A stretch of 64,000 bases of DNA from Candidatus Bathyarchaeota archaeon (GCA_963714275.1 CAVQNT010000001.1:64001-128000); one strand, 5' to 3'. Counted from the stretch's first letter, positions 1-64,000 are shown. Notes: generated from the sequence alone by a model not told the origin. A program made the numbers and translations.

Positions 1-8
1 TGATTCTT

Positions 9-1020
9 TTAGCCTCCAACTCTTATCCGTGGGTCGATTAGGGGGAGCAGCAAATCAACTATAAGATTGGCCGTGAGGACTGTAAAAATCGATAAAATGA
101 AGAAGCCCATTATCGAATTATAGTCTAACACAAAATAAGCCTCGGAAAACAGTCTGCCGACTCCCGGATAATTAAATATGGCCTCCACTATCACTGAGCC
201 GCTCATTATGAAACCTAAACCAATCCCTAATGCAGTGATCTGGGGAAGCAAAGAGTTTCGCATAGTATATGTGAAAAAGATTCTTGACTTCTTCAGTCCC
301 TTCAGCTTCTGCAAATTGCAGATAGTCTTCCCCCAGAATCGAAATAATCAGAGACCTCTGCGATATCACCCAGCCGAACATCGAAGTCAGAACGATTGAA
401 AGAGCAGGCAGAGTACCATGCTGTATCACAGAAATAATGAAGTCCAAATTGAAACCAGGCGTGACTCTTAGTGAGTAAGCCCCTGAAGTTGGAAACAGAT
501 TCAGAAAATATCCGAGAAAAAGTGCACCTAACACTGCAAAAATGTAAAATGGAATTTGTGACATCCCCATCGCGAGGACGCTCACGATTTTGTCAAACTT
601 GGTTCCTTGCTTCCATCCAACTAAGGCACCTAAAATGATCCCCATAATCCAAGCCAGCAGAGTTGATATCGAGAGAAGCCCAATGGTCCACGGCAGCCTC
701 CTTCTCAACAATTCCTGAACCGGCGTGGGGAAACCTATGAGAGATGGACCCAAATTTCCTTTCAGGAGTTCATTCAAAAAGGTCATGTACTGTTCCAGCA
801 GAGGTTTGTCGAGACCAAATGCTTCTCTATAAACATTTATTGCGTGCGCGTACGCTTGGCTTTGCGAACCATACTTTACGACGATTGACTTGAAAAAGAG
901 CACTAATGGGTCTCCGGGAAGCAGATGAAACATCCACCATACGAATGTTAGTGCGACCGCTAGAGTGATGATGTAGGTTGTGAACCGAACGATGACGTAT
1001 TTTATTACGGGGTTCATCAT
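9..1020 (-). CDS. dppB: Peptide/oligosaccharide ABC transporter permease (DppB/OppB type); apparent +1 frameshift near 304
   Basis: ORFs 172..1026 and 9..314 join into one permease: LPGDP, FGLDKPLLEQY, GNLGPS, RLPWT, AEAKGL (EAA loop), VEAIFNYPGVG, DPRIR. The break is at AGCT 304-307. Confidence 0.88.
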
Positions 1021-1184
1021 CCACAACTCTATTGTTTTCTTATTAATCTGTTTTTCTTAACTAATACTGGTTAATTGCAATATTTAACTCTATATACAAT
1101 TATTGGAAAAGACTTAAAAGTAAGCAAAAACAAATATGGAAATCGTAAATAGCTTAAGCTATGTAAAAGAAGGAAAATAGAAAA

Positions 1185-3323
1185 ATGAAAAATACAATAA
1201 TAGCTTCAGTACTGACTATCCTATTAGCATGTTCTATGCTCCTTACAACACCAACTAAACCAGTTAATGCAAGTATCGAAATACCCACACCGAGAGATGA
1301 AACGTTTGTCTTCATGGGATGGACCACTTTTGACTCTAACCAAAACCCGTTAGTTGCGCCATACGCCAACTACATGACTTTGACCCAGCAAGAGGGCGAG
1401 TTTCTATGGTACGACAGCTGGGCTACTGGCGAAAGACTCTACTGGCAAGCCACAGGATACGAATATTCGGATGACTATACAACCATGACAATTCACATCA
1501 GATCAGGAGTCGAATGGAGCGATGGCGAACCTTTCACTTCTGAAGATGTTAAGTTCACCTTGGATTTAATAAAGTCCAACCCGTTGCTCACAAACAACGA
1601 CTGGATCTCTGAATGGGTAGACTCTGTGTCAACACCCGACGATATGACCGTCGTCATCACTTTCACAGCGCCCAATCCAAGAGCTGACCTAAAGTTTGCA
1701 GCAGGAGGTTGGGGAGGCTTAATGATGGTACCAAAACACATATGGGAGAACGTTGAAAACCCGCAGCTTGCTGACATTTGGGGAAGAGGCGACAACGCAG
1801 TGCCACACGTTCTAACTGGACCATACCTAGTGTACCAGATCTCCCAAGAGGCTGGAATGGTGATACTGATAAGGAATGAAAACTACTGGGCAAAGGACGT
1901 AATGGGTGTCTTTCCTGAGCCAAAATACTTCATACACAGAAACGGGCAATCAAACGACATTGAATTCCAAGAAATCGTTAGTGGCGGTGCTTATGATGGA
2001 GGCTTCGCAACATGGATGCCAAAGGATCTACTGACTACAGCAATCGAAGTTGGAGAAAACGTGACATCTGTTGAATACACTGACGCAGGAGAATTCTACC
2101 TGTTCGTAAATTGCGCCAAATATCCATTAAACATGCCAGAGATCAGATGGGCAATTTCATATGCCTTTGAAAGAGAAAACTTCTGCGCTTCTAGTCCATG
2201 GTACCCAGGATTGGCACCAGCAATCTATCCTTGGAGCAACTGGAATACAACTTCAAAGTTCCAATATGCTGATGTCTTTGATACGTACAAACTTGAATAC
2301 AACTTAACCAGAGCTGCTGAAATTCTGGACAATCTAGGATTCGTCGACACAGACGCAGACAATATTCGAGAGACTCCAAATGGAACAAAACTTTCGTGGG
2401 AAATCATAGTCGGATATGATTCAGAATCATTTCTCCCCATGTTCCTGTCATTGGTCAACGACTTTGCTTCAATAGGCATCGAAATAACACTTACTGGTCA
2501 ACCATGGAACGTAATCACTGACAGAACTTCAGTAGGTGACTACGACCTTTGGTGGGATTCCCCGCACGCATCCTACGGCGTTGTTATTTACGGAGAGGTT
2601 CTGCCCCTCATTGAACAATACCAAAGCAAGTACTATACACCTATTGGCACACCACTGTCTGAATATGACAACACAAGAGCTGGAAGGTTCACTAACCCCG
2701 AAATAGACGATTTGGTTGAACAAATGCAAGCAATTTCGCCGGGTGACTCAGCCATGGATACCCTTTCGCACCGCGCCGTCGAACTGTTCATGGAACAGTT
2801 ACCTGCAATCCCAATAGCTGAGTATAAACGCGTTGATATCTTCAGCAACCGATACTGGACTGGATTCCCATCGCAAGAGAATTATTATGCGTACCCATCA
2901 GGAAGCAGCACAGAATACGAATCCATCATAAACCACATCGTATCAACTGGTTATACACCCGCAACCTACACGTTTGTTTGGATCACTGAAAATATTGCAG
3001 CCTTCACTGGCACTGACGGACAAACCTATGGACCGTTCAACGCTCAAGAATACACACGTGTCACCGAATCAGACGCGGAAAGGCTCATAACAGAAGGCAA
3101 GGCAACCTACCAGGTACCTTCTCAGGCTTTGACACAAATAATTTCGTCGCTCTCTGATCTTTCGAGCGATGTAAGCGACCTAAAGAGTCAACAGACACAA
3201 GTATCCAACACGTTGGCATCTCTCAACAGCCAAAACAACATGCTCATGATAGTCATGATCGCCGAAGCCATCGCCATGGTATTAATGGCTGTGGCAATTG
3301 TCATGCAAAGGCGAACCAAATAG
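1185..3323 (+). CDS. Family 5 ABC solute-binding protein with signal peptide, extra C-terminal domain, coiled coil and C-terminal TM anchor
   Basis: IRSGVEWSDGEPFTSEDVKFT signature, TGPY, RNENYW, IRWAISYA, LPAIP; hydrophobic N- and C-termini. Confidence 0.9.
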   Translation: MKNTIIASVLTILLACSMLLTTPTKPVNASIEIPTPRDETFVFMGWTTFDSNQNPLVAPYANYMTLTQQEGEFLWYDSWATGERLYWQATGYEYSDDYTTMTIHIRSGVEWSDGEPFTSEDVKFTLDLIKSNPLLTNNDWISEWVDSVSTPDDMTVVITFTAPNPRADLKFAAGGWGGLMMVPKHIWENVENPQLADIWGRGDNAVPHVLTGPYLVYQISQEAGMVILIRNENYWAKDVMGVFPEPKYFIHRNGQSNDIEFQEIVSGGAYDGGFATWMPKDLLTTAIEVGENVTSVEYTDAGEFYLFVNCAKYPLNMPEIRWAISYAFERENFCASSPWYPGLAPAIYPWSNWNTTSKFQYADVFDTYKLEYNLTRAAEILDNLGFVDTDADNIRETPNGTKLSWEIIVGYDSESFLPMFLSLVNDFASIGIEITLTGQPWNVITDRTSVGDYDLWWDSPHASYGVVIYGEVLPLIEQYQSKYYTPIGTPLSEYDNTRAGRFTNPEIDDLVEQMQAISPGDSAMDTLSHRAVELFMEQLPAIPIAEYKRVDIFSNRYWTGFPSQENYYAYPSGSSTEYESIINHIVSTGYTPATYTFVWITENIAAFTGTDGQTYGPFNAQEYTRVTESDAERLITEGKATYQVPSQALTQIISSLSDLSSDVSDLKSQQTQVSNTLASLNSQNNMLMIVMIAEAIAMVLMAVAIVMQRRTK

Positions 3324-3415
3324 CCTTATTTGGCATACTTTCCCCTTTCTATTTTTTAAGAAAAAATTACTTAACTTCATACAGTATCCTGCACACGCTT
3401 GACAATGAATTGGAA

Positions 3416-4721
3416 TTAGGCTTCTTTTATGCAGGCTTCTAGAATATTCAATGCGTCGTCAATTTGTACCTTAGTTATCACAAGGGGAGGCTGAATTCTC
3501 AACACGCAGCCTTCGCTTCCTCCAGAACCAATGAGCAACCCTTTTTCTCGGGTTAAGTCTCTGATTTTTTCAGTTTCTCTTTTCGCAGGCGTCTTTCGTA
3601 TTTTGTCTTCCACCAGCTCGATTCCTATCATCAGCCCTTTTCCCCTTACATCGCCTATTATGGGGAAATGACTTTTCAGTTCGTTCAGCCGCTTCATCAA
3701 ATATTCGCCTTTCTCTGCTGCTTGCTTCGGCAATTCATCGCGTAACATTACCTCTATATTTGCTAGCGCTGCTGCTGCAGAAACAGGGTTTCCCCCAAAA
3801 GTTGAAAGGTGGTCTCCTGGCTCAAAGGAGATCTCCTATGTCCGCCCTGGCTATCGTTGCGCCAAGTGGGAAACCGTTCGCTATTCCCTTTGCCATGCAC
3901 ATTATGTCTGGTTCCACATCGTAGTGTTCTATCGCGAAAAGTTTTCCTGTTCGACCAAACCCGCTTTGGACTTCGTCTGCAATGAAAAGTATGCCGTAAC
4001 TGTCAAGTATTTCCTTAACGATTTTGAAGTATTCTTTTGGTGGAGCAATTATTCCTCCTTCACCCATAACTGGCTCTGCGATGAAAGCTGCGACCCCCTT
4101 GCTCGTGCAGTATTCCACGACGTCTTTAATTGATCTCGCACATAGCATGTCGCATTCTGGATATTCTTTCTGAAATGCGCACCGGAAGCAATATGGAGGG
4201 TAAGCAAATGAAACGCCAGAAAGGTATGGTCCCATGTCGTACTTCTTTCGTCCTGCCTGTCCTGTGACGCTTAGTGTGCCAATAGACCTTCCGTGGAAGG
4301 AACGCATGAGAGCGATGAATTCGGGTTTCTTAGTGAATTTTCTGGCGAGCTTTAATCCGCATTCTATTGCTTCAGATCCACTGTTCGAAAAGAACGTTTT
4401 TTGCAGATTCCCCGGTGTTATTTCTGCGAGTTTTTCCGCTAACTCGACCATGACGGGAACATAATAAACGTAGCCGCAAACATGGACAAATTTTCTGGCT
4501 TGTTTAAAGGCAGCTTCCAGTATTTCAGGTTGCGAATGGCCTGAATTTGTGACTGATATGCCAGAAAAACAATCTATGTATTCTTTTCCGTTGATGTCCT
4601 TTATTATGGCGTCCTTTGCATCACTTATGACGACGGGTTCAATTTTTTTTACCATGCTCGTGATTAGGTACTTGTTGGCTTTCTTGATGGTTTCTTCGTC
4701 TTTCCGCAAACTTAACACCAC
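3416..4721 (-). CDS. Class III PLP-dependent aminotransferase (GabT/ArgD-like); frameshift near 3830
   Basis: FSNSGSEA, SFHGRS, IAEPVMGEGG, IADEVQSGFGRTG, MAKGIANGFP, then STFGGNP and VRGKGLMIGIE...LRIQPPL in the second frame. Confidence 0.9.
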
Positions 4722-4840
4722 AATCTTGTTCCATAACTATACATATAAAACTATATACTAACAATTAATACTGAATTAAATTAAATCATTTCCACATAAA
4801 CAAAATGGAACAATCAACAAACAAACCAAAAATAAAGATG

Positions 4841-5810
4841 TTAGTTGTATTTGAAGCAGGCGACTTCTCTGTTTTTCCCACTTTTGTTAATATGGGTTTT
4901 TTATCAGCGCAGATGTTGCAAACCTCTGGACATCTATTATAATAATTGCATGCATGCGATTTTATGCGGCTCTTTAAATCTGAACTTTTTAACTCTATTT
5001 TGTCTTTCCATCTATCCGTGGGATCTGGAATTGGAATTGAGTTGATCAAATTTTTCGTGTATGGGTGAAGTGGCTTAGAAACAATTTCGTCAATTGTGCC
5101 TTTCTCCACTATTGTCCCGTTGCAGAGGACAACCACGTCATCAGCAATATGGTGTGCCACATTAAAGTCGTGGGTCACGTATATGGAGGAGATTTCGTAT
5201 TTCTTTTTAAAGTCCAGAAGAATGTCCAGAAAAATCGCCCTTAAAGAAGCATCAATCATTGAGACTGGTTCGTCGGCAAGAAGAAGCCTAGGCTTTATTA
5301 ACAGTATCCGAGCCAACATCAGTCTTTGCCGTTCGCCCCCGCTTATTTGGTGCGGATACCGCCCGAGAACTCTTCAGGTCTAATTCCTACGTTTCTCAGT
5401 GATTCTTCAATTAAGGCTTCGCGGTCCATTCCGGGGGCTAAATCAAATTTTTTCATGACCAATTCAAGTACCCTGTCAACTCTATAAAATGGATTGTAGA
5501 TGCTGTAGGGGTCTTGAAATATGACTTGAACCTCCTTTCTGAAGGTTTTTCGGTCCTTTTTCAGTAGTTCCTGAACGTTTTTTCCTTTGTACAGTACCTC
5601 GCCTGACGTTGGCTTGATGAAACCAAGTATAGCCCTTAGTATCGTTGATTTGCCGCTGCCGCTTTCTCCCACAAGAGCCGTTATTTGGGGTTTTTCTCCA
5701 ACAATAGTGAAAGATGCATCATCAACCGCCTTAATTTGCCTTTTCGCCAACATACCAGCCGTGAAAACTTTTGTCAGCTGATTTACTTGCAGCAACGGAA
5801 TTGTACTCAT
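4841..5810 (-). CDS. dppF: Oligopeptide ABC transporter ATP-binding subunit (DppF/OppF); frameshifts near 5368 and 4875
   Basis: GESGSGKST Walker A, FQDPYS, LLADEPVS, HPYT, and Cys-rich tail ending REVACFKYN* in the corrected frame. Confidence 0.85.
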
Positions 5811-6767
5811 TTCAATTCACCAACCAAATGACAGGCTACAAAACGGTCCTTCCCAACATTCCTCAGCTTGGGAAGTTCGGTTTTGCATAAATCTTTAGCA
5901 AATGGGCACCTTGGATGGAATCTACATCCTTCTGGCCAGTTAAAGAGGCTTGGTGAGATTCCAGGTATGCCTTTGATTTTTTTCTTGGTTATTGATGGGA
6001 TGGCGTCTATCAACAGACTTTGTGTATGGATTCAATGGGTCTTTAAATACATCTATTACTGGTCCGATTTCCATTATTAAACCAGCATACATGATCGCTA
6101 GCCTGTCAACGAGTTCTGCGTGGACCGCCATGTCGTGTGCGACAAAAAGTATCGCTACATCGTTTTTGTCTCTAAGTTCAGCTATAATTTGTAAAATTCC
6201 TCTTTGAACCACAAGGTCGAGAGCCGTAACAGGCTCGTCAGCCACGATAAGATCAGGTTTAAGGGCAGTGGCAGCAGCAATAATTACTCTTTGCTTCATA
6301 CCTCCGCTTAATTCATGGGGGTACATTTCGCTTACATCTTTTGCAAGACCCACACTCTCAAGAAGATCTGGAATTTCTTTTTCAGCCTCTTTCTTAGATA
6401 TATCTGAATTTGTCGTGATCACATCAATAATTTGGTCCTTTACTTTCAAAATGGGATTCAAGGAGTTCATGGAGCCTTGCGGAATGTAAGACAACTTTTT
6501 CCATCTGATTTTGCGGAGCTCTTCCCCTTTCAGTTTTAAAAGGTCGATTCCGTCAAACGTGACCTTTCCCCCGGCTATGTAGCCTGGCGGTTTGATTATT
6601 CTGAGGACCCCCTCAACTAAGGTAGATTTTCCGCATCCTGACTCTCCCGCAATCCCGAAGACTTCTTTTTTTCTGACCTCGAACGTGACTCCGTCTACTG
6701 CTCTATATTCGCCTGTGACTCCTTTGTAGTACACTTTCAAGTTTTCGACTTCGAGGACATTGCTCAT
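5807..6767 (-). CDS. dppD: Oligopeptide ABC transporter ATP-binding subunit (DppD/OppD); frameshift near 6017
   Basis: GESGCGKST, YPHELSGGMKQR, VADEP, GCRFHPRCP..VACH. Confidence 0.88.
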
Positions 6768-6847
6768 GTTTTGGCTCCGCTTGTTTTTCTAGCGATTTTA
6801 ATATTTCTATGAAAGCGTATTAAAAATACTTCACGGTTTTTACCATA

Positions 6848-7723
6848 TTACCCTTTGAGGAAGCGTTCGACATTTTTGTGACAAATCTTTTCCATCACTT
6901 CTTCGGAATACCCAAGCTCTTCTCTTATTATTTTTCTGTCCATTTCAAATATACGTTTAGAACCTCCCCATTCGGGACTAAAGTCTGAAGCGTGAGAATC
7001 GGTCCCAAACATCATATGGTTCTCGGCGCCAAATACCAACGCTGTCTCAAAAGCTTTTTTTCGGAAAAACTTGGGGGTCCCAGGAGTCAAGTCGATGTAC
7101 ATCTGCATTTTGTCGATTTTTTCTGATTCGGGTGTTGTATAAAGTCTGTCTTTTATCCTTCCATAAACGGCTATGCACTCGTCAGTCCAAGGCCAGCTGA
7201 TGTGTGCCAAGGCGAACTTGATTCGGGGAAAGTTGAGCAAAGCTTCGTAAAATACTGGTTGACAAAATCTGGAAGAATCCTTGTTGTCGTCCAGAACTCC
7301 AGAGTGAAAGATGATTGGAACCTTCAGCTCCTGAACCTTCTCGTAGAAGGGGAAGAATTTTTGGTCACACGGATAATAGTGGTCGGGCATCAGCTTTATG
7401 CCTCTGCACTCGTACTTCGTCACTGCTTCTTCGAGGATGCGGACAGCGTTCTTCAGTCTAGGTTCCATCCATGCGAAGGCTACGATTTTATCTGGGGCTT
7501 CAGCTTGGAGTTTCGAGATGAACTTTATAACTTTTCTTTGTTCGGCATCGTTGACGCCCATGCTTGAGTACCCCATGAACCCCACTGGGTTTGGGTCTTC
7601 TCCTTTTGCCCATGGATAGGGCGAGAAAATGATCGCTTTGTCGACTCCTCCAGCTTCCATGGCTTTCAATACATCGTCAGCGGTTTCGGTTCCCATGCTA
7701 TGAACGTGACAATCTATCAGCAC
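6848..7723 (-). CDS. Amidohydrolase family 2 protein
   Basis: IDCHVH, GIKL, FHSG, LAH and MFGTD motifs. Confidence 0.85.
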   Translation of the reverse strand: MLIDCHVHSMGTETADDVLKAMEAGGVDKAIIFSPYPWAKGEDPNPVGFMGYSSMGVNDAEQRKVIKFISKLQAEAPDKIVAFAWMEPRLKNAVRILEEAVTKYECRGIKLMPDHYYPCDQKFFPFYEKVQELKVPIIFHSGVLDDNKDSSRFCQPVFYEALLNFPRIKFALAHISWPWTDECIAVYGRIKDRLYTTPESEKIDKMQMYIDLTPGTPKFFRKKAFETALVFGAENHMMFGTDSHASDFSPEWGGSKRIFEMDRKIIREELGYSEEVMEKICHKNVERFLKG

Positions 7724-8041
7724 ATTCTATACCTCCTTTATATCATCATATTAATGACTATATATTATTATATGAACGTAATACTGTCGACTTAAATAAA
7801 TTTTACCATCCCGCGCACGTTTATTCCATGAAATCCGCGTTTATGAACCATTCTTCTGAATCCAGAGTTAGCGTTAAAGGAAATTATGCGCCAGAATGTT
7901 TTTGGCTCAGTTGTGTTTTTAGTTTTTTCCATACGTTCATAACCTTTTTCTTTTAGTCGCGTTGTATATGTTAGTATCGCAGAGTATTTATATGGCAATT
8001 GCTGTATTTATCATTATATATAACTATGTGAGGGAAGCAGA

Positions 8042-8887
8042 ATGACAACGATTTATGGCAAGATACCGCAATCCATTTTTAAGCCAGAATATGGCGATTT
8101 AGTAAAAACTGGCACTGTCTATTCTTTATCGTTTGTTAATTCTTATCCGCCCAGAAACCCCAGTGGAATGACGCCTTTGATGCTGTCTCTTTCGCGGAGA
8201 CACAAGCTCCAAGACATCAACCTAGAGGGAAACACCAAATTCACTGAAGCTGACGAAACCATCGTCATGAGCGGGCATTCTACGACTCATTTGGATGCGC
8301 TGTGCCACATTGGCGAAATTAGGGAAGGAAAGACAAATCTCTACGGCGGCATTGATGCGGGCGAGACTGAGCATTACAGAGGATTCCGAAAGCTTGGGAT
8401 TGAAGGATGCCCTCCGATAATCACTCGGGGAGTCCTTCTGGACGTTCCTCTGTACAAAGACGTGAAGGTTTTGCCAGTAAGCTACTCAATATCAGCGAAG
8501 GACCTTCAGGGAACTTCTGACCTTGAAGGAGTGGAAGTCAAGCAGGGAGACTGCGTTCTTATCCGAACGGGATTCACGAAGATTTGGCGACCAGGCAATG
8601 AAGTCTTCTACGGAAGGTGCGCTGGACCTGAAATGGAGGGAGCCCAGTGGCTTATTGACCGTGGCATCATTGTTTCAGGCTCGGACACAATTAGCTACGA
8701 AAGAAATCCCAGCCCCACGCACCCGGTTCATAGAAAAATGATCAACAACGAAGGAATTCTGCTTATGAAGCTGCTGAATTTGGAAGAACTAGCCAAAGAT
8801 AAAGTGTACGAGTTCCTTTTCATCGCCTTGCCATTAAGAATCTTTGGGGCTACTGCGTCACCCGTTAACCCAATCGCCGTTTGTTAA
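8042..8887 (+). CDS. Cyclase family (kynurenine formamidase KynB-like) metal hydrolase
   Basis: HSTTHLDALCH, RGVLLD, LIRTG, PLRIFGATASPVNPIA. Confidence 0.85.
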   Translation: MTTIYGKIPQSIFKPEYGDLVKTGTVYSLSFVNSYPPRNPSGMTPLMLSLSRRHKLQDINLEGNTKFTEADETIVMSGHSTTHLDALCHIGEIREGKTNLYGGIDAGETEHYRGFRKLGIEGCPPIITRGVLLDVPLYKDVKVLPVSYSISAKDLQGTSDLEGVEVKQGDCVLIRTGFTKIWRPGNEVFYGRCAGPEMEGAQWLIDRGIIVSGSDTISYERNPSPTHPVHRKMINNEGILLMKLLNLEELAKDKVYEFLFIALPLRIFGATASPVNPIAVC

Positions 8888-8955
8888 ACAGGGCGCCTTA
8901 ATTACGGTGGTAAACGGTCGCATTCATAAAAGTAAATTTGAGAGGTCGGAACGGA

Positions 8956-9630
8956 ATGAAGATAGTGGATTTGTCGCATGAAATTGTGCCTTCCTTTTTG
9001 GATAATAAAACAAAATTGTCATCGGTGGACATGAGGTCGGTTTTCTGCTACCTCTTTAAACCAGACCCTGAAACCGAGTGGCACATAGCGCACCTGTTCA
9101 GCACGTCGACGCATTGTGGCACGCATCTGGAGGCGCCGTACCATTGGATGAAAGAAGGAAAAGACGTTGCCTCGTTGCCTCTTGAGTCTCTCATCGGACC
9201 AGCCATCAAACTGGACTTTTCGTGCAAGAAGGCTGGCGAATCGATAACTCTTGAGGAAATTAGAGAGTCCTGCAAAGGGAAGCTGAGGAAGGGCGACATG
9301 GTCTTTTTGCAGACAGACCATGGCAAATTGTGGGGAACCGACAAGTACTGGTTGAACAGCCCAAGCCTATCTACTCAAGCTGCAGAGTGGTTAGTTGATA
9401 AAGGAGTGAAGTTGGTCGGGATTGACGCTCCTCGGCTGGACCGTTTTAGCAGCAAAGGCAGAGAAAGGTACATAATTCACGAGATACTGCACGGAAACAA
9501 TGTTTTAGTCATAGAAAATTTGGCTAATCTTCAAGAGTTCAAAAACAGGGGAACAGCGTTCGTTTTGCCAATGAAGATTCGTGGCTTGGACGCCTTCCCC
9601 GCTAGGGTGGTTGTTCTCGAAGAGGGCTAA
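8956..9630 (+). CDS. Second cyclase family (KynB-like) protein
   Basis: IVDLSH, HCGTHLEAPYH, VGID, IENL, PMKIRGLDAFPARV. Confidence 0.85.
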   Translation: MKIVDLSHEIVPSFLDNKTKLSSVDMRSVFCYLFKPDPETEWHIAHLFSTSTHCGTHLEAPYHWMKEGKDVASLPLESLIGPAIKLDFSCKKAGESITLEEIRESCKGKLRKGDMVFLQTDHGKLWGTDKYWLNSPSLSTQAAEWLVDKGVKLVGIDAPRLDRFSSKGRERYIIHEILHGNNVLVIENLANLQEFKNRGTAFVLPMKIRGLDAFPARVVVLEEG

Positions 9631-9636
9631 GTCGAC

Positions 9637-10570
9637 ATGAAGGTAATCATAGCTCGAGAAGATCCATGAAAGTGGCATAGACTTCCTCAAGAAAAACAAC
9701 GTCGAGCTTGAACTACTTTATGAGTCTAAAAGGTCGCTTGAGGATGCCGTAAAGGAAGCTGACGGCGTTGTTGTTAGACTAGCAAAGATTACAGACCGTT
9801 TACTGAAGATTGGTAAAGAGAACTCGTTAAGGGTTGTTGCGAAACACGGCATTGGAGTCGACAATATAGATGTTGAAGCGGCGAAGAAACTCGGTATACG
9901 GGTCGTGTACACGCCTGATGTGATGGCTAATGCTGTTGCAGAATTCACGTTAGGCGCAATTCTCATGTTGGCTAAGAAGTTCAACGAGTATGACTCGGAA
10001 GTCAGAAAGGAAAAGTGGGAGATAAGGTACTCAGCGAACAATCTGGAAATTAAAGGAAAAACAATAGGCATCATAGGATACGGCAGAATAGGAAAAAGAG
10101 TAGCAGAACTATCAAGATGTTTCGGCGCCTCGGTTATAGTATATGATCCATACGTTAAAGTACAAGAGAATTTTATTTGGCAAACCGAACTGCCTATTTT
10201 ACTCAGCAATTCAGACTTCGTAACTATACATACGCCGTTGACAAAATCGACGTTTCACATGATTGGACGGAAAGAACTCGGATTCATGAAGCAAGGAGGG
10301 TACATAATCAACACTGCAAGGGGAGGAGTAATTGACGAGAAAGCGCTCTGCGAGGTCCTAAAGGAAGGAAGACTGGGAGGAGCAGTGCTCGATACAACTG
10401 AACAGGAACCTGTCACCCTCGACAACCCGATTCTGAAATTTGATAATGTGATTCTTACCGCGCATACTGCAGGACTAACAGATGTCAGTGTGACCGAAGA
10501 ATCGCTGCTTGCCTGTAAACAAGTATTCCAAGTTCTCAAGGGCGAAGAACCTTCTTATTCACTAGTGTAA
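9637..10570 (+). CDS. D-isomer 2-hydroxyacid dehydrogenase (SerA-like); frameshift near 9655
   Basis: MKVIIA then EKIHESG..KHGIGVDNID, GYGRIG, INTARG, HTAG. The extra base follows AGCT 9651-9654. Confidence 0.88.
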
Positions 10571-10721
10571 CCAGTCAGCTAACATTTACAGCAACATCAA
10601 AAAAAGTAGCGTACGAATCCATGCAATCTAAGAAGCTTATATATTAAAATATAGGTTATGAATAGTGGAATATAACTGAATATTAAGGGCAATAAAACAT
10701 TCATGAAAGGATGGAGCAAAA

Positions 10722-11238
10722 ATGCCTGTAACAACAATCGATATTCCCGAAGAGACCATGCAATACGTGGACTCTCTGTTAAAGAGCGGAAAAGTGAAAA
10801 GCCTCAAGGCCCTAATCAGCGACATGCTGGCTTTTCACCAAGCATTCAGCATGAGCGAGTGGAACGATAACATCTTCTACTTCTTCGGCTTAAGGCACGC
10901 GTTCTTTTCTCAACGTTCGCTCAGGCTGCTTATTGAAAAAATGAAACCCGAAGAGCGGCTTGAAACGGGAAAAAGTATGGGGCAAACTTGGATAGACGCC
11001 CATTTCGCGAGATACAGCGAACCGATCGTTAAAGAAAAATGGCAGCAAGCCTTCAAAATATTGGAGGACGTAGGCTGGGGAACATTTGAGTCTGTCAGGG
11101 AAAACGCTGGTCGTCAAAAGACCGTTTCTTCCAATAGAGATCCTGCACGGATACCTCGAGACTGGAATGCAGATCAAACTTGAAAGAGTAACAACAACGG
11201 ACCAGATCGGCGTATTCAATATAATTGAGAATCCATGA
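10722..11238 (+). CDS. Putative regulator: N-terminal ribbon-helix-helix plus V4R-like ligand-binding domain; frameshift near 11091
   Basis: PVTTIDIPEE..VDSLLKSG (RHH/CopG pattern), G..MG..W and GWG motifs; continues in another frame as LSGKTLVVKRP..HGYLE to a stop at 11238. Confidence 0.55.
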
Positions 11239-11506
11239 TTATTACCAAACATAATGTCGAACATTATAAGCTTACTAGCAGTGAGCTAGAACACTTGGCT
11301 CTAAAGCATAATTATTTGTGTTTACGTTGATTTAGGTTGCGATTTTTTAATACTTGAAGCAGCTAGCTAAATAAACCAATCTACCTATTTTCATAATTTT
11401 ATACTCCTCTTTTATTGACAACAAAGGAGGTCTTCTGAAATTCGCTTTCGGGAGAACATACTCTTTTTCCTTTTATGATTTTTCAATTCCTTGATAAGGA
11501 TAGAGA

Positions 11507-13702
11507 TCATGCTACGTTGAAGCTGTACCTGTTTTGTGAGATCACTATTCCGTTATAGTCTGTTAGCTTTGCATCTAACATGAAAGAGTCAACAAGGTCT
11601 TCGGGAATCATCGATTCTATTTGACCTATAGGTAAAGCTGAGTCATCATGGATGTCAGTGTTCATCGATGTCTCCATAAGCGTTTTTCCCCGGTTATCAA
11701 TTATTCTGAATTCTGCGAAACACTTTCCTAGAGTCTTGTGAAGGTCGTTAATCACCCACACCTTGCATTTGAAAGTTTCGCCCTTACTCCAACTCTTTTT
11801 TGGGTACTCTGCGCATACCAACACGGGAGCATAGGCGTCTTTGACAGTGTAGTAAGCGAGTTTCGGTCTAAGGAACCAGTCAACGACGCTCCAACATATA
11901 GAAGGCCATGGCTCGTTGAACTGCCAAAACATACATCCACTGATTCGATACTTCATACGTCTGAAATACTCAATACCATACTTTAATGTCTCAGCTTGGG
12001 CTTTCTGCGTAGCTTCCACAAAATCTTTTAGAGTACTAGGATCTGTATGCGTGATTTGTTGTACGTAGTGTCTCATCTTCTCCATTTCTATGAAGTGATA
12101 TTTCCAACTTGGTCCTGCAGGCCACAACTCCTCAGGTGGAATAAATTCCTTTAAACTTTCAACACAGGGCACAGACTGCAATCCAAACTCGCTGATAAAC
12201 AGGCTTTCCTTGTCTTCTGAGTAGAACTCGATTGGTTTAAACCTATGCCAAACCTGCCAGTTGTGAAAATCAAACTTTAATCGTGTCTCATCCTGTTCTG
12301 GGGGACCTGATACAGATATGAAGGGGCGGGAGGGATCAACCTTCTTACAGACTTTTTCCAAGGTTTTTATCAATTTTAGGTTTTTTACATAACTATACTC
12401 GTTTCCTCCGCACCAAGCTATGAGGCTTGGGTGGTTACGTAGGGTCTTAACCACTTCGCCACATTCAACTGCTACTTTCTCCAGAAAGTCTGGTGTCTGA
12501 GGGTAGTTCAGGTTTGCAAAAGCAAATTCCTGCCATACCAAGATACCCAATCGGTTACATATATTATAGAACTCCTCTTTCTCCCTTATGTGCCAACCAT
12601 GGATTCTCAAAATATTCATGTTTGCTTCCTTAGCCAATGTAAGTAGTTTTTCGTACCGTTCTCGAGAAAACCTGCCATAAAGTAGGTCAATATTAGTCCA
12701 GTTAGCTCCCTTCACGAAATTCCTTTTACCATTGATACAGAAGGTCCATGGTGCGCTATCTTCAGGCGCTCCTTTATTGGGAATTATCCTTACCTCTCTT
12801 ATGCCAAAGACTCTCATAACATTATCAAGACTTTTCCCCTCTTCCAGAACCTCAACGGATGTCTTGTATAGGTTTTGTTCACCCATGTCCCAAGGCCACC
12901 AAAGCCTAGGTTCAGGTACTTCAAGGTAAATCGCTAATGATTGTGATCCCGGGGGCACCTCAAACTCTACACTTTTATCAGAGGTCTTTGAAACGAAGTT
13001 CTCACCTGTTACGCTATTTTTAAGCGTGACCTTCTTTCTATCAGTCGAAGTGTTATAGATACTAATCTCGTTCGTGAGATGTGCTACATTTTCGCCAATT
13101 TTCGATGTCACATATAGATCTTCTATGTAAACCTTTCCCGTAGCTACTATCTCAGCATCTTCCCAGATGCCCATAGTAATGAGCTCTGGGACATAATCGA
13201 TAGAATAGCCTAGGTTACATTTTCGTCCACCAGTCTTGGATCTGTCCTTTGGTGGAGGATGAATACATACAGCGATGAGGTTTTTTTCACTTTCGCCATA
13301 GTTAACGACATTTGTTATGTCGAAGACTATTGGAGAAAACATGCCTTCATGAGCCCCGATGTGCTTCCCATTCAACCAGAAATCAGCCTTAAAGTCAACA
13401 CCGTGGAAGACGAGCCTAACGACCTTACCTCTCCAGTTTTCAGGCACTGAAAACCATTTTCTGTACCACCACTCGTAGTCAACAACCCACTTTATCTTCT
13501 CGTTATTCCTGCCCCAATAGGGGTTTGGAATCACGTTTTCATCTATTATAGCTGAATGGACATCTCCCGGAACACTTGCTCTAACCCAATTCCAAATCAT
13601 AGCCCAGAAATCCGGTTGATAAACGCCCTCTTCCACTCCCTCACCGGGCCTAAACTGGTGAAGAAGCCAGTCTTTTCCGTTAAGACTTAATTGCTCTCTC
13701 AT
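11507..13702 (-). CDS. Glycoside hydrolase family 2, beta-mannosidase-like
   Basis: VPGDVH, FHGVD, WWPWDMGEQNLY, KGANW, NHPSLIAWCGGNE, SEFG, FWQFNEPWP. Confidence 0.9.
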   Translation of the reverse strand: MREQLSLNGKDWLLHQFRPGEGVEEGVYQPDFWAMIWNWVRASVPGDVHSAIIDENVIPNPYWGRNNEKIKWVVDYEWWYRKWFSVPENWRGKVVRLVFHGVDFKADFWLNGKHIGAHEGMFSPIVFDITNVVNYGESEKNLIAVCIHPPPKDRSKTGGRKCNLGYSIDYVPELITMGIWEDAEIVATGKVYIEDLYVTSKIGENVAHLTNEISIYNTSTDRKKVTLKNSVTGENFVSKTSDKSVEFEVPPGSQSLAIYLEVPEPRLWWPWDMGEQNLYKTSVEVLEEGKSLDNVMRVFGIREVRIIPNKGAPEDSAPWTFCINGKRNFVKGANWTNIDLLYGRFSRERYEKLLTLAKEANMNILRIHGWHIREKEEFYNICNRLGILVWQEFAFANLNYPQTPDFLEKVAVECGEVVKTLRNHPSLIAWCGGNEYSYVKNLKLIKTLEKVCKKVDPSRPFISVSGPPEQDETRLKFDFHNWQVWHRFKPIEFYSEDKESLFISEFGLQSVPCVESLKEFIPPEELWPAGPSWKYHFIEMEKMRHYVQQITHTDPSTLKDFVEATQKAQAETLKYGIEYFRRMKYRISGCMFWQFNEPWPSICWSVVDWFLRPKLAYYTVKDAYAPVLVCAEYPKKSWSKGETFKCKVWVINDLHKTLGKCFAEFRIIDNRGKTLMETSMNTDIHDDSALPIGQIESMIPEDLVDSFMLDAKLTDYNGIVISQNRYSFNVA

Positions 13703-13957
13703 GGAAATGCAGCCGATAAAACATTTAATGGTTACCTTAAAAATTTTTTCATATAAAGCCATATAAAGCTAATGACACATGATTGACTTTACTTATAGGC
13801 TCATATGGATGACAGGTCTTTTATGCCTTCCAAGGAGGAGTATGCCATCATTCTAAGGTTATTGGATGTTGTGAGGACATAAACTATCCCCGATGTCAGA
13901 GAGGGTTAAGCATGAAAGGCATTTAGAAAATACTCTCACCAAATCACTTAGACTAAG

Positions 13958-13984
13958 TGGAGCCCCGGACGGGATTCCAACCCC
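13958..13984 (-). repeat. Degenerate tRNA 3'-end fragment (att-like), copy 1
   Basis: TGGAGCCCCGGACGGGATTCCAACCCC; its reverse complement resembles a T-arm plus acceptor 3' strand CCGGGGC-T-CCA. Confidence 0.65.
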
Positions 13985-14517
13985 TACTTCTGGTGCCCTT
14001 CCCATCAACCTCGTTTCTATTGATGCGATCTGCGAATTTCATCTTCCAATATAAGTCTATAATTTTGATCTTTAATCATAGAAGTATTAAAATTAGTAGA
14101 AAAAAAGCTAACAAATGAACCTCGCAAAACTCTCGTTCACATTGAGGACATTTTAATAATTTTTTCGGTAAATTGTCATTTTTACTGACACTACATTCTG
14201 GACAGATACTCAATGTTTCCCCCTAGTAATACTTGATTTAATATGGAAAAAAAGCTTTTGATATAGCTGACTTTGTGTTGTGCGTGTTTTTTGTTTGTGT
14301 TTTTATAAGTCGCAAAATTTTTGTGTATTCTTTCGAAACTGATAAATATTAAGTGTCAAACTTAAGCGTGAAAATAAATGCTGAACTTAAAAGTTGGTTT
14401 TATACCTTGTGGCGTCCATGTTAAAGTAACGGATTCGTTCGGTCGTCCATTCATAGACTATCAAATGCTAGAACAAGCGGTGAACAGTCTAGCTAGCGCT
14501 AGCTCAGGAGACTCACA

Positions 14518-15752
14518 TTGTTGAAGTATACTTTCTTGTGGACATGGGACCATAGCATGGAATGGGCTCCTAATGAGCCAGGAGCAGTGCCGGATGGATG
14601 TAACAACCCCTACAAGAAGAGGCCTCAAGCATTTCTGAAGGATTATAAGGTTCTGGTTGACTACGCCAGCGAGCATAACATAAATGCGGTAATAATTTGG
14701 GGTTTTCTCCGAAAAGCGCATGAAGGCACCAAAGCTTCTAGGAGCTTTGCAGATACGCTAAAGACAAAGGTGTATATGTATGGCCCGGGGTTGGGACATC
14801 CCATTATGGCGGCTTCTACTACAGGAGCCGTCACCCCTTCAACTTAGAGACTTGGCTAAAAATGCATCCTGAACTGAGGGCAACTGGCAAAGACGGTAGA
14901 CCAGAACCTCGGCTTTGTCCTTCCAAAGAAGAAAACAAGGAATGGTTGAGAGCAGGGATAAGATGGTTGTATGAAAACTTCGAAGTTGGAGGGTTGAATT
15001 TGGAGTACGGAGACATCATGGTCTGCTATTGCAGAGATTGCACAAAGACCAGAGAACACATTTCGTCAGGATTCCCTAATGAGCCCAATTACTATAAGGA
15101 TATGGCGATGTCCATCACGCCTGCTATAGAAACCGCTTTCGAAATGGACCATGACACATTAGCTACTTATGCTACTTACACTGGTTTCGACCTGAACATG
15201 GCAAGGAACCCGCCCAGCTTCGTCAAGATCATTCCCGAAAGAGCCATCTGCCAATGGACGGTAACTGACATGATGGAGGACGAATGGCCACCGGAGTCAA
15301 AACCCACAACGAAACACTCCACAGGTTTCACGCATTGGGGAAGCCAATGGTGGAACAACAATACCCGACACGCTCTGGTACTGAATCACATTCAACTTAT
15401 CTGCCGATACGCAAATCAAGCAGGACTGGAAGGAATAGGCATCCAAGGAGAGGTGCCCCCGGAGATAGTTCCAAACGAGCTAAACTACTTGGCCTTAGGA
15501 TATTTCTCGTTACACCCAAATGCAGGCCTAGAAGAGTACGCTGAGGATATTCTAAGAGATCTTTTCGGCGGAACAGTCTCTGCCTCGAGCCTCGTCAGAT
15601 ATCTAAGAATGGAAGATCACTCGACAATCAAAGAAAATCTGAAAGAAATCAAAGAAGCCCAGTATAGAGAGGAAAATCAGACTGATTCAACAATCAGAAA
15701 AAGGTGGAACTGGCTACTGTTCGAAAACCAGAGAAGATACTTTTTCAGCTGA
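14518..15752 (+). CDS. Uncharacterised TIM-barrel-like protein (possible glycoside hydrolase-like); frameshift near 14740
   Basis: ORFs 14518..14847 and 14862..15752 are bridged by a continuous alternative frame (ELCRYAKDKGVYVWPGVGTSHYGGFYY); GGAG RBS upstream of TTG. Confidence 0.6.
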
Positions 15753-15800
15753 ACCAAACATACACACCGTGACATATTGTTGTGGCAGAAGTAGAGGTGC

Positions 15801-15821
15801 TGGAGCCCCGGGCGGGATTTG
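15801..15821 (-). repeat. tRNA 3'-end fragment (att-like), copy 2
   Basis: TGGAGCCCCGGGCGGGATTTG is the reverse complement of CAAATCCCGCCCGGGGCTCCA; direct repeat of 13958-13978. Confidence 0.7.
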
Positions 15822-15949
15822 GGCATCAAATATGGTTCCCTTCTTCGCTAGTTTGCTTGGATATTAGTCCCGTAACTAGCTGAGCTTGCTTGCATCGATT
15901 TAGGTTGTATTTTTTTATACTTGTTGTTGTGTTTATTGTGTGATGGTTT

Positions 15950-16963
15950 ATGGTTAGGATGCGGTTTGCGGTTATTTTGCCAGGCGACGTTTACAAGCCT
16001 GAAAACCTTGTCTTGATGAGGCAGCTGGGCTGCACAGACGTGATTGGGCATGGTCCGCGGCTGATTTATGGCTCCGAGGTTTGGGAGCAAGGCGACATCG
16101 CCCAGATGAAAAGGCACGTCGAAAACTTTGGGCTTCGTCTTGAGGTCCTCGAGGACGGTCCCCAGATAGAAAAGATTGTCTACAACCTTCCAGGTAAAGA
16201 GGAGCAGCTGGAGCACTTCTGTAAGTCTCTCGAGAACCTGGGCGCAGCGGGCATCAAGGTCATTAAGCCTCAGCACATGCCTCCTGTTCCGAATGCGATT
16301 TGGCGGACTGAAAGTGACAAGCTGACCCGTGGAGGAGCAACGTCGACTGCCTTCGATTACGAGTTGGTCAAGGACCTTCCGCTGACGACCAAGTTTGGCA
16401 CTTACAAAGAGGAAGATGTGTGGAAAAACGTGAAGTACCTGTTGAATAGTGTGCTGCCCACAGCGGAGCAGTCAGGCGTTGTTGTGACTTTTCACCCGGA
16501 CGACCCGCCTATATCGCCGATTCAGGGGTTCCCGAGAATCCTCAGAAGCGTGGAAGCCTTCGACAAGCTGCTAGGTCTCGTGCCAAGCGACAACGTCGGA
16601 GTCAACTTCTGTCAAGGATGCTTCGCCGAGATGGGTGTGGATGTTCCAGCCGCGATACGGCACTTTGGCAAACAAAAGAAAATCTTTTTCGCTCACTTCA
16701 GGAACGTAAAAGGCACGGTGCATTCAAAGGGAGGCTTCCAAGAAATCTTTCACGACGACCCAGACGGTCACGTGGACATGTTTGAGGCGATGAAAGCCTA
16801 CTACGAGGTTGGATTCATGGGACCGATGAGGCCTGACCACGCGCCTAAACTGCAGGGCGACGAGGCTTTCGGGGGGTCCGGAGGATACTATGTTCTCGGC
16901 AAGGTGCTTGGACTGGGATACATGAAAGGCTTGGCGGACGCAGTAGAAAAAATGGGCTATTAA
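15950..16963 (+). CDS. uxuA: Mannonate dehydratase
   Basis: FHPDDPP, NFCQGCF, FAHFRNV, MRPDHAP, GYMKGL. Confidence 0.88.
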   Translation: MVRMRFAVILPGDVYKPENLVLMRQLGCTDVIGHGPRLIYGSEVWEQGDIAQMKRHVENFGLRLEVLEDGPQIEKIVYNLPGKEEQLEHFCKSLENLGAAGIKVIKPQHMPPVPNAIWRTESDKLTRGGATSTAFDYELVKDLPLTTKFGTYKEEDVWKNVKYLLNSVLPTAEQSGVVVTFHPDDPPISPIQGFPRILRSVEAFDKLLGLVPSDNVGVNFCQGCFAEMGVDVPAAIRHFGKQKKIFFAHFRNVKGTVHSKGGFQEIFHDDPDGHVDMFEAMKAYYEVGFMGPMRPDHAPKLQGDEAFGGSGGYYVLGKVLGLGYMKGLADAVEKMGY

Positions 16964-17015
16964 GTCATTGGTCTAGTCTGTGGTTCTTCAGAGAAACTTT
17001 CTGTTGTTTTTGTGG

Positions 17016-18257
17016 TTACAATAGTTCGTCGACGTTTTCTTTAATTTTTTGTATGCTTTGCACGACGAGGTCTAAGCCTTCTTTGCCTGAAAGCAGAATC
17101 GGATGAGGCAACGTTATCTCTTCGGCTGTGAATTTTTTGGCTCCGGGCAAATGAAGCTTCTCGTAATCGGGTGTCTTGGCGCCTTCGGGTATTATGTCCT
17201 TCAGGTTTTCTTTTCTGAAGGCTGGCTGCTTGTAAAGTGGCATCCCGTATCCGCTGCCTGCTGGCACGCCCTCTGCGTTTAAGGCTTCGAGGAACCTTGT
17301 TTTTGGGAGTCCTTTGAATTCCGTTTTGTCGTATCGAATGATGAAGAAGTAGTAGCCGCGCTTCGTGATTCGTGAGTCCTTTCTTAACGGTTCAACTCCG
17401 CCTATTCTGCTGATCTTCTCGGCAAGGTATTCGCCGTTGACGCTTTTTTCGTCTACTTCTCGAGGAAGCTCATCCATGTTTGCCAGAAGCAGCGCGGCTT
17501 GAAGCTCCGACAGCCGATAGTTAGAGCTTAGAAGGAAGTGTTCATAACCGGGTCTTCCGACGACCCTGCCGATGTTGTGAATGAGCCTTGCCCTTTCAGC
17601 CAGCTCGTCGTCGTTTGTGAGGACGATGCCGCCTTCGCCTGAAGCAAGAGACTTTGACTCCTGGAAAGAGAAGGATCCCATGTCGCCTATGGCTCCGACT
17701 TTCCGTCCCTTCCATTCGGTTCCGTGGGCGTGAGCACAATCCTCAACGAGGAACAAGTTATTCCGCTTGATGATGGGTAGAATCTTGTCGAAATCAACCG
17801 GATACCCCCCGTAATGGACAACCATAACCGCCTTTATCTCGTCAGTTAACGAGTCTTCTATGGCTGACGGGCTGATTGTGGCGGCTCCCGGATCAATGTC
17901 AACGAATTTTGGGACCGCTCCGACTTCAGTGATAGCTGAGGCTGAAGCGATGAAAGTTACAGCTGGGACCAGAACCTGGTCGCCGAATCCGATTCCCGCC
18001 GTTTTGAGGGCGAGTTCCAACGACACTGTCCCGTTTGCCACTGCTATGCCGTGTTTTGCATCATGGTAAGCAGCGAATGCTTTTTCGAACTGTTCCGCCT
18101 TTGACCCCGCGTATATGCGGCACCATCTTCCGCTGTCCAAGACTTCGAGAAGCGCCTTCTTAGATTTCTCGCTTGCCCTTGGCCACTTAGGCATTTTTTG
18201 TTTAAGTTCAGCAGCTTCAGCTGGCCCACCGTTGACGGCTAACTTATTTTTAGTCAC
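17016..18257 (-). CDS. DegT/DnrJ/EryC1/StrS family PLP aminotransferase
   Basis: NGTVSL, EDCAHAHG, SFSFQESKSLASGEGG, NYRLSELQAA. Confidence 0.9.
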   Translation of the reverse strand: MTKNKLAVNGGPAEAAELKQKMPKWPRASEKSKKALLEVLDSGRWCRIYAGSKAEQFEKAFAAYHDAKHGIAVANGTVSLELALKTAGIGFGDQVLVPAVTFIASASAITEVGAVPKFVDIDPGAATISPSAIEDSLTDEIKAVMVVHYGGYPVDFDKILPIIKRNNLFLVEDCAHAHGTEWKGRKVGAIGDMGSFSFQESKSLASGEGGIVLTNDDELAERARLIHNIGRVVGRPGYEHFLLSSNYRLSELQAALLLANMDELPREVDEKSVNGEYLAEKISRIGGVEPLRKDSRITKRGYYFFIIRYDKTEFKGLPKTRFLEALNAEGVPAGSGYGMPLYKQPAFRKENLKDIIPEGAKTPDYEKLHLPGAKKFTAEEITLPHPILLSGKEGLDLVVQSIQKIKENVDELL

Positions 18258-18346
18258 GATCTCACCAAGGTTGTTGTTAGAGGTTTATAGTCTTTTATAA
18301 CTTCACATATAGGTAAAATAACCTCTAGTGAACCCGTTGGAGTAAG

Positions 18347-18540
18347 AGAAGGAACGGGTTTTAACTTCGAAAGGATGGTTTATTAAGGGTTGACAGAAAT
18401 CTTCAAACCAACATTCAAGGCGTGTTTGCAACCTGCGACTTTACTGGAAGGTTAAACTCAGAACAACAGCCTGTACCAAAAGCATTGTCGCAGCAGTTCA
18501 TGCGTTCGAAACAATCAGGAACCCTTATTGGCTTCATTGA
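18347..18540 (+). pseudogene. Degenerate copy of the 3' end of the TrxB/FNR-like gene at 21321-21516
   Basis: GTTGACAGAAATCTTCA.ACCAACATT.AAGGCGTGTTTGCA and TTCGAAAC.ATCA.GAA.CCTTATTGGCT.CATT shared with 21364-21515; indels present and no start. Confidence 0.85.
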
Positions 18541-18647
18541 CTCCGGAAAAGAGCTGTGGTATATTCTGAAATCTTTCCTGTAAGGGTTTCACTCCACTAT
18601 GTTCTTATATTTATTCTGAGTAATATGGTAGTAAAGAGGGTTGAATA

Positions 18648-19221
18648 ATGGATTTTAAAGGAAGTAGAACCGAGAAAAACCTGTTAGCAGCATTTGCAGG
18701 TGAATCACAGGCTAGAAACCGATACACTTTCTACGCCAGCGTAGCCAGGAAGGAAGGTTATGAACAGATATCCGCTATTTTCCAAGAGACAGCTGACAAT
18801 GAGAAAGAACATGCTCAACTATTCTTCAATCACCTCAAAGGAGGAACGGTTGAAATTAGGGCATCCTATCCTGCAGGCGATGTTGGATCAACAGCAAATA
18901 ACTTAAAAGCAGCAGCGGAAGGAGAGAAACTTGAATGGGGAACATTGTACCCTGACTTTGCCAAGGTGGCTGAAGAAGAAGGCTTCAGAGACATAGCTGA
19001 GAACTTTTCGAGGTGTTGCGAGCGTAGAGAGTTATCATGAGCGACGCTATAGAAAACTGTTAGAGAACGTTGAACAAGGTAAAGTCTTCACTAAAGAAAC
19101 GCCTATTAAATGGAAATGCAGAAATTGTGGTCATGTATACGATGGAAGTGAGGTACCTGAAACATGTCCAGTCTGTGCACACGCGAGAAGCTACTTTGAA
19201 GTTTGGTGCGAGAATTATTAA
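18648..19221 (+). CDS. rbr: Rubrerythrin; frameshift near 18999
   Basis: TEKNLLAAFAGESQARNRY, NEKEHA, EGEKLEW, then ESYHERRY and WKCRNCG..CPVCAH in the corrected frame. Confidence 0.92.
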
Positions 19222-19248
19222 ATTTCAAGCTTATCAGGAGGAGAAAAT

Positions 19249-19368
19249 ATGACTGAAGTTGGACAAGTGTATTTATGTGAAATATGTGGTAACAAAGTCA
19301 AAGTTCTGGAATCAGGCGTAGGAACACTGGTCTGTTGCGGAAAACCGATGAAACTCTTGAAAAAATAA
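19249..19368 (+). CDS. Stand-alone desulforedoxin (39 aa), missed by the ORF track
   Basis: [39 protein letters not shown] has the CxxC...CC Dx motif; GGAGG RBS. Confidence 0.88.
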
Positions 19369-19482
19369 TAAACTGTCTTCAAGAGTCTTTTATCTTTTTA
19401 CAAACAGTGCAATAGATTACTAAAAGCGAGGTACACTTAAGACCTTTTTTCCGTTCACCTCATTGACTGCGAAATTAATAAT

Positions 19483-19761
19483 TCATAAATTTTCCTGTAA
19501 ATTTAGGTAGTCCTCTAAGTCAAATATCTTCTCTGAGTTTCCTATTTCTTTAAATAAACTGAATCCTTCAAGTTGAATTGCGCTTCCGCACTTTTTGCAT
19601 TTAATAGTTACTTTCTCAAGTTCGCCATCCGCCTCTGTACTTTCGAGGATATCATAGACCATGCCTGAGTCGTCGTCTGGAGATATTATCTCTCCACAAT
19701 GTGGACAAGGAAAATCGCCTTCTCCCTCAATCTCTGTAAGGTCGATTTTGAAGTGTTCCAT
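19483..19761 (-). CDS. Small acidic zinc-ribbon protein
   Basis: CPHC and CKKC pairs; GGGTGA RBS. Confidence 0.7.
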   Translation of the reverse strand: MEHFKIDLTEIEGEGDFPCPHCGEIISPDDDSGMVYDILESTEADGELEKVTIKCKKCGSAIQLEGFSLFKEIGNSEKIFDLEDYLNLQENL

Positions 19762-20573
19762 CTCTGCTATTCACCCTTAATTTCCTTCCTTAGGTTTGAG
19801 ATTATTTAATGCTTTTTGACACATAGAATTAGCCGCCCATGACATGATTTTAACCACATCCAATCTCCTTTTGGTACCAGAGTATTTCATAATCTATTTT
19901 CTAGATGTGGTCTCTCCAAAATGGAGGTTGTAGAAGGGGCTGTAAAAGAACCGGCAGTCTCGACAGTCAGTGTTAGACTTTGTCTTCTGTAAGAAATTTA
20001 TGCCTCCACCTCTCAGCATTTTTTTGGACCTGAATCCATGAAGAGGTGTTTCCAACCTACTGAAACCCCTTGTCCCGAAAATTTTTACTACATATTTTCT
20101 TGTTGAATAGTTTGTGTTGGAGGAGTATCTGACCCTTATTCTGAACGAGCAGCCATCAATTAACTGTGTGGAGAATATTTCACTTTTATTTATAAGATCA
20201 CTGATTTCGAAACCACGGACAGCCATTTCCGCAACCTCCATTCTGGAACTTCAACAACACTAGTTTTAAGTAATATGTGAAAACAAAGGGGGAGGGGTAC
20301 CAATTTTTTTGGCGCAGCCTCATCATTCAAGATTAATGCGTCTAGTTCTATCATTAATCTGAAGGCTTCTAGTCTATTGCAGAATTGCTGCATAGGCTCT
20401 ATATAGTGTTAAAGGTTTACTGGGTCATTTTAATCTACAATTTTAAAAAGTAGGTTAGTGAGTTAGGGGTTGGTAACATTAAATAATCTGAAATGTTAAG
20501 AAGATGGCGAATGAACCTTTAGCATACAGGACTTGTTGTATAGAACGATTTTGATGATGAAGGAATAATAGAA

Positions 20574-21516
20574 ATGTATGACGTGATTATAATTGGAGCT
20601 GGGCCTGCTGGTTTGACTGCTGCAGCGAATACATCTCTCAGAGGCTTGAGAAGTGTCGTTATCGAAAAACATGATTTTCCAGGCGGTTTACCTGTGCTCC
20701 TATATCCTGACAAAATCATTAGGGATCATCCTGGGTTTCCTGTGGGTATCCTTGGAAAGGAATTGAGCAGAATGCTCTTTTTGCAAGCTAAGAATGCGGG
20801 TGCAGAGATTAAGTGCGGCGAAGAGGTGTTGAAAATTGCGAAAGAAGTGGACAATGTGCTTGAAGTGAAGACTACGCAAGATACCTACCAAGCAAGGAGA
20901 GTCATTTTATGCACAGGAATATTCAATCTTCCAAGGAAGTTAGAAATCCTGAAGGACACATCCTACCCCAATGTTCACTATGCTGTAAAAGGTCTTGAAA
21001 TATTCAAAAACAAGCGAATGGTTATTGTTGGAGGAGGAGACCATGCCTTTGACACCGCTGTTCAGTCTTATGGATGTTACAGATAAAATCACTATTCTAG
21101 TGAAGAACAGATACGCAAAGGCTAAGGAGAATACTGTTAAGATTGCTGAAAATTTAGGGATAAAAATTTTTTATGACACTGAGATCTCTAATGTCTTTAA
21201 AAATAAAGATGGAAAGATTGAAAAAATCGAAATCGTTAACCTTGAGACACATGAAAAGAAAACTATCGAGATGGATGAACTCTTCATATCTATAGGTTTT
21301 GAACCGATTAAGTTGTTCCTAGAAAGGAACGGGTTTGCCCTCCGAAAGGAAGGTTCATTGAAGGTTGACAGAAATCTTCAGACCAACATTAAAGGCGTGT
21401 TTGCAGCCGGCGACATTACTGGGGAGGTTAGACTTATAACAACAGCTTGTGCTGAGGGTATTGTTGCAGCAATCCACGCATTCGAAACGATCAAGAAACC
21501 TTATTGGCTACATTAA
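20574..21516 (+). CDS. TrxB-family flavoprotein, probably ferredoxin-NADP+ reductase type 2 (no CxxC); frameshift near 21066
   Basis: IIGAGPAG, LYPDKIIRDHPGFP, HYAV in place of CxxC, VGGGDHA, GVFAAGD. Confidence 0.82.
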
Positions 21517-21686
21517 CTAGTCAGCTAGGGCAATTGGCAAGATGGAAAAATTGGTCTTAACCTTAACTGGAGAGGATTTAAGTAGCTCAGACGAATGTCC
21601 ATTTGGCTCGACTGAAGAAGAAGAGAAAGAAAAGGTTGAGCAAGATAATTAATGTGGTTGCAGTTGATTAAGCATGAGGTAAAAGC

Positions 21687-22523
21687 ATGAAGGATGAAAA
21701 AATAAGGAAAATTGTACAGGAAGGTTATGCAAAAATCGCTAAGAAGGAAACGTCATGTTGCGATGCAACTTCAACTTCTTGCTGTTGTTCAACGCCATCT
21801 ATTGATGAAATCAGTAAAAAAATAGGCTACAGCGAAGAAGACATAAATTCAGTCCCAGAGGGCGCAAATCTTGGTCTCGGATGTGGTAATCCTATTGCGT
21901 TAGCTTCTCTAAAAAAGGGAGAAACTGTCCTCGACCTCGGTTCTGGAGCCGGATTCGACTGTTTTCTTGCAGCCAACAGAGTTGGCAAATATGGAAAGGT
22001 CGTTGGCGTTGACATGACAGATGAAATGATCGACAAGGCAAGAGAAAACTCCATAAAAGGCAGGTATCAGAATGTAGAGTTCAGACTAGGAGAAATCGAA
22101 AATCTTCCCGTAGCCGACAATACGATTGATGTTGTAATCTCGAATTGCGTGATAAATCTTTCACCTAATAAGAAGCGCGTTTTCGAAGAAGCCTTCAGAG
22201 CCCTAAAATCCGGCGGAAGATTAATGGTCTCAGACATAGTCATGCTGAGTAAGATCCCGGAAAGCATAAAAAAGAATATTCAGGCATACATCGGTTGCCT
22301 CTCTGGTGCAGAAATGAAGGACAAGTATCTAAAAATGATAGAAGACGCTGGCTTCCAAGAAGTTAGAATTGTCGAAGAAAACCATTTTCCAGTCGAAAGT
22401 ATGACTAACGAACCCACTGCAAAAGAAATTGTCACATCTTCAGGGATACCAGCTGAAAGAATCATTAAAATCACCAACATGGTGTCCAGTTTAAAAGTCT
22501 CTGCCTTGAAACCTAAGAACTAG
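21687..22523 (+). CDS. arsM: Arsenite S-adenosylmethionine methyltransferase
   Basis: LGLGCGNP, LDLGSGAGFDC, GVDMT, ISNCVINL, GCLSGA; Cys-rich N-terminus. Confidence 0.9.
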   Translation: MKDEKIRKIVQEGYAKIAKKETSCCDATSTSCCCSTPSIDEISKKIGYSEEDINSVPEGANLGLGCGNPIALASLKKGETVLDLGSGAGFDCFLAANRVGKYGKVVGVDMTDEMIDKARENSIKGRYQNVEFRLGEIENLPVADNTIDVVISNCVINLSPNKKRVFEEAFRALKSGGRLMVSDIVMLSKIPESIKKNIQAYIGCLSGAEMKDKYLKMIEDAGFQEVRIVEENHFPVESMTNEPTAKEIVTSSGIPAERIIKITNMVSSLKVSALKPKN

Positions 22524-22831
22524 CTACGCCGAATAATACACTCACTAAAAAGACTACATTATATGTTAATTCGAAGATATTTTTTTGATCCTTTAATTAT
22601 TTTCAGACCATAAAGATATTCGAGTCAAGAAAGTCTTCTTTTTCAAAATAAAATTTGAATTTTAAAAAAAATATCCTATAATTAATAAATAGTGTTCAAT
22701 TAATATAAACGATTAGAAACATAAGAATTGTGATCTTCTCAATATAATTTATTAACACATTTCCCCACCTAGTTCCAGAAGTGTTTTTATACCTTTTCTC
22801 TTTTTTAGAACATAAAAAGTCGGAGAGAATC

Positions 22832-23690
22832 TTGAAGTCCAGCAATTTAATGCTATTCTTATTGCTTGCTTTTCTTTGGGGAACAGGGTGGTCTGCCACT
22901 AAGATTGCGTTGAGTTACGTTTCTCCTTCATCTTTTTTATTACAACGATTTATCTTTTCTACTATCTTTATGTTTCCAGTTTTTTTGATATTTACAAAAG
23001 CGAATTCCGCATGATGTTAAAACCTTGGGAAAACTTCTGCTGCTATGTTCAATCAATGCTTTTGGAGTTACAGTCACAAATATTGGGCTGGTGGGAGAGA
23101 GTTCAGGCATAGGAGCCGTACTTACTTATACTCAACCACTTTTCGTGTTCTGTCTCGCTATCCCCTTTTTAAATGAGAGGTTGAAGAAAACTAAATTCGT
23201 AGGGACAACTGTGGGATTTGCTGGAGTTGTTCTTCTTTTTCTAGGCAGCATAGGCTCTTTGACATTTGCCTCTTCTGTAATCATGATTTTAGGCGCATTC
23301 TTGTGGGCTGTTACTATAATCTATTACAAACGATTTTTGAACCACGTGGACTCTTTTGTCACAAATTTTTTCCAGTGGGCATTTGGTGTAATTCCTCTTG
23401 CAGTGTTGAATCTTTATAATGGCATCTACTTTTTTCCGAAAGAATTGACTTACCTTTGGATGGTTCTTTATACAGCAATTGGAAGCGCATGTGTAGGATG
23501 GACGATATGGCTTTACCTTCTCAGGAAAGAAGATGCTATTGTTGTCTCAGGTTCCAGCTTCATGGTTCCTTTAATTGCCTTATTTTTCGGTTGGCTTTTC
23601 CTTGGAGAGAACATAACTATCGAATCAATACTCGGTTCAGCACTCGTACTCATAGGAGTATTCCTAGTTAACATAAAAAACCATAAGTGA
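22832..23690 (+). CDS. EamA/DMT family transporter; frameshift near 22992
   Basis: LWGTGW..K, two EamA-like repeats, FGWLFLGE. Confidence 0.82.
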
Positions 23691-24240
23691 GATGTAAAGA
23701 TTCTAGCAAATCTACTTCACTTTGGCTGAATTAACCTAGTACAGATAGTCGCAATCTGAAGCGAAGATTCCAGTTAATAATTCTGGAAGCTGCTGCAACA
23801 CTGCTTTTAAGCAGTTTGTGAAAAGAAGGCGAAGTAAGAGCGAAATCCAAGGAAATTAAAATTTGTTTGACTAATGATCCGTAGACTTGATAAGCAGTTC
23901 ATCAACACTGTCCTAAACCATAAGCCTTTTCCCTTAATGTCTGTCATCTTCAAATTAGCTTTCCTCGTTTCTTTCCTTAGAGTTTTTTCCATCCCATTAA
24001 TGGTGGCTCGATGCCTAGTGATCTATGAAACTAAAAGAAGAATGAAACTACATGGAAAAGCGGGATGACCTCAGAGAAAAACATGGTTTCCAGGAAATCT
24101 AGAACAGTAATTGCTGTTGAATGTAAAAATTATACTTTGGTTTTTCGCACATAAAGTTTCTCTTCACTGAGCGCTTGGCTATTACAGAAGTGGAATATTT
24201 AGGTCAATGCCAGATAGTCTGATTATATAATAAGATTAAT

Positions 24241-25983
24241 GTGGGAAAATTGCCAATAACACCAAGTATGACTAACACTCAAAAGAATTTTCTATTCTTA
24301 TCCATTTTATTAGTCATTTATGCCTTAGGATTAGGTCTAGTTTTTTTCATTGATAGAGACTTTGGTGAAATCCAAGTCGAAATTGTGTCGATTCCTGGTC
24401 AGGAACAAGTAAGCGGCATTATTTATCGCCCAAAGAATGCCTCTGAGATAAACCCTTATCCAGCTATTGTGTTAGCCCATGGAATAAGCGGTTCTAAACA
24501 GATGCTTAGTGGAATAGCACTTGAACTTGCAAGAAACGGTTTCATATCGCTTACTATAGACTTGGTTGGGCATGGTGATTCAGGTGGAGTTTTTACTGGT
24601 GCTGTAGACAAGACCCTTGGAACTTTGGTTGCAGTAAAATATCTGGAGGAACAGCCTTATGTAAACTCGGCATTAATTGGTCTGGTGGGTCACAGCTTAG
24701 GCGCTGGAGTTATTAGAGCTTTAGCTGCGGGTCATAATATTTTTGGGGCTTCGGTCTATATAGCTGGTGGGCTTGGTGAAATGGTCAGTGATCCAGCATA
24801 CGGAGTTCTCAATTCCACTTTCCCAAGAAACTTATTGATAATAATAGGTGAGGAAGATGTTCTATTTGATATGGGGCAAACTCAGAAGCAATTGCTTCCT
24901 GTGTTTGGTAATCCGAATGTAATTATTCCAGATCAGGTTTATGGTGCTTTTTCAAATCAAACAGCTGGGAGCTTTTGACTCCTACAACGACTCACCTCCT
25001 CGAACCCGTTGATCCGGCGGTTGTTTCAGAAATAGTTAGTTGGATGAGAAGAACACTAGGTTTAGAAAACCTGGCTGGAGCAACAAGAATTAATTACGTT
25101 TTTCGCGAAATATCTGTAATTATTAGCCTAACAGCATTTGTGGGCCTTGTTTTCCCACTTTTTTCGATTATTCAAGATTACTTTCCTTCGCTCAGTCAGA
25201 ACAGTAACAATGAAAAGTATGAAAGCATAAAAGACTGGAAGATACTCACCATTTGGGGAACGCTTAAGCTCAGCTTTGTTGTTGCCCATTTTTTCATTTG
25301 GATTCCTAATTCCTTTTCCACCCTTGATCTTTGGCGCTTCTTTTTCTTTATGGTTTCTATCTATCGGCATCGTAGGTCTTCTCATCTTTATCGTATTATC
25401 CAGATGCACTTCAGTTAAGATCAAGATTCTAACTGAGCTTGCCCAAACCTTCAGACCGCGTAACATAATTATTGGAGTCGGCATCTTCGCATTTCTTTAC
25501 TTGCTGGCTTATGTCTCGGAAGCAACATTTCTGACAAAATTAAGGATGGTCGTTATACCATTGTTTAATGTGGTGACAAATCATAATAGGATTTTAGCCT
25601 TTCTGGAGTGTGTTCCCTTTTTCCTTGTTTTCTTCTTCGTAGAAGGCTTGTATCTTCATAAATTACGTAGCTCGTTAATCTATAAGAAAAATTTGTGGTT
25701 CCAAATCGTAAACGCTACCAAGACTATCGGAATAAAGGTCTTCCCATACCTTGCTTTGTTGTGTATCGACTATGTTCCTATGTTTTTGCTGAACATCCGA
25801 CTTTTACCATCCTTAATTGGATTTTTAATGGAGTTTATTGTTGGATTAATTCCACTTTTCATGATAACTGTTGCTTATTCATGGTGGTTCTACCATAAAA
25901 CTGCCAATCTGGGAACAGCAGTTATACTAAACTCTCTTCTTTTCGCATGGTCCGCAGCAGCTACTTTCCCCTTATCTACCTAG
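24241..25983 (+). CDS. Membrane-bound alpha/beta hydrolase with multi-TM C-terminal domain; frameshifts near 24970 and 25265
   Basis: LAHG, DLVGHG, GHSLG nucleophile elbow, THLLEP (His), followed by many hydrophobic helices. Confidence 0.75.
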
Positions 25984-26055
25984 ATATAGAAAAAATGATG
26001 GAAGTGTTATACATTTAAAATATAGTTTGGTTTACTACGTAGTTACATTAAACAA

Positions 26056-26184
26056 GATGTTCGAAGGATAAGAATAGGGGAAGGATAGACCATTGAAACC
26101 CTGATCAATGAAGAGGCTCTGCTATTTGCGAAGTTTCTGAGAGATGAACGTGAAGCATGGATTCCTAGACTACCATCTATTTAA
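26056..26184 (+). pseudogene. Probable C-terminal remnant of a solo Cas1/casposase-type integrase
   Basis: Frame reads DVRRIRIGEG*TIETLINEEALLFAKFLRDEREAWIPRLPSI*. This resembles, from memory, the C-terminus of archaeal solo Cas1 proteins; internal TAG and no upstream gene body. Confidence 0.5.
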
Positions 26185-26258
26185 TGTTATTTTTTTTGTA
26201 ATGCTTTAACTAGTAAGAAATATTAAGAGTTAATTGTGAACCTGTCTTAGGGGTAACT

Positions 26259-26759
26259 ATGATGAGTAAAGAATATGATACAGAAATTATGAAATTGATA
26301 ACTGATGTGGACTCAATAAAGTATAATTTTTATGATTATTTGTTCAGAGAAGTCCCAGATATTGGAGTCATAGGTCTATTATTAGTGGTATTTTTAATGG
26401 TTCAAACTCTCAGCATAGGAATAGAAGAAAAGGTCTACGTCCAATTACTTATAGCCTCTGGAGCATTAACCATGTCAGCATTAGTTTTTTACATCACAAT
26501 CTTTCCGAAATGGGACGTGATTTTCTCTGAATATAAAGCGAGAAAAATATGTAAGTCATTAAATTATGATAACGAAGAAACGAAGGTTCTCCTAATGGCT
26601 CTTATTTCTATGAAAGTTAGACAACCAAAAATAAAACTTTCGACAATTTATAAATTAGAACCAGAAACTTTCACAAAAAAGACACTTTATTCAATTTCTA
26701 TACAAACACTAGTCAGCTACCAATATATAGTTTATACCCATCTTAGAATACAACAGTAG
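26259..26759 (+). CDS. Hypothetical membrane protein (very AT-rich)
   Basis: 166-aa ORF with two TM segments; the true stop may be at about 26712 if a -1 correction applies. Confidence 0.55.
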   Translation: MMSKEYDTEIMKLITDVDSIKYNFYDYLFREVPDIGVIGLLLVVFLMVQTLSIGIEEKVYVQLLIASGALTMSALVFYITIFPKWDVIFSEYKARKICKSLNYDNEETKVLLMALISMKVRQPKIKLSTIYKLEPETFTKKTLYSISIQTLVSYQYIVYTHLRIQQ

Positions 26760-26892
26760 TTCTTTTTACTTTGAATGATTGTCTCCAATCAGTTTTTAAG
26801 CCTCTTTTTTATGATAGTAACAAAATAGGGATGAAAACATATAGAAGCCATGTTGTTGATTAGTAATGAAATGTCCCAATTAAGGAAATGAG

Positions 26893-29704
26893 GTGAATAA
26901 GGCTTTGCCCTACTGTCGTTTCTACGGAACTCGACTTGGATCTTTTGTTCCAGAGAAAGATGAGGAGAAGAAGGGAAGAGAGCGATTTCAAAGAAGAATC
27001 TTATTTCTATTTATTTTTTTCATAGCAGTTATTATCATAACGTTTTTTTCGTTGTATGTCTGGCTTCAATGGTCAATACTTGAGACGATGTATCTCCAGA
27101 AAGGAGGACTCGACTGGTTCAGCATAAACTATTATTACAATTATACCTTCATTACAGCTGCCATCTTGGCTTTGATAGTGGTGAATCCCCGTGTTGGCAG
27201 AAGCGATATTTACGGAATATGGGAAGCGATTTGGCGATTAAGTCAAGCTTGGTACAGAACCGAGAGGAAGCCTACTTTCTCTTTAAAAAATCGAAGACTC
27301 ACTTGGTTTACATGGCAAGTTGTAAAATGGGGCATCGCCTTCTTAGTCATCGTCTTGCTTAATGGTCTGCCATTTCTTGGAAAAGTTACTCCAGCTATTT
27401 ACATGGCGATAAAAAATGTTGGCAGCTCGGAACCTTGTATCTCGGGTTTTTCTTCTCCCAGTTTTTCCAGCATCAAGTACTGAGCTTATCTCTTTGATGC
27501 CGACTATGGAAGTTCAATATAACATTTTTTCCTTTTTCGCAACAGCTTTGCTTGCGGTTGTGGCTATTAGGTTGGTACTTAAGATTATCAGGCATTTCAT
27601 TCAAGAACAACAAAATGTTTGGATTCGCGATATTTTTTTAATCTTAACCTTGGTGATGGTCGCAATAATTATCGGCATGCCTTATTGGGCTATGGATGTC
27701 ACTACACCATTTGTTTTTATGATAAGTCTTCTTTTTCTCTCAGGATTTCTGGTTGCTACAGTTTATTTCCAGTTCATAGGTTTGGGACGGAACCTTTCTT
27801 TTGCTGAACGTAAAAGAACGCTCTTCTTAGGTCTTGTTATTGCATTAATTGTTGGGTTACTGATTAACGCTGGTTTTATAGCTTTTTACAGGCTTAACTG
27901 GAACAATAATTGGATCCAATACGAGTGGTTACCTCTAAATCAGAAACAAATTAATGTCACACGATGGGCAGCTGGAATTCAGGATTTAGAAAGGAAATCG
28001 ATTCAAGACTTACCTATGGGAAATTTGACTGAGACCTTGAGTCAGATAAGACAATGGGATCAGTCTGCTGCATACACGAGGATGATAAATCGTATAGGTG
28101 CCAACTGGATGACTCTTGCTGATTCTGATATAATATATGTCGCTGGACATGAATTTTGGGTGGCTCCAACAACTATTTCATATCCCAGTACAGATTGGAT
28201 AAGCGTTCACCTGATTTATACTCATACATCAAAAATTATCACAATCGATAGTCATACTGGCAATTATGTTAATGCTACAGATGTCTTTGGAATTGCGGAG
28301 GAACCCCATATATATTATGGTGAAGGCTTCGACGCATCTGTATATGTTAATGTTGAAGGCTTTAACGAGGTTGAAAACGTAACCTACTCAGGACCTCCGG
28401 ATTTTATTCTTTCAGGATGGCAAAGATCTTTATGGTTTGCGTCTCAAGGGCAATTCGGGTTCGCTTTCACGCCTCCACAAGAAAATATAAACATGCTGTA
28501 CAACCGCGACGTGTTTAAACGCGTGCAAGAAATTCTTATTCATGGATTAAAGGTGGATTCAGATGCTTATCCAGTAAGTGATGGAACGAATATTTACTAT
28601 GCAGTGCAAGTTTACATCGATTACCGTCTACTTTCAGGTTTTACACTAACAATTACCTTAGAAATCTTGCTGTAGTCTTGGTTAATGTGAAAGATGGTAC
28701 AATGCAAGGATACTTTGTGGGAAACCCAGATGGGTTCCTAGTTGACTTTTACAAGGAATATTACCCCTCTTGGAAACAGATAGATGACCCTAGTGCCAGT
28801 TGGCTTAGACCTCACTTCGTTATCCTGAGGAAGTTTTAGGTAAGCAAAACACTGCCGGACAGACTAGATGCTGATTTTATTTTTCATGTAAGTGACCCAT
28901 TTGTATGGAGGTCAGGAAACCAGTTCTATGAAAGACCTCCTCAAACCGAAGTCCTATATGTTCCAGTCTATGAACAAAGCAAGAGGTATTTTGTAGGTTT
29001 ACAGTTGGTAGAATATTTAGGATCAGAGGGGAAGAATTTAGTCGGCGTTTACCTTGCTTACGGTAGTGAAGACCGTGGTAAAATCATCCTTTATGAGGTT
29101 CCCAGCACGACTCAACTTTTGGGACCTACATCTGCACAGACATCACTGATAGCCAACCAAGATGTTAGGACAAGGTTGACTTTCTATGGTTATTACCAAA
29201 CTCCTCCCACAGCGCGACTTGGCAACATTCTTCTGTATCCCATTGGTGGAAAACTTTACTATTTCATTCCAGTGTATCTGGTTGGTCAGGTTATGTCGAC
29301 AATGCCTCAAATAGGCATCATTGACGCATCTTCTGGCAACGCAGTGGCTTTAGGTTCTAATGCTGAAGAAGCATACCGAAACCTTGTTGGAGTAATAACA
29401 GGAGAACAAAAATCAGCCAAAGAACGTTTGGCTAAAGTCTTTCAACTTTTCACCGGATACAACCTAGTTAATGTCACTGCTGTCAATCCAGATGTCGAAA
29501 TTCAAACTGGAAACTTATAGTTACATTGTGGAGAACCAGTGGAATCCAGTGGAAGCGGGAATAAACGACTTCACACAATCTTATGGGGCTAATGGCACAC
29601 GAATTCTGGCTTGGTATCCCGATGACCGGACAGTGAACCTGGGAGTTTTGATTAAAGAACAAGATTTCGTCTATCTCTATTATATTAGCATCAAATACAC
29701 GTAA
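26893..29704 (+). CDS. UPF0182 family integral membrane protein; several frameshifts
   Basis: Multi-TM N-half, TRWAAGI, IRQWD, HLIYTH, PHIYYGE, DAYPV, LRYPE, LGNILLYPI spread over ORFs 26893..27483, 27416..28675, 29005..29520 and 29471..29704. Confidence 0.78.
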
Positions 29705-30010
29705 TCTTATGAGCAGAAAACGGCAAATTAGTTTGCTATTCATTAACACTTGTCATGAAAGCAACTTCAAACTCACCACAAAAAGAATGGGACAGACATA
29801 GGAACAGACACTGACACAGGGAGAGACAAAGGAATTGGTGAAGTTGGGGATTAATTTTCAAACTTTCCCTCTCTTTACAAGTTTCTGAAGGGCAAAAAAG
29901 AAGGTTAAAAGCCTAAAATTTTTTTAATTCTTTCGTCCAGACATGTAATTCATAATTTTTTTTAAATAATTGAATTAGAAGGTACGTTGGAAGCAGAAAG
30001 TACTTAGACC

Positions 30011-30463
30011 TTGTTTCGGTGGGGATCCTTGGACTCAGTGAAGAACTTCGAGAAGATTATTGAAGATGCGAAAGATCTACTGATTGAAGAAAAAATACTC
30101 GTAGGTATTGAAAGTACAGAAGAGTTCCTCATGAAATCCGATCGGCTAACCAAAACCAGTAAAGCCCTAACCTCGTCGAAGAAAGGCTTTATACTAAAAA
30201 ATAAAGAAACTATAAAATATAAAGGCGCTCTCAGGCGCATAAAAGCACCTAACTATTTCTTTTCTGCAGCATTTTGCATATGGATTGTACTGTTATTGAA
30301 TGTATACTTACCAATTATCGGGTCTATAACACCTGTTTCTACTCTGATGAGAAACAATATTATAATGATTTCTTTCCTGGTGTCAGCAGGCGTAGCATCC
30401 ATACTCTCCTTTATTATAGGCATTAACAAGCTAAGGGGAAAGGATAACGAAAAAAAGGCATGA
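30011..30463 (+). CDS. Hypothetical protein with two C-terminal TM helices (possibly 5'-truncated)
   Basis: 150-aa AT-rich ORF with no recognisable motif. Confidence 0.4.
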   Translation: MFRWGSLDSVKNFEKIIEDAKDLLIEEKILVGIESTEEFLMKSDRLTKTSKALTSSKKGFILKNKETIKYKGALRRIKAPNYFFSAAFCIWIVLLLNVYLPIIGSITPVSTLMRNNIIMISFLVSAGVASILSFIIGINKLRGKDNEKKA

Positions 30464-30723
30464 AATTGAAAAGTTTTCTTTGTGCTGATATTTATATTAT
30501 TAAGCCTATTCAACTGATTCAATGATTACAACAAGTTCAACAAGATTGCTTCTTGAAAGTTATTTAAAATAGTCCCATTAGTTTGTAAACTATCATTCTA
30601 GGTCCTGAACCTAAAATGAATATATATTTTTTTGAAGTTAAATATCCTTTGATTATTCTTGTGCTCTTCTATATATGCTACTGAAATATGTTAATACAAA
30701 GGTGATTAAGAAGAGGAAAGATT

Positions 30724-31488
30724 ATGAATTTTCGAATAGCAGGTGCACAGTTGCCTGTGACAAAAGATATAAAGACCAATCTCGAAACGATAAAAACCGC
30801 ATTAGATTATGCAATTAATGAAGAAGCAGACATTCTTCTGACGCCTGAAGGGTCTTTGAGTGGATACATACATGATTTTAATCAGGCAATAGTAAAAAAT
30901 GCCTTAGAGACCATTATTGCCAAGGTGAAGGGTAAACTGGGCTTGGCACTCGGCACATGCTATTTTGAGAAAGATGGTAAATGTTATAATCAAATTCGGT
31001 TTTATAATAAAAATGGTCGGTATCTGGGTTCTCACAGCAAGATTCTTCTCTGTAGCACACTCACCAAGCCTTTAAAGGGAGAGATAGAACAATACAGCGT
31101 AAAGCCTCTGAAAACATTTAACTTTAAAGGGATAATCATCGGAGGGTTAATCTGCAACGACATGTGGGCAAACCCAAATTGCACACACATGCCTGATACG
31201 CATCTCTCGCAGCAACTGGCGAGGAAGGGAGTCAAGATTATTCTTCATGCGGTAAATGGTGGAAGAGACCCCAGTGAGTTCTCTCAAGTCGTTACAAGAA
31301 ATTTCCATGAATCAAATCTGAGGATGCGCGCAAAAGCTGGGAACATCTGGATCGTAACAGTTGACAACTGTGTTCCACAAGACATACCATGCTCATCACC
31401 GGGAGGAATCATAAATCCAGAAGGCGAATGGGTCGTGCAGCTTCCACCAAAGGGAGAACACTTTTTTGTTCACACGATAGATATTTAA
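30724..31488 (+). CDS. Carbon-nitrogen hydrolase (nitrilase superfamily)
   Basis: TPEG, HSKILL and LICND (E-K-C triad). Confidence 0.85.
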   Translation: MNFRIAGAQLPVTKDIKTNLETIKTALDYAINEEADILLTPEGSLSGYIHDFNQAIVKNALETIIAKVKGKLGLALGTCYFEKDGKCYNQIRFYNKNGRYLGSHSKILLCSTLTKPLKGEIEQYSVKPLKTFNFKGIIIGGLICNDMWANPNCTHMPDTHLSQQLARKGVKIILHAVNGGRDPSEFSQVVTRNFHESNLRMRAKAGNIWIVTVDNCVPQDIPCSSPGGIINPEGEWVVQLPPKGEHFFVHTIDI

Positions 31489-31649
31489 TATTCAGTTAAT
31501 CTTAACCAAAAATTCCAATATCAGAAGAGACTTTTGGATAGACCTACCTCTCTTATAACAACAAGACCATTATAACGTGTTATAGCGCGCGCGCTAATAC
31601 TATATCTATGAAAGTATGTATAATGGACTTTTAATAGTAGGTTAATATC

Positions 31650-32937
31650 ATGGAAAAAAGGTATTACACGCCTAGTGCCCTTAACCGAAAAATGCGGGAA
31701 TGGTTCCAAGATTCCAAGTTTGGCATGTTTATCCATTGGGGCGTCTACAGTGTGTTGGGTGATGGGGAATGGGTTATGCACAACAAAAAGATGACAGTGG
31801 AAGAATATGAAAAATTTCCCCTGTTATTTAACCCAATCGAATATGATCCGGCTGAGTGGGTACGAATCGCTAAGAATGCAGGGACGAGGTACATAACAAT
31901 TACGAGTAAACACCACGATGGTTTTGCAATGTATGATTCTAAAGTCAGCAATTATGATATTGCGGATCGCACACCATACAGGAAAGACGTGCTCAAGATG
32001 CTGGCTGATGAGTGTAAGAAACAAGACGTAAAGCTTATTCTTCTACTATTCGCATCTTGATTGGCATCATACTGACTATTACCCACGCGGAAGAACTGGG
32101 GAATATAGCAACCGACCAAACCGCGGAGACTTTAACAAATACCTCGACTACATGAATGCACAGATTGCTGAGTTATGTAGCGGAAATTACGGTGAGATTG
32201 GGGGAATATGGTTTGACGGTTGGTGGGACCAGCAGTTTAAGAAGTCTGGTGAACCAGTAAAGAAGACACAAGTTGACTGGCGTTTAGAGGAGACGTACGA
32301 TTTAATACACAAGTTACAGCCTCAAGCGCTGATTGGGAACAATCATCACGTTGCACCATTTGTTGGAGAGGATTTTCAGATGTTCGAGAAGGATCTGCCT
32401 GGGCATAATACAACTGGGTTTGGTGGTGATGCTGAAATAGGAGGTCTTCCGTTAGAAACGTGTGAAACCATAAACAATTCTTGGGGGTATAACAAAAACG
32501 ACAAGGATTTCAAAAGTACAGAAAAGTTAATCCAATATTTGGTAAGAGCTGCTGGATCCAATGCAAACTTTCTTCTAAATGTGGGCCCAATGCCCAATGG
32601 CATGATTCAGTCAGAGTTTGTTAAGCGTATTGATGGGATTGGACAATGGATGACTAAGAATGGAGATTCGATTTATGGCACGCGAGGAGGTCCCTTTGAA
32701 CCTACCGAAAACTATGTGACTACCTGCAAAGATGATAAAATTTATTTACATGTACTGGACTGGAAAGGCGAAAACCGTATAATGGTTCCTTCTGTTCTGA
32801 AAAAGAAAATCATGAAAGCTTGGAAGCTGGATGACGGAAAGGTTGTTCAGGTTCGGGAGCATCAGCAAGGTCTTATTGTTAGCCTTCCAAAAGGTAGACA
32901 AAACAACATCGACACCATTATTGTTCTTGAACATTAA
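31650..32937 (+). CDS. Alpha-L-fucosidase (GH29); frameshift near 32036
   Basis: KFGMFIHWG, TSKHHDGF, IWFDG, ETCETINNSWGY, LLNVGP. Confidence 0.92.
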
Positions 32938-32986
32938 ACAAATACAATTACTCAATTGAAGTTGCTGGAGTCAGTCTGAAAAACCT

Positions 32987-34093
32987 ATGGTAAAAAATAG
33001 TTTAAGTTGGCTTTTAGAAAACGCAGGTCCGATAATTCGTTACCGAACTGCGACAGAGCCTCTTAGGAGAATCAAACCAAGATAAAGTTGGTTCTCTAAG
33101 AAAGGATTTTATTATCGTGCAAATTGGTTCAATCATGGCTAGGCAACCTTCAGCCTTACTTTTGGGCTCTGCATGGCAGTAAGTCAGTAAATTTCGAGAA
33201 TGCGATGGGAAAGCTGTACGAGTTTGGATTAAGGAAAGGTATTGAAGCCTTGGATGAGAAGACGAAGCCTTTCGAAAACTGGTTAAGGCAACAAGTTGAC
33301 AATCCTACCTACAATTATTTCTATCTGGCTTTGGTCGCTTCGTTTCTGTCTATGACCGGCTACTCTACTGAAGAAGCTGTCAATGAATGTATTCTTGAAA
33401 GATTAGAGACCGTTTATCCTTTTGCCAAAAAGGCTGACTTTAACGAAATCTACATTCCTCAGGATTCATATCAAGGCTTCCCTAAAGCCTTCAGAGATAA
33501 GCCTTTATTGAATCCTGCTCTTGAGGCCGATAAAGGGTCAATGCTGCCCTCAATCCATGACATCAACGCCTTTTTGCATTCCGCTTCCCTAATGGATAAT
33601 GTTCAGTTAAGGAGTAAGGTTGAAAAAATCGTGGAGTTTGTTCTAAGACCGGAATATCAAAAACTTTATCCTGGATATGGCGTTGTGATGATTTCAGGTA
33701 AGTTTTACTCGAGCTGGATGGAGCGTTCATCTGCCAGGCTACTTCGAATCTGATGTTGGAAAGACAAGTCCATACCAGTTTGCCCCTCATCCAGATAATC
33801 CTAACCACCCATCTTTGCTATTACGTTTAAGTATGATGAGTCACTCTAAAGCAGCCAGGGCGCATTCGTGGTTCAACCGTATGCTTTCAATGCTTGAAAG
33901 TTTCAGAATTGAAGATGGAATTTTTACTATTCCTCGTAATCTCTTGCTTGAGAAGGAAGGCTACTGGGTAAATGGGTATAGGCTAGGGCTTGAAGTTGAT
34001 AGAAGAGTAAAAAAAGCCATTACCTGCGAGTCAACATTCCGTTACCACGAAATCGTAAAAAATCATCTAACTGATCATTATGTCACTTGCTAG
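32987..34093 (+). CDS. Hypothetical protein (alpha-helical, prenyltransferase-repeat-like N-terminus); frameshifts near 33058 and 33710
   Basis: MVKNSLSWLLENAGPIIRYRTATEL start, joined to ORFs 33124..33753 and 33815..34093. Confidence 0.55.
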
Positions 34094-34186
34094 TATATGA
34101 TATGAGAAACAAACTATTTGAAGGGCGATTTAACATATTTACTAATCATGTTAGTATCGTGATCAATATACATGATGAAACCTAAG

Positions 34187-34200
34187 AAAGGGTTTAAATA
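34187..34200 (+). promoter_or_regulatory. Archaeal BRE/TATA promoter of the tusA operon (leaderless)
   Basis: AAAGGGTTTAAATA ends about 20 nt upstream of ATG 34221, with no RBS. Confidence 0.55.
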
Positions 34201-34220
34201 TAACGACGTTATATTTATTT

Positions 34221-34475
34221 ATGGTGACTAATCTGTCTCCAAATATTAATCCCGATAGGACTTTAGATTGTTTCGGGCTTTATTGCCCAGAGCCTGTATT
34301 TAGAACGCGCGTGGAACTGGACAGAATGAGAGTAGGAGAGGTTTTAGAAGTAGTAACTGATGATCCTGCAGCTGAGGAGGATATAAAGAGTCTTATTAAG
34401 CGGACTGAACATGAGCTACTAAAAATAAGTAAAGAAGGCGACGTCGTGCATTTTCTTATTAGAAAAGTAAAATGA
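34221..34475 (+). CDS. tusA: Sulfur carrier TusA/SirA family
   Basis: LDCFGLYCPEP, LEVVTDDP, DI. Confidence 0.9.
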   Translation: MVTNLSPNINPDRTLDCFGLYCPEPVFRTRVELDRMRVGEVLEVVTDDPAAEEDIKSLIKRTEHELLKISKEGDVVHFLIRKVK

Positions 34476-34487
34476 AGGTGAAAGTAA

Positions 34488-34857
34488 TTGAGCGAGAAAA
34501 AGAAGATATTATACGTCGTAACGAGTGGTGTAGACACTCCTGAACGTACTTATGCTCCATTTATCCTTGCAACTACAGACTGTTGCAATGGGAATAGACG
34601 CCACAATATACTACCTAATAAAAGGAGTTACAGTTGTTAAGCAAGGAGAAGCGGAGAAAATTAAGCTGGGAAATTTTCCATCTTTAAAGCAGATAATGGA
34701 TCAAGCAATAAAGGCTGGAGTAAAAATTGAGGTCTGTGAACAGAGTTGCATGCTTCTTGGGTTTGAAAGAGGAGATTTCGTGAAAGGTGCTGAAATAGTA
34801 GGTGCAGCAACACTTAACGACCGAATTTTGGACGCGGATGCCGTCCTAAGTTTTTGA
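34488..34857 (+). CDS. DsrE/DsrF-like family protein; frameshift near 34579
   Basis: KKILYVVTSGVDTPERTYAPF, then GVKIEVCEQSC..VGAATL. Confidence 0.8.
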
Positions 34858-34876
34858 CCTTGAAAGGAGTTATACT

Positions 34877-36054
34877 GTGATGCGAAAAGTTTACATGGAT
34901 CACGCAGCTGGAAAGCCCGTTGATGAGCGTGTTCTTGAATCTATGAAGCCATATTTCAATCGAAACTATGGCAATCCCTCATCTATTCATTCTTTCGGTA
35001 ATGAAGCGAGAAATGCAATTAATGAAGCTCGTGGTAAGGTTGCAGGGTTTATTGGAGATGAGAAAGATGAAGAGGTTATATTCACTTCTGGTGGCACGGA
35101 GAGCAATAATTTAGCCATAAAAGGCTTAGCTTACGCAAACAAGTCCAAAGGAAACCACATCATCGTCAGTTCAATTGAGCATATGTCCGTGATAAACACA
35201 TGCAAATATCTCAGCAAGCAAGGTTTCGAGGTTACATTTCTTCCAGTTGATGAATATGGAATCTTAGACATTCAAGCCTTGCAAAGGGAGATCAAGGAGA
35301 AGACGATTCTAGTTTCAATAATGTATGCGAATGGTGAGATTGGAACGATAGAACCAATAAAAGAAATTGGGGAAATAGTTCATGATAAAGGCGCATATTT
35401 TCATGTAGATGCCGTTGCTGCTGCAGGCCAGATGCCGATTAATGTCCAAGAAGAGAACATAGATTTACTTTCTCTTTCCTCAAATGATATTTACGGTCCT
35501 AGGGGAGTTGGTGCATTATATATTAAGGCTGGAACTCGAATTCAACCAATAATCCATGGCGGCGGACAAGAACGGGGGTTGCAGTCTGGAACCGAGAACC
35601 TCCGGGAATAGTAGGTATGGGTGAGGCAGCGAAAATTGTTGGATCTGAAATGAAGATTGAGGCAGAAAGATTAATGAAGTTAAGAGATGGCTTTATCAAA
35701 GGAGTTTTAGAGAGTTCACCAGAATCCTATTTAAATGGTCATCCAACTAAAAGGTTGCCAAATAATGTCAATGTTAGATTTAGTGATATTGAAGGCGAAT
35801 CTTTAGTATTAAGTCTGGACATGGAAGGCGTCGCCTGTTCTTCCGGATCGGCATGCACCTCTAAAACATTAGAACCTTCCCACGTTCTATTGGCAATAGG
35901 TTTAAAACATGAGGAAGCGCATGGTTCGCTTCTCTTCACTCTGGGAAAGCAAAACACTGAGGAAGACGTAAACTACGTGTGCGGATTGCTACCAGGAATA
36001 GTAAAAAGGTTGAGGAAGATGTCACCCTTGACCCCTAAGGAGTTGATAATGTAA
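34877..36054 (+). CDS. iscS: Cysteine desulfurase (IscS/NifS type); frameshift near 35600
   Basis: [35 protein letters not shown]. The usual PLP-Lys motif reads SSNDIYGP. Confidence 0.88.
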
Positions 36055-36434
36055 TGTATAGCGAGAAGGTTTTGGATCACTTCCGGAATCCACGTAACAT
36101 GGGTGAAATTATAGATGCGGATGGCATTGGAACCGTTGGTAACCCAGTTTGTGGAGACTTAATGACTATCTACATAAAGGTGAAAGACGATCGAATTCAG
36201 GATGTTAAGTTTAAAACTTTTGGTTGTGGGGCAGCTATAGCAACAAGCAGCATGATAACGGAGTTGGCAAAAGGTAAAACGCTTGAAGAATCCATGAGAA
36301 TAACAAGGGCTGACGTAGCCAATAACTTGGGAGGATTACCTCCTATAAAGATGCACTGCTCAAACTTAGCTGCTGATGGTTTACATGAAGCCATAAAGGA
36401 TTACCTCAAAAGGAAAGAGGAGGTTAAAAAATGA
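36054..36434 (+). CDS. iscU: Fe-S cluster scaffold IscU/NifU
   Basis: YSEKVLDHFRNPRN, GNPVCGD, GCGAAIA, LPPIKMHCSNLA. Confidence 0.95.
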   Translation: MYSEKVLDHFRNPRNMGEIIDADGIGTVGNPVCGDLMTIYIKVKDDRIQDVKFKTFGCGAAIATSSMITELAKGKTLEESMRITRADVANNLGGLPPIKMHCSNLAADGLHEAIKDYLKRKEEVKK

Positions 36435-36589
36435 GGTTTATAAAATGCGAAGAATGCAACGCTGAAATCTCTGACGAGAAATGTTTGTTCGCTGAGTGTA
36501 AGAGAGTAATCAACGGGGAAGAATACTACTTCTGCTGTAAACATCATGCTGACCAGTTTGTCAGAAAGATTCAGAAAAAAACATTTTAA
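36431..36589 (+). CDS. Small TRASH/YHS-like metal-binding protein (52 aa), missed by the ORF track
   Basis: MRFIKCEECNAEISDEKCLFAECKRVINGEEYYFCCKHHADQF; ATGA overlap with the iscU stop and GAGGAGG RBS. Confidence 0.72.
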   Translation: MRFIKCEECNAEISDEKCLFAECKRVINGEEYYFCCKHHADQFVRKIQKKTF

Positions 36590-36645
36590 AAACACCTCTT
36601 TGAAATCTTTCTCAAGTGTATGTTGAATATTGGGGAGTTTAGCAT

Positions 36646-37567
36646 TTGGAGAACTTAAAAACCATCTCACTAGAAAGTAAAATCAGAGAGCTTAAGGAAC
36701 AGAAAAATGCGATTATCTTGGCTCACAATTACCAAATAGGTGAAGTCCAAGAAATAGTCTGACTATGTCGGTGATTCCCTTGGTTTAAGTCAAAATGCTG
36801 CTAAAAGCGATGCAGAAGTGATAGTGTTCTGCGGTGTACACTTCATGGCTGAGACAGACTTCTATCCTATGTCCAGACAAAATTGTGTTGATGCCAGAAA
36901 TAAGAGTCTGGATGTCCAATGGCTAACATGATCACGGCAGAAGCTCTCAGGGCTTTGAAGGATAAACATCCAGAAGCAACAGTAGTTTGCTACATTAACA
37001 CATCAGCAAAGGTTAAAGCAGAAAGTGACATCTGCTGCACCTCATCCAACGCGGTTAAGGTGGTAGAGTCACTATGTGCACCTGAAGTCATCTTCGTTCC
37101 AGATAAATATCTGGCACATTATGTTTCCACTAGAACTGAAAAGAAAATCATTCCTTGGAATGGTTTCTGCCCTACGCATGTAAAGATACTGCCAGAGCAC
37201 ATTCTAGAACAAAAAAGCTGACATCCAGAAGCAGAAGTAATTGTTCATCCAGAATGTATACCATCAGTTATTGCCTTGGCAGATGATGTGCTTTCAACTG
37301 GAGGAATGTGCAGTTATGCACGAGTATCAAAGGCCTCTGAAATAATTGTAGGTACAGAAGTCGGAATACTACACAAGTTGCGAAAGGAGAACCCAAATAA
37401 AAAATTTTATCCTGCTTCTGAGTCAGCAATTTGCCCAAATATGAAGTTAACAACATTAGAAAAAGTATTGTGGTCACTTCAAGACATGAAACATGAAATT
37501 ATTGTACCTCAAGAAACTCGACTTAAAGCTGAAAAAAACTGTTGAAAAAATGTTAGAAATTGGTTAG
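36646..37567 (+). CDS. nadA: Quinolinate synthase A; multiple frameshifts
   Basis: [52 protein letters not shown]. Confidence 0.9.
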
Positions 37568-37831
37568 TCAGAAGCAATCGATAGGCCATACCTGAATCTA
37601 TCTGTCCACATGCAAAAATGTTTCTTCGCCCCCATAATGACTGACAATATATTTCGGTGGACACTTCGGGTTAAAGACCTAGTTTGTATATCAGGTCCTA
37701 AGGATTATTTGTTTTATAATAGTCCTTTATGGGTAGGATAAAGCGCATCATCATATGGATTTCTTAAGAAGATATGAACACTGACTGCTTAACAGCAATG
37801 AAAATATATGTAAAGTTCTCTGAAGACTAAG

Positions 37832-38794
37832 TTGAGTGTTAGAATGAACGCCAAAGAGAATCCCCTCAGAGCGATTTACTACAACGAGCCAATGTACGTT
37901 CCGAGGATGATTGAAGACGTTATAGTGAGCTTTCAGTTTGAGGGAAACTGTATGATGGAAGACTGGAAGGACAAATGGGGGGTTCAGTGGAAGATTGCAC
38001 GTGAAGACATGGTTCCATTTCCCAAAGGTAATCCGTTACCAAACCTGGAGCACTTGGACGAATACGGTTCTCCTGATCCTGACGATTTAGAATTTACAAA
38101 TGCGAATAGGAAATTTTTGCTTAAAGTCGACAGAGACAGCCATCTGATTTATGGAACATTAACTTACTTCATGTTTGAAAGGGCTTGGGCTCTAATGGGC
38201 ATGGATAATTTTCTGAAATCCTTCTTCACTCACCCAAAAGAAATGAAGATATTGCTGCATAGAATTGCTGATTTCAACATGCGTGTCTTTGAGCGCTATC
38301 TTGAAGTCGGAGTAGACGGCTTCACTTTCTCTGAGGATTTGGGTCACCAACAAGGGCTGATGATCTCGCCTAAGCTTTTCAGAGAGTTTTTTGCCCCCGA
38401 ATACAAACGGTGTTTCCAACAACTAGCAAAAGAGGGAAAAATCATTGACTTCCATTCCTGTGGCCGTGTTCAAGACATAGTCGAGGATCTAATCGACGTC
38501 GGCGTGACTATTCTGAATCCGGTTCAAGCAAGAGCCAACAATTTAACCCTAGTGAAACAGAAATGCATGGGCAAAATGGCACTCAAGGGGGGAGTAGACT
38601 CTCACCTTTTGATGTTGGGACCTATCCGGAATATCCGAGCAGAAGTCAAGAGGGTGATAAGAATACTTGCTCCCGGTGGAGGTTACATAATCGGTCCAGA
38701 TCAATTCATGCCTTTCCCCCTAGAATATATTAAGGCTTTATGGACAACCGCTGAACAATATGGGAGGTATCCCTTAAAAATTGTCAATAATTAA
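37832..38794 (+). CDS. Uroporphyrinogen decarboxylase-like (MtaA/CmuA superfamily) protein
   Basis: DKWGVQW, FERAWALMGM, SEDLG, FHSCG, GGVD, GGYII. Confidence 0.8.
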   Translation: MSVRMNAKENPLRAIYYNEPMYVPRMIEDVIVSFQFEGNCMMEDWKDKWGVQWKIAREDMVPFPKGNPLPNLEHLDEYGSPDPDDLEFTNANRKFLLKVDRDSHLIYGTLTYFMFERAWALMGMDNFLKSFFTHPKEMKILLHRIADFNMRVFERYLEVGVDGFTFSEDLGHQQGLMISPKLFREFFAPEYKRCFQQLAKEGKIIDFHSCGRVQDIVEDLIDVGVTILNPVQARANNLTLVKQKCMGKMALKGGVDSHLLMLGPIRNIRAEVKRVIRILAPGGGYIIGPDQFMPFPLEYIKALWTTAEQYGRYPLKIVNN

Positions 38795-39141
38795 CAGATA
38801 GATTCACTTAAACAGTCTATGAAATTAAAGTTATGAGGGATTTCTCTATCCATAATATAAACCATAGAATACCGTTGGGATTCTCATGATGTTTTTTTTT
38901 AGGTAATGATCCAGTTTCTGTTTTAGGCTAGCTGAGTTAAAATTGTTGAATACTAATTGTTCCAAGTCTTTAGATAGAGTAAATGTTTATATTAATTTTT
39001 TAAGCCTTAACATATAGCGACCATAGTAATTTATTCCCTACAGTTGTTGACTAGTTTTGTATTTTATCAAAATAGAGTAATAATAAGAAAAAGATTATAT
39101 TTTCATCCTTCGAACCTAATCTTTTACTCTTGGATTTGGGT

Positions 39142-39390
39142 TTATTTTTTAACTTTTTTAAATAGTTCTTTTAAGCCAGTCACCTTAAAAGCTAAAACTC
39201 CAAGTATAAAAGTTACAACTGCTCCAATGAATAGAATAGCTAAGAAGAAATATCCCAGTATGCCGCCAGCTATGACCATCAGCCAGTTTTGTGTAAGAAC
39301 CCCGGTCCATATGGCATTAAGTATCCACCAGAAGCAATAAACAAAAAAGTCTGTGCATACCCATAAGGCCAAACCTACAATTTTAGACAT
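39142..39390 (-). CDS. Small hypothetical membrane protein
   Basis: 82 aa with two hydrophobic helices and a basic tail. Confidence 0.5.
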   Translation of the reverse strand: MSKIVGLALWVCTDFFVYCFWWILNAIWTGVLTQNWLMVIAGGILGYFFLAILFIGAVVTFILGVLAFKVTGLKELFKKVKK

Positions 39391-39648
39391 CTACTAACTT
39401 CCTTTCATCATCATTCTTAGCACCCTTATTACTGGAACGAGGTATAAATCAATGTATAGATGGATATGCAATAACTGATATAAGTCTGTTTGATTGAACA
39501 TACGCCTATAACTGTGGTCATTGGAAATATGCTTTTCTTCTAATAGGTTTCAAATTTGTGTTTACTATTCATAATTTTTATATTAATGAAGAACTATCGG
39601 AAATCGAAAAATTACCGCGCGAACAATTTTATTATGTAGGTTAAAAAA

Positions 39649-40578
39649 GTGGCAGCTTTGACTGGACGTAAAAAAAATCTGGGTATAATTTCGTTATTTT
39701 TCCTCATCACCTTGTTTTCACTTACAACCATATCGGTTTATGAATCACGTGCTTCCATCTCTCCCGCGTTAATTGATGTGGAAGGATTCCGCTGGACTAA
39801 ATTTCCCTTGAAAATTTTAGTAGACATGAATCAGTGGAGTACTCCTAATTATGCATATGCAGTGCATGAAGCAGTTGACATGTGGTTGATGAGCATCCGA
39901 ACCTACAGCAGTTCATATAACGACACGACATTGATAATTATGGATTTTACATTTTACGTTAGTAACATCAATGCAACAACCGATTATGACATATTCATAA
40001 CTTTCACTGCAAATGAGATTTCTCACGAAGTGATTGGTCAAACATCCTATCAATGGAACCCTATTTCTCACGAAACTCGGTTGCCAGTAATCATCAACTT
40101 AACAACATATTCACAGACCGCAAATTACCTATTCATAAAGAATGTGGCAATGCATGAATTTGGTCATGCGCTAGGATTAGGACATACATCTTCCCAAGTC
40201 ACGGAGAATGGACCTGAACTAATGTATTTCACAACATATATTGACCGTGTAATTTACCCGTCAACCCTAGACCTGTATGGGCTAATCATGGTTTATAAGG
40301 GCAATTTCGAACAGTCCGTACAATTGCCAGCTAACATTCCCTACAAGATGGTGCAACCTGCAGTAGATGTTCCAAGCAATCCGATACCTTTTCCCACGCA
40401 ATCTATCCCAGGCGACCTTTTTGTTTCAACAATCAATGAAATTTTTATGGTCATAGAACAAGCTTGGCAAACTAAAGGAACAACCCTAATCATTTTAATC
40501 GTTTATTTGTGTTTATTCATCATTGTGAAAACAATAGACAGAAAAATTCAGCCTTCAGATAAAACAATCACATATTAA
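39649..40578 (+). CDS. Secreted, membrane-anchored matrixin-family zinc metalloprotease
   Basis: HEFGHALGLGH plus Met-turn (ELMY); N-terminal signal and C-terminal TM. Confidence 0.85.
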   Translation: MAALTGRKKNLGIISLFFLITLFSLTTISVYESRASISPALIDVEGFRWTKFPLKILVDMNQWSTPNYAYAVHEAVDMWLMSIRTYSSSYNDTTLIIMDFTFYVSNINATTDYDIFITFTANEISHEVIGQTSYQWNPISHETRLPVIINLTTYSQTANYLFIKNVAMHEFGHALGLGHTSSQVTENGPELMYFTTYIDRVIYPSTLDLYGLIMVYKGNFEQSVQLPANIPYKMVQPAVDVPSNPIPFPTQSIPGDLFVSTINEIFMVIEQAWQTKGTTLIILIVYLCLFIIVKTIDRKIQPSDKTITY

Positions 40579-40858
40579 CAAGGTTTCAAGTGTCTAGTTA
40601 TCTAATTCTCAATAAATTAATCCTTACCCACATAAACTTTGCAATAGATTAATCGATGTTAACCTTGAGCCCTTTGAAATTCCAAATCAAAACATTCACA
40701 GCTAATTAACATGGTATCTGAAGTGAACGGTGTTGATTCAAAGACTAATAGGCTTCCGTTCAAACTTATTCCATAAAGATCATGATTGCTATTTAATATT
40801 GCTCCCATTATCCTTACATCTCCATTTACAGTGCAGCTACTACAACGGATCTTAAGTT

Positions 40859-41702
40859 TCAAGGTCCTTGATAATCCTGCTTCTTCAAGAAATCTCCATA
40901 TTCTGTTCCTTTGACATTCCTAGGCTTAGCTTGGAGTTCAATTGTGATTAGTGCTTCTGCATCGTGTCCGTAGGGTCCTCTGGCTAATACTTTTCCGTAA
41001 GGGTCTACTGTAAGTGAACATCCGATAACTTTCCTTCCCTTCCAAGGACCAGCTTCTATCCATCCAACATTACTTACACCGACAAGTAGTGATCCCATAT
41101 AGTTTGCATAAAACTGAGTAGGCTGTTTCCCATTCTTTTCCGTAAGGATCTTTCAAGTCATCGTGGTCAGCGTCAACAGCCCACGCTGAAGGAGAGAAAA
41201 TGAAGTGTGCCCCCATTCTGGCTTGAACATGACCGATGGTAAGTGAACTTTTAAAGTTATCAGCGCAGATGTTGACGCCTATTGTTCCCAGCTCCGTCTC
41301 AACTACGGAGAGAACATTACCTATACTGTAAAGGTCATGAGCTATGCTTAATTCATTTATCTTTCTGTGTTTAAGGAGGATCCTTCCAGACTTGTCTATT
41401 AAGATGGCTGAGTTGTATACACGGTTCCCTTCACGTTCTGTTATCCCCGCCACAACCATTATCCCATTACTCTTCGCAGCTTCACAAAGCCGATCAGAAG
41501 TTTCGCCGGGAATCTCTTTGGCTAATTGCCGTGCACTTGGATGAGTCCATCCTAGGTCTAGGCATTCAGGTAAAACAACAACTTGACATCTCTCGTGAGA
41601 CGCTCCGGTAATCATGTCCTCTGCACGTTTCAGATTAGCCTCTACCTTGCCTCCTTCAACAAGCATCTGACCCATTGCAAGCTTAAATTTTGGGAAAGAC
41701 AA
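40859..41702 (-). CDS. Carbon-nitrogen hydrolase; frameshift near 41085
   Basis: LPEC, KHRK, NICAD, then VGVSNVG..GCSL in the next frame. Confidence 0.85.
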
Positions 41703-41918
41703 GATGAAACTTCCCTAGCATAAATGCTTAAAGTTAACGAGAACTGACCACGGATTACGTTTAAGAAACATTTTTGTATATAAATCTTGATGGATGGAGC
41801 CAGTTTAATTAAAATGTCTCATTTAGAGCTTATTAGAAGTGCAGGAACATGTATCCTCAAAATGAAACTAGGAAGCTGATTTTAGTGAGTCTTATGATGA
41901 TTGCTTGTCGAAAGTATT

Positions 41919-42392
41919 TTATTTTTTTTCCATGTAGGAGGTTGTTTTCTGATATAGTTTCTGGAAGTGTTCGCCAAATGTCTTATCGCTTCTTTCTTTC
42001 CTCATATCAAGTATCCATGGTTCTAGCTTTTTCCAGTCTGAGATTATGTATGCGCCCAAACGATCAGTTATTACATCGATATCAACAAAATTCTTGTTCA
42101 CCATAAAGCCAACCTCCTCGAAGAAGGCTTCGACCTGAAATAAATAATCGCTTACTTCGGAATCCTTTTCCAATGCAACTTTTTTACTTTTGTAATTTTC
42201 AAACTGAAATTCGTTTTCAACCCATTTTAAGGCTTTTCGAAGCCTATCTGTCTCTGCCCATTCAAACAGCTTCATCGTAATCTCAAGGTCTTTATGCTTA
42301 TCCATGCGTCTAAGCTCTAGAAGAACAAGAATCGCAGCTAAGACACCTGCTAACGAGGTGAGAACAGCTGACCATTCGATCAAAGCTACCAT
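41919..42392 (-). CDS. Hypothetical protein with N-terminal TM (DUF4760-like)
   Basis: N-terminal TM; FFEEVG..V and FGEHFQKL pattern. Confidence 0.6.
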   Translation of the reverse strand: MVALIEWSAVLTSLAGVLAAILVLLELRRMDKHKDLEITMKLFEWAETDRLRKALKWVENEFQFENYKSKKVALEKDSEVSDYLFQVEAFFEEVGFMVNKNFVDIDVITDRLGAYIISDWKKLEPWILDMRKERSDKTFGEHFQKLYQKTTSYMEKK

Positions 42393-42419
42393 AATGATCT
42401 ACAACTAAAACCTGCCAAT

Positions 42420-43220
42420 TTATTGTTTCTCTATTAAGTTCTTGAAGCCAACTAGCTGTATACCTTTTTGTTTTATCATTTCTTTGACTTCTGGGTTTGT
42501 TAAGGCATCTGTGTTTCCTTGCCTTTGACTCGCTACCGGTGAAAAGTCCATGGCTCTCATTTCTGATGTGTCTAAACCCGGATGTAAGATCGTCATCCAT
42601 AATCCTGGCTTTAAACCTTTAACGACGTCAAGTAAAGCCTTCGGTCTATCATTAGGGTCTCTCTGCCGTGTCCAGTCTTCACTCACAGACTCTATTGAAC
42701 CAGCCCATTGAATCCCGAACTTTTTACCCAAATCACCAGACAGCGGTATCTTGAACTCTCTTGAAATCTTTTCAACTGCCTTTTTCATTTCAAGCATGAT
42801 GCTGGCTGTGCCCATGTGGGTGTCCAGGTATGTCACGTTAATTCCTTTATCAAGGGCAAGCTGAACCTGAGCCCTTAACTCCTTTTCCGCTTCATCCACC
42901 TTTGGCTTAACTTCTAGAAACTCTTGGTTTGTCCTGTAGAAGTACCCATCTCGGTCTACAAGGGTAGGAACCTTCGATATTGGCAATACAGGTCTCCAAC
43001 GATAAGGGTACCATTCAGCGCAGAGGTCCAAGTGAACCCCGACCTGCATCTCTGGGTTTTCTTTGCAGAGGTGGGCAGACTCTGTGAACCATGGTGGGGG
43101 AACAAGGAGAGAGGTTTGGGTCATAATGCCTTCTTTAAAACATTTTATAACAGCTTCGTTCACAGCGTGGCACATGCCAAAATCGTCTCCCTCCACGATC
43201 AGCCTAATCTCTTCAGACAA
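42420..43220 (-). CDS. YdjC/ChbG family carbohydrate deacetylase
   Basis: GDDFG, VGVHL, YLDTHMG, HPG. Confidence 0.88.
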   Translation of the reverse strand: MSEEIRLIVEGDDFGMCHAVNEAVIKCFKEGIMTQTSLLVPPPWFTESAHLCKENPEMQVGVHLDLCAEWYPYRWRPVLPISKVPTLVDRDGYFYRTNQEFLEVKPKVDEAEKELRAQVQLALDKGINVTYLDTHMGTASIMLEMKKAVEKISREFKIPLSGDLGKKFGIQWAGSIESVSEDWTRQRDPNDRPKALLDVVKGLKPGLWMTILHPGLDTSEMRAMDFSPVASQRQGNTDALTNPEVKEMIKQKGIQLVGFKNLIEKQ

Positions 43221-43295
43221 AGCCGTTCACCATCCACACTTTAAGTTGGTTAACATTTAAGCCTTCTATAAACTTGATGAACTTGTAAACGCAAT

Positions 43296-43862
43296 CTATT
43301 TTTGAAGTTGTTTCTGTATTTGCCAAGATTTTAAATAATCTGAGGGGTCAAATCGGCACATTCTGATTATTTTTGTATCTTTGTCAAGTTCTACCCGAAA
43401 ATCTGGTTCTATGAAGAGGGCACCTATCTCGTTGTCCTCAAGTGTTTCATCTATTCGTTTTGAGATGTACCTAATGCGGTCTTCAAGATTTTGCTGAAAA
43501 AGTTCATAAACAACAGTGTTCGATTGTTGACTTTTAAGCATTTTAGCCCAAGATTCAGATTCGCCTACTAATAATGGCTCTTCTGTGGCTATGAAATTTG
43601 CTCCGTTCTCAACAAGAACTTTAACAATCTTGTAGTTTTCGCTGTCCATTAAGTGGAGTTGGTACAATGCTTCTTCTCCCGCTTTACAAACGCGGTCTCT
43701 GTAGATTCTATTTATCTTTCCACTAAACATTGTAAGCCTTTCATTTACGTAAACCCAAAATTCATCAGTTTTCTGCTTGAAATCGCTAGGAAGAGAAGCA
43801 GAGAGATTCTTGAATTCGGTTTCAGTGTACATTCTAGGTACTAAGAAAAGCGTTTTTGCCAT
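43296..43862 (-). CDS. Hypothetical archaeal-type protein
   Basis: 188-aa ORF with ATG start; GA...ATE.P and RIDETL...E.G.LF pattern. Confidence 0.6.
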   Translation of the reverse strand: MAKTLFLVPRMYTETEFKNLSASLPSDFKQKTDEFWVYVNERLTMFSGKINRIYRDRVCKAGEEALYQLHLMDSENYKIVKVLVENGANFIATEEPLLVGESESWAKMLKSQQSNTVVYELFQQNLEDRIRYISKRIDETLEDNEIGALFIEPDFRVELDKDTKIIRMCRFDPSDYLKSWQIQKQLQK

Positions 43863-44079
43863 GATATCATTCTTTAACTAATTTAGAAAGATAAAATTAA
43901 ACATTATGTTGCGGGGACGGATGGTATTTAGTAGTAAACAAACCAGCTTGACCCAATAACTTCTCAACTGGAAAATTTAAGTCGCAATTCGACTACAATT
44001 TATTAAATAGAGGTATTTACCATATTGTTTCGTCATTGCAGATTTAAACTTAAAAAAATGCTTACCAGATGTAAATGCT

Positions 44080-44721
44080 TTGGCTGAAGGCTGTAGACCC
44101 TCTAAGAAGATCACTGGCAGATCCGGTCCTCCTCCGGGATATCCTAAGGATCAGAACAAGTATGCTGACCCAGAAAATTGGAAGTATCCAGTACATACGC
44201 CACATCATGCAGTAGCAGCAAGAAGATACTTCAATAAAGAACGCAATAGAGATGCATACGAACCTGAAGAGCAGTTTTATATTGATTCAAGAATAAACGA
44301 AGCTTTAAAAACGTTCGGAATAGAACCAAAATTCATTTCTAGTACACGAAATGCGATTGCTGCTCGCGGGTTAACCGAGGAGAAGCCTCCGTCAGATGTT
44401 CAGACTGCATCACTTGAGGAGTACCTTGAGTTCCTTCTCGGAAAGCCTCGACTAAAAAGGGCTAGAGCCATAAAGGACAATGAGCTGACCATCCATAAGA
44501 ATGATGATGAACAGCTTGTGGCAAGAGTCCGAGACTACTCAGTAACTATAGACTTCAGGAACAAAGTAGTAGCTCATGACTGTGCGGACTGGAACAGAAG
44601 AAAAACTGGTAAGAAACTTTGCAAACACCTTGGTAAAATTATGCTTACGATGGAGGAGGATAAAGCTGCACTTTTCCTTAGAAATCTAATTGTGAACCTT
44701 GACTCGTGGCGTTTTACTTAA
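44080..44721 (+). CDS. DUF6582-like N-terminal domain fused to a SWIM-type zinc finger
   Basis: YADPENWKYPV..HAVAARRYF...RINEALKTFGI; C-terminal HDCADW...LCKHL. Confidence 0.6.
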   Translation: MAEGCRPSKKITGRSGPPPGYPKDQNKYADPENWKYPVHTPHHAVAARRYFNKERNRDAYEPEEQFYIDSRINEALKTFGIEPKFISSTRNAIAARGLTEEKPPSDVQTASLEEYLEFLLGKPRLKRARAIKDNELTIHKNDDEQLVARVRDYSVTIDFRNKVVAHDCADWNRRKTGKKLCKHLGKIMLTMEEDKAALFLRNLIVNLDSWRFT

Positions 44722-44938
44722 CCTTAACTGCTATTTAGTTTAATGTTTTTGATGTCTTTAATGAAATTATGATTTCGTTTTCAGGTTGAATACTCCATCT
44801 GAAAAAACAATATTCTGCTTATTATAAAGCAAAGCATTACGGAAAATATATGTAAAAAGGCTGTTTTTTTGGTTTTTTGCCTTTATATTATAAATTTGGT
44901 TATGCGTTTGTTATAAATAAGTGAAACGATGGAGTTAA

Positions 44939-46418
44939 GTGCCAATGTCAAGAGGACAGACGATTCCTGCGGTTATCTTCTTACTTTTATTAGGCAGCAG
45001 TATGCCATTTAACGCCTTATCTCAAAATTCCGAAACTGAAAATCTTCAATGGTTGAAAGTAAAGGGCAGGTGGATTGTCGATGAAGACGGAAACTCTGTG
45101 CTCCTTAGGGGTGCAGACTACATGGGGATGGAGTTCGGTTGGTTTTACCATTCTGAGGAAGACTTTTCTAGGATGAAGAGTGGGGTTTCAATGTTGTTAG
45201 ACTTCCAATAGCGTGGAGTGACATTGAGCCAAGAGAAGGTTATTATGATGACAGCTACTTAGCAATACTTGACAGGGTGATTTCATGGTGCAGGAAGTAT
45301 GGTCTCTACATTATCCTTGACATGCATCAATGGAACTGGGCACCGAAATTTGAAGGAAACGGGCTTCCGGATTGGGCTGTTGAGCAGTATTCTGACCAAG
45401 ACCAAGCTAAAGTCGGATTTTTCAGGAACGAAACCATACAAGACCAGTTTTTCAACATGTGGCGTTATGTAGCCAACAGATACAAAAATGAGTCAACGAT
45501 TTTTGCATATGATATTTTTAACGAACCTAATGTTGACTACAGATTAATGAGCGAGGAATCTTTCTTAGAAAGGCTGTATAACTTCTACCAGAGTGCTGTA
45601 GATCACATTAGGGTGGTGGACATCAGACATGCCGTAATGATTGAGCCACCTTGGGGAGGCGGAATCACTGATTGGTCGATGATTTATGATACTAATTTAG
45701 TGTTGTCCACTCATCTTTACACTGAAGGGACAGGGATGGAGTGACGGGCTACGATGGGAATTCCAGCGAGCTTGAGGCTGACTTCTTAGTGGGTTATAAT
45801 TTCTCTTTGATTTGGAATTTACCTTTAGTCATCGGTGAATTTGGCGTAGGCTCTGCAGCAACCAAAGCGCATGAGTGGACAAGAGATTTCATGAACATCT
45901 TTGACAAATACATGGTGAGTGCTTGTTGGTGGTCGTATTGGAGAGATGACGACTCGATGGGGTTGCTCACGTCGAATGGTGAAGAAAAAGAGAACCTGCT
46001 TTCAGCCCTGGTCAGAATTTATCCTTGCAGGTTCAACTATGCCCCTACAAGAATTGAGTGACGATATCGACATGAATGTATCGGAGACAGAGTGGTACTT
46101 GGACAAAGAGGACAATATTGTAGTACATTTAAAATGCCATCTAGAATAGGTGGCAACCTCTCGAAATCCACCAATTTTGACTCAGCGTTCTTTTCCTTCA
46201 TTAAAGATACTTCCGAATTGAGGGTCACACTTCATGGTCAAGGAGGAGGTTACGTTCAAATTGGTCAGAAACCGTCAGAAAATCCATCTAACGAAGAAAG
46301 ACCTAAATCGATATTTCGAGATCCGGTCTTCATTTTTTCTTTTACTTTAAACATCATACTATTATTGACTGTCATAGCTCTCCGTCACAGGCGCATGCGA
46401 TCTCAGAAATATCCATAA
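44939..46418 (+). CDS. Secreted, C-terminally anchored GH5 glycoside hydrolase; frameshifts near 45180, 45733 and 46058
   Basis: Signal peptide, LRGA, WGFNVVRLP (corrected frame), ILDMHQ, FNEP, HLY, IGEFG, WSYW, C-terminal TM. Confidence 0.85.
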
Positions 46419-46497
46419 ACTTTTACATATTCTATTTTTGTGAATGTTTTCAAAGCTTTCTGCACATGTGTCATTGAAAAGAAACTTTGTTACAATA

Positions 46498-46830
46498 TTA
46501 ACTGGTTAATTGTTTCACTAGTTCTCCGAAGAATTGGTCAATTCGATGTTTCGCTTGTCCAAAATCAACCAAAGCCGTGATCGTTGTAACCGGTGTTTCT
46601 GCTACAACTGAAACTCTCGTTGTGTTTTTGTTTATAGGCGTCATGTCAATTAAAAGTACTGAACCTAAGAACATGAAGCTTGTTTTCGTCTTTGCTTTAA
46701 TGTGATGTGTTTTTTCATCGATTTGTTCTATATTACATTCTAGGCTAAGCACCTTTTGAGTAGCCAGCCAAACTTTGTTCAAGGAATAGGCAATTTCTAC
46801 TATTTCCTTCTGTTTCCGTAAATAAGCCAT
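46498..46830 (-). CDS. Hypothetical protein
   Basis: 110-aa ORF with ATG and GAGG RBS. Confidence 0.6.
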   Translation of the reverse strand: MAYLRKQKEIVEIAYSLNKVWLATQKVLSLECNIEQIDEKTHHIKAKTKTSFMFLGSVLLIDMTPINKNTTRVSVVAETPVTTITALVDFGQAKHRIDQFFGELVKQLTS

Positions 46831-47133
46831 CCTCTAAATCATCTTTTTTATTTTTGACAAAGAGTTCATGATCTAATATGCCTTGCTTCTGTTGACACCG
46901 TTATTGTTAATGTGATTTTTAGGTAAATTGATTAATATTTTTTACCTTTTTCTCTCAAAAATCTTATTTGTTTTCAGATTCATTCGTATTATTTTTTTGT
47001 TTTTCTCTATAGGTGTAAAAAAATATGGTATTTGTATGGTGTGTGTGAAAAACACAAACAAAAAGAATGTTATACATTTACTTAGAAAATGTTAAATATG
47101 GTTGACTTATAGAATTTAACTGGTGAAAATACA

Positions 47134-47319
47134 TTGCCAGAACCAGTTTTTGAATGGTATAAAGACAAGGCTGGAAAGTTTAGGTTCAGGTTAAAATCTG
47201 CAAACGGAGAAATCATTGCTACCAGCGAAGGTTATAACTCAAAAGATGGATGCGTAAACGGCATAGAATCAGTCAAAAAGAATGCGCCGGTAGCAAAAGT
47301 TGTAGAAGCGAAAAAGTAA
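47134..47319 (+). CDS. YegP/DUF1508 family protein
   Basis: FEWYKDKAGKFRFRLKSANGEIIATSEGY..K..C.NGIESVKKNA. Confidence 0.9.
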   Translation: MPEPVFEWYKDKAGKFRFRLKSANGEIIATSEGYNSKDGCVNGIESVKKNAPVAKVVEAKK

Positions 47320-47545
47320 ACACCAGCAGTCTATAACCAATCCCTCCTTTTTTATTATTTATTGTGTCTGTCGAGACCTTATCAAGTTTCCTTGTCTTTC
47401 TGTCTACAGTAAATATTTAAGAAATTTTATTAAAGTTTTTATTAGGATCTTGAGAAAGTCCAGTTTTAGAGTTTTACTATTATCTATTTGTTATTATAAA
47501 TAATTATTATTTGGTTGTGTTTCACAAAAAAAGAAGATGGATGGG

Positions 47546-47939
47546 TTACTTTAATCCCATCTTTCTAGCGTATTTTGCGATCAAGAAGATTACTGCAGCC
47601 ACTATTATAAAGTCCAAGATAACGCCAACAAAGTCTCCGAGTGCAAAATTCATGCCATTACCAATAGGCAATGAAACCACAGCTGTGCGCCAGTCTCCTC
47701 CTGACAAGAACGCGCCTGGAATGGGCATTATGATGTCACTGACAAGTGCTGAAACGACTTTACCTATGTAAGTGCCCATTATGAAGCCTATTGCTAGTCC
47801 GATTACTCCAGCCTTACCAATGAAATCCTTGAACTCGTTCAAAAATCCTTTTGGCGGTGGAGGTGGAGGAGGCGCAGGTTTAGGTGTTAGCAGCTCTGTA
47901 ATCTTCTTTCAGCTCATTCAAGACTTCTTTCTGAGACAT
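47546..47939 (-). CDS. mscL: Large-conductance mechanosensitive channel with Pro-rich N-terminal extension; frameshift near 47910
   Basis: EFKDF..GVIGLAIGFIMG...VSALVSDIIMP, GDF...ILDFII; N-terminus MSQKEVLNEL..TPKPAPPPPPPPKG. Confidence 0.85.
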
Positions 47940-48036
47940 AATTTAACCTCTGAGGTTTTGTTTCCTTTATGTTGAATAAAAATATTTCTTATTGTGTCAG
48001 CAGCTAAACTCAACTCCATCTATTCCCTTAAAGACG

Positions 48037-48360
48037 CTATTTCTGAATCTTTCCCCCACATTTAGTGCAGAACCGGGCGTCGGCAAAGTTCTTTTCACCA
48101 CAATTTGGGCATACAACTGGTTCTGGGCTGGTCGCCTTTCTTATTTCTTCTTTTGCTATTGTGAAGGCTTTCTCAATTTCTTTGCTGGCAACTGCAAAAG
48201 CTTTGTTCAGTTCCTCTCCCATTTCAGCAAAGGTGTCTTTCCAGTCTCCACTTGGCAATGCAACGTTTGCTGCTTTACCTTTACTGGTTCTAGCGCCACA
48301 TTTTGAACAGAAATACGCGTTTTCAGAAAGTTCCATTCCACATTTATTACAGAACGTCAT
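48037..48360 (-). CDS. Double zinc-ribbon protein
   Basis: CNKCG..FCSKCG and CPNCG..FCTKCG. Confidence 0.8.
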   Translation of the reverse strand: MTFCNKCGMELSENAYFCSKCGARTSKGKAANVALPSGDWKDTFAEMGEELNKAFAVASKEIEKAFTIAKEEIRKATSPEPVVCPNCGEKNFADARFCTKCGGKIQK

Positions 48361-48627
48361 GTATTTCACCAATGTTATATTAACAAAAGCATCGTTTAAA
48401 AGTTGTGACAAGCCAGCCAGAGAAGAACTCATGATGCAGGGAATATTATTAGTGAGTTAGTGTGGATACTATAGCACCCAGGTGGTGCGCGCGCGCTTTG
48501 AATATGAAATTATGGTTGTTTTTCTTGGCATAATGATTGTAGAATATTATATAATAATCCTATTTTATAATAATAGTAGGAAAACTTTTTAGGGTAGTAC
48601 TTACTTCATTTTCTTAAGGTGAGGCTA

Positions 48628-48891
48628 ATGCGGAATATTGTAAAGGTGACAAGAAGAGGGCAGACCACGATTCCTGCCTTGTTCAGACGGGAATTTGGGA
48701 TTAAGGAAGGAGACGAACTGGTTGTTGAGGTCACCAAGGAGGGGTTGCTTTTTAGGGTGATCCCTAAACTTGAGGAATTGGCTGGCGCATATTCGAAGTA
48801 TGGTAATGTTGAGGAAATGAAACAGGAGATTGAGAAGCTTAGAGAGGAATACGAGCTCGAAAGAAGTATTGGACAGCTGTTTCCTCATTGA
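48628..48891 (+). CDS. AbrB/MazE-type antitoxin (VapB); 3' end probably mis-read
   Basis: VKVTRRGQTTIP..FRREFGIKEGD; the natural end is probably at ..KLREEY, about 48855. Confidence 0.8.
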   Translation: MRNIVKVTRRGQTTIPALFRREFGIKEGDELVVEVTKEGLLFRVIPKLEELAGAYSKYGNVEEMKQEIEKLREEYELERSIGQLFPH

Positions 48892-49255
48892 ACACTTTTA
48901 CTCAACCGACACAGAGATGAGGCGGAAGACTTCCCGTAAACTAAGGGAGTGAATAAAGAGTAGGGAGGGTTTGCTCCCGACCATAGTCATTGGCGAGGTC
49001 GTTCGTGTAGTTTGCGAAAAAGTGGGGAAGGAAGAAGCGGAAGCCTGCTATCTATCTCTAATCAGAAGCGGACTACGTATCCAGGACTTGAATCAGGATA
49101 TTGCAAGACAAGCTGGCTTGCTTAAATGCCGATACAGGAACATTTCTATGGGTGACTGCATAATTGCCTCATCAGCCATAATCAACAAAGCAAAAGTAGT
49201 TTCAGACGACACGCATTTTGACTTCATGAAAGAAGTGAAACGTGGATGGATCTGA
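48851..49255 (+). pseudogene. vapC: VapC/PIN-domain toxin with in-frame TGA at 48950-48952
   Basis: Frame reads SSKEVLDSCFLI...KLRE*IKSREGLLPTIVIGE...SMGDCIIA...VSDDTHF; PIN acidic residues present, start reads ACG. Confidence 0.7.
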
Positions 49256-49320
49256 TGAGGTGATTATAGCTAACCGAAAAGTTAGTGAACTAAAAAGGTA
49301 AGGATGTTGAAATAAAAGAG

Positions 49321-49500
49321 AAGCCTTAGACTGCTGATGAAGAGAAACAGCTTCGAGATTTGATTGCTCAGGACAAGACGATTACTCACATCGCATTAAT
49401 AATGCATAAGTCTCATCAAGCGGTTATGCGGAAAATTCAACGACTTTGATTAGAAGAAGAAGGATTCTGCGTACGTGTTTGTCCTTCTTCTTCTAATTTA
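49321..49500 (+). pseudogene. Decayed Myb/HTH-like DNA-binding protein
   Basis: KP*TADEEKQLRDLIAQDKTITHIALIMHKSHQAVMRKIQRL*LE: W-to-TAG and G-to-TGA in a WT.EEE..L...IA....KS..AV..K..RLGL HTH pattern. Confidence 0.55.
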
Positions 49501-49843
49501 GATAGACTAGGGTTTTTGTGTGATATACGATACACACGATATACCGAGTAAACAGAAGCGGATAAACGTAAATAAGAGAGAGAGAAAAGGGTGGAATTTG
49601 AACCCAACCATCTGAAGATGTCTCCCACACTCCCTCTTTTTTTCTCTATAAATAAAGTAAAACTAAATATTTTCTAGCAAGCCCAAAACTTCCTCTATGT
49701 TCCCTTAACCAAGACGACTAAAATATGCCGTCAACTTTTCAGAGCACCTTATGCTTATACTAGCGATGACTTATTAACTGAAATGTATTTAGTGATTATG
49801 CATATGTAAGTTGAGGAATATAATAGAAATGATGTGATACAAC

Positions 49844-50848
49844 ATGAAGGCTCAACTTTGTACGCGAATAGATGATATTGAAAATAAGCCTCTTTCCTAT
49901 GAGATTGTCGATGACCCCAAACTGGAACCCAACCAAGTGTTAATCAGGATCAAGGCATGTGGAGTTTGCCACTCGAACCTTCATATGATAGAAGGTGAGT
50001 TTAAAGAGTTTGGTATACCCACTAAACTACCGATAATACCTGGACATGAGATTACAGGTGTCATAGAGGACCAGGGAAAGGATGTAAAGGGATTTGAAGT
50101 CTGTGAAAGGGTAGGTGTGCAAGTACTATATGAGAGTTGTAGAAGATGCGAATATTGCATTACTGGAAGGGAAAATCTTTGTCTAGATAGGAAGGCTACA
50201 GGTGAAGTGGTTGACGGAGGGTACGCTGAGTATATAGCTATCCCATATGATTTCATATACAAGCTCCCAAACAACATAGGATTTGAGGAGGGTGCACCTC
50301 TTTTTTGCCCGGGTGTAACAGCATATCGGGCTGTAAGAAGAGCTGGCGTGAGATTTGGACAGAGAGTTGCTGTAATAGGTATAGGCGGGGTTGGTCACAT
50401 GTCACTACAGTTCGCTAAGGTTGCAGGAGCTGAGACAATGACTATTGATAAGTTTGAAGGGCAACTTAAACTAGCAGAAGATCTTGGGTCAGATCATGCA
50501 TTTCTTGCTGATGATGCTGAGAAATATATATCAAAAACAGGAAAAATGGATGTCGTAATGCTTCATGCGCCATCACAGAAAGCCATTAATCAAGCAATTA
50601 GGATTGTGAAGCGTGGTGGAGTAATATTGATGGGTGTCCTAGGTGATATAAGAATAATTTTCCCAGAAGAGTACTCCGTTATCAGCAGTGTAATAGGTTC
50701 GAGGCAAGACATGAAAGAAACACTAAATATTGCGTCAATGGGTAAGATCAAAGTCAAATGGGCACCTTACAAGCTCAGCGAGGCAAGCGACATACTCCTA
50801 AAACTGAAGCAAGGGCAAATAATTGGAAGAGCAGTTTTGGTACCTTGA
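49844..50848 (+). CDS. Zinc-dependent alcohol dehydrogenase
   Basis: CGVCHS, GHE, CRRCEYC...C structural Zn, GIGGVG. Confidence 0.92.
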   Translation: MKAQLCTRIDDIENKPLSYEIVDDPKLEPNQVLIRIKACGVCHSNLHMIEGEFKEFGIPTKLPIIPGHEITGVIEDQGKDVKGFEVCERVGVQVLYESCRRCEYCITGRENLCLDRKATGEVVDGGYAEYIAIPYDFIYKLPNNIGFEEGAPLFCPGVTAYRAVRRAGVRFGQRVAVIGIGGVGHMSLQFAKVAGAETMTIDKFEGQLKLAEDLGSDHAFLADDAEKYISKTGKMDVVMLHAPSQKAINQAIRIVKRGGVILMGVLGDIRIIFPEEYSVISSVIGSRQDMKETLNIASMGKIKVKWAPYKLSEASDILLKLKQGQIIGRAVLVP

Positions 50849-51197
50849 TAGTCAGCTAGGGTACAAACTTTATACTAATGCATTTAATATAATATCATTC
50901 TCTAAATTGAAAAATTATCCTAAACCAATAACTAGCCTTATTCTTTTCTAATGATAAAAAAACATCCTTCCTTTATTATCAATCCTAATTATCTATTTTT
51001 AATATTTTGAACGTATGTCTCATTTGTCAGAGAGCAGTAAGGATATAACATAAGATAAAAAAAGATAAAAAGAAAATGATGAAGAGAAAAAGATTAAATT
51101 TTGGCTAGCTAGCTTTGCTTGGTGTTTAATAGTATCGAAAAAGTTAGAAGATAGTATTTCAAGAAAAATGTGAAAAGTAAATGGCGCTGGACTCGAA

Positions 51198-51935
51198 TTG
51201 TATGATTTGAATGGACTTGAATGGTTGATAGTTTCGATATGTGCGCTTATGATTGGTCTTACTAAAACAGGAATTCCAGGTTTAGGTATTTTGGTTGTTT
51301 CGTTGATGGCAGGCGTTTTTCCAGCTCGCGCCTCAACCGGCATAGTTCTTCCCATGCTGATGTTTGCAGACATTTTCGCTGTAGGCTACTATCGCCGTCA
51401 AGCGGTATGGTCCCATCTCTTACGTGTGATGCCATGGACTGCTTGCGGCGTTGTTCTAGGCTACCTGTTACTGGGAACGGTTAACGATCAGCAGTTGAAA
51501 CCCTTCATAGGAATCATTGTGTTAGTTATGCTTGGAGTAAACTGGTGGTGGGAGCGGAAAAGTGAAAAAGTGTCAATTCCGACACGATGGTGGTTTGCTG
51601 CAGGAATCGGAGTAATCGCCGGCGTAACAACAATGATGGCAAACGCTGCAGGCTCCTTTATTGTGATTTATCTCTTAGCCAACCGTTTGCCCAAAACCGA
51701 ATTCATAGGCACAGGCTCTTGGTATTATCTCATTTTGAATTGGTTTAAGGTTCCGTTCAGCCTAAGTCTCGGGCTCATAGACAGCCAATCATTACAATTC
51801 GACCTGATTCTTTTTCCAGCAGTCGCCATCGGCGCATTAAGCGGCATAATAATCCTGAAACACATATCAGAAAGGAGATTCAAAGTAATATTAGAAATCC
51901 TGACTGTGGCTACTGCGGTTAATCTTCTCTTGTAA
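51198..51935 (+). CDS. TauE/SafE family sulfite exporter
   Basis: GLTKTGIPG, STGIVLP, TTMMANAAG, NWFKVPF; multi-TM. Confidence 0.85.
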   Translation: MYDLNGLEWLIVSICALMIGLTKTGIPGLGILVVSLMAGVFPARASTGIVLPMLMFADIFAVGYYRRQAVWSHLLRVMPWTACGVVLGYLLLGTVNDQQLKPFIGIIVLVMLGVNWWWERKSEKVSIPTRWWFAAGIGVIAGVTTMMANAAGSFIVIYLLANRLPKTEFIGTGSWYYLILNWFKVPFSLSLGLIDSQSLQFDLILFPAVAIGALSGIIILKHISERRFKVILEILTVATAVNLLL

Positions 51936-52123
51936 GATGCATATTATCTCACTATGAGAACCAAGAATTAGCCTCTAGCTATCTATGAATCACCACTCTC
52001 AGTGAATATTAAAAGCTCTGCTTTATGGATAACCTGGCTGATAAAACGTTGAATTTTCGGTTTTAATAATAAATTCGGAAAATTTTAAGAATTAATCTGC
52101 AAAGCAACTCCGAAGCTTGTATC

Positions 52124-53093
52124 TTAACAGGACGGGTCAAGTAAGATTTTTATAGCCTCCTTTTGGCGCAACATCCTAAACGCTTTCTGCCATTCCGTCA
52201 TTGGCATCACATCACTGATGATTGCGTCCAGCTTCAAACTCTTTGTGCGAATCATATCTACAACCTCATCCAAATATTCCAAGTTGCCCCCCCATCTGCC
52301 TAGGATGTTAATGTTCTGCTGTGCCACTTTCTTCATATTCACATTCCATGGTCCTACGCCTATGCCAGTTACTGAAATGCGACCATTTCTAGCGATGCAT
52401 TCCACAGCTGCCTCGATTGCTGCAGCAGCGCCGGATGTCTCGAACCAGACTGAAGGCGCATCTTCATTCTTTATCTTTTTAATAGTCATTTGGCTGAATA
52501 GTAAGGCCTCATCAGACTCCCATCTCCAAAGCTTTAGGTAGGCGTACTTTCTCGTCACCCGGTCCACCTAAAACCGTGATGTGGGATGCACCTTCAAGCC
52601 TAGCAAAGTTAGTAACAAGTAGGCCAACTGGTCCCGGACCAGAAATTACGATACGTTCCCCTTTTTGTAGACGGATGATATCCCGCACCCATGATATAGG
52701 TCCAGTTACTATCTCAAACTGGGCAGCCTCTTTTAGTGTAATGCCCTTCGGCAATTTCCACATGGTATCTGCTGGCACCTGAAAATATTCCGCAAAAGCA
52801 CCATCTCTCTCCCTGCCAGGCCATGGAGATGGACCTCTATGGAAGGCGACAGCTTCACCCTCCTCAAATTGGGTCACATTCTTGCCAACTTTAGCTACTA
52901 CACCTGTATACTCATGACCTAAGATAAGTGGTGTTGGAATCTCATCCAATCCGCTCTCTCGGTGTAAGTCACTCCCACAGATTCCACAATAGGTTACCTT
53001 CAGAAGGATATCATCGTCCCCAATTTTTGGAATAGGGACATCTTGAATCTCAAGGTTACCTTTCCCTGGTGCTGTCTTAACCAAAGCGCGCAT
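52124..53093 (-). CDS. Zinc-binding (sorbitol/threonine DH-like) dehydrogenase lacking the structural-Zn lobe; frameshift near 52516
   Basis: CGICGSDLH, LGHE, DGAFAEY, SGPGPVG, FETSG, KILL. Confidence 0.82.
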
Positions 53094-53331
53094 TTTACTT
53101 TTTTCTCCTACTATTAATGGTTGAAAATTAATAACTTGATTACTTCACTGAGTTATTAAAGTTTATGTAAAAGACAATAAATGTAAAGTAATTTAGTGGT
53201 TCCTTTACCGCACGGTAGGCTTGTAGTACGCATTTTAAAGAATCAACTAGGGCATTACGTATTTAGTTATATTAATGTAGTATGTAAATTGTCATTATTT
53301 ATAGATCAATCGCGTACGCAGAATCGATAGT

Positions 53332-55349
53332 CTACGCAAAGTTCAGAGTCTATCATCTGGTGTCCTTCCAACTTTGGAAGCGAGAACTCGACGCGATCAT
53401 TTTTCCGGTCAAAGTTTAACGCAACTTGATCTGGCACAGACAAAACCTCTATAATCTTCTTTGGTACTTTCACTGAGACTTTAACATTGAACAGTGGTAT
53501 TACATCCTCTATGATATCGAAATCTTGGCACCGTCTTTCAGGCACATAGTGAAGCAAGTGCAATATCCAACGATCTTTGGCAGATTGCTCATTGACCGTG
53601 ACCAGTGTCGTTGTGGGAGCTCCTAAACGTACTAAGGGTTCTGGAAGTAAAATTTCCAGAGCGTTTAGGAATAGTTTTTTACACCATCGTGGTGCGTTCT
53701 TGTTGTATTGATGGAAGATGGGATGCATGAAATAGATTGATCTACCATTCTGGATAATGCCAGGGTAGCCTACTTTTCCTGTAGATGGGGTGTGACGATG
53801 CGAGCAGAAATGCTTGTAAGTTCGGTTGAAATATGGAACAACAGTATCAGCCAATACTTGGCTACCCGGTTCAACCTCTACTTCTAAGCCATTCATATAC
53901 ATCACATGTTCAGTCTCTGGCAGTCCTTTACCGATATCTCCCTTAGGAACGACGAAGTCAGGGCTATAAGGTGCTGGTCCTTTCAATCTGACGCCGAGGT
54001 TTTTGAGGGCGAATTCAGTCTTAGAGCTATTCAAACCAGATTCGTAAGAAACAATGATTGAGCCACCTATAGCAACGAACTGTTCTATCTTGTGGGCTAG
54101 ATCCGTGGAAACTGGGATGTCATCAGGTAATATGACAACCTTGAAGCCCAATAAGTCGGAAGCAGAATCGATAATCTCGAATTGATGAAAGCCCTCTTGT
54201 AGCATACATGTAACGCCGATTATTGCTGGAGGAATGTTGCCACGGTAAGATGGGCCCTCCACAAATTCTTCGGGTGTAAAGACGCCTATTTCGCTTATAG
54301 GTCGCGCATTCTTACACCATGGCTCTTTCTTCTCAACTTCTGAATAGACAGCTCCGATCAGGTTATAGGTGACTGGACAGATTTTTCCGGAAGGATGTAG
54401 TTGGTCGCCTATGGAGCATTTCGCAGCCAGAGTGCTAACATCCTGAAGCACTCGAATTCTAGGGCTTGCTTGTTCTTGAATGAATGGAAATCTCCCCATG
54501 AAGTATGGAACTTGCCGGTCATGCCCATCAGATCTATTCCGAGGTTACGTGCATAGCGCGCGGATATTGGAAAGTGCATGTATCCCCAACCTCCGCTGGG
54601 TAGTGATTCCAGTTCGAAGTGTGTATAAGTGTCCACTGTACTTCTATGCATGGGCCCGATGTGCCCAGAATTGTAGAAGATTGTGCAGTCTTCGTTGCGC
54701 TTGCGTACAAAGTTTGTCATCTCAATCTTAAAGTTATTTATGGTTTTAAGTCCATACTCCCATCGTGCCTGTGAGTCTGAGGGTTCCAGATCTTCTTCTT
54801 CCATTCCTGTTTGGCAATATCTACATGAGCAGTCGCGCGCTTGGACTATATCAAAGAAGATGCCATCTGTAGGTAGTGTTTGGAGAACTTCATTGAGGTG
54901 AGCTTTTAGGAAGTCTCTATATGGCGAGTTTACGCAAAGTGTTCGATAAAAACCAGGTTCATATGGTTTTGTACCGATAGGACACCCGTTTTCATCTATC
55001 ACCAGCCATTCCGGATTTTCGTTGGCAGTATAGTGATCCCATTGCACTGTGGTGTAGATAGGTACTCTGATATTCCGCTTGTGACAAGCCTCGATCTGTT
55101 CCTTCAGAAGATTCCTGGTCAAGTAAGGGTGACGCCTCTCTGGGAAGACCTTAGTATCAAAGTAGATCCAACCATGATGGCATCTCCCAAAGCAGGTTAT
55201 TGAGTTGACCCGAGCTTCTCCAAAGTAGACGCAAATTTTTCAGGATCGAATTCTAATCCTACATTGACAATTTGTTCGCTTGTATGAAAATCAAGATGGA
55301 CTTGACGAAATCTCAATTCGATCTTGTTCACTTCCTGAAGTTCCCCCAT
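53332..55349 (-). CDS. GHL6/GH42-like glycoside hydrolase with trimerisation (GATase-like) domain; several frameshifts
   Basis: RFRQVHLDFHTS, CFGRCHHGW, LCVNSPY, DGIFFD, ELESLPSGGWGY, GKFHTSWGDF, SIGDQLHP, HLLHYVPERR. Confidence 0.8.
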
Positions 55350-55481
55350 ATTTTCCGCTCATTGTCAACTAATCCGGGATAAGACATAAATCAATATCGC
55401 TTGTTTAAATTTCTCATCTAGAAAAAGTGATTCCTTGTGTTTTTTTCTGGTTTTTTCGTATGCCTGTCGGTCATAAGTGGG

Positions 55482-56270
55482 CTAGCAAGATTGCCATGGG
55501 CACTGGTTTGCATAAAACTTGACCGTTATTTGTGGAAACTCATCTTTAAGCATATTAGTGAAATGTTTCAATCCTGGATTCTCTGATATTACATGACTGG
55601 TCTCAATCATAGGTATTCCACATTCTGAGGAGAAGAGAAAGCCGTATTCATCGCTCTCACCAGCAATAAATACGTCACAGCCTTTCTCTATCAACTGCTG
55701 CTGATATTTAACATTAACAAATAACCCAAGTCCGCCCCAAGGCAGACCAACCCTTCCCACCTTCTGTTCCATACCATTAGGTGCTGATACCCTTACCTCG
55801 TCAATACCGATCCTTTTTTTGACTTTTTCCACCAAATTCTTGAGAGTGCACGTAGGAATCTGATATATTTTTGAAAGATCATCAGCTTTTACAGCTTCTC
55901 CTAGTCCTAGTTCTTTAGCAAAATCATCAAAAATGCAAATTTCATCTAATGAACCGTGTATACGAAGAAACGTAAGATTATACTTCATAAGTAGAGAAGT
56001 GCGTTGAACATTGGTTTGCCACTTTTCCCAGCCTAGAGGGTTGTCCTTTCGTACTATCGCATCATAAGGATAGTACAAGCTCTCATGAGCTATAACAAGG
56101 TCACTTCCAGTTTTTCCAGTTTCTTCAAGAGCACTAGAGGTAGCCATCCAGCAAACTAGGACTTTCTTAATCGGTCTCTCTAAGCTGCCATATTGTACGC
56201 CTTCATCCACATTTAAGGTGTGTCTGGTGAGAGATTCCACATACTCTATAATGTCTTTTACTCTGATCAT
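55482..56270 (-). CDS. Nif3-like dinuclear metal centre protein
   Basis: IAHE..Y, IHGSLD, IAGE, IETSH..SE.PG. Confidence 0.8.
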   Translation of the reverse strand: MIRVKDIIEYVESLTRHTLNVDEGVQYGSLERPIKKVLVCWMATSSALEETGKTGSDLVIAHESLYYPYDAIVRKDNPLGWEKWQTNVQRTSLLMKYNLTFLRIHGSLDEICIFDDFAKELGLGEAVKADDLSKIYQIPTCTLKNLVEKVKKRIGIDEVRVSAPNGMEQKVGRVGLPWGGLGLFVNVKYQQQLIEKGCDVFIAGESDEYGFLFSSECGIPMIETSHVISENPGLKHFTNMLKDEFPQITVKFYANQCPWQSC

Positions 56271-56839
56271 AAATCACTCACTTGCATTTACCTTGTTCGT
56301 TTGGAATATAAAGCCTTAGACCTTTTGGATTATTTCCAGAGCTCTTCGAGACCCATATCGACAAGACATAAACGTCACAGCCGGGGTTGTTATGTACTAG
56401 CACTCGTAATATTCTTATATTGAAAATTCTCGCGGGTTGAGGGGTATAGAATCCAAAGCGGTACCTTAACTTATAAAGCTCGGCTGAACTTCTAACCGTG
56501 CCGATCATATATATCACTCGGTGATCGTAGTTCAGGCTTCTGCAACACTTGCTTCTTTGATAAGACGGATCTCAGGCTTCCATTTTAAATGGGTATCCGG
56601 GAAACTGATGAGTAACTAAAGTTGACCATAGATAAGAGACTGAATCTTCAGTAAGCCGCAAATACCTTTCATCACCTGTCTCTTCATGCAGATTCAAACG
56701 ATAAGTTGTTTACAACTTGGCAAACATTAAAGCTAGTTGTATCAAAAAATTTCAGATAATTTAAAAAGATAAGAACAACAGATCTAGAGTGATGGAACCT
56801 TCCAAAATATGAATTGGACTGGAGCACGAGGGAACACTT

Positions 56840-57668
56840 ATGAAAATCGCCATATGCAACGAGCTCTTCAAAGGATGGTTATTGAAGGACATTTATGAGT
56901 ACGTTTCAAGGCTAGGTTACGAAGGAGTTGAGATAGCTCCTTTTACAATATCAAACGACGTAAGGATGATAGTGCATAAAGAACGAAAAGAAATCAGTGA
57001 TCTAGCTTCATCTTACAATCTTGAGATTGTTGGAATTCATTCGCTTTTGGTAGCTCCGAAAGGGCTACATCTGACTCATCCTGATGAAAGCATTAGGCAA
57101 CTGACAAATCAGTATCTCTGTGAACTTGTGAAGTTTACAAGTGAGATAGGCGGAAAATTTTTGGTTCTGGGATCCCCGAACCAGAGAAATGTTCTTAACG
57201 GATTGTCTTATCAGAATGCTTGGGAATATGCTAGGCAAATCCTATATGAGTGCTCTCGATTTGCAGAAAAATATGACGTTATAATTGCACTAGAGCCACT
57301 AACTAGACAATTTACTAACTTTATAAATACCGCGGAGGAAGCTATAAAACTCATAAGGGAAGTTTCGCACCCAAATCTTATGCTTAACCTGGACATCTTT
57401 AGCATGTTGGATGAAGGGAAACCTATACCGGATATAATAAGGGAAAGTAAGGAGTACCTTATTAATTTCCATGCAAACGATGACAATGGTCTGGGGCCTG
57501 GTTTTGGAAAGATAGATTATGGTCCAATTATTGAGGCACTGAAGGAGATAAAATATGATGGTTTTCTGTCAGTCGAAGTATTTGACGTTTCTCCAGGTCC
57601 AGAGAAAATAGTCATTGCTAGGCTTGAAAAACCTCAAAGAATTATTGCAAAAAACTACAATAGCCTAG
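56840..57668 (+). CDS. Sugar phosphate isomerase/epimerase (D-tagatose/psicose 3-epimerase-like); frameshift near 57621
   Basis: GYEGVEIAP, VLGSP, ALEPL, NFINT, LDIF, FHAND, SVEVF. Confidence 0.85.
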
Positions 57669-57794
57669 TTTTCTTTGTTTCCTATCCAATTAGTTGGCTA
57701 AACGAAAATGACAAATATAACCTAGCAATAGCATGGAATTACATTTGACTTCGTGTCGATGGCATAAGAACTAAGACTGGATTGTGATTTATTT

Positions 57795-58610
57795 ATGAAA
57801 CTTGCCTTTACAACTTTAGGATGCCCCAAATGGACGTTGGAGCAAATCGTTAAGAATGCTGCCCAAATGGGATTTGATGGTGTAGACTTCCGTGGCTTGT
57901 TGGAAGACGTTGACATTAGTAGGCGACCAGAATTTACAACTAGCATCAACAAGACCAAAAAAATGTTCGCTGACTACGGGGTTACTATTTCAGGCATATT
58001 AATTTCGGCTAGGTTTGCAGTAGTCGATACAGTCGAGAAGAAGAAGCAATTTGATGAGACACAACACAACATGGAACTCGCTGCAAATCTAGGAGCAAAA
58101 ATTGTACGCATACTTTGTGGACGGGTACCTACAGGTTATACTGTTGAAACAATCATGCCAATCTTGGTAGAGAATCTAAGACAAATTGGCGACGAAGCGG
58201 AAAAATATGATGTTACTTTGGCTGTGGAAACACATGATGATTGGACAAATTCCGCAGTCTGTGCCCGAGTGATGTCTCAAGTTGGTCATCCATGTGTAAA
58301 AGTTTTGTGGGATTTGGATAATTCATACCGAACTAGCAGAGAACCGCCTGAAACCACTTATGCTAATCTAGCACCATATATAGTAAATATTCACGTTAAG
58401 GACTCGGTTCTAGACGACAAGGGGCAACCAAGATTTGTCTTACTTGGTAAGGGCGATGTACCCTTGAAAAGGATGCTCGATATGTTGACTCAAGGTGGCT
58501 ATAATGGTTATGCTACTTTAGAATGGGAGAAAAGGTGGCATCCTGAGATCCTCGAACCAGAGGTTGTATTCCCTCAATATATCCAGAAAATGCACGAATG
58601 GCTAGAATAA
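57795..58610 (+). CDS. Sugar phosphate isomerase/epimerase (xylose isomerase-like TIM barrel)
   Basis: TLGCP, GFDGVDFRG, VETHDD, LWD, IHVKD, TLEWE. Confidence 0.85.
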   Translation: MKLAFTTLGCPKWTLEQIVKNAAQMGFDGVDFRGLLEDVDISRRPEFTTSINKTKKMFADYGVTISGILISARFAVVDTVEKKKQFDETQHNMELAANLGAKIVRILCGRVPTGYTVETIMPILVENLRQIGDEAEKYDVTLAVETHDDWTNSAVCARVMSQVGHPCVKVLWDLDNSYRTSREPPETTYANLAPYIVNIHVKDSVLDDKGQPRFVLLGKGDVPLKRMLDMLTQGGYNGYATLEWEKRWHPEILEPEVVFPQYIQKMHEWLE

Positions 58611-58732
58611 CTTTCTAAAAATCCAAGAACCTTGAGAAGGGGCAAGTAACATCATCCCTAAAAATTTTACCTCATATAAAGAAATCGAATTGAAAGGAAA
58701 AATTTATTATCCCAACTAAAGAAGAATCTTCT

Positions 58733-60005
58733 ATGAAGACTGAGAGAAAACTTTTTCTTGACCTCAAAGAATTTGTCGAATCAATCGCAATTGTGGACAT
58801 CCATGCTCACATAGACTGGAACCACCCGCATGCCAGATCTCCCCAAGGCATCCTCTTTTACCATTACATAGCTACAGAGCTTCGATTCAGCAGGCATGCC
58901 CTTTAAATATATATCTCCAACCCTTCCCGTGGAGGAGTCTGTAAAAAAAGCTCTACCTTACTTTCAATTGATAAAAAACACATCATCCCATTGGTGCCTT
59001 ATGAGAATTTTGAAAGAACTTTACAAGTTTGACGATGACGAAATAAACAAAGAGAACTGGAAGGCCCTTATAGAGACTATAAACGAAGGAACAGGGCAAA
59101 CTGACAGATACAAATGGATATTGACTGAAAAAGCTAAAATCAAAAAGACTTTCCTAACCCTAAGATACGACGAAAAACTACCTCAATATGACCCTAACCT
59201 CTTTGTAGGAGCATTAAGACTTGATCCACTCATCAGCCAACTAAATATCGATAACGTCTTGAACCTCGGAAAAGCAATGAGCACATCGATAAACTCACTT
59301 GAAGATTTCGTGGACTCGCTTTGTAAACTCTTTAAAAAAGTTCCCTGCCTCGCAGCCACGGCAAGCTTCCAGCCAGAAGAAACCTTCACAAAACCAGGTA
59401 AACTTGAAGCAGAGAAACCATTTAAAAAGATATTAAGCAAAACCAACTTAAATTTGAAGGAAAGGCAAATAATTTCATCTTATGTGCTTCATCAGGTGCT
59501 TGGTCTGACTGAAGAGTCAAAGCTCGTATTCCAGATTATGCTTGGTGCAAAAAGACCAGTGCCAGGCGCTGCTCCTCCAGACTATGCTATAACTGGATAT
59601 GAGACGACGACAGTTTCCTCTCTTTGTCCTATCTTCCACGAATTCAAAGATCTGAAATTCGACATTTTCACAGCGAACCCTCTTCTGTCACATGAAATTG
59701 CTGTTATCTCAAAAAATTATTCCAATGTTCATGTATCGGGATATTGGTGGTACGTTTTCTACCCCACCTTCATAAAGCAGCTCCTTCGTGAAAGACTTCA
59801 GATGTTACCCCGCAATAAGTCAAATGGCTTCTTCAGCGATGCCTTCGTGGTTGAATGGAGTGACGCAAAATCTAAGATGGTGAGATTACAAATAACAGCT
59901 GTCCTAACCGAGATGGTCAATGAAGGATATATAACTGAAGAGTTGGCGAAGGAATTTACTGTAGACCTTTTATTGCGGAATCCTGAGGTCCTCTATAAAT
60001 TGTAA
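58733..60005 (+). CDS. uxaC: Uronate (glucuronate) isomerase-like amidohydrolase; frameshift near 58885
   Basis: IVDIHAH, LFYHYI, FQIMLG, SGYWWY, FFSDA. Confidence 0.7.
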
Positions 60006-60141
60006 TGAGTATAGACATTATTGAGAGTGAAGATTAGGTCGTCATTGTATAAACTTGATTTTAATTCTTAATAGAAGGTTAAAAAAAGTTTGACCTTGCC
60101 TAAAATCAATTTTTATTCTAACCTTTTGGGTAAAGTATCCA

Positions 60142-61192
60142 TTATGATACTTTTTCCCTTCGAGTTCTAATGATATCCAATAAGAAATCCCATCCTTCAA
60201 TAAACATACTGCGGAACAGATCCACTGGACCGAAATTTTTGAACTCTTCAACAGTAATCCCATCTTCTAAATATGCTTTACGAAAATCGGGAATCTTTTC
60301 TAATAGTTCATCAACAACATGCCTAGGTACAGGAGTGTCTATTCGAAAAACCACAGGAGGATCGGATATAATCAGTTTGTCAGCTGTTCCTTCCCAATTA
60401 ATAGTAATATGCATATCGGCACCAACATATTCAGTGAAATGATGAAGCCCACGTGCCCCCCCTCCTAGCATAACACCGGGATACCTGCGTTCTTTGAAGA
60501 TCCTATACTGCTTTTGGGCAACAATAAATCCAGCTTGCCAAAGTACATCAGGAGATATATCAATGTTATCACGTTTAATGACGTTTCTCAAATATTCATC
60601 AAAAATACCTGTTATATGCGTTAAGTAAAAAGGCGGATGCTTCCCACTTTCCTTTGAAACGCGTTGGTAGAGTTCACAAGTATAGACTGCCTGTGAGATT
60701 GCCATAACCTCAGTTGCTATAATCGGAACATCTTTAACAATAAGAGATTCAATAGTCTTCTAAGCCCTCTTTAGTTACCGGAATCTTTGCTATAGCATTT
60801 TTTCCTAGTTTGCAATATCGTAATGACTCTGTAACAATACGGTTAGGATCGCCGTCGCCATATGGAGACCCCTGTATGGAAACAAATCCTTGCTTGCCTG
60901 GGTTCTTTTTATATAAAGGAAGAAATTTATCCATTATTCGTTTAACAAGACTTTTCTTGGATGAGATCTGCAACTTCATCATCATCTTCGACTCTTTTGA
61001 TTACTTCATCCACAACCCTCAAAACATAATCATGCTCTGTCTTAGGCACGATTTTACTTACATATGTTGGGTTAGTCGTGCAACTAATTGCACCTGCAGC
61101 TGATAGCTTTTATTTGTCTCTTTTAAAGTTGGATTATTAACCCAAAACCTAGTGGGTGTCTGCTCGGTGACACGGTGAAAATATCCTTCCAT
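60142..61192 (-). CDS. Transaldolase family protein; multiple frameshifts
   Basis: PTRFWVNNP, CTTNPTY, VSIQG, AKIPVT, IATE, LGGGARG. Confidence 0.78.
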
Positions 61193-61227
61193 TCATAACA
61201 TCCTCCTAATTAGAATAATATTAGCAA

Positions 61228-61998
61228 TTATAATCTCTTTGAATCAGTTATTTGATAAACTCCCATTCCTGCACAACGTATGACTTGTCCACAAATCATT
61301 CTGGAATCGTCGGAAGCCAAGAAAACAGCTGCATTAGCAGCATCTCGCGGTGTTGCCCATGTCGCAAGTTCTTCTTTGGTTGGTTCTCTGCCGATTCTGC
61401 TGGAGAAGGATAATTGTCCCATCTCTGTTGGCGTGGTAGGAGGTCTAAGGACATTGACTCTGATGTTTAGGGATTTAAAATCAGCAGCCAATGACATGGT
61501 TAACCCTTCCACTCCCCACTTCGATGTAACGTAGGCACATCTAAGCCCATGTGATCCTCCGTAACCAGCGCCTCCTGAAGAGAATGTTATGATGTTGCCT
61601 GATTTTTTCGAGACCATGTGTGGGAGAACGGCTTTGGAGCATAGGAATGTTCCTCTCAAGTTAACATTTAAGGTTCGATCCCAGTCCTTGACACTGATGT
61701 CTACAACGCTGCCGTAGGTCCACACGCCGGCACAGGTAACGAGAATGTCAATGGAGCCTAACTCATCCAAGGTTAGCTGAGCCATAGCATTCACTTGTGC
61801 CTCATCAGAGACATCAACTTCCATGCTTAACGCCCTACGACCGTAGCCACGAACCTCCTCAGCCACTTGCTCCGCGGCTGCTTTATCTTTATCAGCCACC
61901 GCTACGTCAGCGCCTTCTTCAGCAAAAGCTAAGGCTACGCCTTTTCCAATACCTTTTCCGCCACCAGTTATAATAGCCACTTTGCCCTTCAAACGCAT
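61228..61998 (-). CDS. Short-chain dehydrogenase/reductase (copy 1)
   Basis: TGGGKGIG, DVS, CAG, NLRG, YVTSK. Confidence 0.92.
   Translation of the reverse strand: MRLKGKVAIITGGGKGIGKGVALAFAEEGADVAVADKDKAAAEQVAEEVRGYGRRALSMEVDVSDEAQVNAMAQLTLDELGSIDILVTCAGVWTYGSVVDISVKDWDRTLNVNLRGTFLCSKAVLPHMVSKKSGNIITFSSGGAGYGGSHGLRCAYVTSKWGVEGLTMSLAADFKSLNIRVNVLRPPTTPTEMGQLSFSSRIGREPTKEELATWATPRDAANAAVFLASDDSRMICGQVIRCAGMGVYQITDSKRL
61294..61817. repeat. 524-bp near-identical direct repeat, copy A (matches 63477-64000; may extend beyond the window)
   Basis: Read by eye the two stretches differ at only two positions. Confidence 0.9.
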
Positions 61999-62172
61999 AC
62001 AACAAACCATCCAAAACTTTTTAGTAAAAACACAGAACTATTAGTACGCACATATATAAAATTATAATCCTTTATGCAAACGTCGAAGTTTATATTTCCT
62101 TTTTTATTCTACTCGGTAAAAATGAAAAAACTTAATAATTGAACATAAAGATTATGCTAATTGTGTTTAAAA

Positions 62173-63279
62173 ATGTCTGGTAATAAGCGTCTCAAATTTC
62201 ATCATGTACTCATTGACGACCACACAATAGAAACTGGAATGACTTTATGTTTAATAGCCGACATTAATAGAGATGGCTTCAACGACGTGATAATCGGCAA
62301 CAGTTTAAATCCCCCCGAAGAGGCTCACTTAGTCTGGTATGAGTATCCGCACTGGAAAAGGCACATAATTGCAAGGGAAAATCTTGGAGCGGGGGGTGTT
62401 GTTGCTGACATTAATGGTGATGGACGTCCAGATATTGTAATAGGACAATGGGATAGAATCAATGATAATGAGCTTTACTGGTTTGAGAATCCTTCTGACC
62501 CAACTAAGATGTGGACAAGGCATATTTTAGAGAACAGCCTGAAGGGATATCATGACCAAGTGGTGGGAGATGTTGATGGCGATGGCGAAGATGAGCTGTT
62601 AGTGCCCTCGCAGCAAGCAAAAGTGCTGGTCTATTATGATGTTCCTCCTGATCCGACGGTTTCTCCTTGGCCAAGCAAATATCGTCATCTCATCTGCGAC
62701 AATATTGTCATAGAAGGCCTTGCGATTGTTGATCTTGACGGAGACGGAGTAAACGAAGTTGTGGCTGGCCCAAACATCTTCAAGCCGCCAAAAACGCCAA
62801 AAGGAAAATGGTCACGAAAAATCTTGAAAGAGTTTCATGCGAGGGTATGGGAAGGGATAGTATTCTCTAGAACTCGGATTCAGGTGGCTGACATGAATGA
62901 AGACGGAGTTCTCGACTTGGTGATGAGCGAATGCGAAAGCGACAACGGCAGGTTAGTGTGGTTTGAAGGGTCGGACTGGAAGATGCACATGATCAAAGAC
63001 GACCTCTTTCATCCTCACAGCCTAGGTGTGGCAGACTTTGACAAGGATGGACACATGGACATTTATGTGGGAGAAAAAATGCAGAACAACCCCAATGTTC
63101 CTCGCCAGATAATCTACCTTAACGACGGAAAGGGAGACTTCACAGAGCACATCATAGACCTAGGAACCGGAACTCACGAGGCAAAAGTTGCAGACATTGG
63201 AAACACGGGGAAAATGAGTATAGTCGGCAAAACCAGGGTAAGGCCTCAAGTAGACCTCTGGCAAAACATAACCCCCTAA
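62173..63279 (+). CDS. FG-GAP/VCBS repeat beta-propeller protein
   Basis: Repeated ADINRDGFNDV, DINGDGRPD, DVDGDGEDE, DLDGDG, DMNEDG, DFDKDG motifs and WYE/WFENP; no obvious signal peptide. Confidence 0.88.
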   Translation: MSGNKRLKFHHVLIDDHTIETGMTLCLIADINRDGFNDVIIGNSLNPPEEAHLVWYEYPHWKRHIIARENLGAGGVVADINGDGRPDIVIGQWDRINDNELYWFENPSDPTKMWTRHILENSLKGYHDQVVGDVDGDGEDELLVPSQQAKVLVYYDVPPDPTVSPWPSKYRHLICDNIVIEGLAIVDLDGDGVNEVVAGPNIFKPPKTPKGKWSRKILKEFHARVWEGIVFSRTRIQVADMNEDGVLDLVMSECESDNGRLVWFEGSDWKMHMIKDDLFHPHSLGVADFDKDGHMDIYVGEKMQNNPNVPRQIIYLNDGKGDFTEHIIDLGTGTHEAKVADIGNTGKMSIVGKTRVRPQVDLWQNITP

Positions 63280-63398
63280 ACATTAAGCACCAAAAAATTC
63301 CACCCCAACAAGTGAAGCGGAGGAGACAACACCTTAAACACATTATTGCTTTAAGGGAGGAGATAGCCAGATCTTCAATTTAATACAAATTAATTGAT

Positions 63399-64000
63399 TT
63401 ATCTTTTTTTAGACGTGCTTTCAGAGGAATCTATATGATAGACTTCGCATCCATAACAATTTAGCATTTGTCCGGTAATCATTCTGGAATCGTCGGAAGC
63501 CAAGAAAACAACTGCATTAGCAGCATCTCGCGGTGTTGCCCATGTCGCAAGTTCTTCTTTGGTTGGTTCTCTGCCGATTCTGCTGGAGAAGGATAATTGT
63601 CCCATCTCTGTTGGCGTGGTAGGAGGTCTAAGGACATTGACTCTGATGTTTAGGGATTTAAAATCAGCAGCCAATGACATGGTTAACCCTTCCACTCCCC
63701 ACTTCGATGTAACGTAGGCACATCTAAGCCCATGTGATCCTCCGTAACCAGCGCCTCCTGAAGAGAATGTTATGATGTTGCCTGATTTTTTCGAGACCAT
63801 GTGTGGGAGAACGGCTTTGGAGCATAGGAATGTTCCTCTCAAGTTAACATTTAAGGTTCGATCCCAGTCCTTGACACTGATGTCTACAACGCTGCCGTAG
63901 GTCCACACGCCGGCACAGGTAACGAGAATGTCAATGGAGCCTAACTCATCCAAGGTTAACTGAGCCATAGCATTCACTTGTGCCTCATCAGAGACATCAA
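63399..64000 (-). CDS. Short-chain dehydrogenase/reductase (copy 2), 5' end beyond the window
   Basis: Nearly identical to copy 1 except for a divergent C-terminal ~25 aa. Confidence 0.9.
   Translation of the reverse strand, partial: DVSDEAQVNAMAQLTLDELGSIDILVTCAGVWTYGSVVDISVKDWDRTLNVNLRGTFLCSKAVLPHMVSKKSGNIITFSSGGAGYGGSHGLRCAYVTSKWGVEGLTMSLAADFKSLNIRVNVLRPPTTPTEMGQLSFSSRIGREPTKEELATWATPRDAANAVVFLASDDSRMITGQMLNCYGCEVYHIDSSESTSKKR

Follow-up and report, generated by a model that had tools for sequence, protein, structure and literature searches.

Why should gene after gene in one archaeal genome be broken by a single extra or missing base, and why at the same four-letter word? The question arises in the window (the whole stretch of 64,000 nucleotides analysed here), which is part of a 2.64 Mb genome in 10 contigs (G000; 91% complete) from a Bathyarchaeia archaeon, the representative genome of its species. 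The reading that we favour, with a probability of roughly 70%, is that this is a long-read assembly in which AGCT carries a modified cytosine on each strand (m4C, set by one of the genome's beta-class N4/N6 methylases, being the likeliest form), and in which the base-caller misreads the modified base. Platform, modification, chemistry and enzyme are all things that we infer, the platform from two hints: the small number of contigs (10) that make up 2.64 Mb, and the profile of the errors.

Placing the errors required references. A same-genus genome (G002) served as DNA reference across positions 1-13972 of the window, at 88-91% nucleotide identity; the others were a second same-genus genome (G004), an internal paralog, tblastn and metagenome contigs from four runs belonging to four studies. 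These runs come from samples other than the source, with no library type recorded for them. Counts from the contig comparison apply to the listed rows, which are 12 of 50 indel rows and 40 of 844 substitution rows; 27 of the 40 were used, namely those in which no run that covers the position agrees with the window. For the 40-60 kb part, metagenome contigs were scanned with the alcohol dehydrogenase that is intact at 49844-50845. Of the 12 loci that matched, the top one had 88% amino acid identity on a 3.8-kb contig, and none was close or long enough to act as a reference.

The sequence-only reading had proposed that single-base indels cluster on AGCT, and this is borne out: 17 of 27 independently placed indel or frame-switch events lie in or beside AGCT, where chance would put about 1 to 3. 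AGCT with one nucleotide on either side, together with AGWCT, makes up 3.4% of the window (P ~1e-18, or 3e-11 even at a rate of 10%). Nine of the 12 listed indel rows recur in at least three of the four runs, and eight of those nine restore or abut AGCT, whilst the 27 substitution rows form 23 groups, four of which restore AGCT. Five of the 27 placed events are without AGCT (4873, 30585, 35602, 41090 and 45735). GATC or CCGG as a second error motif (41090 lies in GTGATCCC, 35602 in CCTCCGGG) found no support, GATC being unenriched at junctions genome-wide (10/218 versus 5.1% in controls). The error sites, all entered with strand ".", are as follows.

303..307, strand., extra C directly 5' of AGCT; ABC permease gene with Pfam BPD_transp_1 split; G002 alignment; ORF 294 to 348 aa once it is removed
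3829..3834 (3833), strand., AGATCT where the relative has AGCT, one extra base; splits a class-III aminotransferase gene, with Pfam positions 10-278 and 280-403 on separate fragments; G002 alignment and tblastn
5369..5371, strand., ACT where the relative has AGCT, G lost; splits an ABC ATPase gene; G002 alignment and tblastn; corrected ORF 195 to 343 aa
6015..6019 (6017), strand., AGACT where the relative has AGCT, extra A; G002 alignment and tblastn; ORF 282 to 326 aa
11089..11093 (11091), strand., AGTCT where the relative has AGCT, extra T; G002 alignment and tblastn
18995..19007, strand., AGCTGA; the frame changes 1-8 nt past AGCT; rubrerythrin gene; tblastn junction 19000-19007; Pfam
21064..21068, strand., AGTCT where G002 and G004 have AGCT, extra T at 21066; splits a pyridine-nucleotide disulphide oxidoreductase gene; ORF 180 to 323 aa
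28645..28647, strand., ACT; G inserted by 4/4 runs, giving AGCT; metagenome contigs
28814..28816, strand., ACT; G inserted by 3/4 runs, giving AGCT; metagenome contigs
28861..28865, strand., AGACT; A at 28863 absent in 4/4 runs (X1: one of two contigs); metagenome contigs; jointly with the edits at 28645 and 28814, ORF 420 to 702 aa
29042..29043, strand., AGTC where 4/4 runs have AGCT (swap); metagenome contigs
29567..29568, strand., GACT where 4/4 runs have AGCT (swap, mirror image of 29042); metagenome contigs
29731..29732, strand., AGT; C inserted by 3/3 covering runs, giving AGCT; metagenome contigs
30513..30513, strand., AACT where 4/4 runs have AGCT (G called as A); metagenome contigs
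32032..32042, strand., AGCTT with a frame switch directly behind AGCT; splits an alpha-L-fucosidase gene; Pfam and tblastn
34577..34581, strand., AGACT, longer by one base than in the internal paralog; DsrE-like gene; paralog and tblastn
34746..34746, strand., AGTT where 4/4 runs have AGCT (C called as T); metagenome contigs
36756..36760, strand., AGTCT; T at 36758 absent in 3/3 covering runs; nadA; contigs and paralog
36856..36860, strand., AGACT; A at 36858 absent in 3/3 covering runs; nadA; contigs and paralog
36905..36909, strand., AGTCT; T at 36907 absent in 3/3 covering runs; nadA; contigs and paralog
37216..37221, strand., AGCTGA; G at 37220 absent in 4/4 runs; in-frame TGA between two same-frame nadA fragments
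37527..37532, strand., AGCTGA; G at 37531 is an extra base relative to the internal paralog; end of nadA
52514..52518, strand., AGACT within a 53-nt frame-change interval, consistent with the change though not pinned to it; alcohol dehydrogenase gene
60754..60758, strand., AGTCT; takes up most of the 8 nt in which the frame can change; transaldolase-like gene in two fragments

The internal paralog is without the extra base at 34577, 36758, 36856, 36907 and 37531.

Twenty-four such sites had been named before any comparison was made, and the letters given for them are present at all 24 coordinates. Verdicts on 21 (53347, 47911 and 33057 being left out) upheld 16 as indel or error sites: nine of the 11 AGWCT sites, eight by an outside reference (34577 by the internal paralog plus tblastn) and the ninth, 60754, by its 8-nt permitted interval; five of the eight with an extra base next to AGCT (304, 18995, 32032, 37216 and 37527); and two of the three at which AGCT was thought to have lost a base (28646 and 28814, where an inserted G restores it). 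For 18995 and 32032, tblastn puts the frame switch 1-2 nt from the site. Three more (52514, 27424 and 45180) are consistent with the claim and 9651 is ambiguous, the relative there reading AGCC. At 37216 there is indeed an error beside AGCT, but the defect is the in-frame TGA of AGCTGA and brings no net frameshift. The supposed AG(G)CT frameshift at 57620 had to be given up, as the proteins of two relatives align in one frame across the site to the last residue. The relatives available for 52514 and 57620 share only 26-46% identity, and 52514 is resolved no more than coarsely.

Are these genes broken in the organism, or only in the assembly? Some 470 nt of the nadA gene hold three indels plus an in-frame stop, a fifth indel lies near its end, and deleting the three extra bases yields a single ORF (36643-37216). 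Real mutations, whether mass pseudogenisation or an AGCT mutational hot spot in this strain, might produce such a pattern, and it speaks for them that the compared contigs stem from other populations. Yet nadA is intact in contigs whose DNA is 95-99% identical to that flanking it here, housekeeping genes are affected, and mutation of a single tetranucleotide would have to account for some 40% of all extra-base junctions in the genome; we consider this explanation very improbable. Independent contigs and relatives read plain AGCT at these places, as expected of the consensus errors that had been proposed, and the genes are therefore intact in vivo; in line with this, reference-backed edits alone lengthened the longest ORF in all eight gene regions tried. 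Judged by these comparisons, most broken genes in the window are sequencing mistakes on AGCT.

The k-mer enrichment check suggested earlier was run across the whole 2.64 Mb genome as an unbiased test at 595 extra-base ORF junctions. AGCT emerged as the top 4-mer (277 occurrences versus 166 expected) and AGTCT and AGACT as the top two 5-mers (97 versus 33 and 116 versus 48, respectively). Junction intervals contained AGCT or AGWCT in 89/218, 155/236 and 112/141 cases, against 15%, 35% and 51% of matched controls. Twelve unrelated control motifs were flat at the junctions, and a thirteenth, AGSCT, was weakly enriched, in narrow intervals only; in all, 15 control motifs lack a signal like that of AGCT. 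All 16 combinations of flanking bases around AGCT were enriched, by 1.5 to 4.4 times: the motif is bare AGCT, with no flank requirement.

Extra-base junctions number 225 per Mb in this genome, compared with 125-135 in two clean relatives, at whose junctions no AGCT signal is seen. The excess amounts to about 250, in agreement with a surplus of about 243 for AGCT/AGWCT. Missing-base junctions, at 132 per Mb against 125-138 in the relatives, are at baseline. The two control assemblies, represented by 400 kb each, were G080 (without a copy of the orphan methylase described below) and G011 (with one); both have baseline junction density and no frameshift excess, making them negative controls of the method that are uninformative on modification.

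Such a signal might also arise on unmodified DNA, if the base-caller or the polisher is biased by the sequence context of AGCT. Homopolymers, the classic case of such a bias, are, however, unenriched at the junctions, 24 tracts of (AGCT)3-5 have been assembled intact, the errors are strand-symmetric and centred on the C/G pair, and we know of no report of AGCT as a problem word. What gives the idea some weight is that AGCT is undepleted in the genome (observed/expected 0.95), so that nothing hints at a matching restriction enzyme, and that indel-type errors would be unusual as a footprint of methylation (PMC10687267). On balance we think it unlikely.

Modification of the cytosine could be the single cause of all the error types, if the C of AGCT on either strand appears T-like to a base-caller untrained on the modified base. 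Reading C as TC would give AGTCT or AGACT; dropping the C, AGT or ACT; reading C as T, AGTT or AACT; reading CT as TC, AGTC or GACT; and an extra base behind the motif, AGCTG or CAGCT. Every one of these forms occurs along with its reverse complement. As the error would recur in most reads, consensus polishing would retain it. We estimate that about 1 in 10 AGCT sites is wrong across the window, and about one third within 27300-37700.

In nanopore assemblies, methylated cytosine is described as leaving C called as T and G called as A (PMC11610603). Among the listed rows there are two clean cases of it at AGCT (30513 and 34746) plus the two swaps. Measured against G002, central transitions showed no excess at AGCT (13/74 versus 137/929 at other NGCN sites, P = 0.5); the 4-mer asymmetry in this comparison mostly reflects the differing GC content of the two genomes.

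The mark might instead be something other than simple methylation: a bulkier group on the cytosine, say, or a change to the guanine or the backbone at the central GC step, which would disturb the signal more strongly and so produce indels. The errors are indeed indel-rich, with about 14 of them beside 28 intact AGCT sites in 27300-37700, and no methylase has been tied to AGCT. C read as T, on the other hand, suits plain methylcytosine, a search for DndB (phosphorothioation) gave no match, and m4C at AGCT is widespread among related archaea (PMC10609329). We hold a non-methyl mark to be improbable, more so than context bias; if it were borne out, Bathyarchaeia would have a new DNA modification. 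The search for DndE was also without a match, but it was silent in every control genome too.

Which enzyme might place the mark, should it be a methyl group? The gene searches bear out the earlier statement that no DNA methylase gene lies inside the window. Elsewhere in the genome, the search proposed for an m4C or m5C methyltransferase turned up beta-class N4/N6 genes but no C5 gene: a six-frame search of this 91%-complete genome gave 0 PF00145 matches (the control search gave matches in 9/14 named genomes), which tells against the AluI-type C5 methylase originally envisaged. PF01555 matches fall at five places, one of them a THUMP-domain RNA methylase, and the N4/N6-type DNA methylase candidates number four, C2:292310-293428 being one. 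Three PF01555 candidates have motif IV before motif I:

C2:149557-150435, PF01555 candidate, motif IV before motif I
C5:127525-128244, PF01555 candidate, motif IV before motif I; DPPF
C6:356263-357406, PF01555 candidate, broken, motif IV before motif I

A single candidate bears SPPY, the motif usual for m4C methylases; it adjoins an HNH nuclease and has close copies (69-75% identity) in only 3/80 other genomes of the class. C5:127525-128244 is an orphan that sits between housekeeping genes with no nuclease neighbour. Copies at 67-74% identity are found in 5/5 sampled genomes of the family, a level reached in 2/75 genomes outside it. Among solved structures, adenine methylases are nearest to it, and by language-model features it is nearest to Nitrososphaerota type II methylase clusters, which is a lead only. 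The solved-structure relatives of the candidates are generic N4/N6 enzymes (2zie, CcrM, DpnA) from which no specificity can be read, and the figures in the supplement table of PMC10609329 are cluster numbers rather than lengths or sequences, to which no candidate can be matched. Since no C5 methylase gene was found and N4/N6 candidates are present, m4C is the better guess over AluI-type m5C for a methyl mark. An AluI-like restriction partner is unlikely because AGCT is not avoided.

A species-representative genome thus contains many falsely split genes, with 27 events placed in this window alone, and gene calls, pseudogene counts and completeness figures will be biased as a result. Most of the surplus frameshifts would disappear if AGCT sites were corrected with the motif in mind. 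The error footprint also reveals, at no extra cost, what is probably an epigenetic motif of an uncultured lineage. Should the modification be confirmed, Bathyarchaeia would join Nitrososphaerota and Methanomicrobiales as lineages marking AGCT (PMC10609329). Confirmation would also strengthen the case for a shared epigenetic role of AGCT in archaea, and it would come with a short list of candidate enzymes.

How does this compare with known systems? In the AluI system, the C5-cytosine methylase M.AluI has AGCT as its target. The present case shares with it that target and, presumably, cytosine as the modified base; here, by contrast, no PF00145 gene was found and AGCT is not avoided. The resemblance to modification-mediated Oxford Nanopore errors, as described in PMC10687267, PMC11610603 and PMC11610573, lies in recurrent errors at one short lineage-specific motif, in C-to-T and G-to-A calls (two clean cases here among the listed rows), in a motif recoverable from the error sites alone and in absence from independent data, which there were short reads and here are other-sample contigs and relatives. 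The published errors are dominated by mismatches (1533-5670 in PMC10687267, with indels not the cause), whereas here single-base insertions in mid-motif dominate the listed errors and break reading frames. What we describe is an artefact of a known kind on a known archaeal motif, in a lineage for which the literature searched holds no report of it: no paper there combines "Bathyarchae" with "AGCT", and the supplement of PMC10609329 has 0 occurrences of Bathyarchaeia in its survey. Unlike the SPPY m4C enzymes, the candidate at C5:127525-128244 has DPPF and adenine-methylase solved relatives, and its AGCT specificity is putative. The closest parallels are the orphan AGCT m4C methylases that PMC10609329 describes as lineage-persistent in Nitrososphaerota (HG11, HG19) and Methanomicrobiales (HG16), with which this genome has in common an archaeal host, the palindrome AGCT and beta-class N4/N6 methylases, the orphan at C5:127525-128244 among them.

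The source genome (2.64 Mb in 10 contigs, ~43% G+C) is 91% complete, has a contamination score of 3.7% and exceeds all its relatives in size. The window is C1:64001-128000, and parts of it are also found in wetland, sediment and peat metagenomes. Its 143 open frames, searched with Pfam, gave ordinary metabolic genes, many of them broken into neighbouring pieces that each match the next portion of a single family profile. Examples are a class-III aminotransferase (profile positions 10-278 and 280-403), a pyridine-nucleotide oxidoreductase (1-159 and 184-291), an alpha-L-fucosidase (20-159 and 157-345) and NadA (2-27, 77-180 and 183-288). A sequence-only reading had attributed such breaks to single-base indels clustered on AGCT, and the letters it gave are present at all 24 coordinates that it listed.

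To place the indels we used four kinds of reference: public-run contigs, the same-genus genome G002, an internal duplicate and relatives' proteins (by tblastn). Contigs from four metagenome runs, from four studies, were aligned to 27300-37700. Among the 12 indel rows listed of 50, nine were shared by three or more runs; eight of these nine restore or abut AGCT, and the ninth (30585) lies away from it. Three rows confined to run X3 resemble strain differences. From the 40 substitution rows listed of 844, we used the 27 at which all runs covering the position disagree with the window; these form 23 groups, four of which restore AGCT. G002 is syntenic with window positions 1-13972 at 88-91% nucleotide identity.

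Indels, frame switches and substitutions placed in the window, with the reference in brackets (AGWCT, AGACT or AGTCT)
28645, 28814: G put in, ACT to AGCT (public-run contigs)
29731: C put in, AGT to AGCT (public-run contigs)
28863, 36758, 36858, 36907: middle A or T left out, AGWCT to AGCT (public-run contigs)
37220: G left out of AGCTGA (public-run contigs)
29042-3: AGTC in window, AGCT in runs (substitution rows)
29567-8: GACT in window, AGCT in runs (substitution rows)
30513: AACT in window, AGCT in runs (substitution rows)
34746: AGTT in window, AGCT in runs (substitution rows)
303: extra C before AGCT in window, AGCT in G002 (G002 alignment)
3833: AGATCT in window, AGCT in G002 (G002 alignment)
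5369: G lost in window, AGCT in G002 (G002 alignment)
6017, 11091: AGWCT in window, AGCT in G002 (G002 alignment)
4873: event in a T run, no AGCT (G002 alignment)
14739: event between two AGCTs (G002 alignment)
21066: AGCT read by both G002 and G004 (same-genus relatives)
19000-19007, 32035-42, 34582-92: frame switch at or beside AGCT (tblastn)
35602, 41088-95, 45735: frame switch without AGCT (tblastn)
45178-84: frame switch, relation to AGCT ambiguous (tblastn)
58887: frame switch 6 nt from an AGCT (tblastn)

The window's extra base is also absent from the internal duplicate on contig C4 (84-85% identical) at 34577, 36758, 36856, 36907 and 37531. That duplicate is a tusA/dsrE/cysteine desulfurase/nifU/nadA block (window 34125-37566; C4:82691-86132, 84-85% identical), explained by either an ancient duplication or the presence of a second, related population in the bin. 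A TauE/SafE sulfite-exporter gene region at 51123-51937 likewise has a second copy, 94% identical, at C2:347416-348230. Position 9654 is ambiguous because G002 reads AGCC there. One listed site, 57620, is not a frameshift, since the proteins of the two best relatives, G010 and G003, align in one frame from ~56834 through the site to their last residue at 57655-57694.

Of 27 placed indel or frame-switch events, 17 lie in or directly beside AGCT, three are near it or only consistent with it (14739, 52514, 58887), two are ambiguous (9654, 45180) and five are without it (4873, 30585, 35602, 41090, 45735). As AGCT ±1 nt plus AGWCT takes up 3.4% of the window, the clustering has P ~8e-19 (3e-11 even at a 10% rate), and the earlier estimate of 25-30 of ~40 indels at AGCT was of the right size. 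Non-AGCT frame breaks fall in a T run (4873), in CCTCCGGG (35602), in GTGATCCC (41088-41095) and in a GGG run (45735), and do not suffice to define a second motif.

Reference-backed edits alone lengthened the longest frame in all eight gene regions tried, taking an oxidoreductase ORF from 180 to 323 aa, an ABC ATPase from 195 to 343, a large membrane protein from 420 to 702 and a permease from 294 to 348. In nadA, three deletions yield a single frame from 36643 to 37216, and the next fragment continues in the same frame beyond a single TGA inside AGCTGA. The defect listed at 37216 is thus real but is an in-frame stop rather than a net shift, and there must be a compensating change nearby (none is among the 12 indel and 40 substitution rows listed). 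Since independent contigs and relatives read AGCT and the edits lengthen every region tried, the frameshifts are artefacts, as had been proposed. A probable toxin-antitoxin pair at 48598-49252 comprises a MazE-like antitoxin gene followed by a PIN-domain gene that lacks the first 29 profile positions, perhaps also through assembly error.

The genome-wide k-mer count suggested with the original proposal was made by a motif-free test, in which adjacent same-strand stop-to-stop frames overlapping by ≤200 nt, coding-like on both sides, gave 943 high-confidence junctions, and k-mers in the overlap were ranked against flanking coding sequence. At the 595 junctions mended by removal of one base, AGCT was the top 4-mer (277 vs 166 expected, P 2.5e-15) and AGTCT (97 vs 33.1) and AGACT (116 vs 47.9) the top 5-mers, followed by those containing AGCT. 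The top words at the 348 other-kind junctions, GGAGG, ATGA and GTGA, mark real gene overlaps. AGCT/AGWCT occurred in 41% of narrow intervals (15% of matched displaced controls), 66% of medium ones (35%) and 79% of wide ones (51%); at these intervals 12 unrelated control motifs showed no enrichment, nor did homopolymers at the genome's junctions, and AGSCT was weakly enriched in narrow intervals only (25/218 vs 5.9%). AGWCT was enriched in all 16 flank combinations, and the word is therefore bare AGCT. Two clean relatives show no AGCT signal at junctions and have 125-135 extra-base and 125-138 other-kind junctions per Mb, against 225 and 132 here (junction counts over genome length); the excess is thus confined to extra-base junctions, and its size (~250) about equals the AGCT/AGWCT surplus (roughly 243).

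The errors come in reverse-complement pairs that involve the central C or the G paired with it (AGTCT/AGACT, AGT/ACT, AGTT/AACT, AGTC/GACT), the exception being AGCTG/CAGCT, also such a pair, where the base is added outside the motif. Most likely a single mode accounts for the whole set, the cytosine of AGCT giving a T-like call on either strand; in 27300-37700 there are ~14 errors against 28 intact AGCT. From these sequence patterns, a putative DNA modification of AGCT is well motivated. The sequence-only reading had the right motif, but the AluI-type cytosine methylation that it proposed is probably wrong in its chemistry, no C5 methylase (PF00145) having been found in this 91%-complete genome. 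PF01555 matches at five places, one a THUMP-domain RNA methylase, and the genome also encodes one D12-class adenine methylase and type I methylase genes; all lie outside the window, which, as had been stated, holds no DNA methyltransferase gene.

Candidate methylases
C2:149557-150435: SPPY motif; gene overlaps an HNH nuclease gene
C5:127525-128244: DPPF motif; orphan flanked by transaldolase and CDC48 genes
C2:292310-293428: not beta-class; follows the D12 methylase
C6:356263-357406: DPPF motif; next to type I specificity genes and itself interrupted in the assembly

The first belongs to an HNH/SPPY-type N4/N6 methylase locus (C2:148900-150435). This methylase has close copies (69-75%) in three of 80 other class genomes. 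Copies 67-92% identical come from MAGs whose labels span many bacterial and archaeal phyla (80 loci retained of 215), and those at 70-75% identity are likewise spread over many such phyla; with its nuclease it resembles a restriction-modification pair that has been transferred very widely. The third is patchy (19 of 81 genomes, this one counted). We favour the contig C5 orphan as the candidate AGCT enzyme. It occurs in all five sampled family genomes and, outside the family, in two of 75 at 73-74% identity; its nearest Atlas clusters are Nitrososphaerota type II methylases (a lead only), and among solved structures adenine methylases are closest to it.

Word usage suggests restriction pressure on GGCC (strongly avoided, observed/expected 0.34), GATC (0.67) and CCGG (0.65; both moderately avoided), and an orphan mark on AGCT, which is not avoided (0.95). 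(AGCT)n tracts of 3-5 units number 24 across the genome, where base composition predicts 0.6, and, from their flanks read by eye, appear mostly intergenic; short tandem tracts lie in the window at 11361-11368, 14489-14496 and 51104-51111. Their length differs among relatives (two units in the window at 11369, three in G002; three in run X2, four in X4). Contigs of other populations skip 29700-29904, 29765-30160, 30663-31595, 33023-34148 and 33040-34038, and four of six such contigs carry instead short inserts with (AGCT)n or GCTAGCTAG. A whole carbon-nitrogen hydrolase gene (30706-31485) lies within the 933-nt skipped stretch. Gene content varies between strains at these points, and the AGCT repeat marks them.

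The value of these results is twofold: a faulty reference genome is flagged, and a testable epigenetic lead is provided. In nanopore assemblies, methylated positions are described as giving C-to-T and G-to-A calls (PMC11610603). Errors bound to motifs have likewise been ascribed to untrained modifications; these are mainly mismatches (PMC10687267), whereas the AGCT set here includes single-base insertions and losses. A sediment methylation paper that mentions Bathyarchaeia worked with CCGG and GATC enzymes only (PMC13340088). Orphan AGCT m4C methylases are reported in one survey as persistent in Nitrososphaerota and Methanomicrobiales, Bathyarchaeia being absent from its supplement (PMC10609329); the searched literature yielded no paper with both 'Bathyarchae' and 'AGCT'. 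In marine Thaumarchaeota MAGs, 82-91% of AGCT is reported to be modified (PMC8919816). What we describe, in a lineage without a report in the searched literature, is a known kind of artefact at a known archaeal motif.
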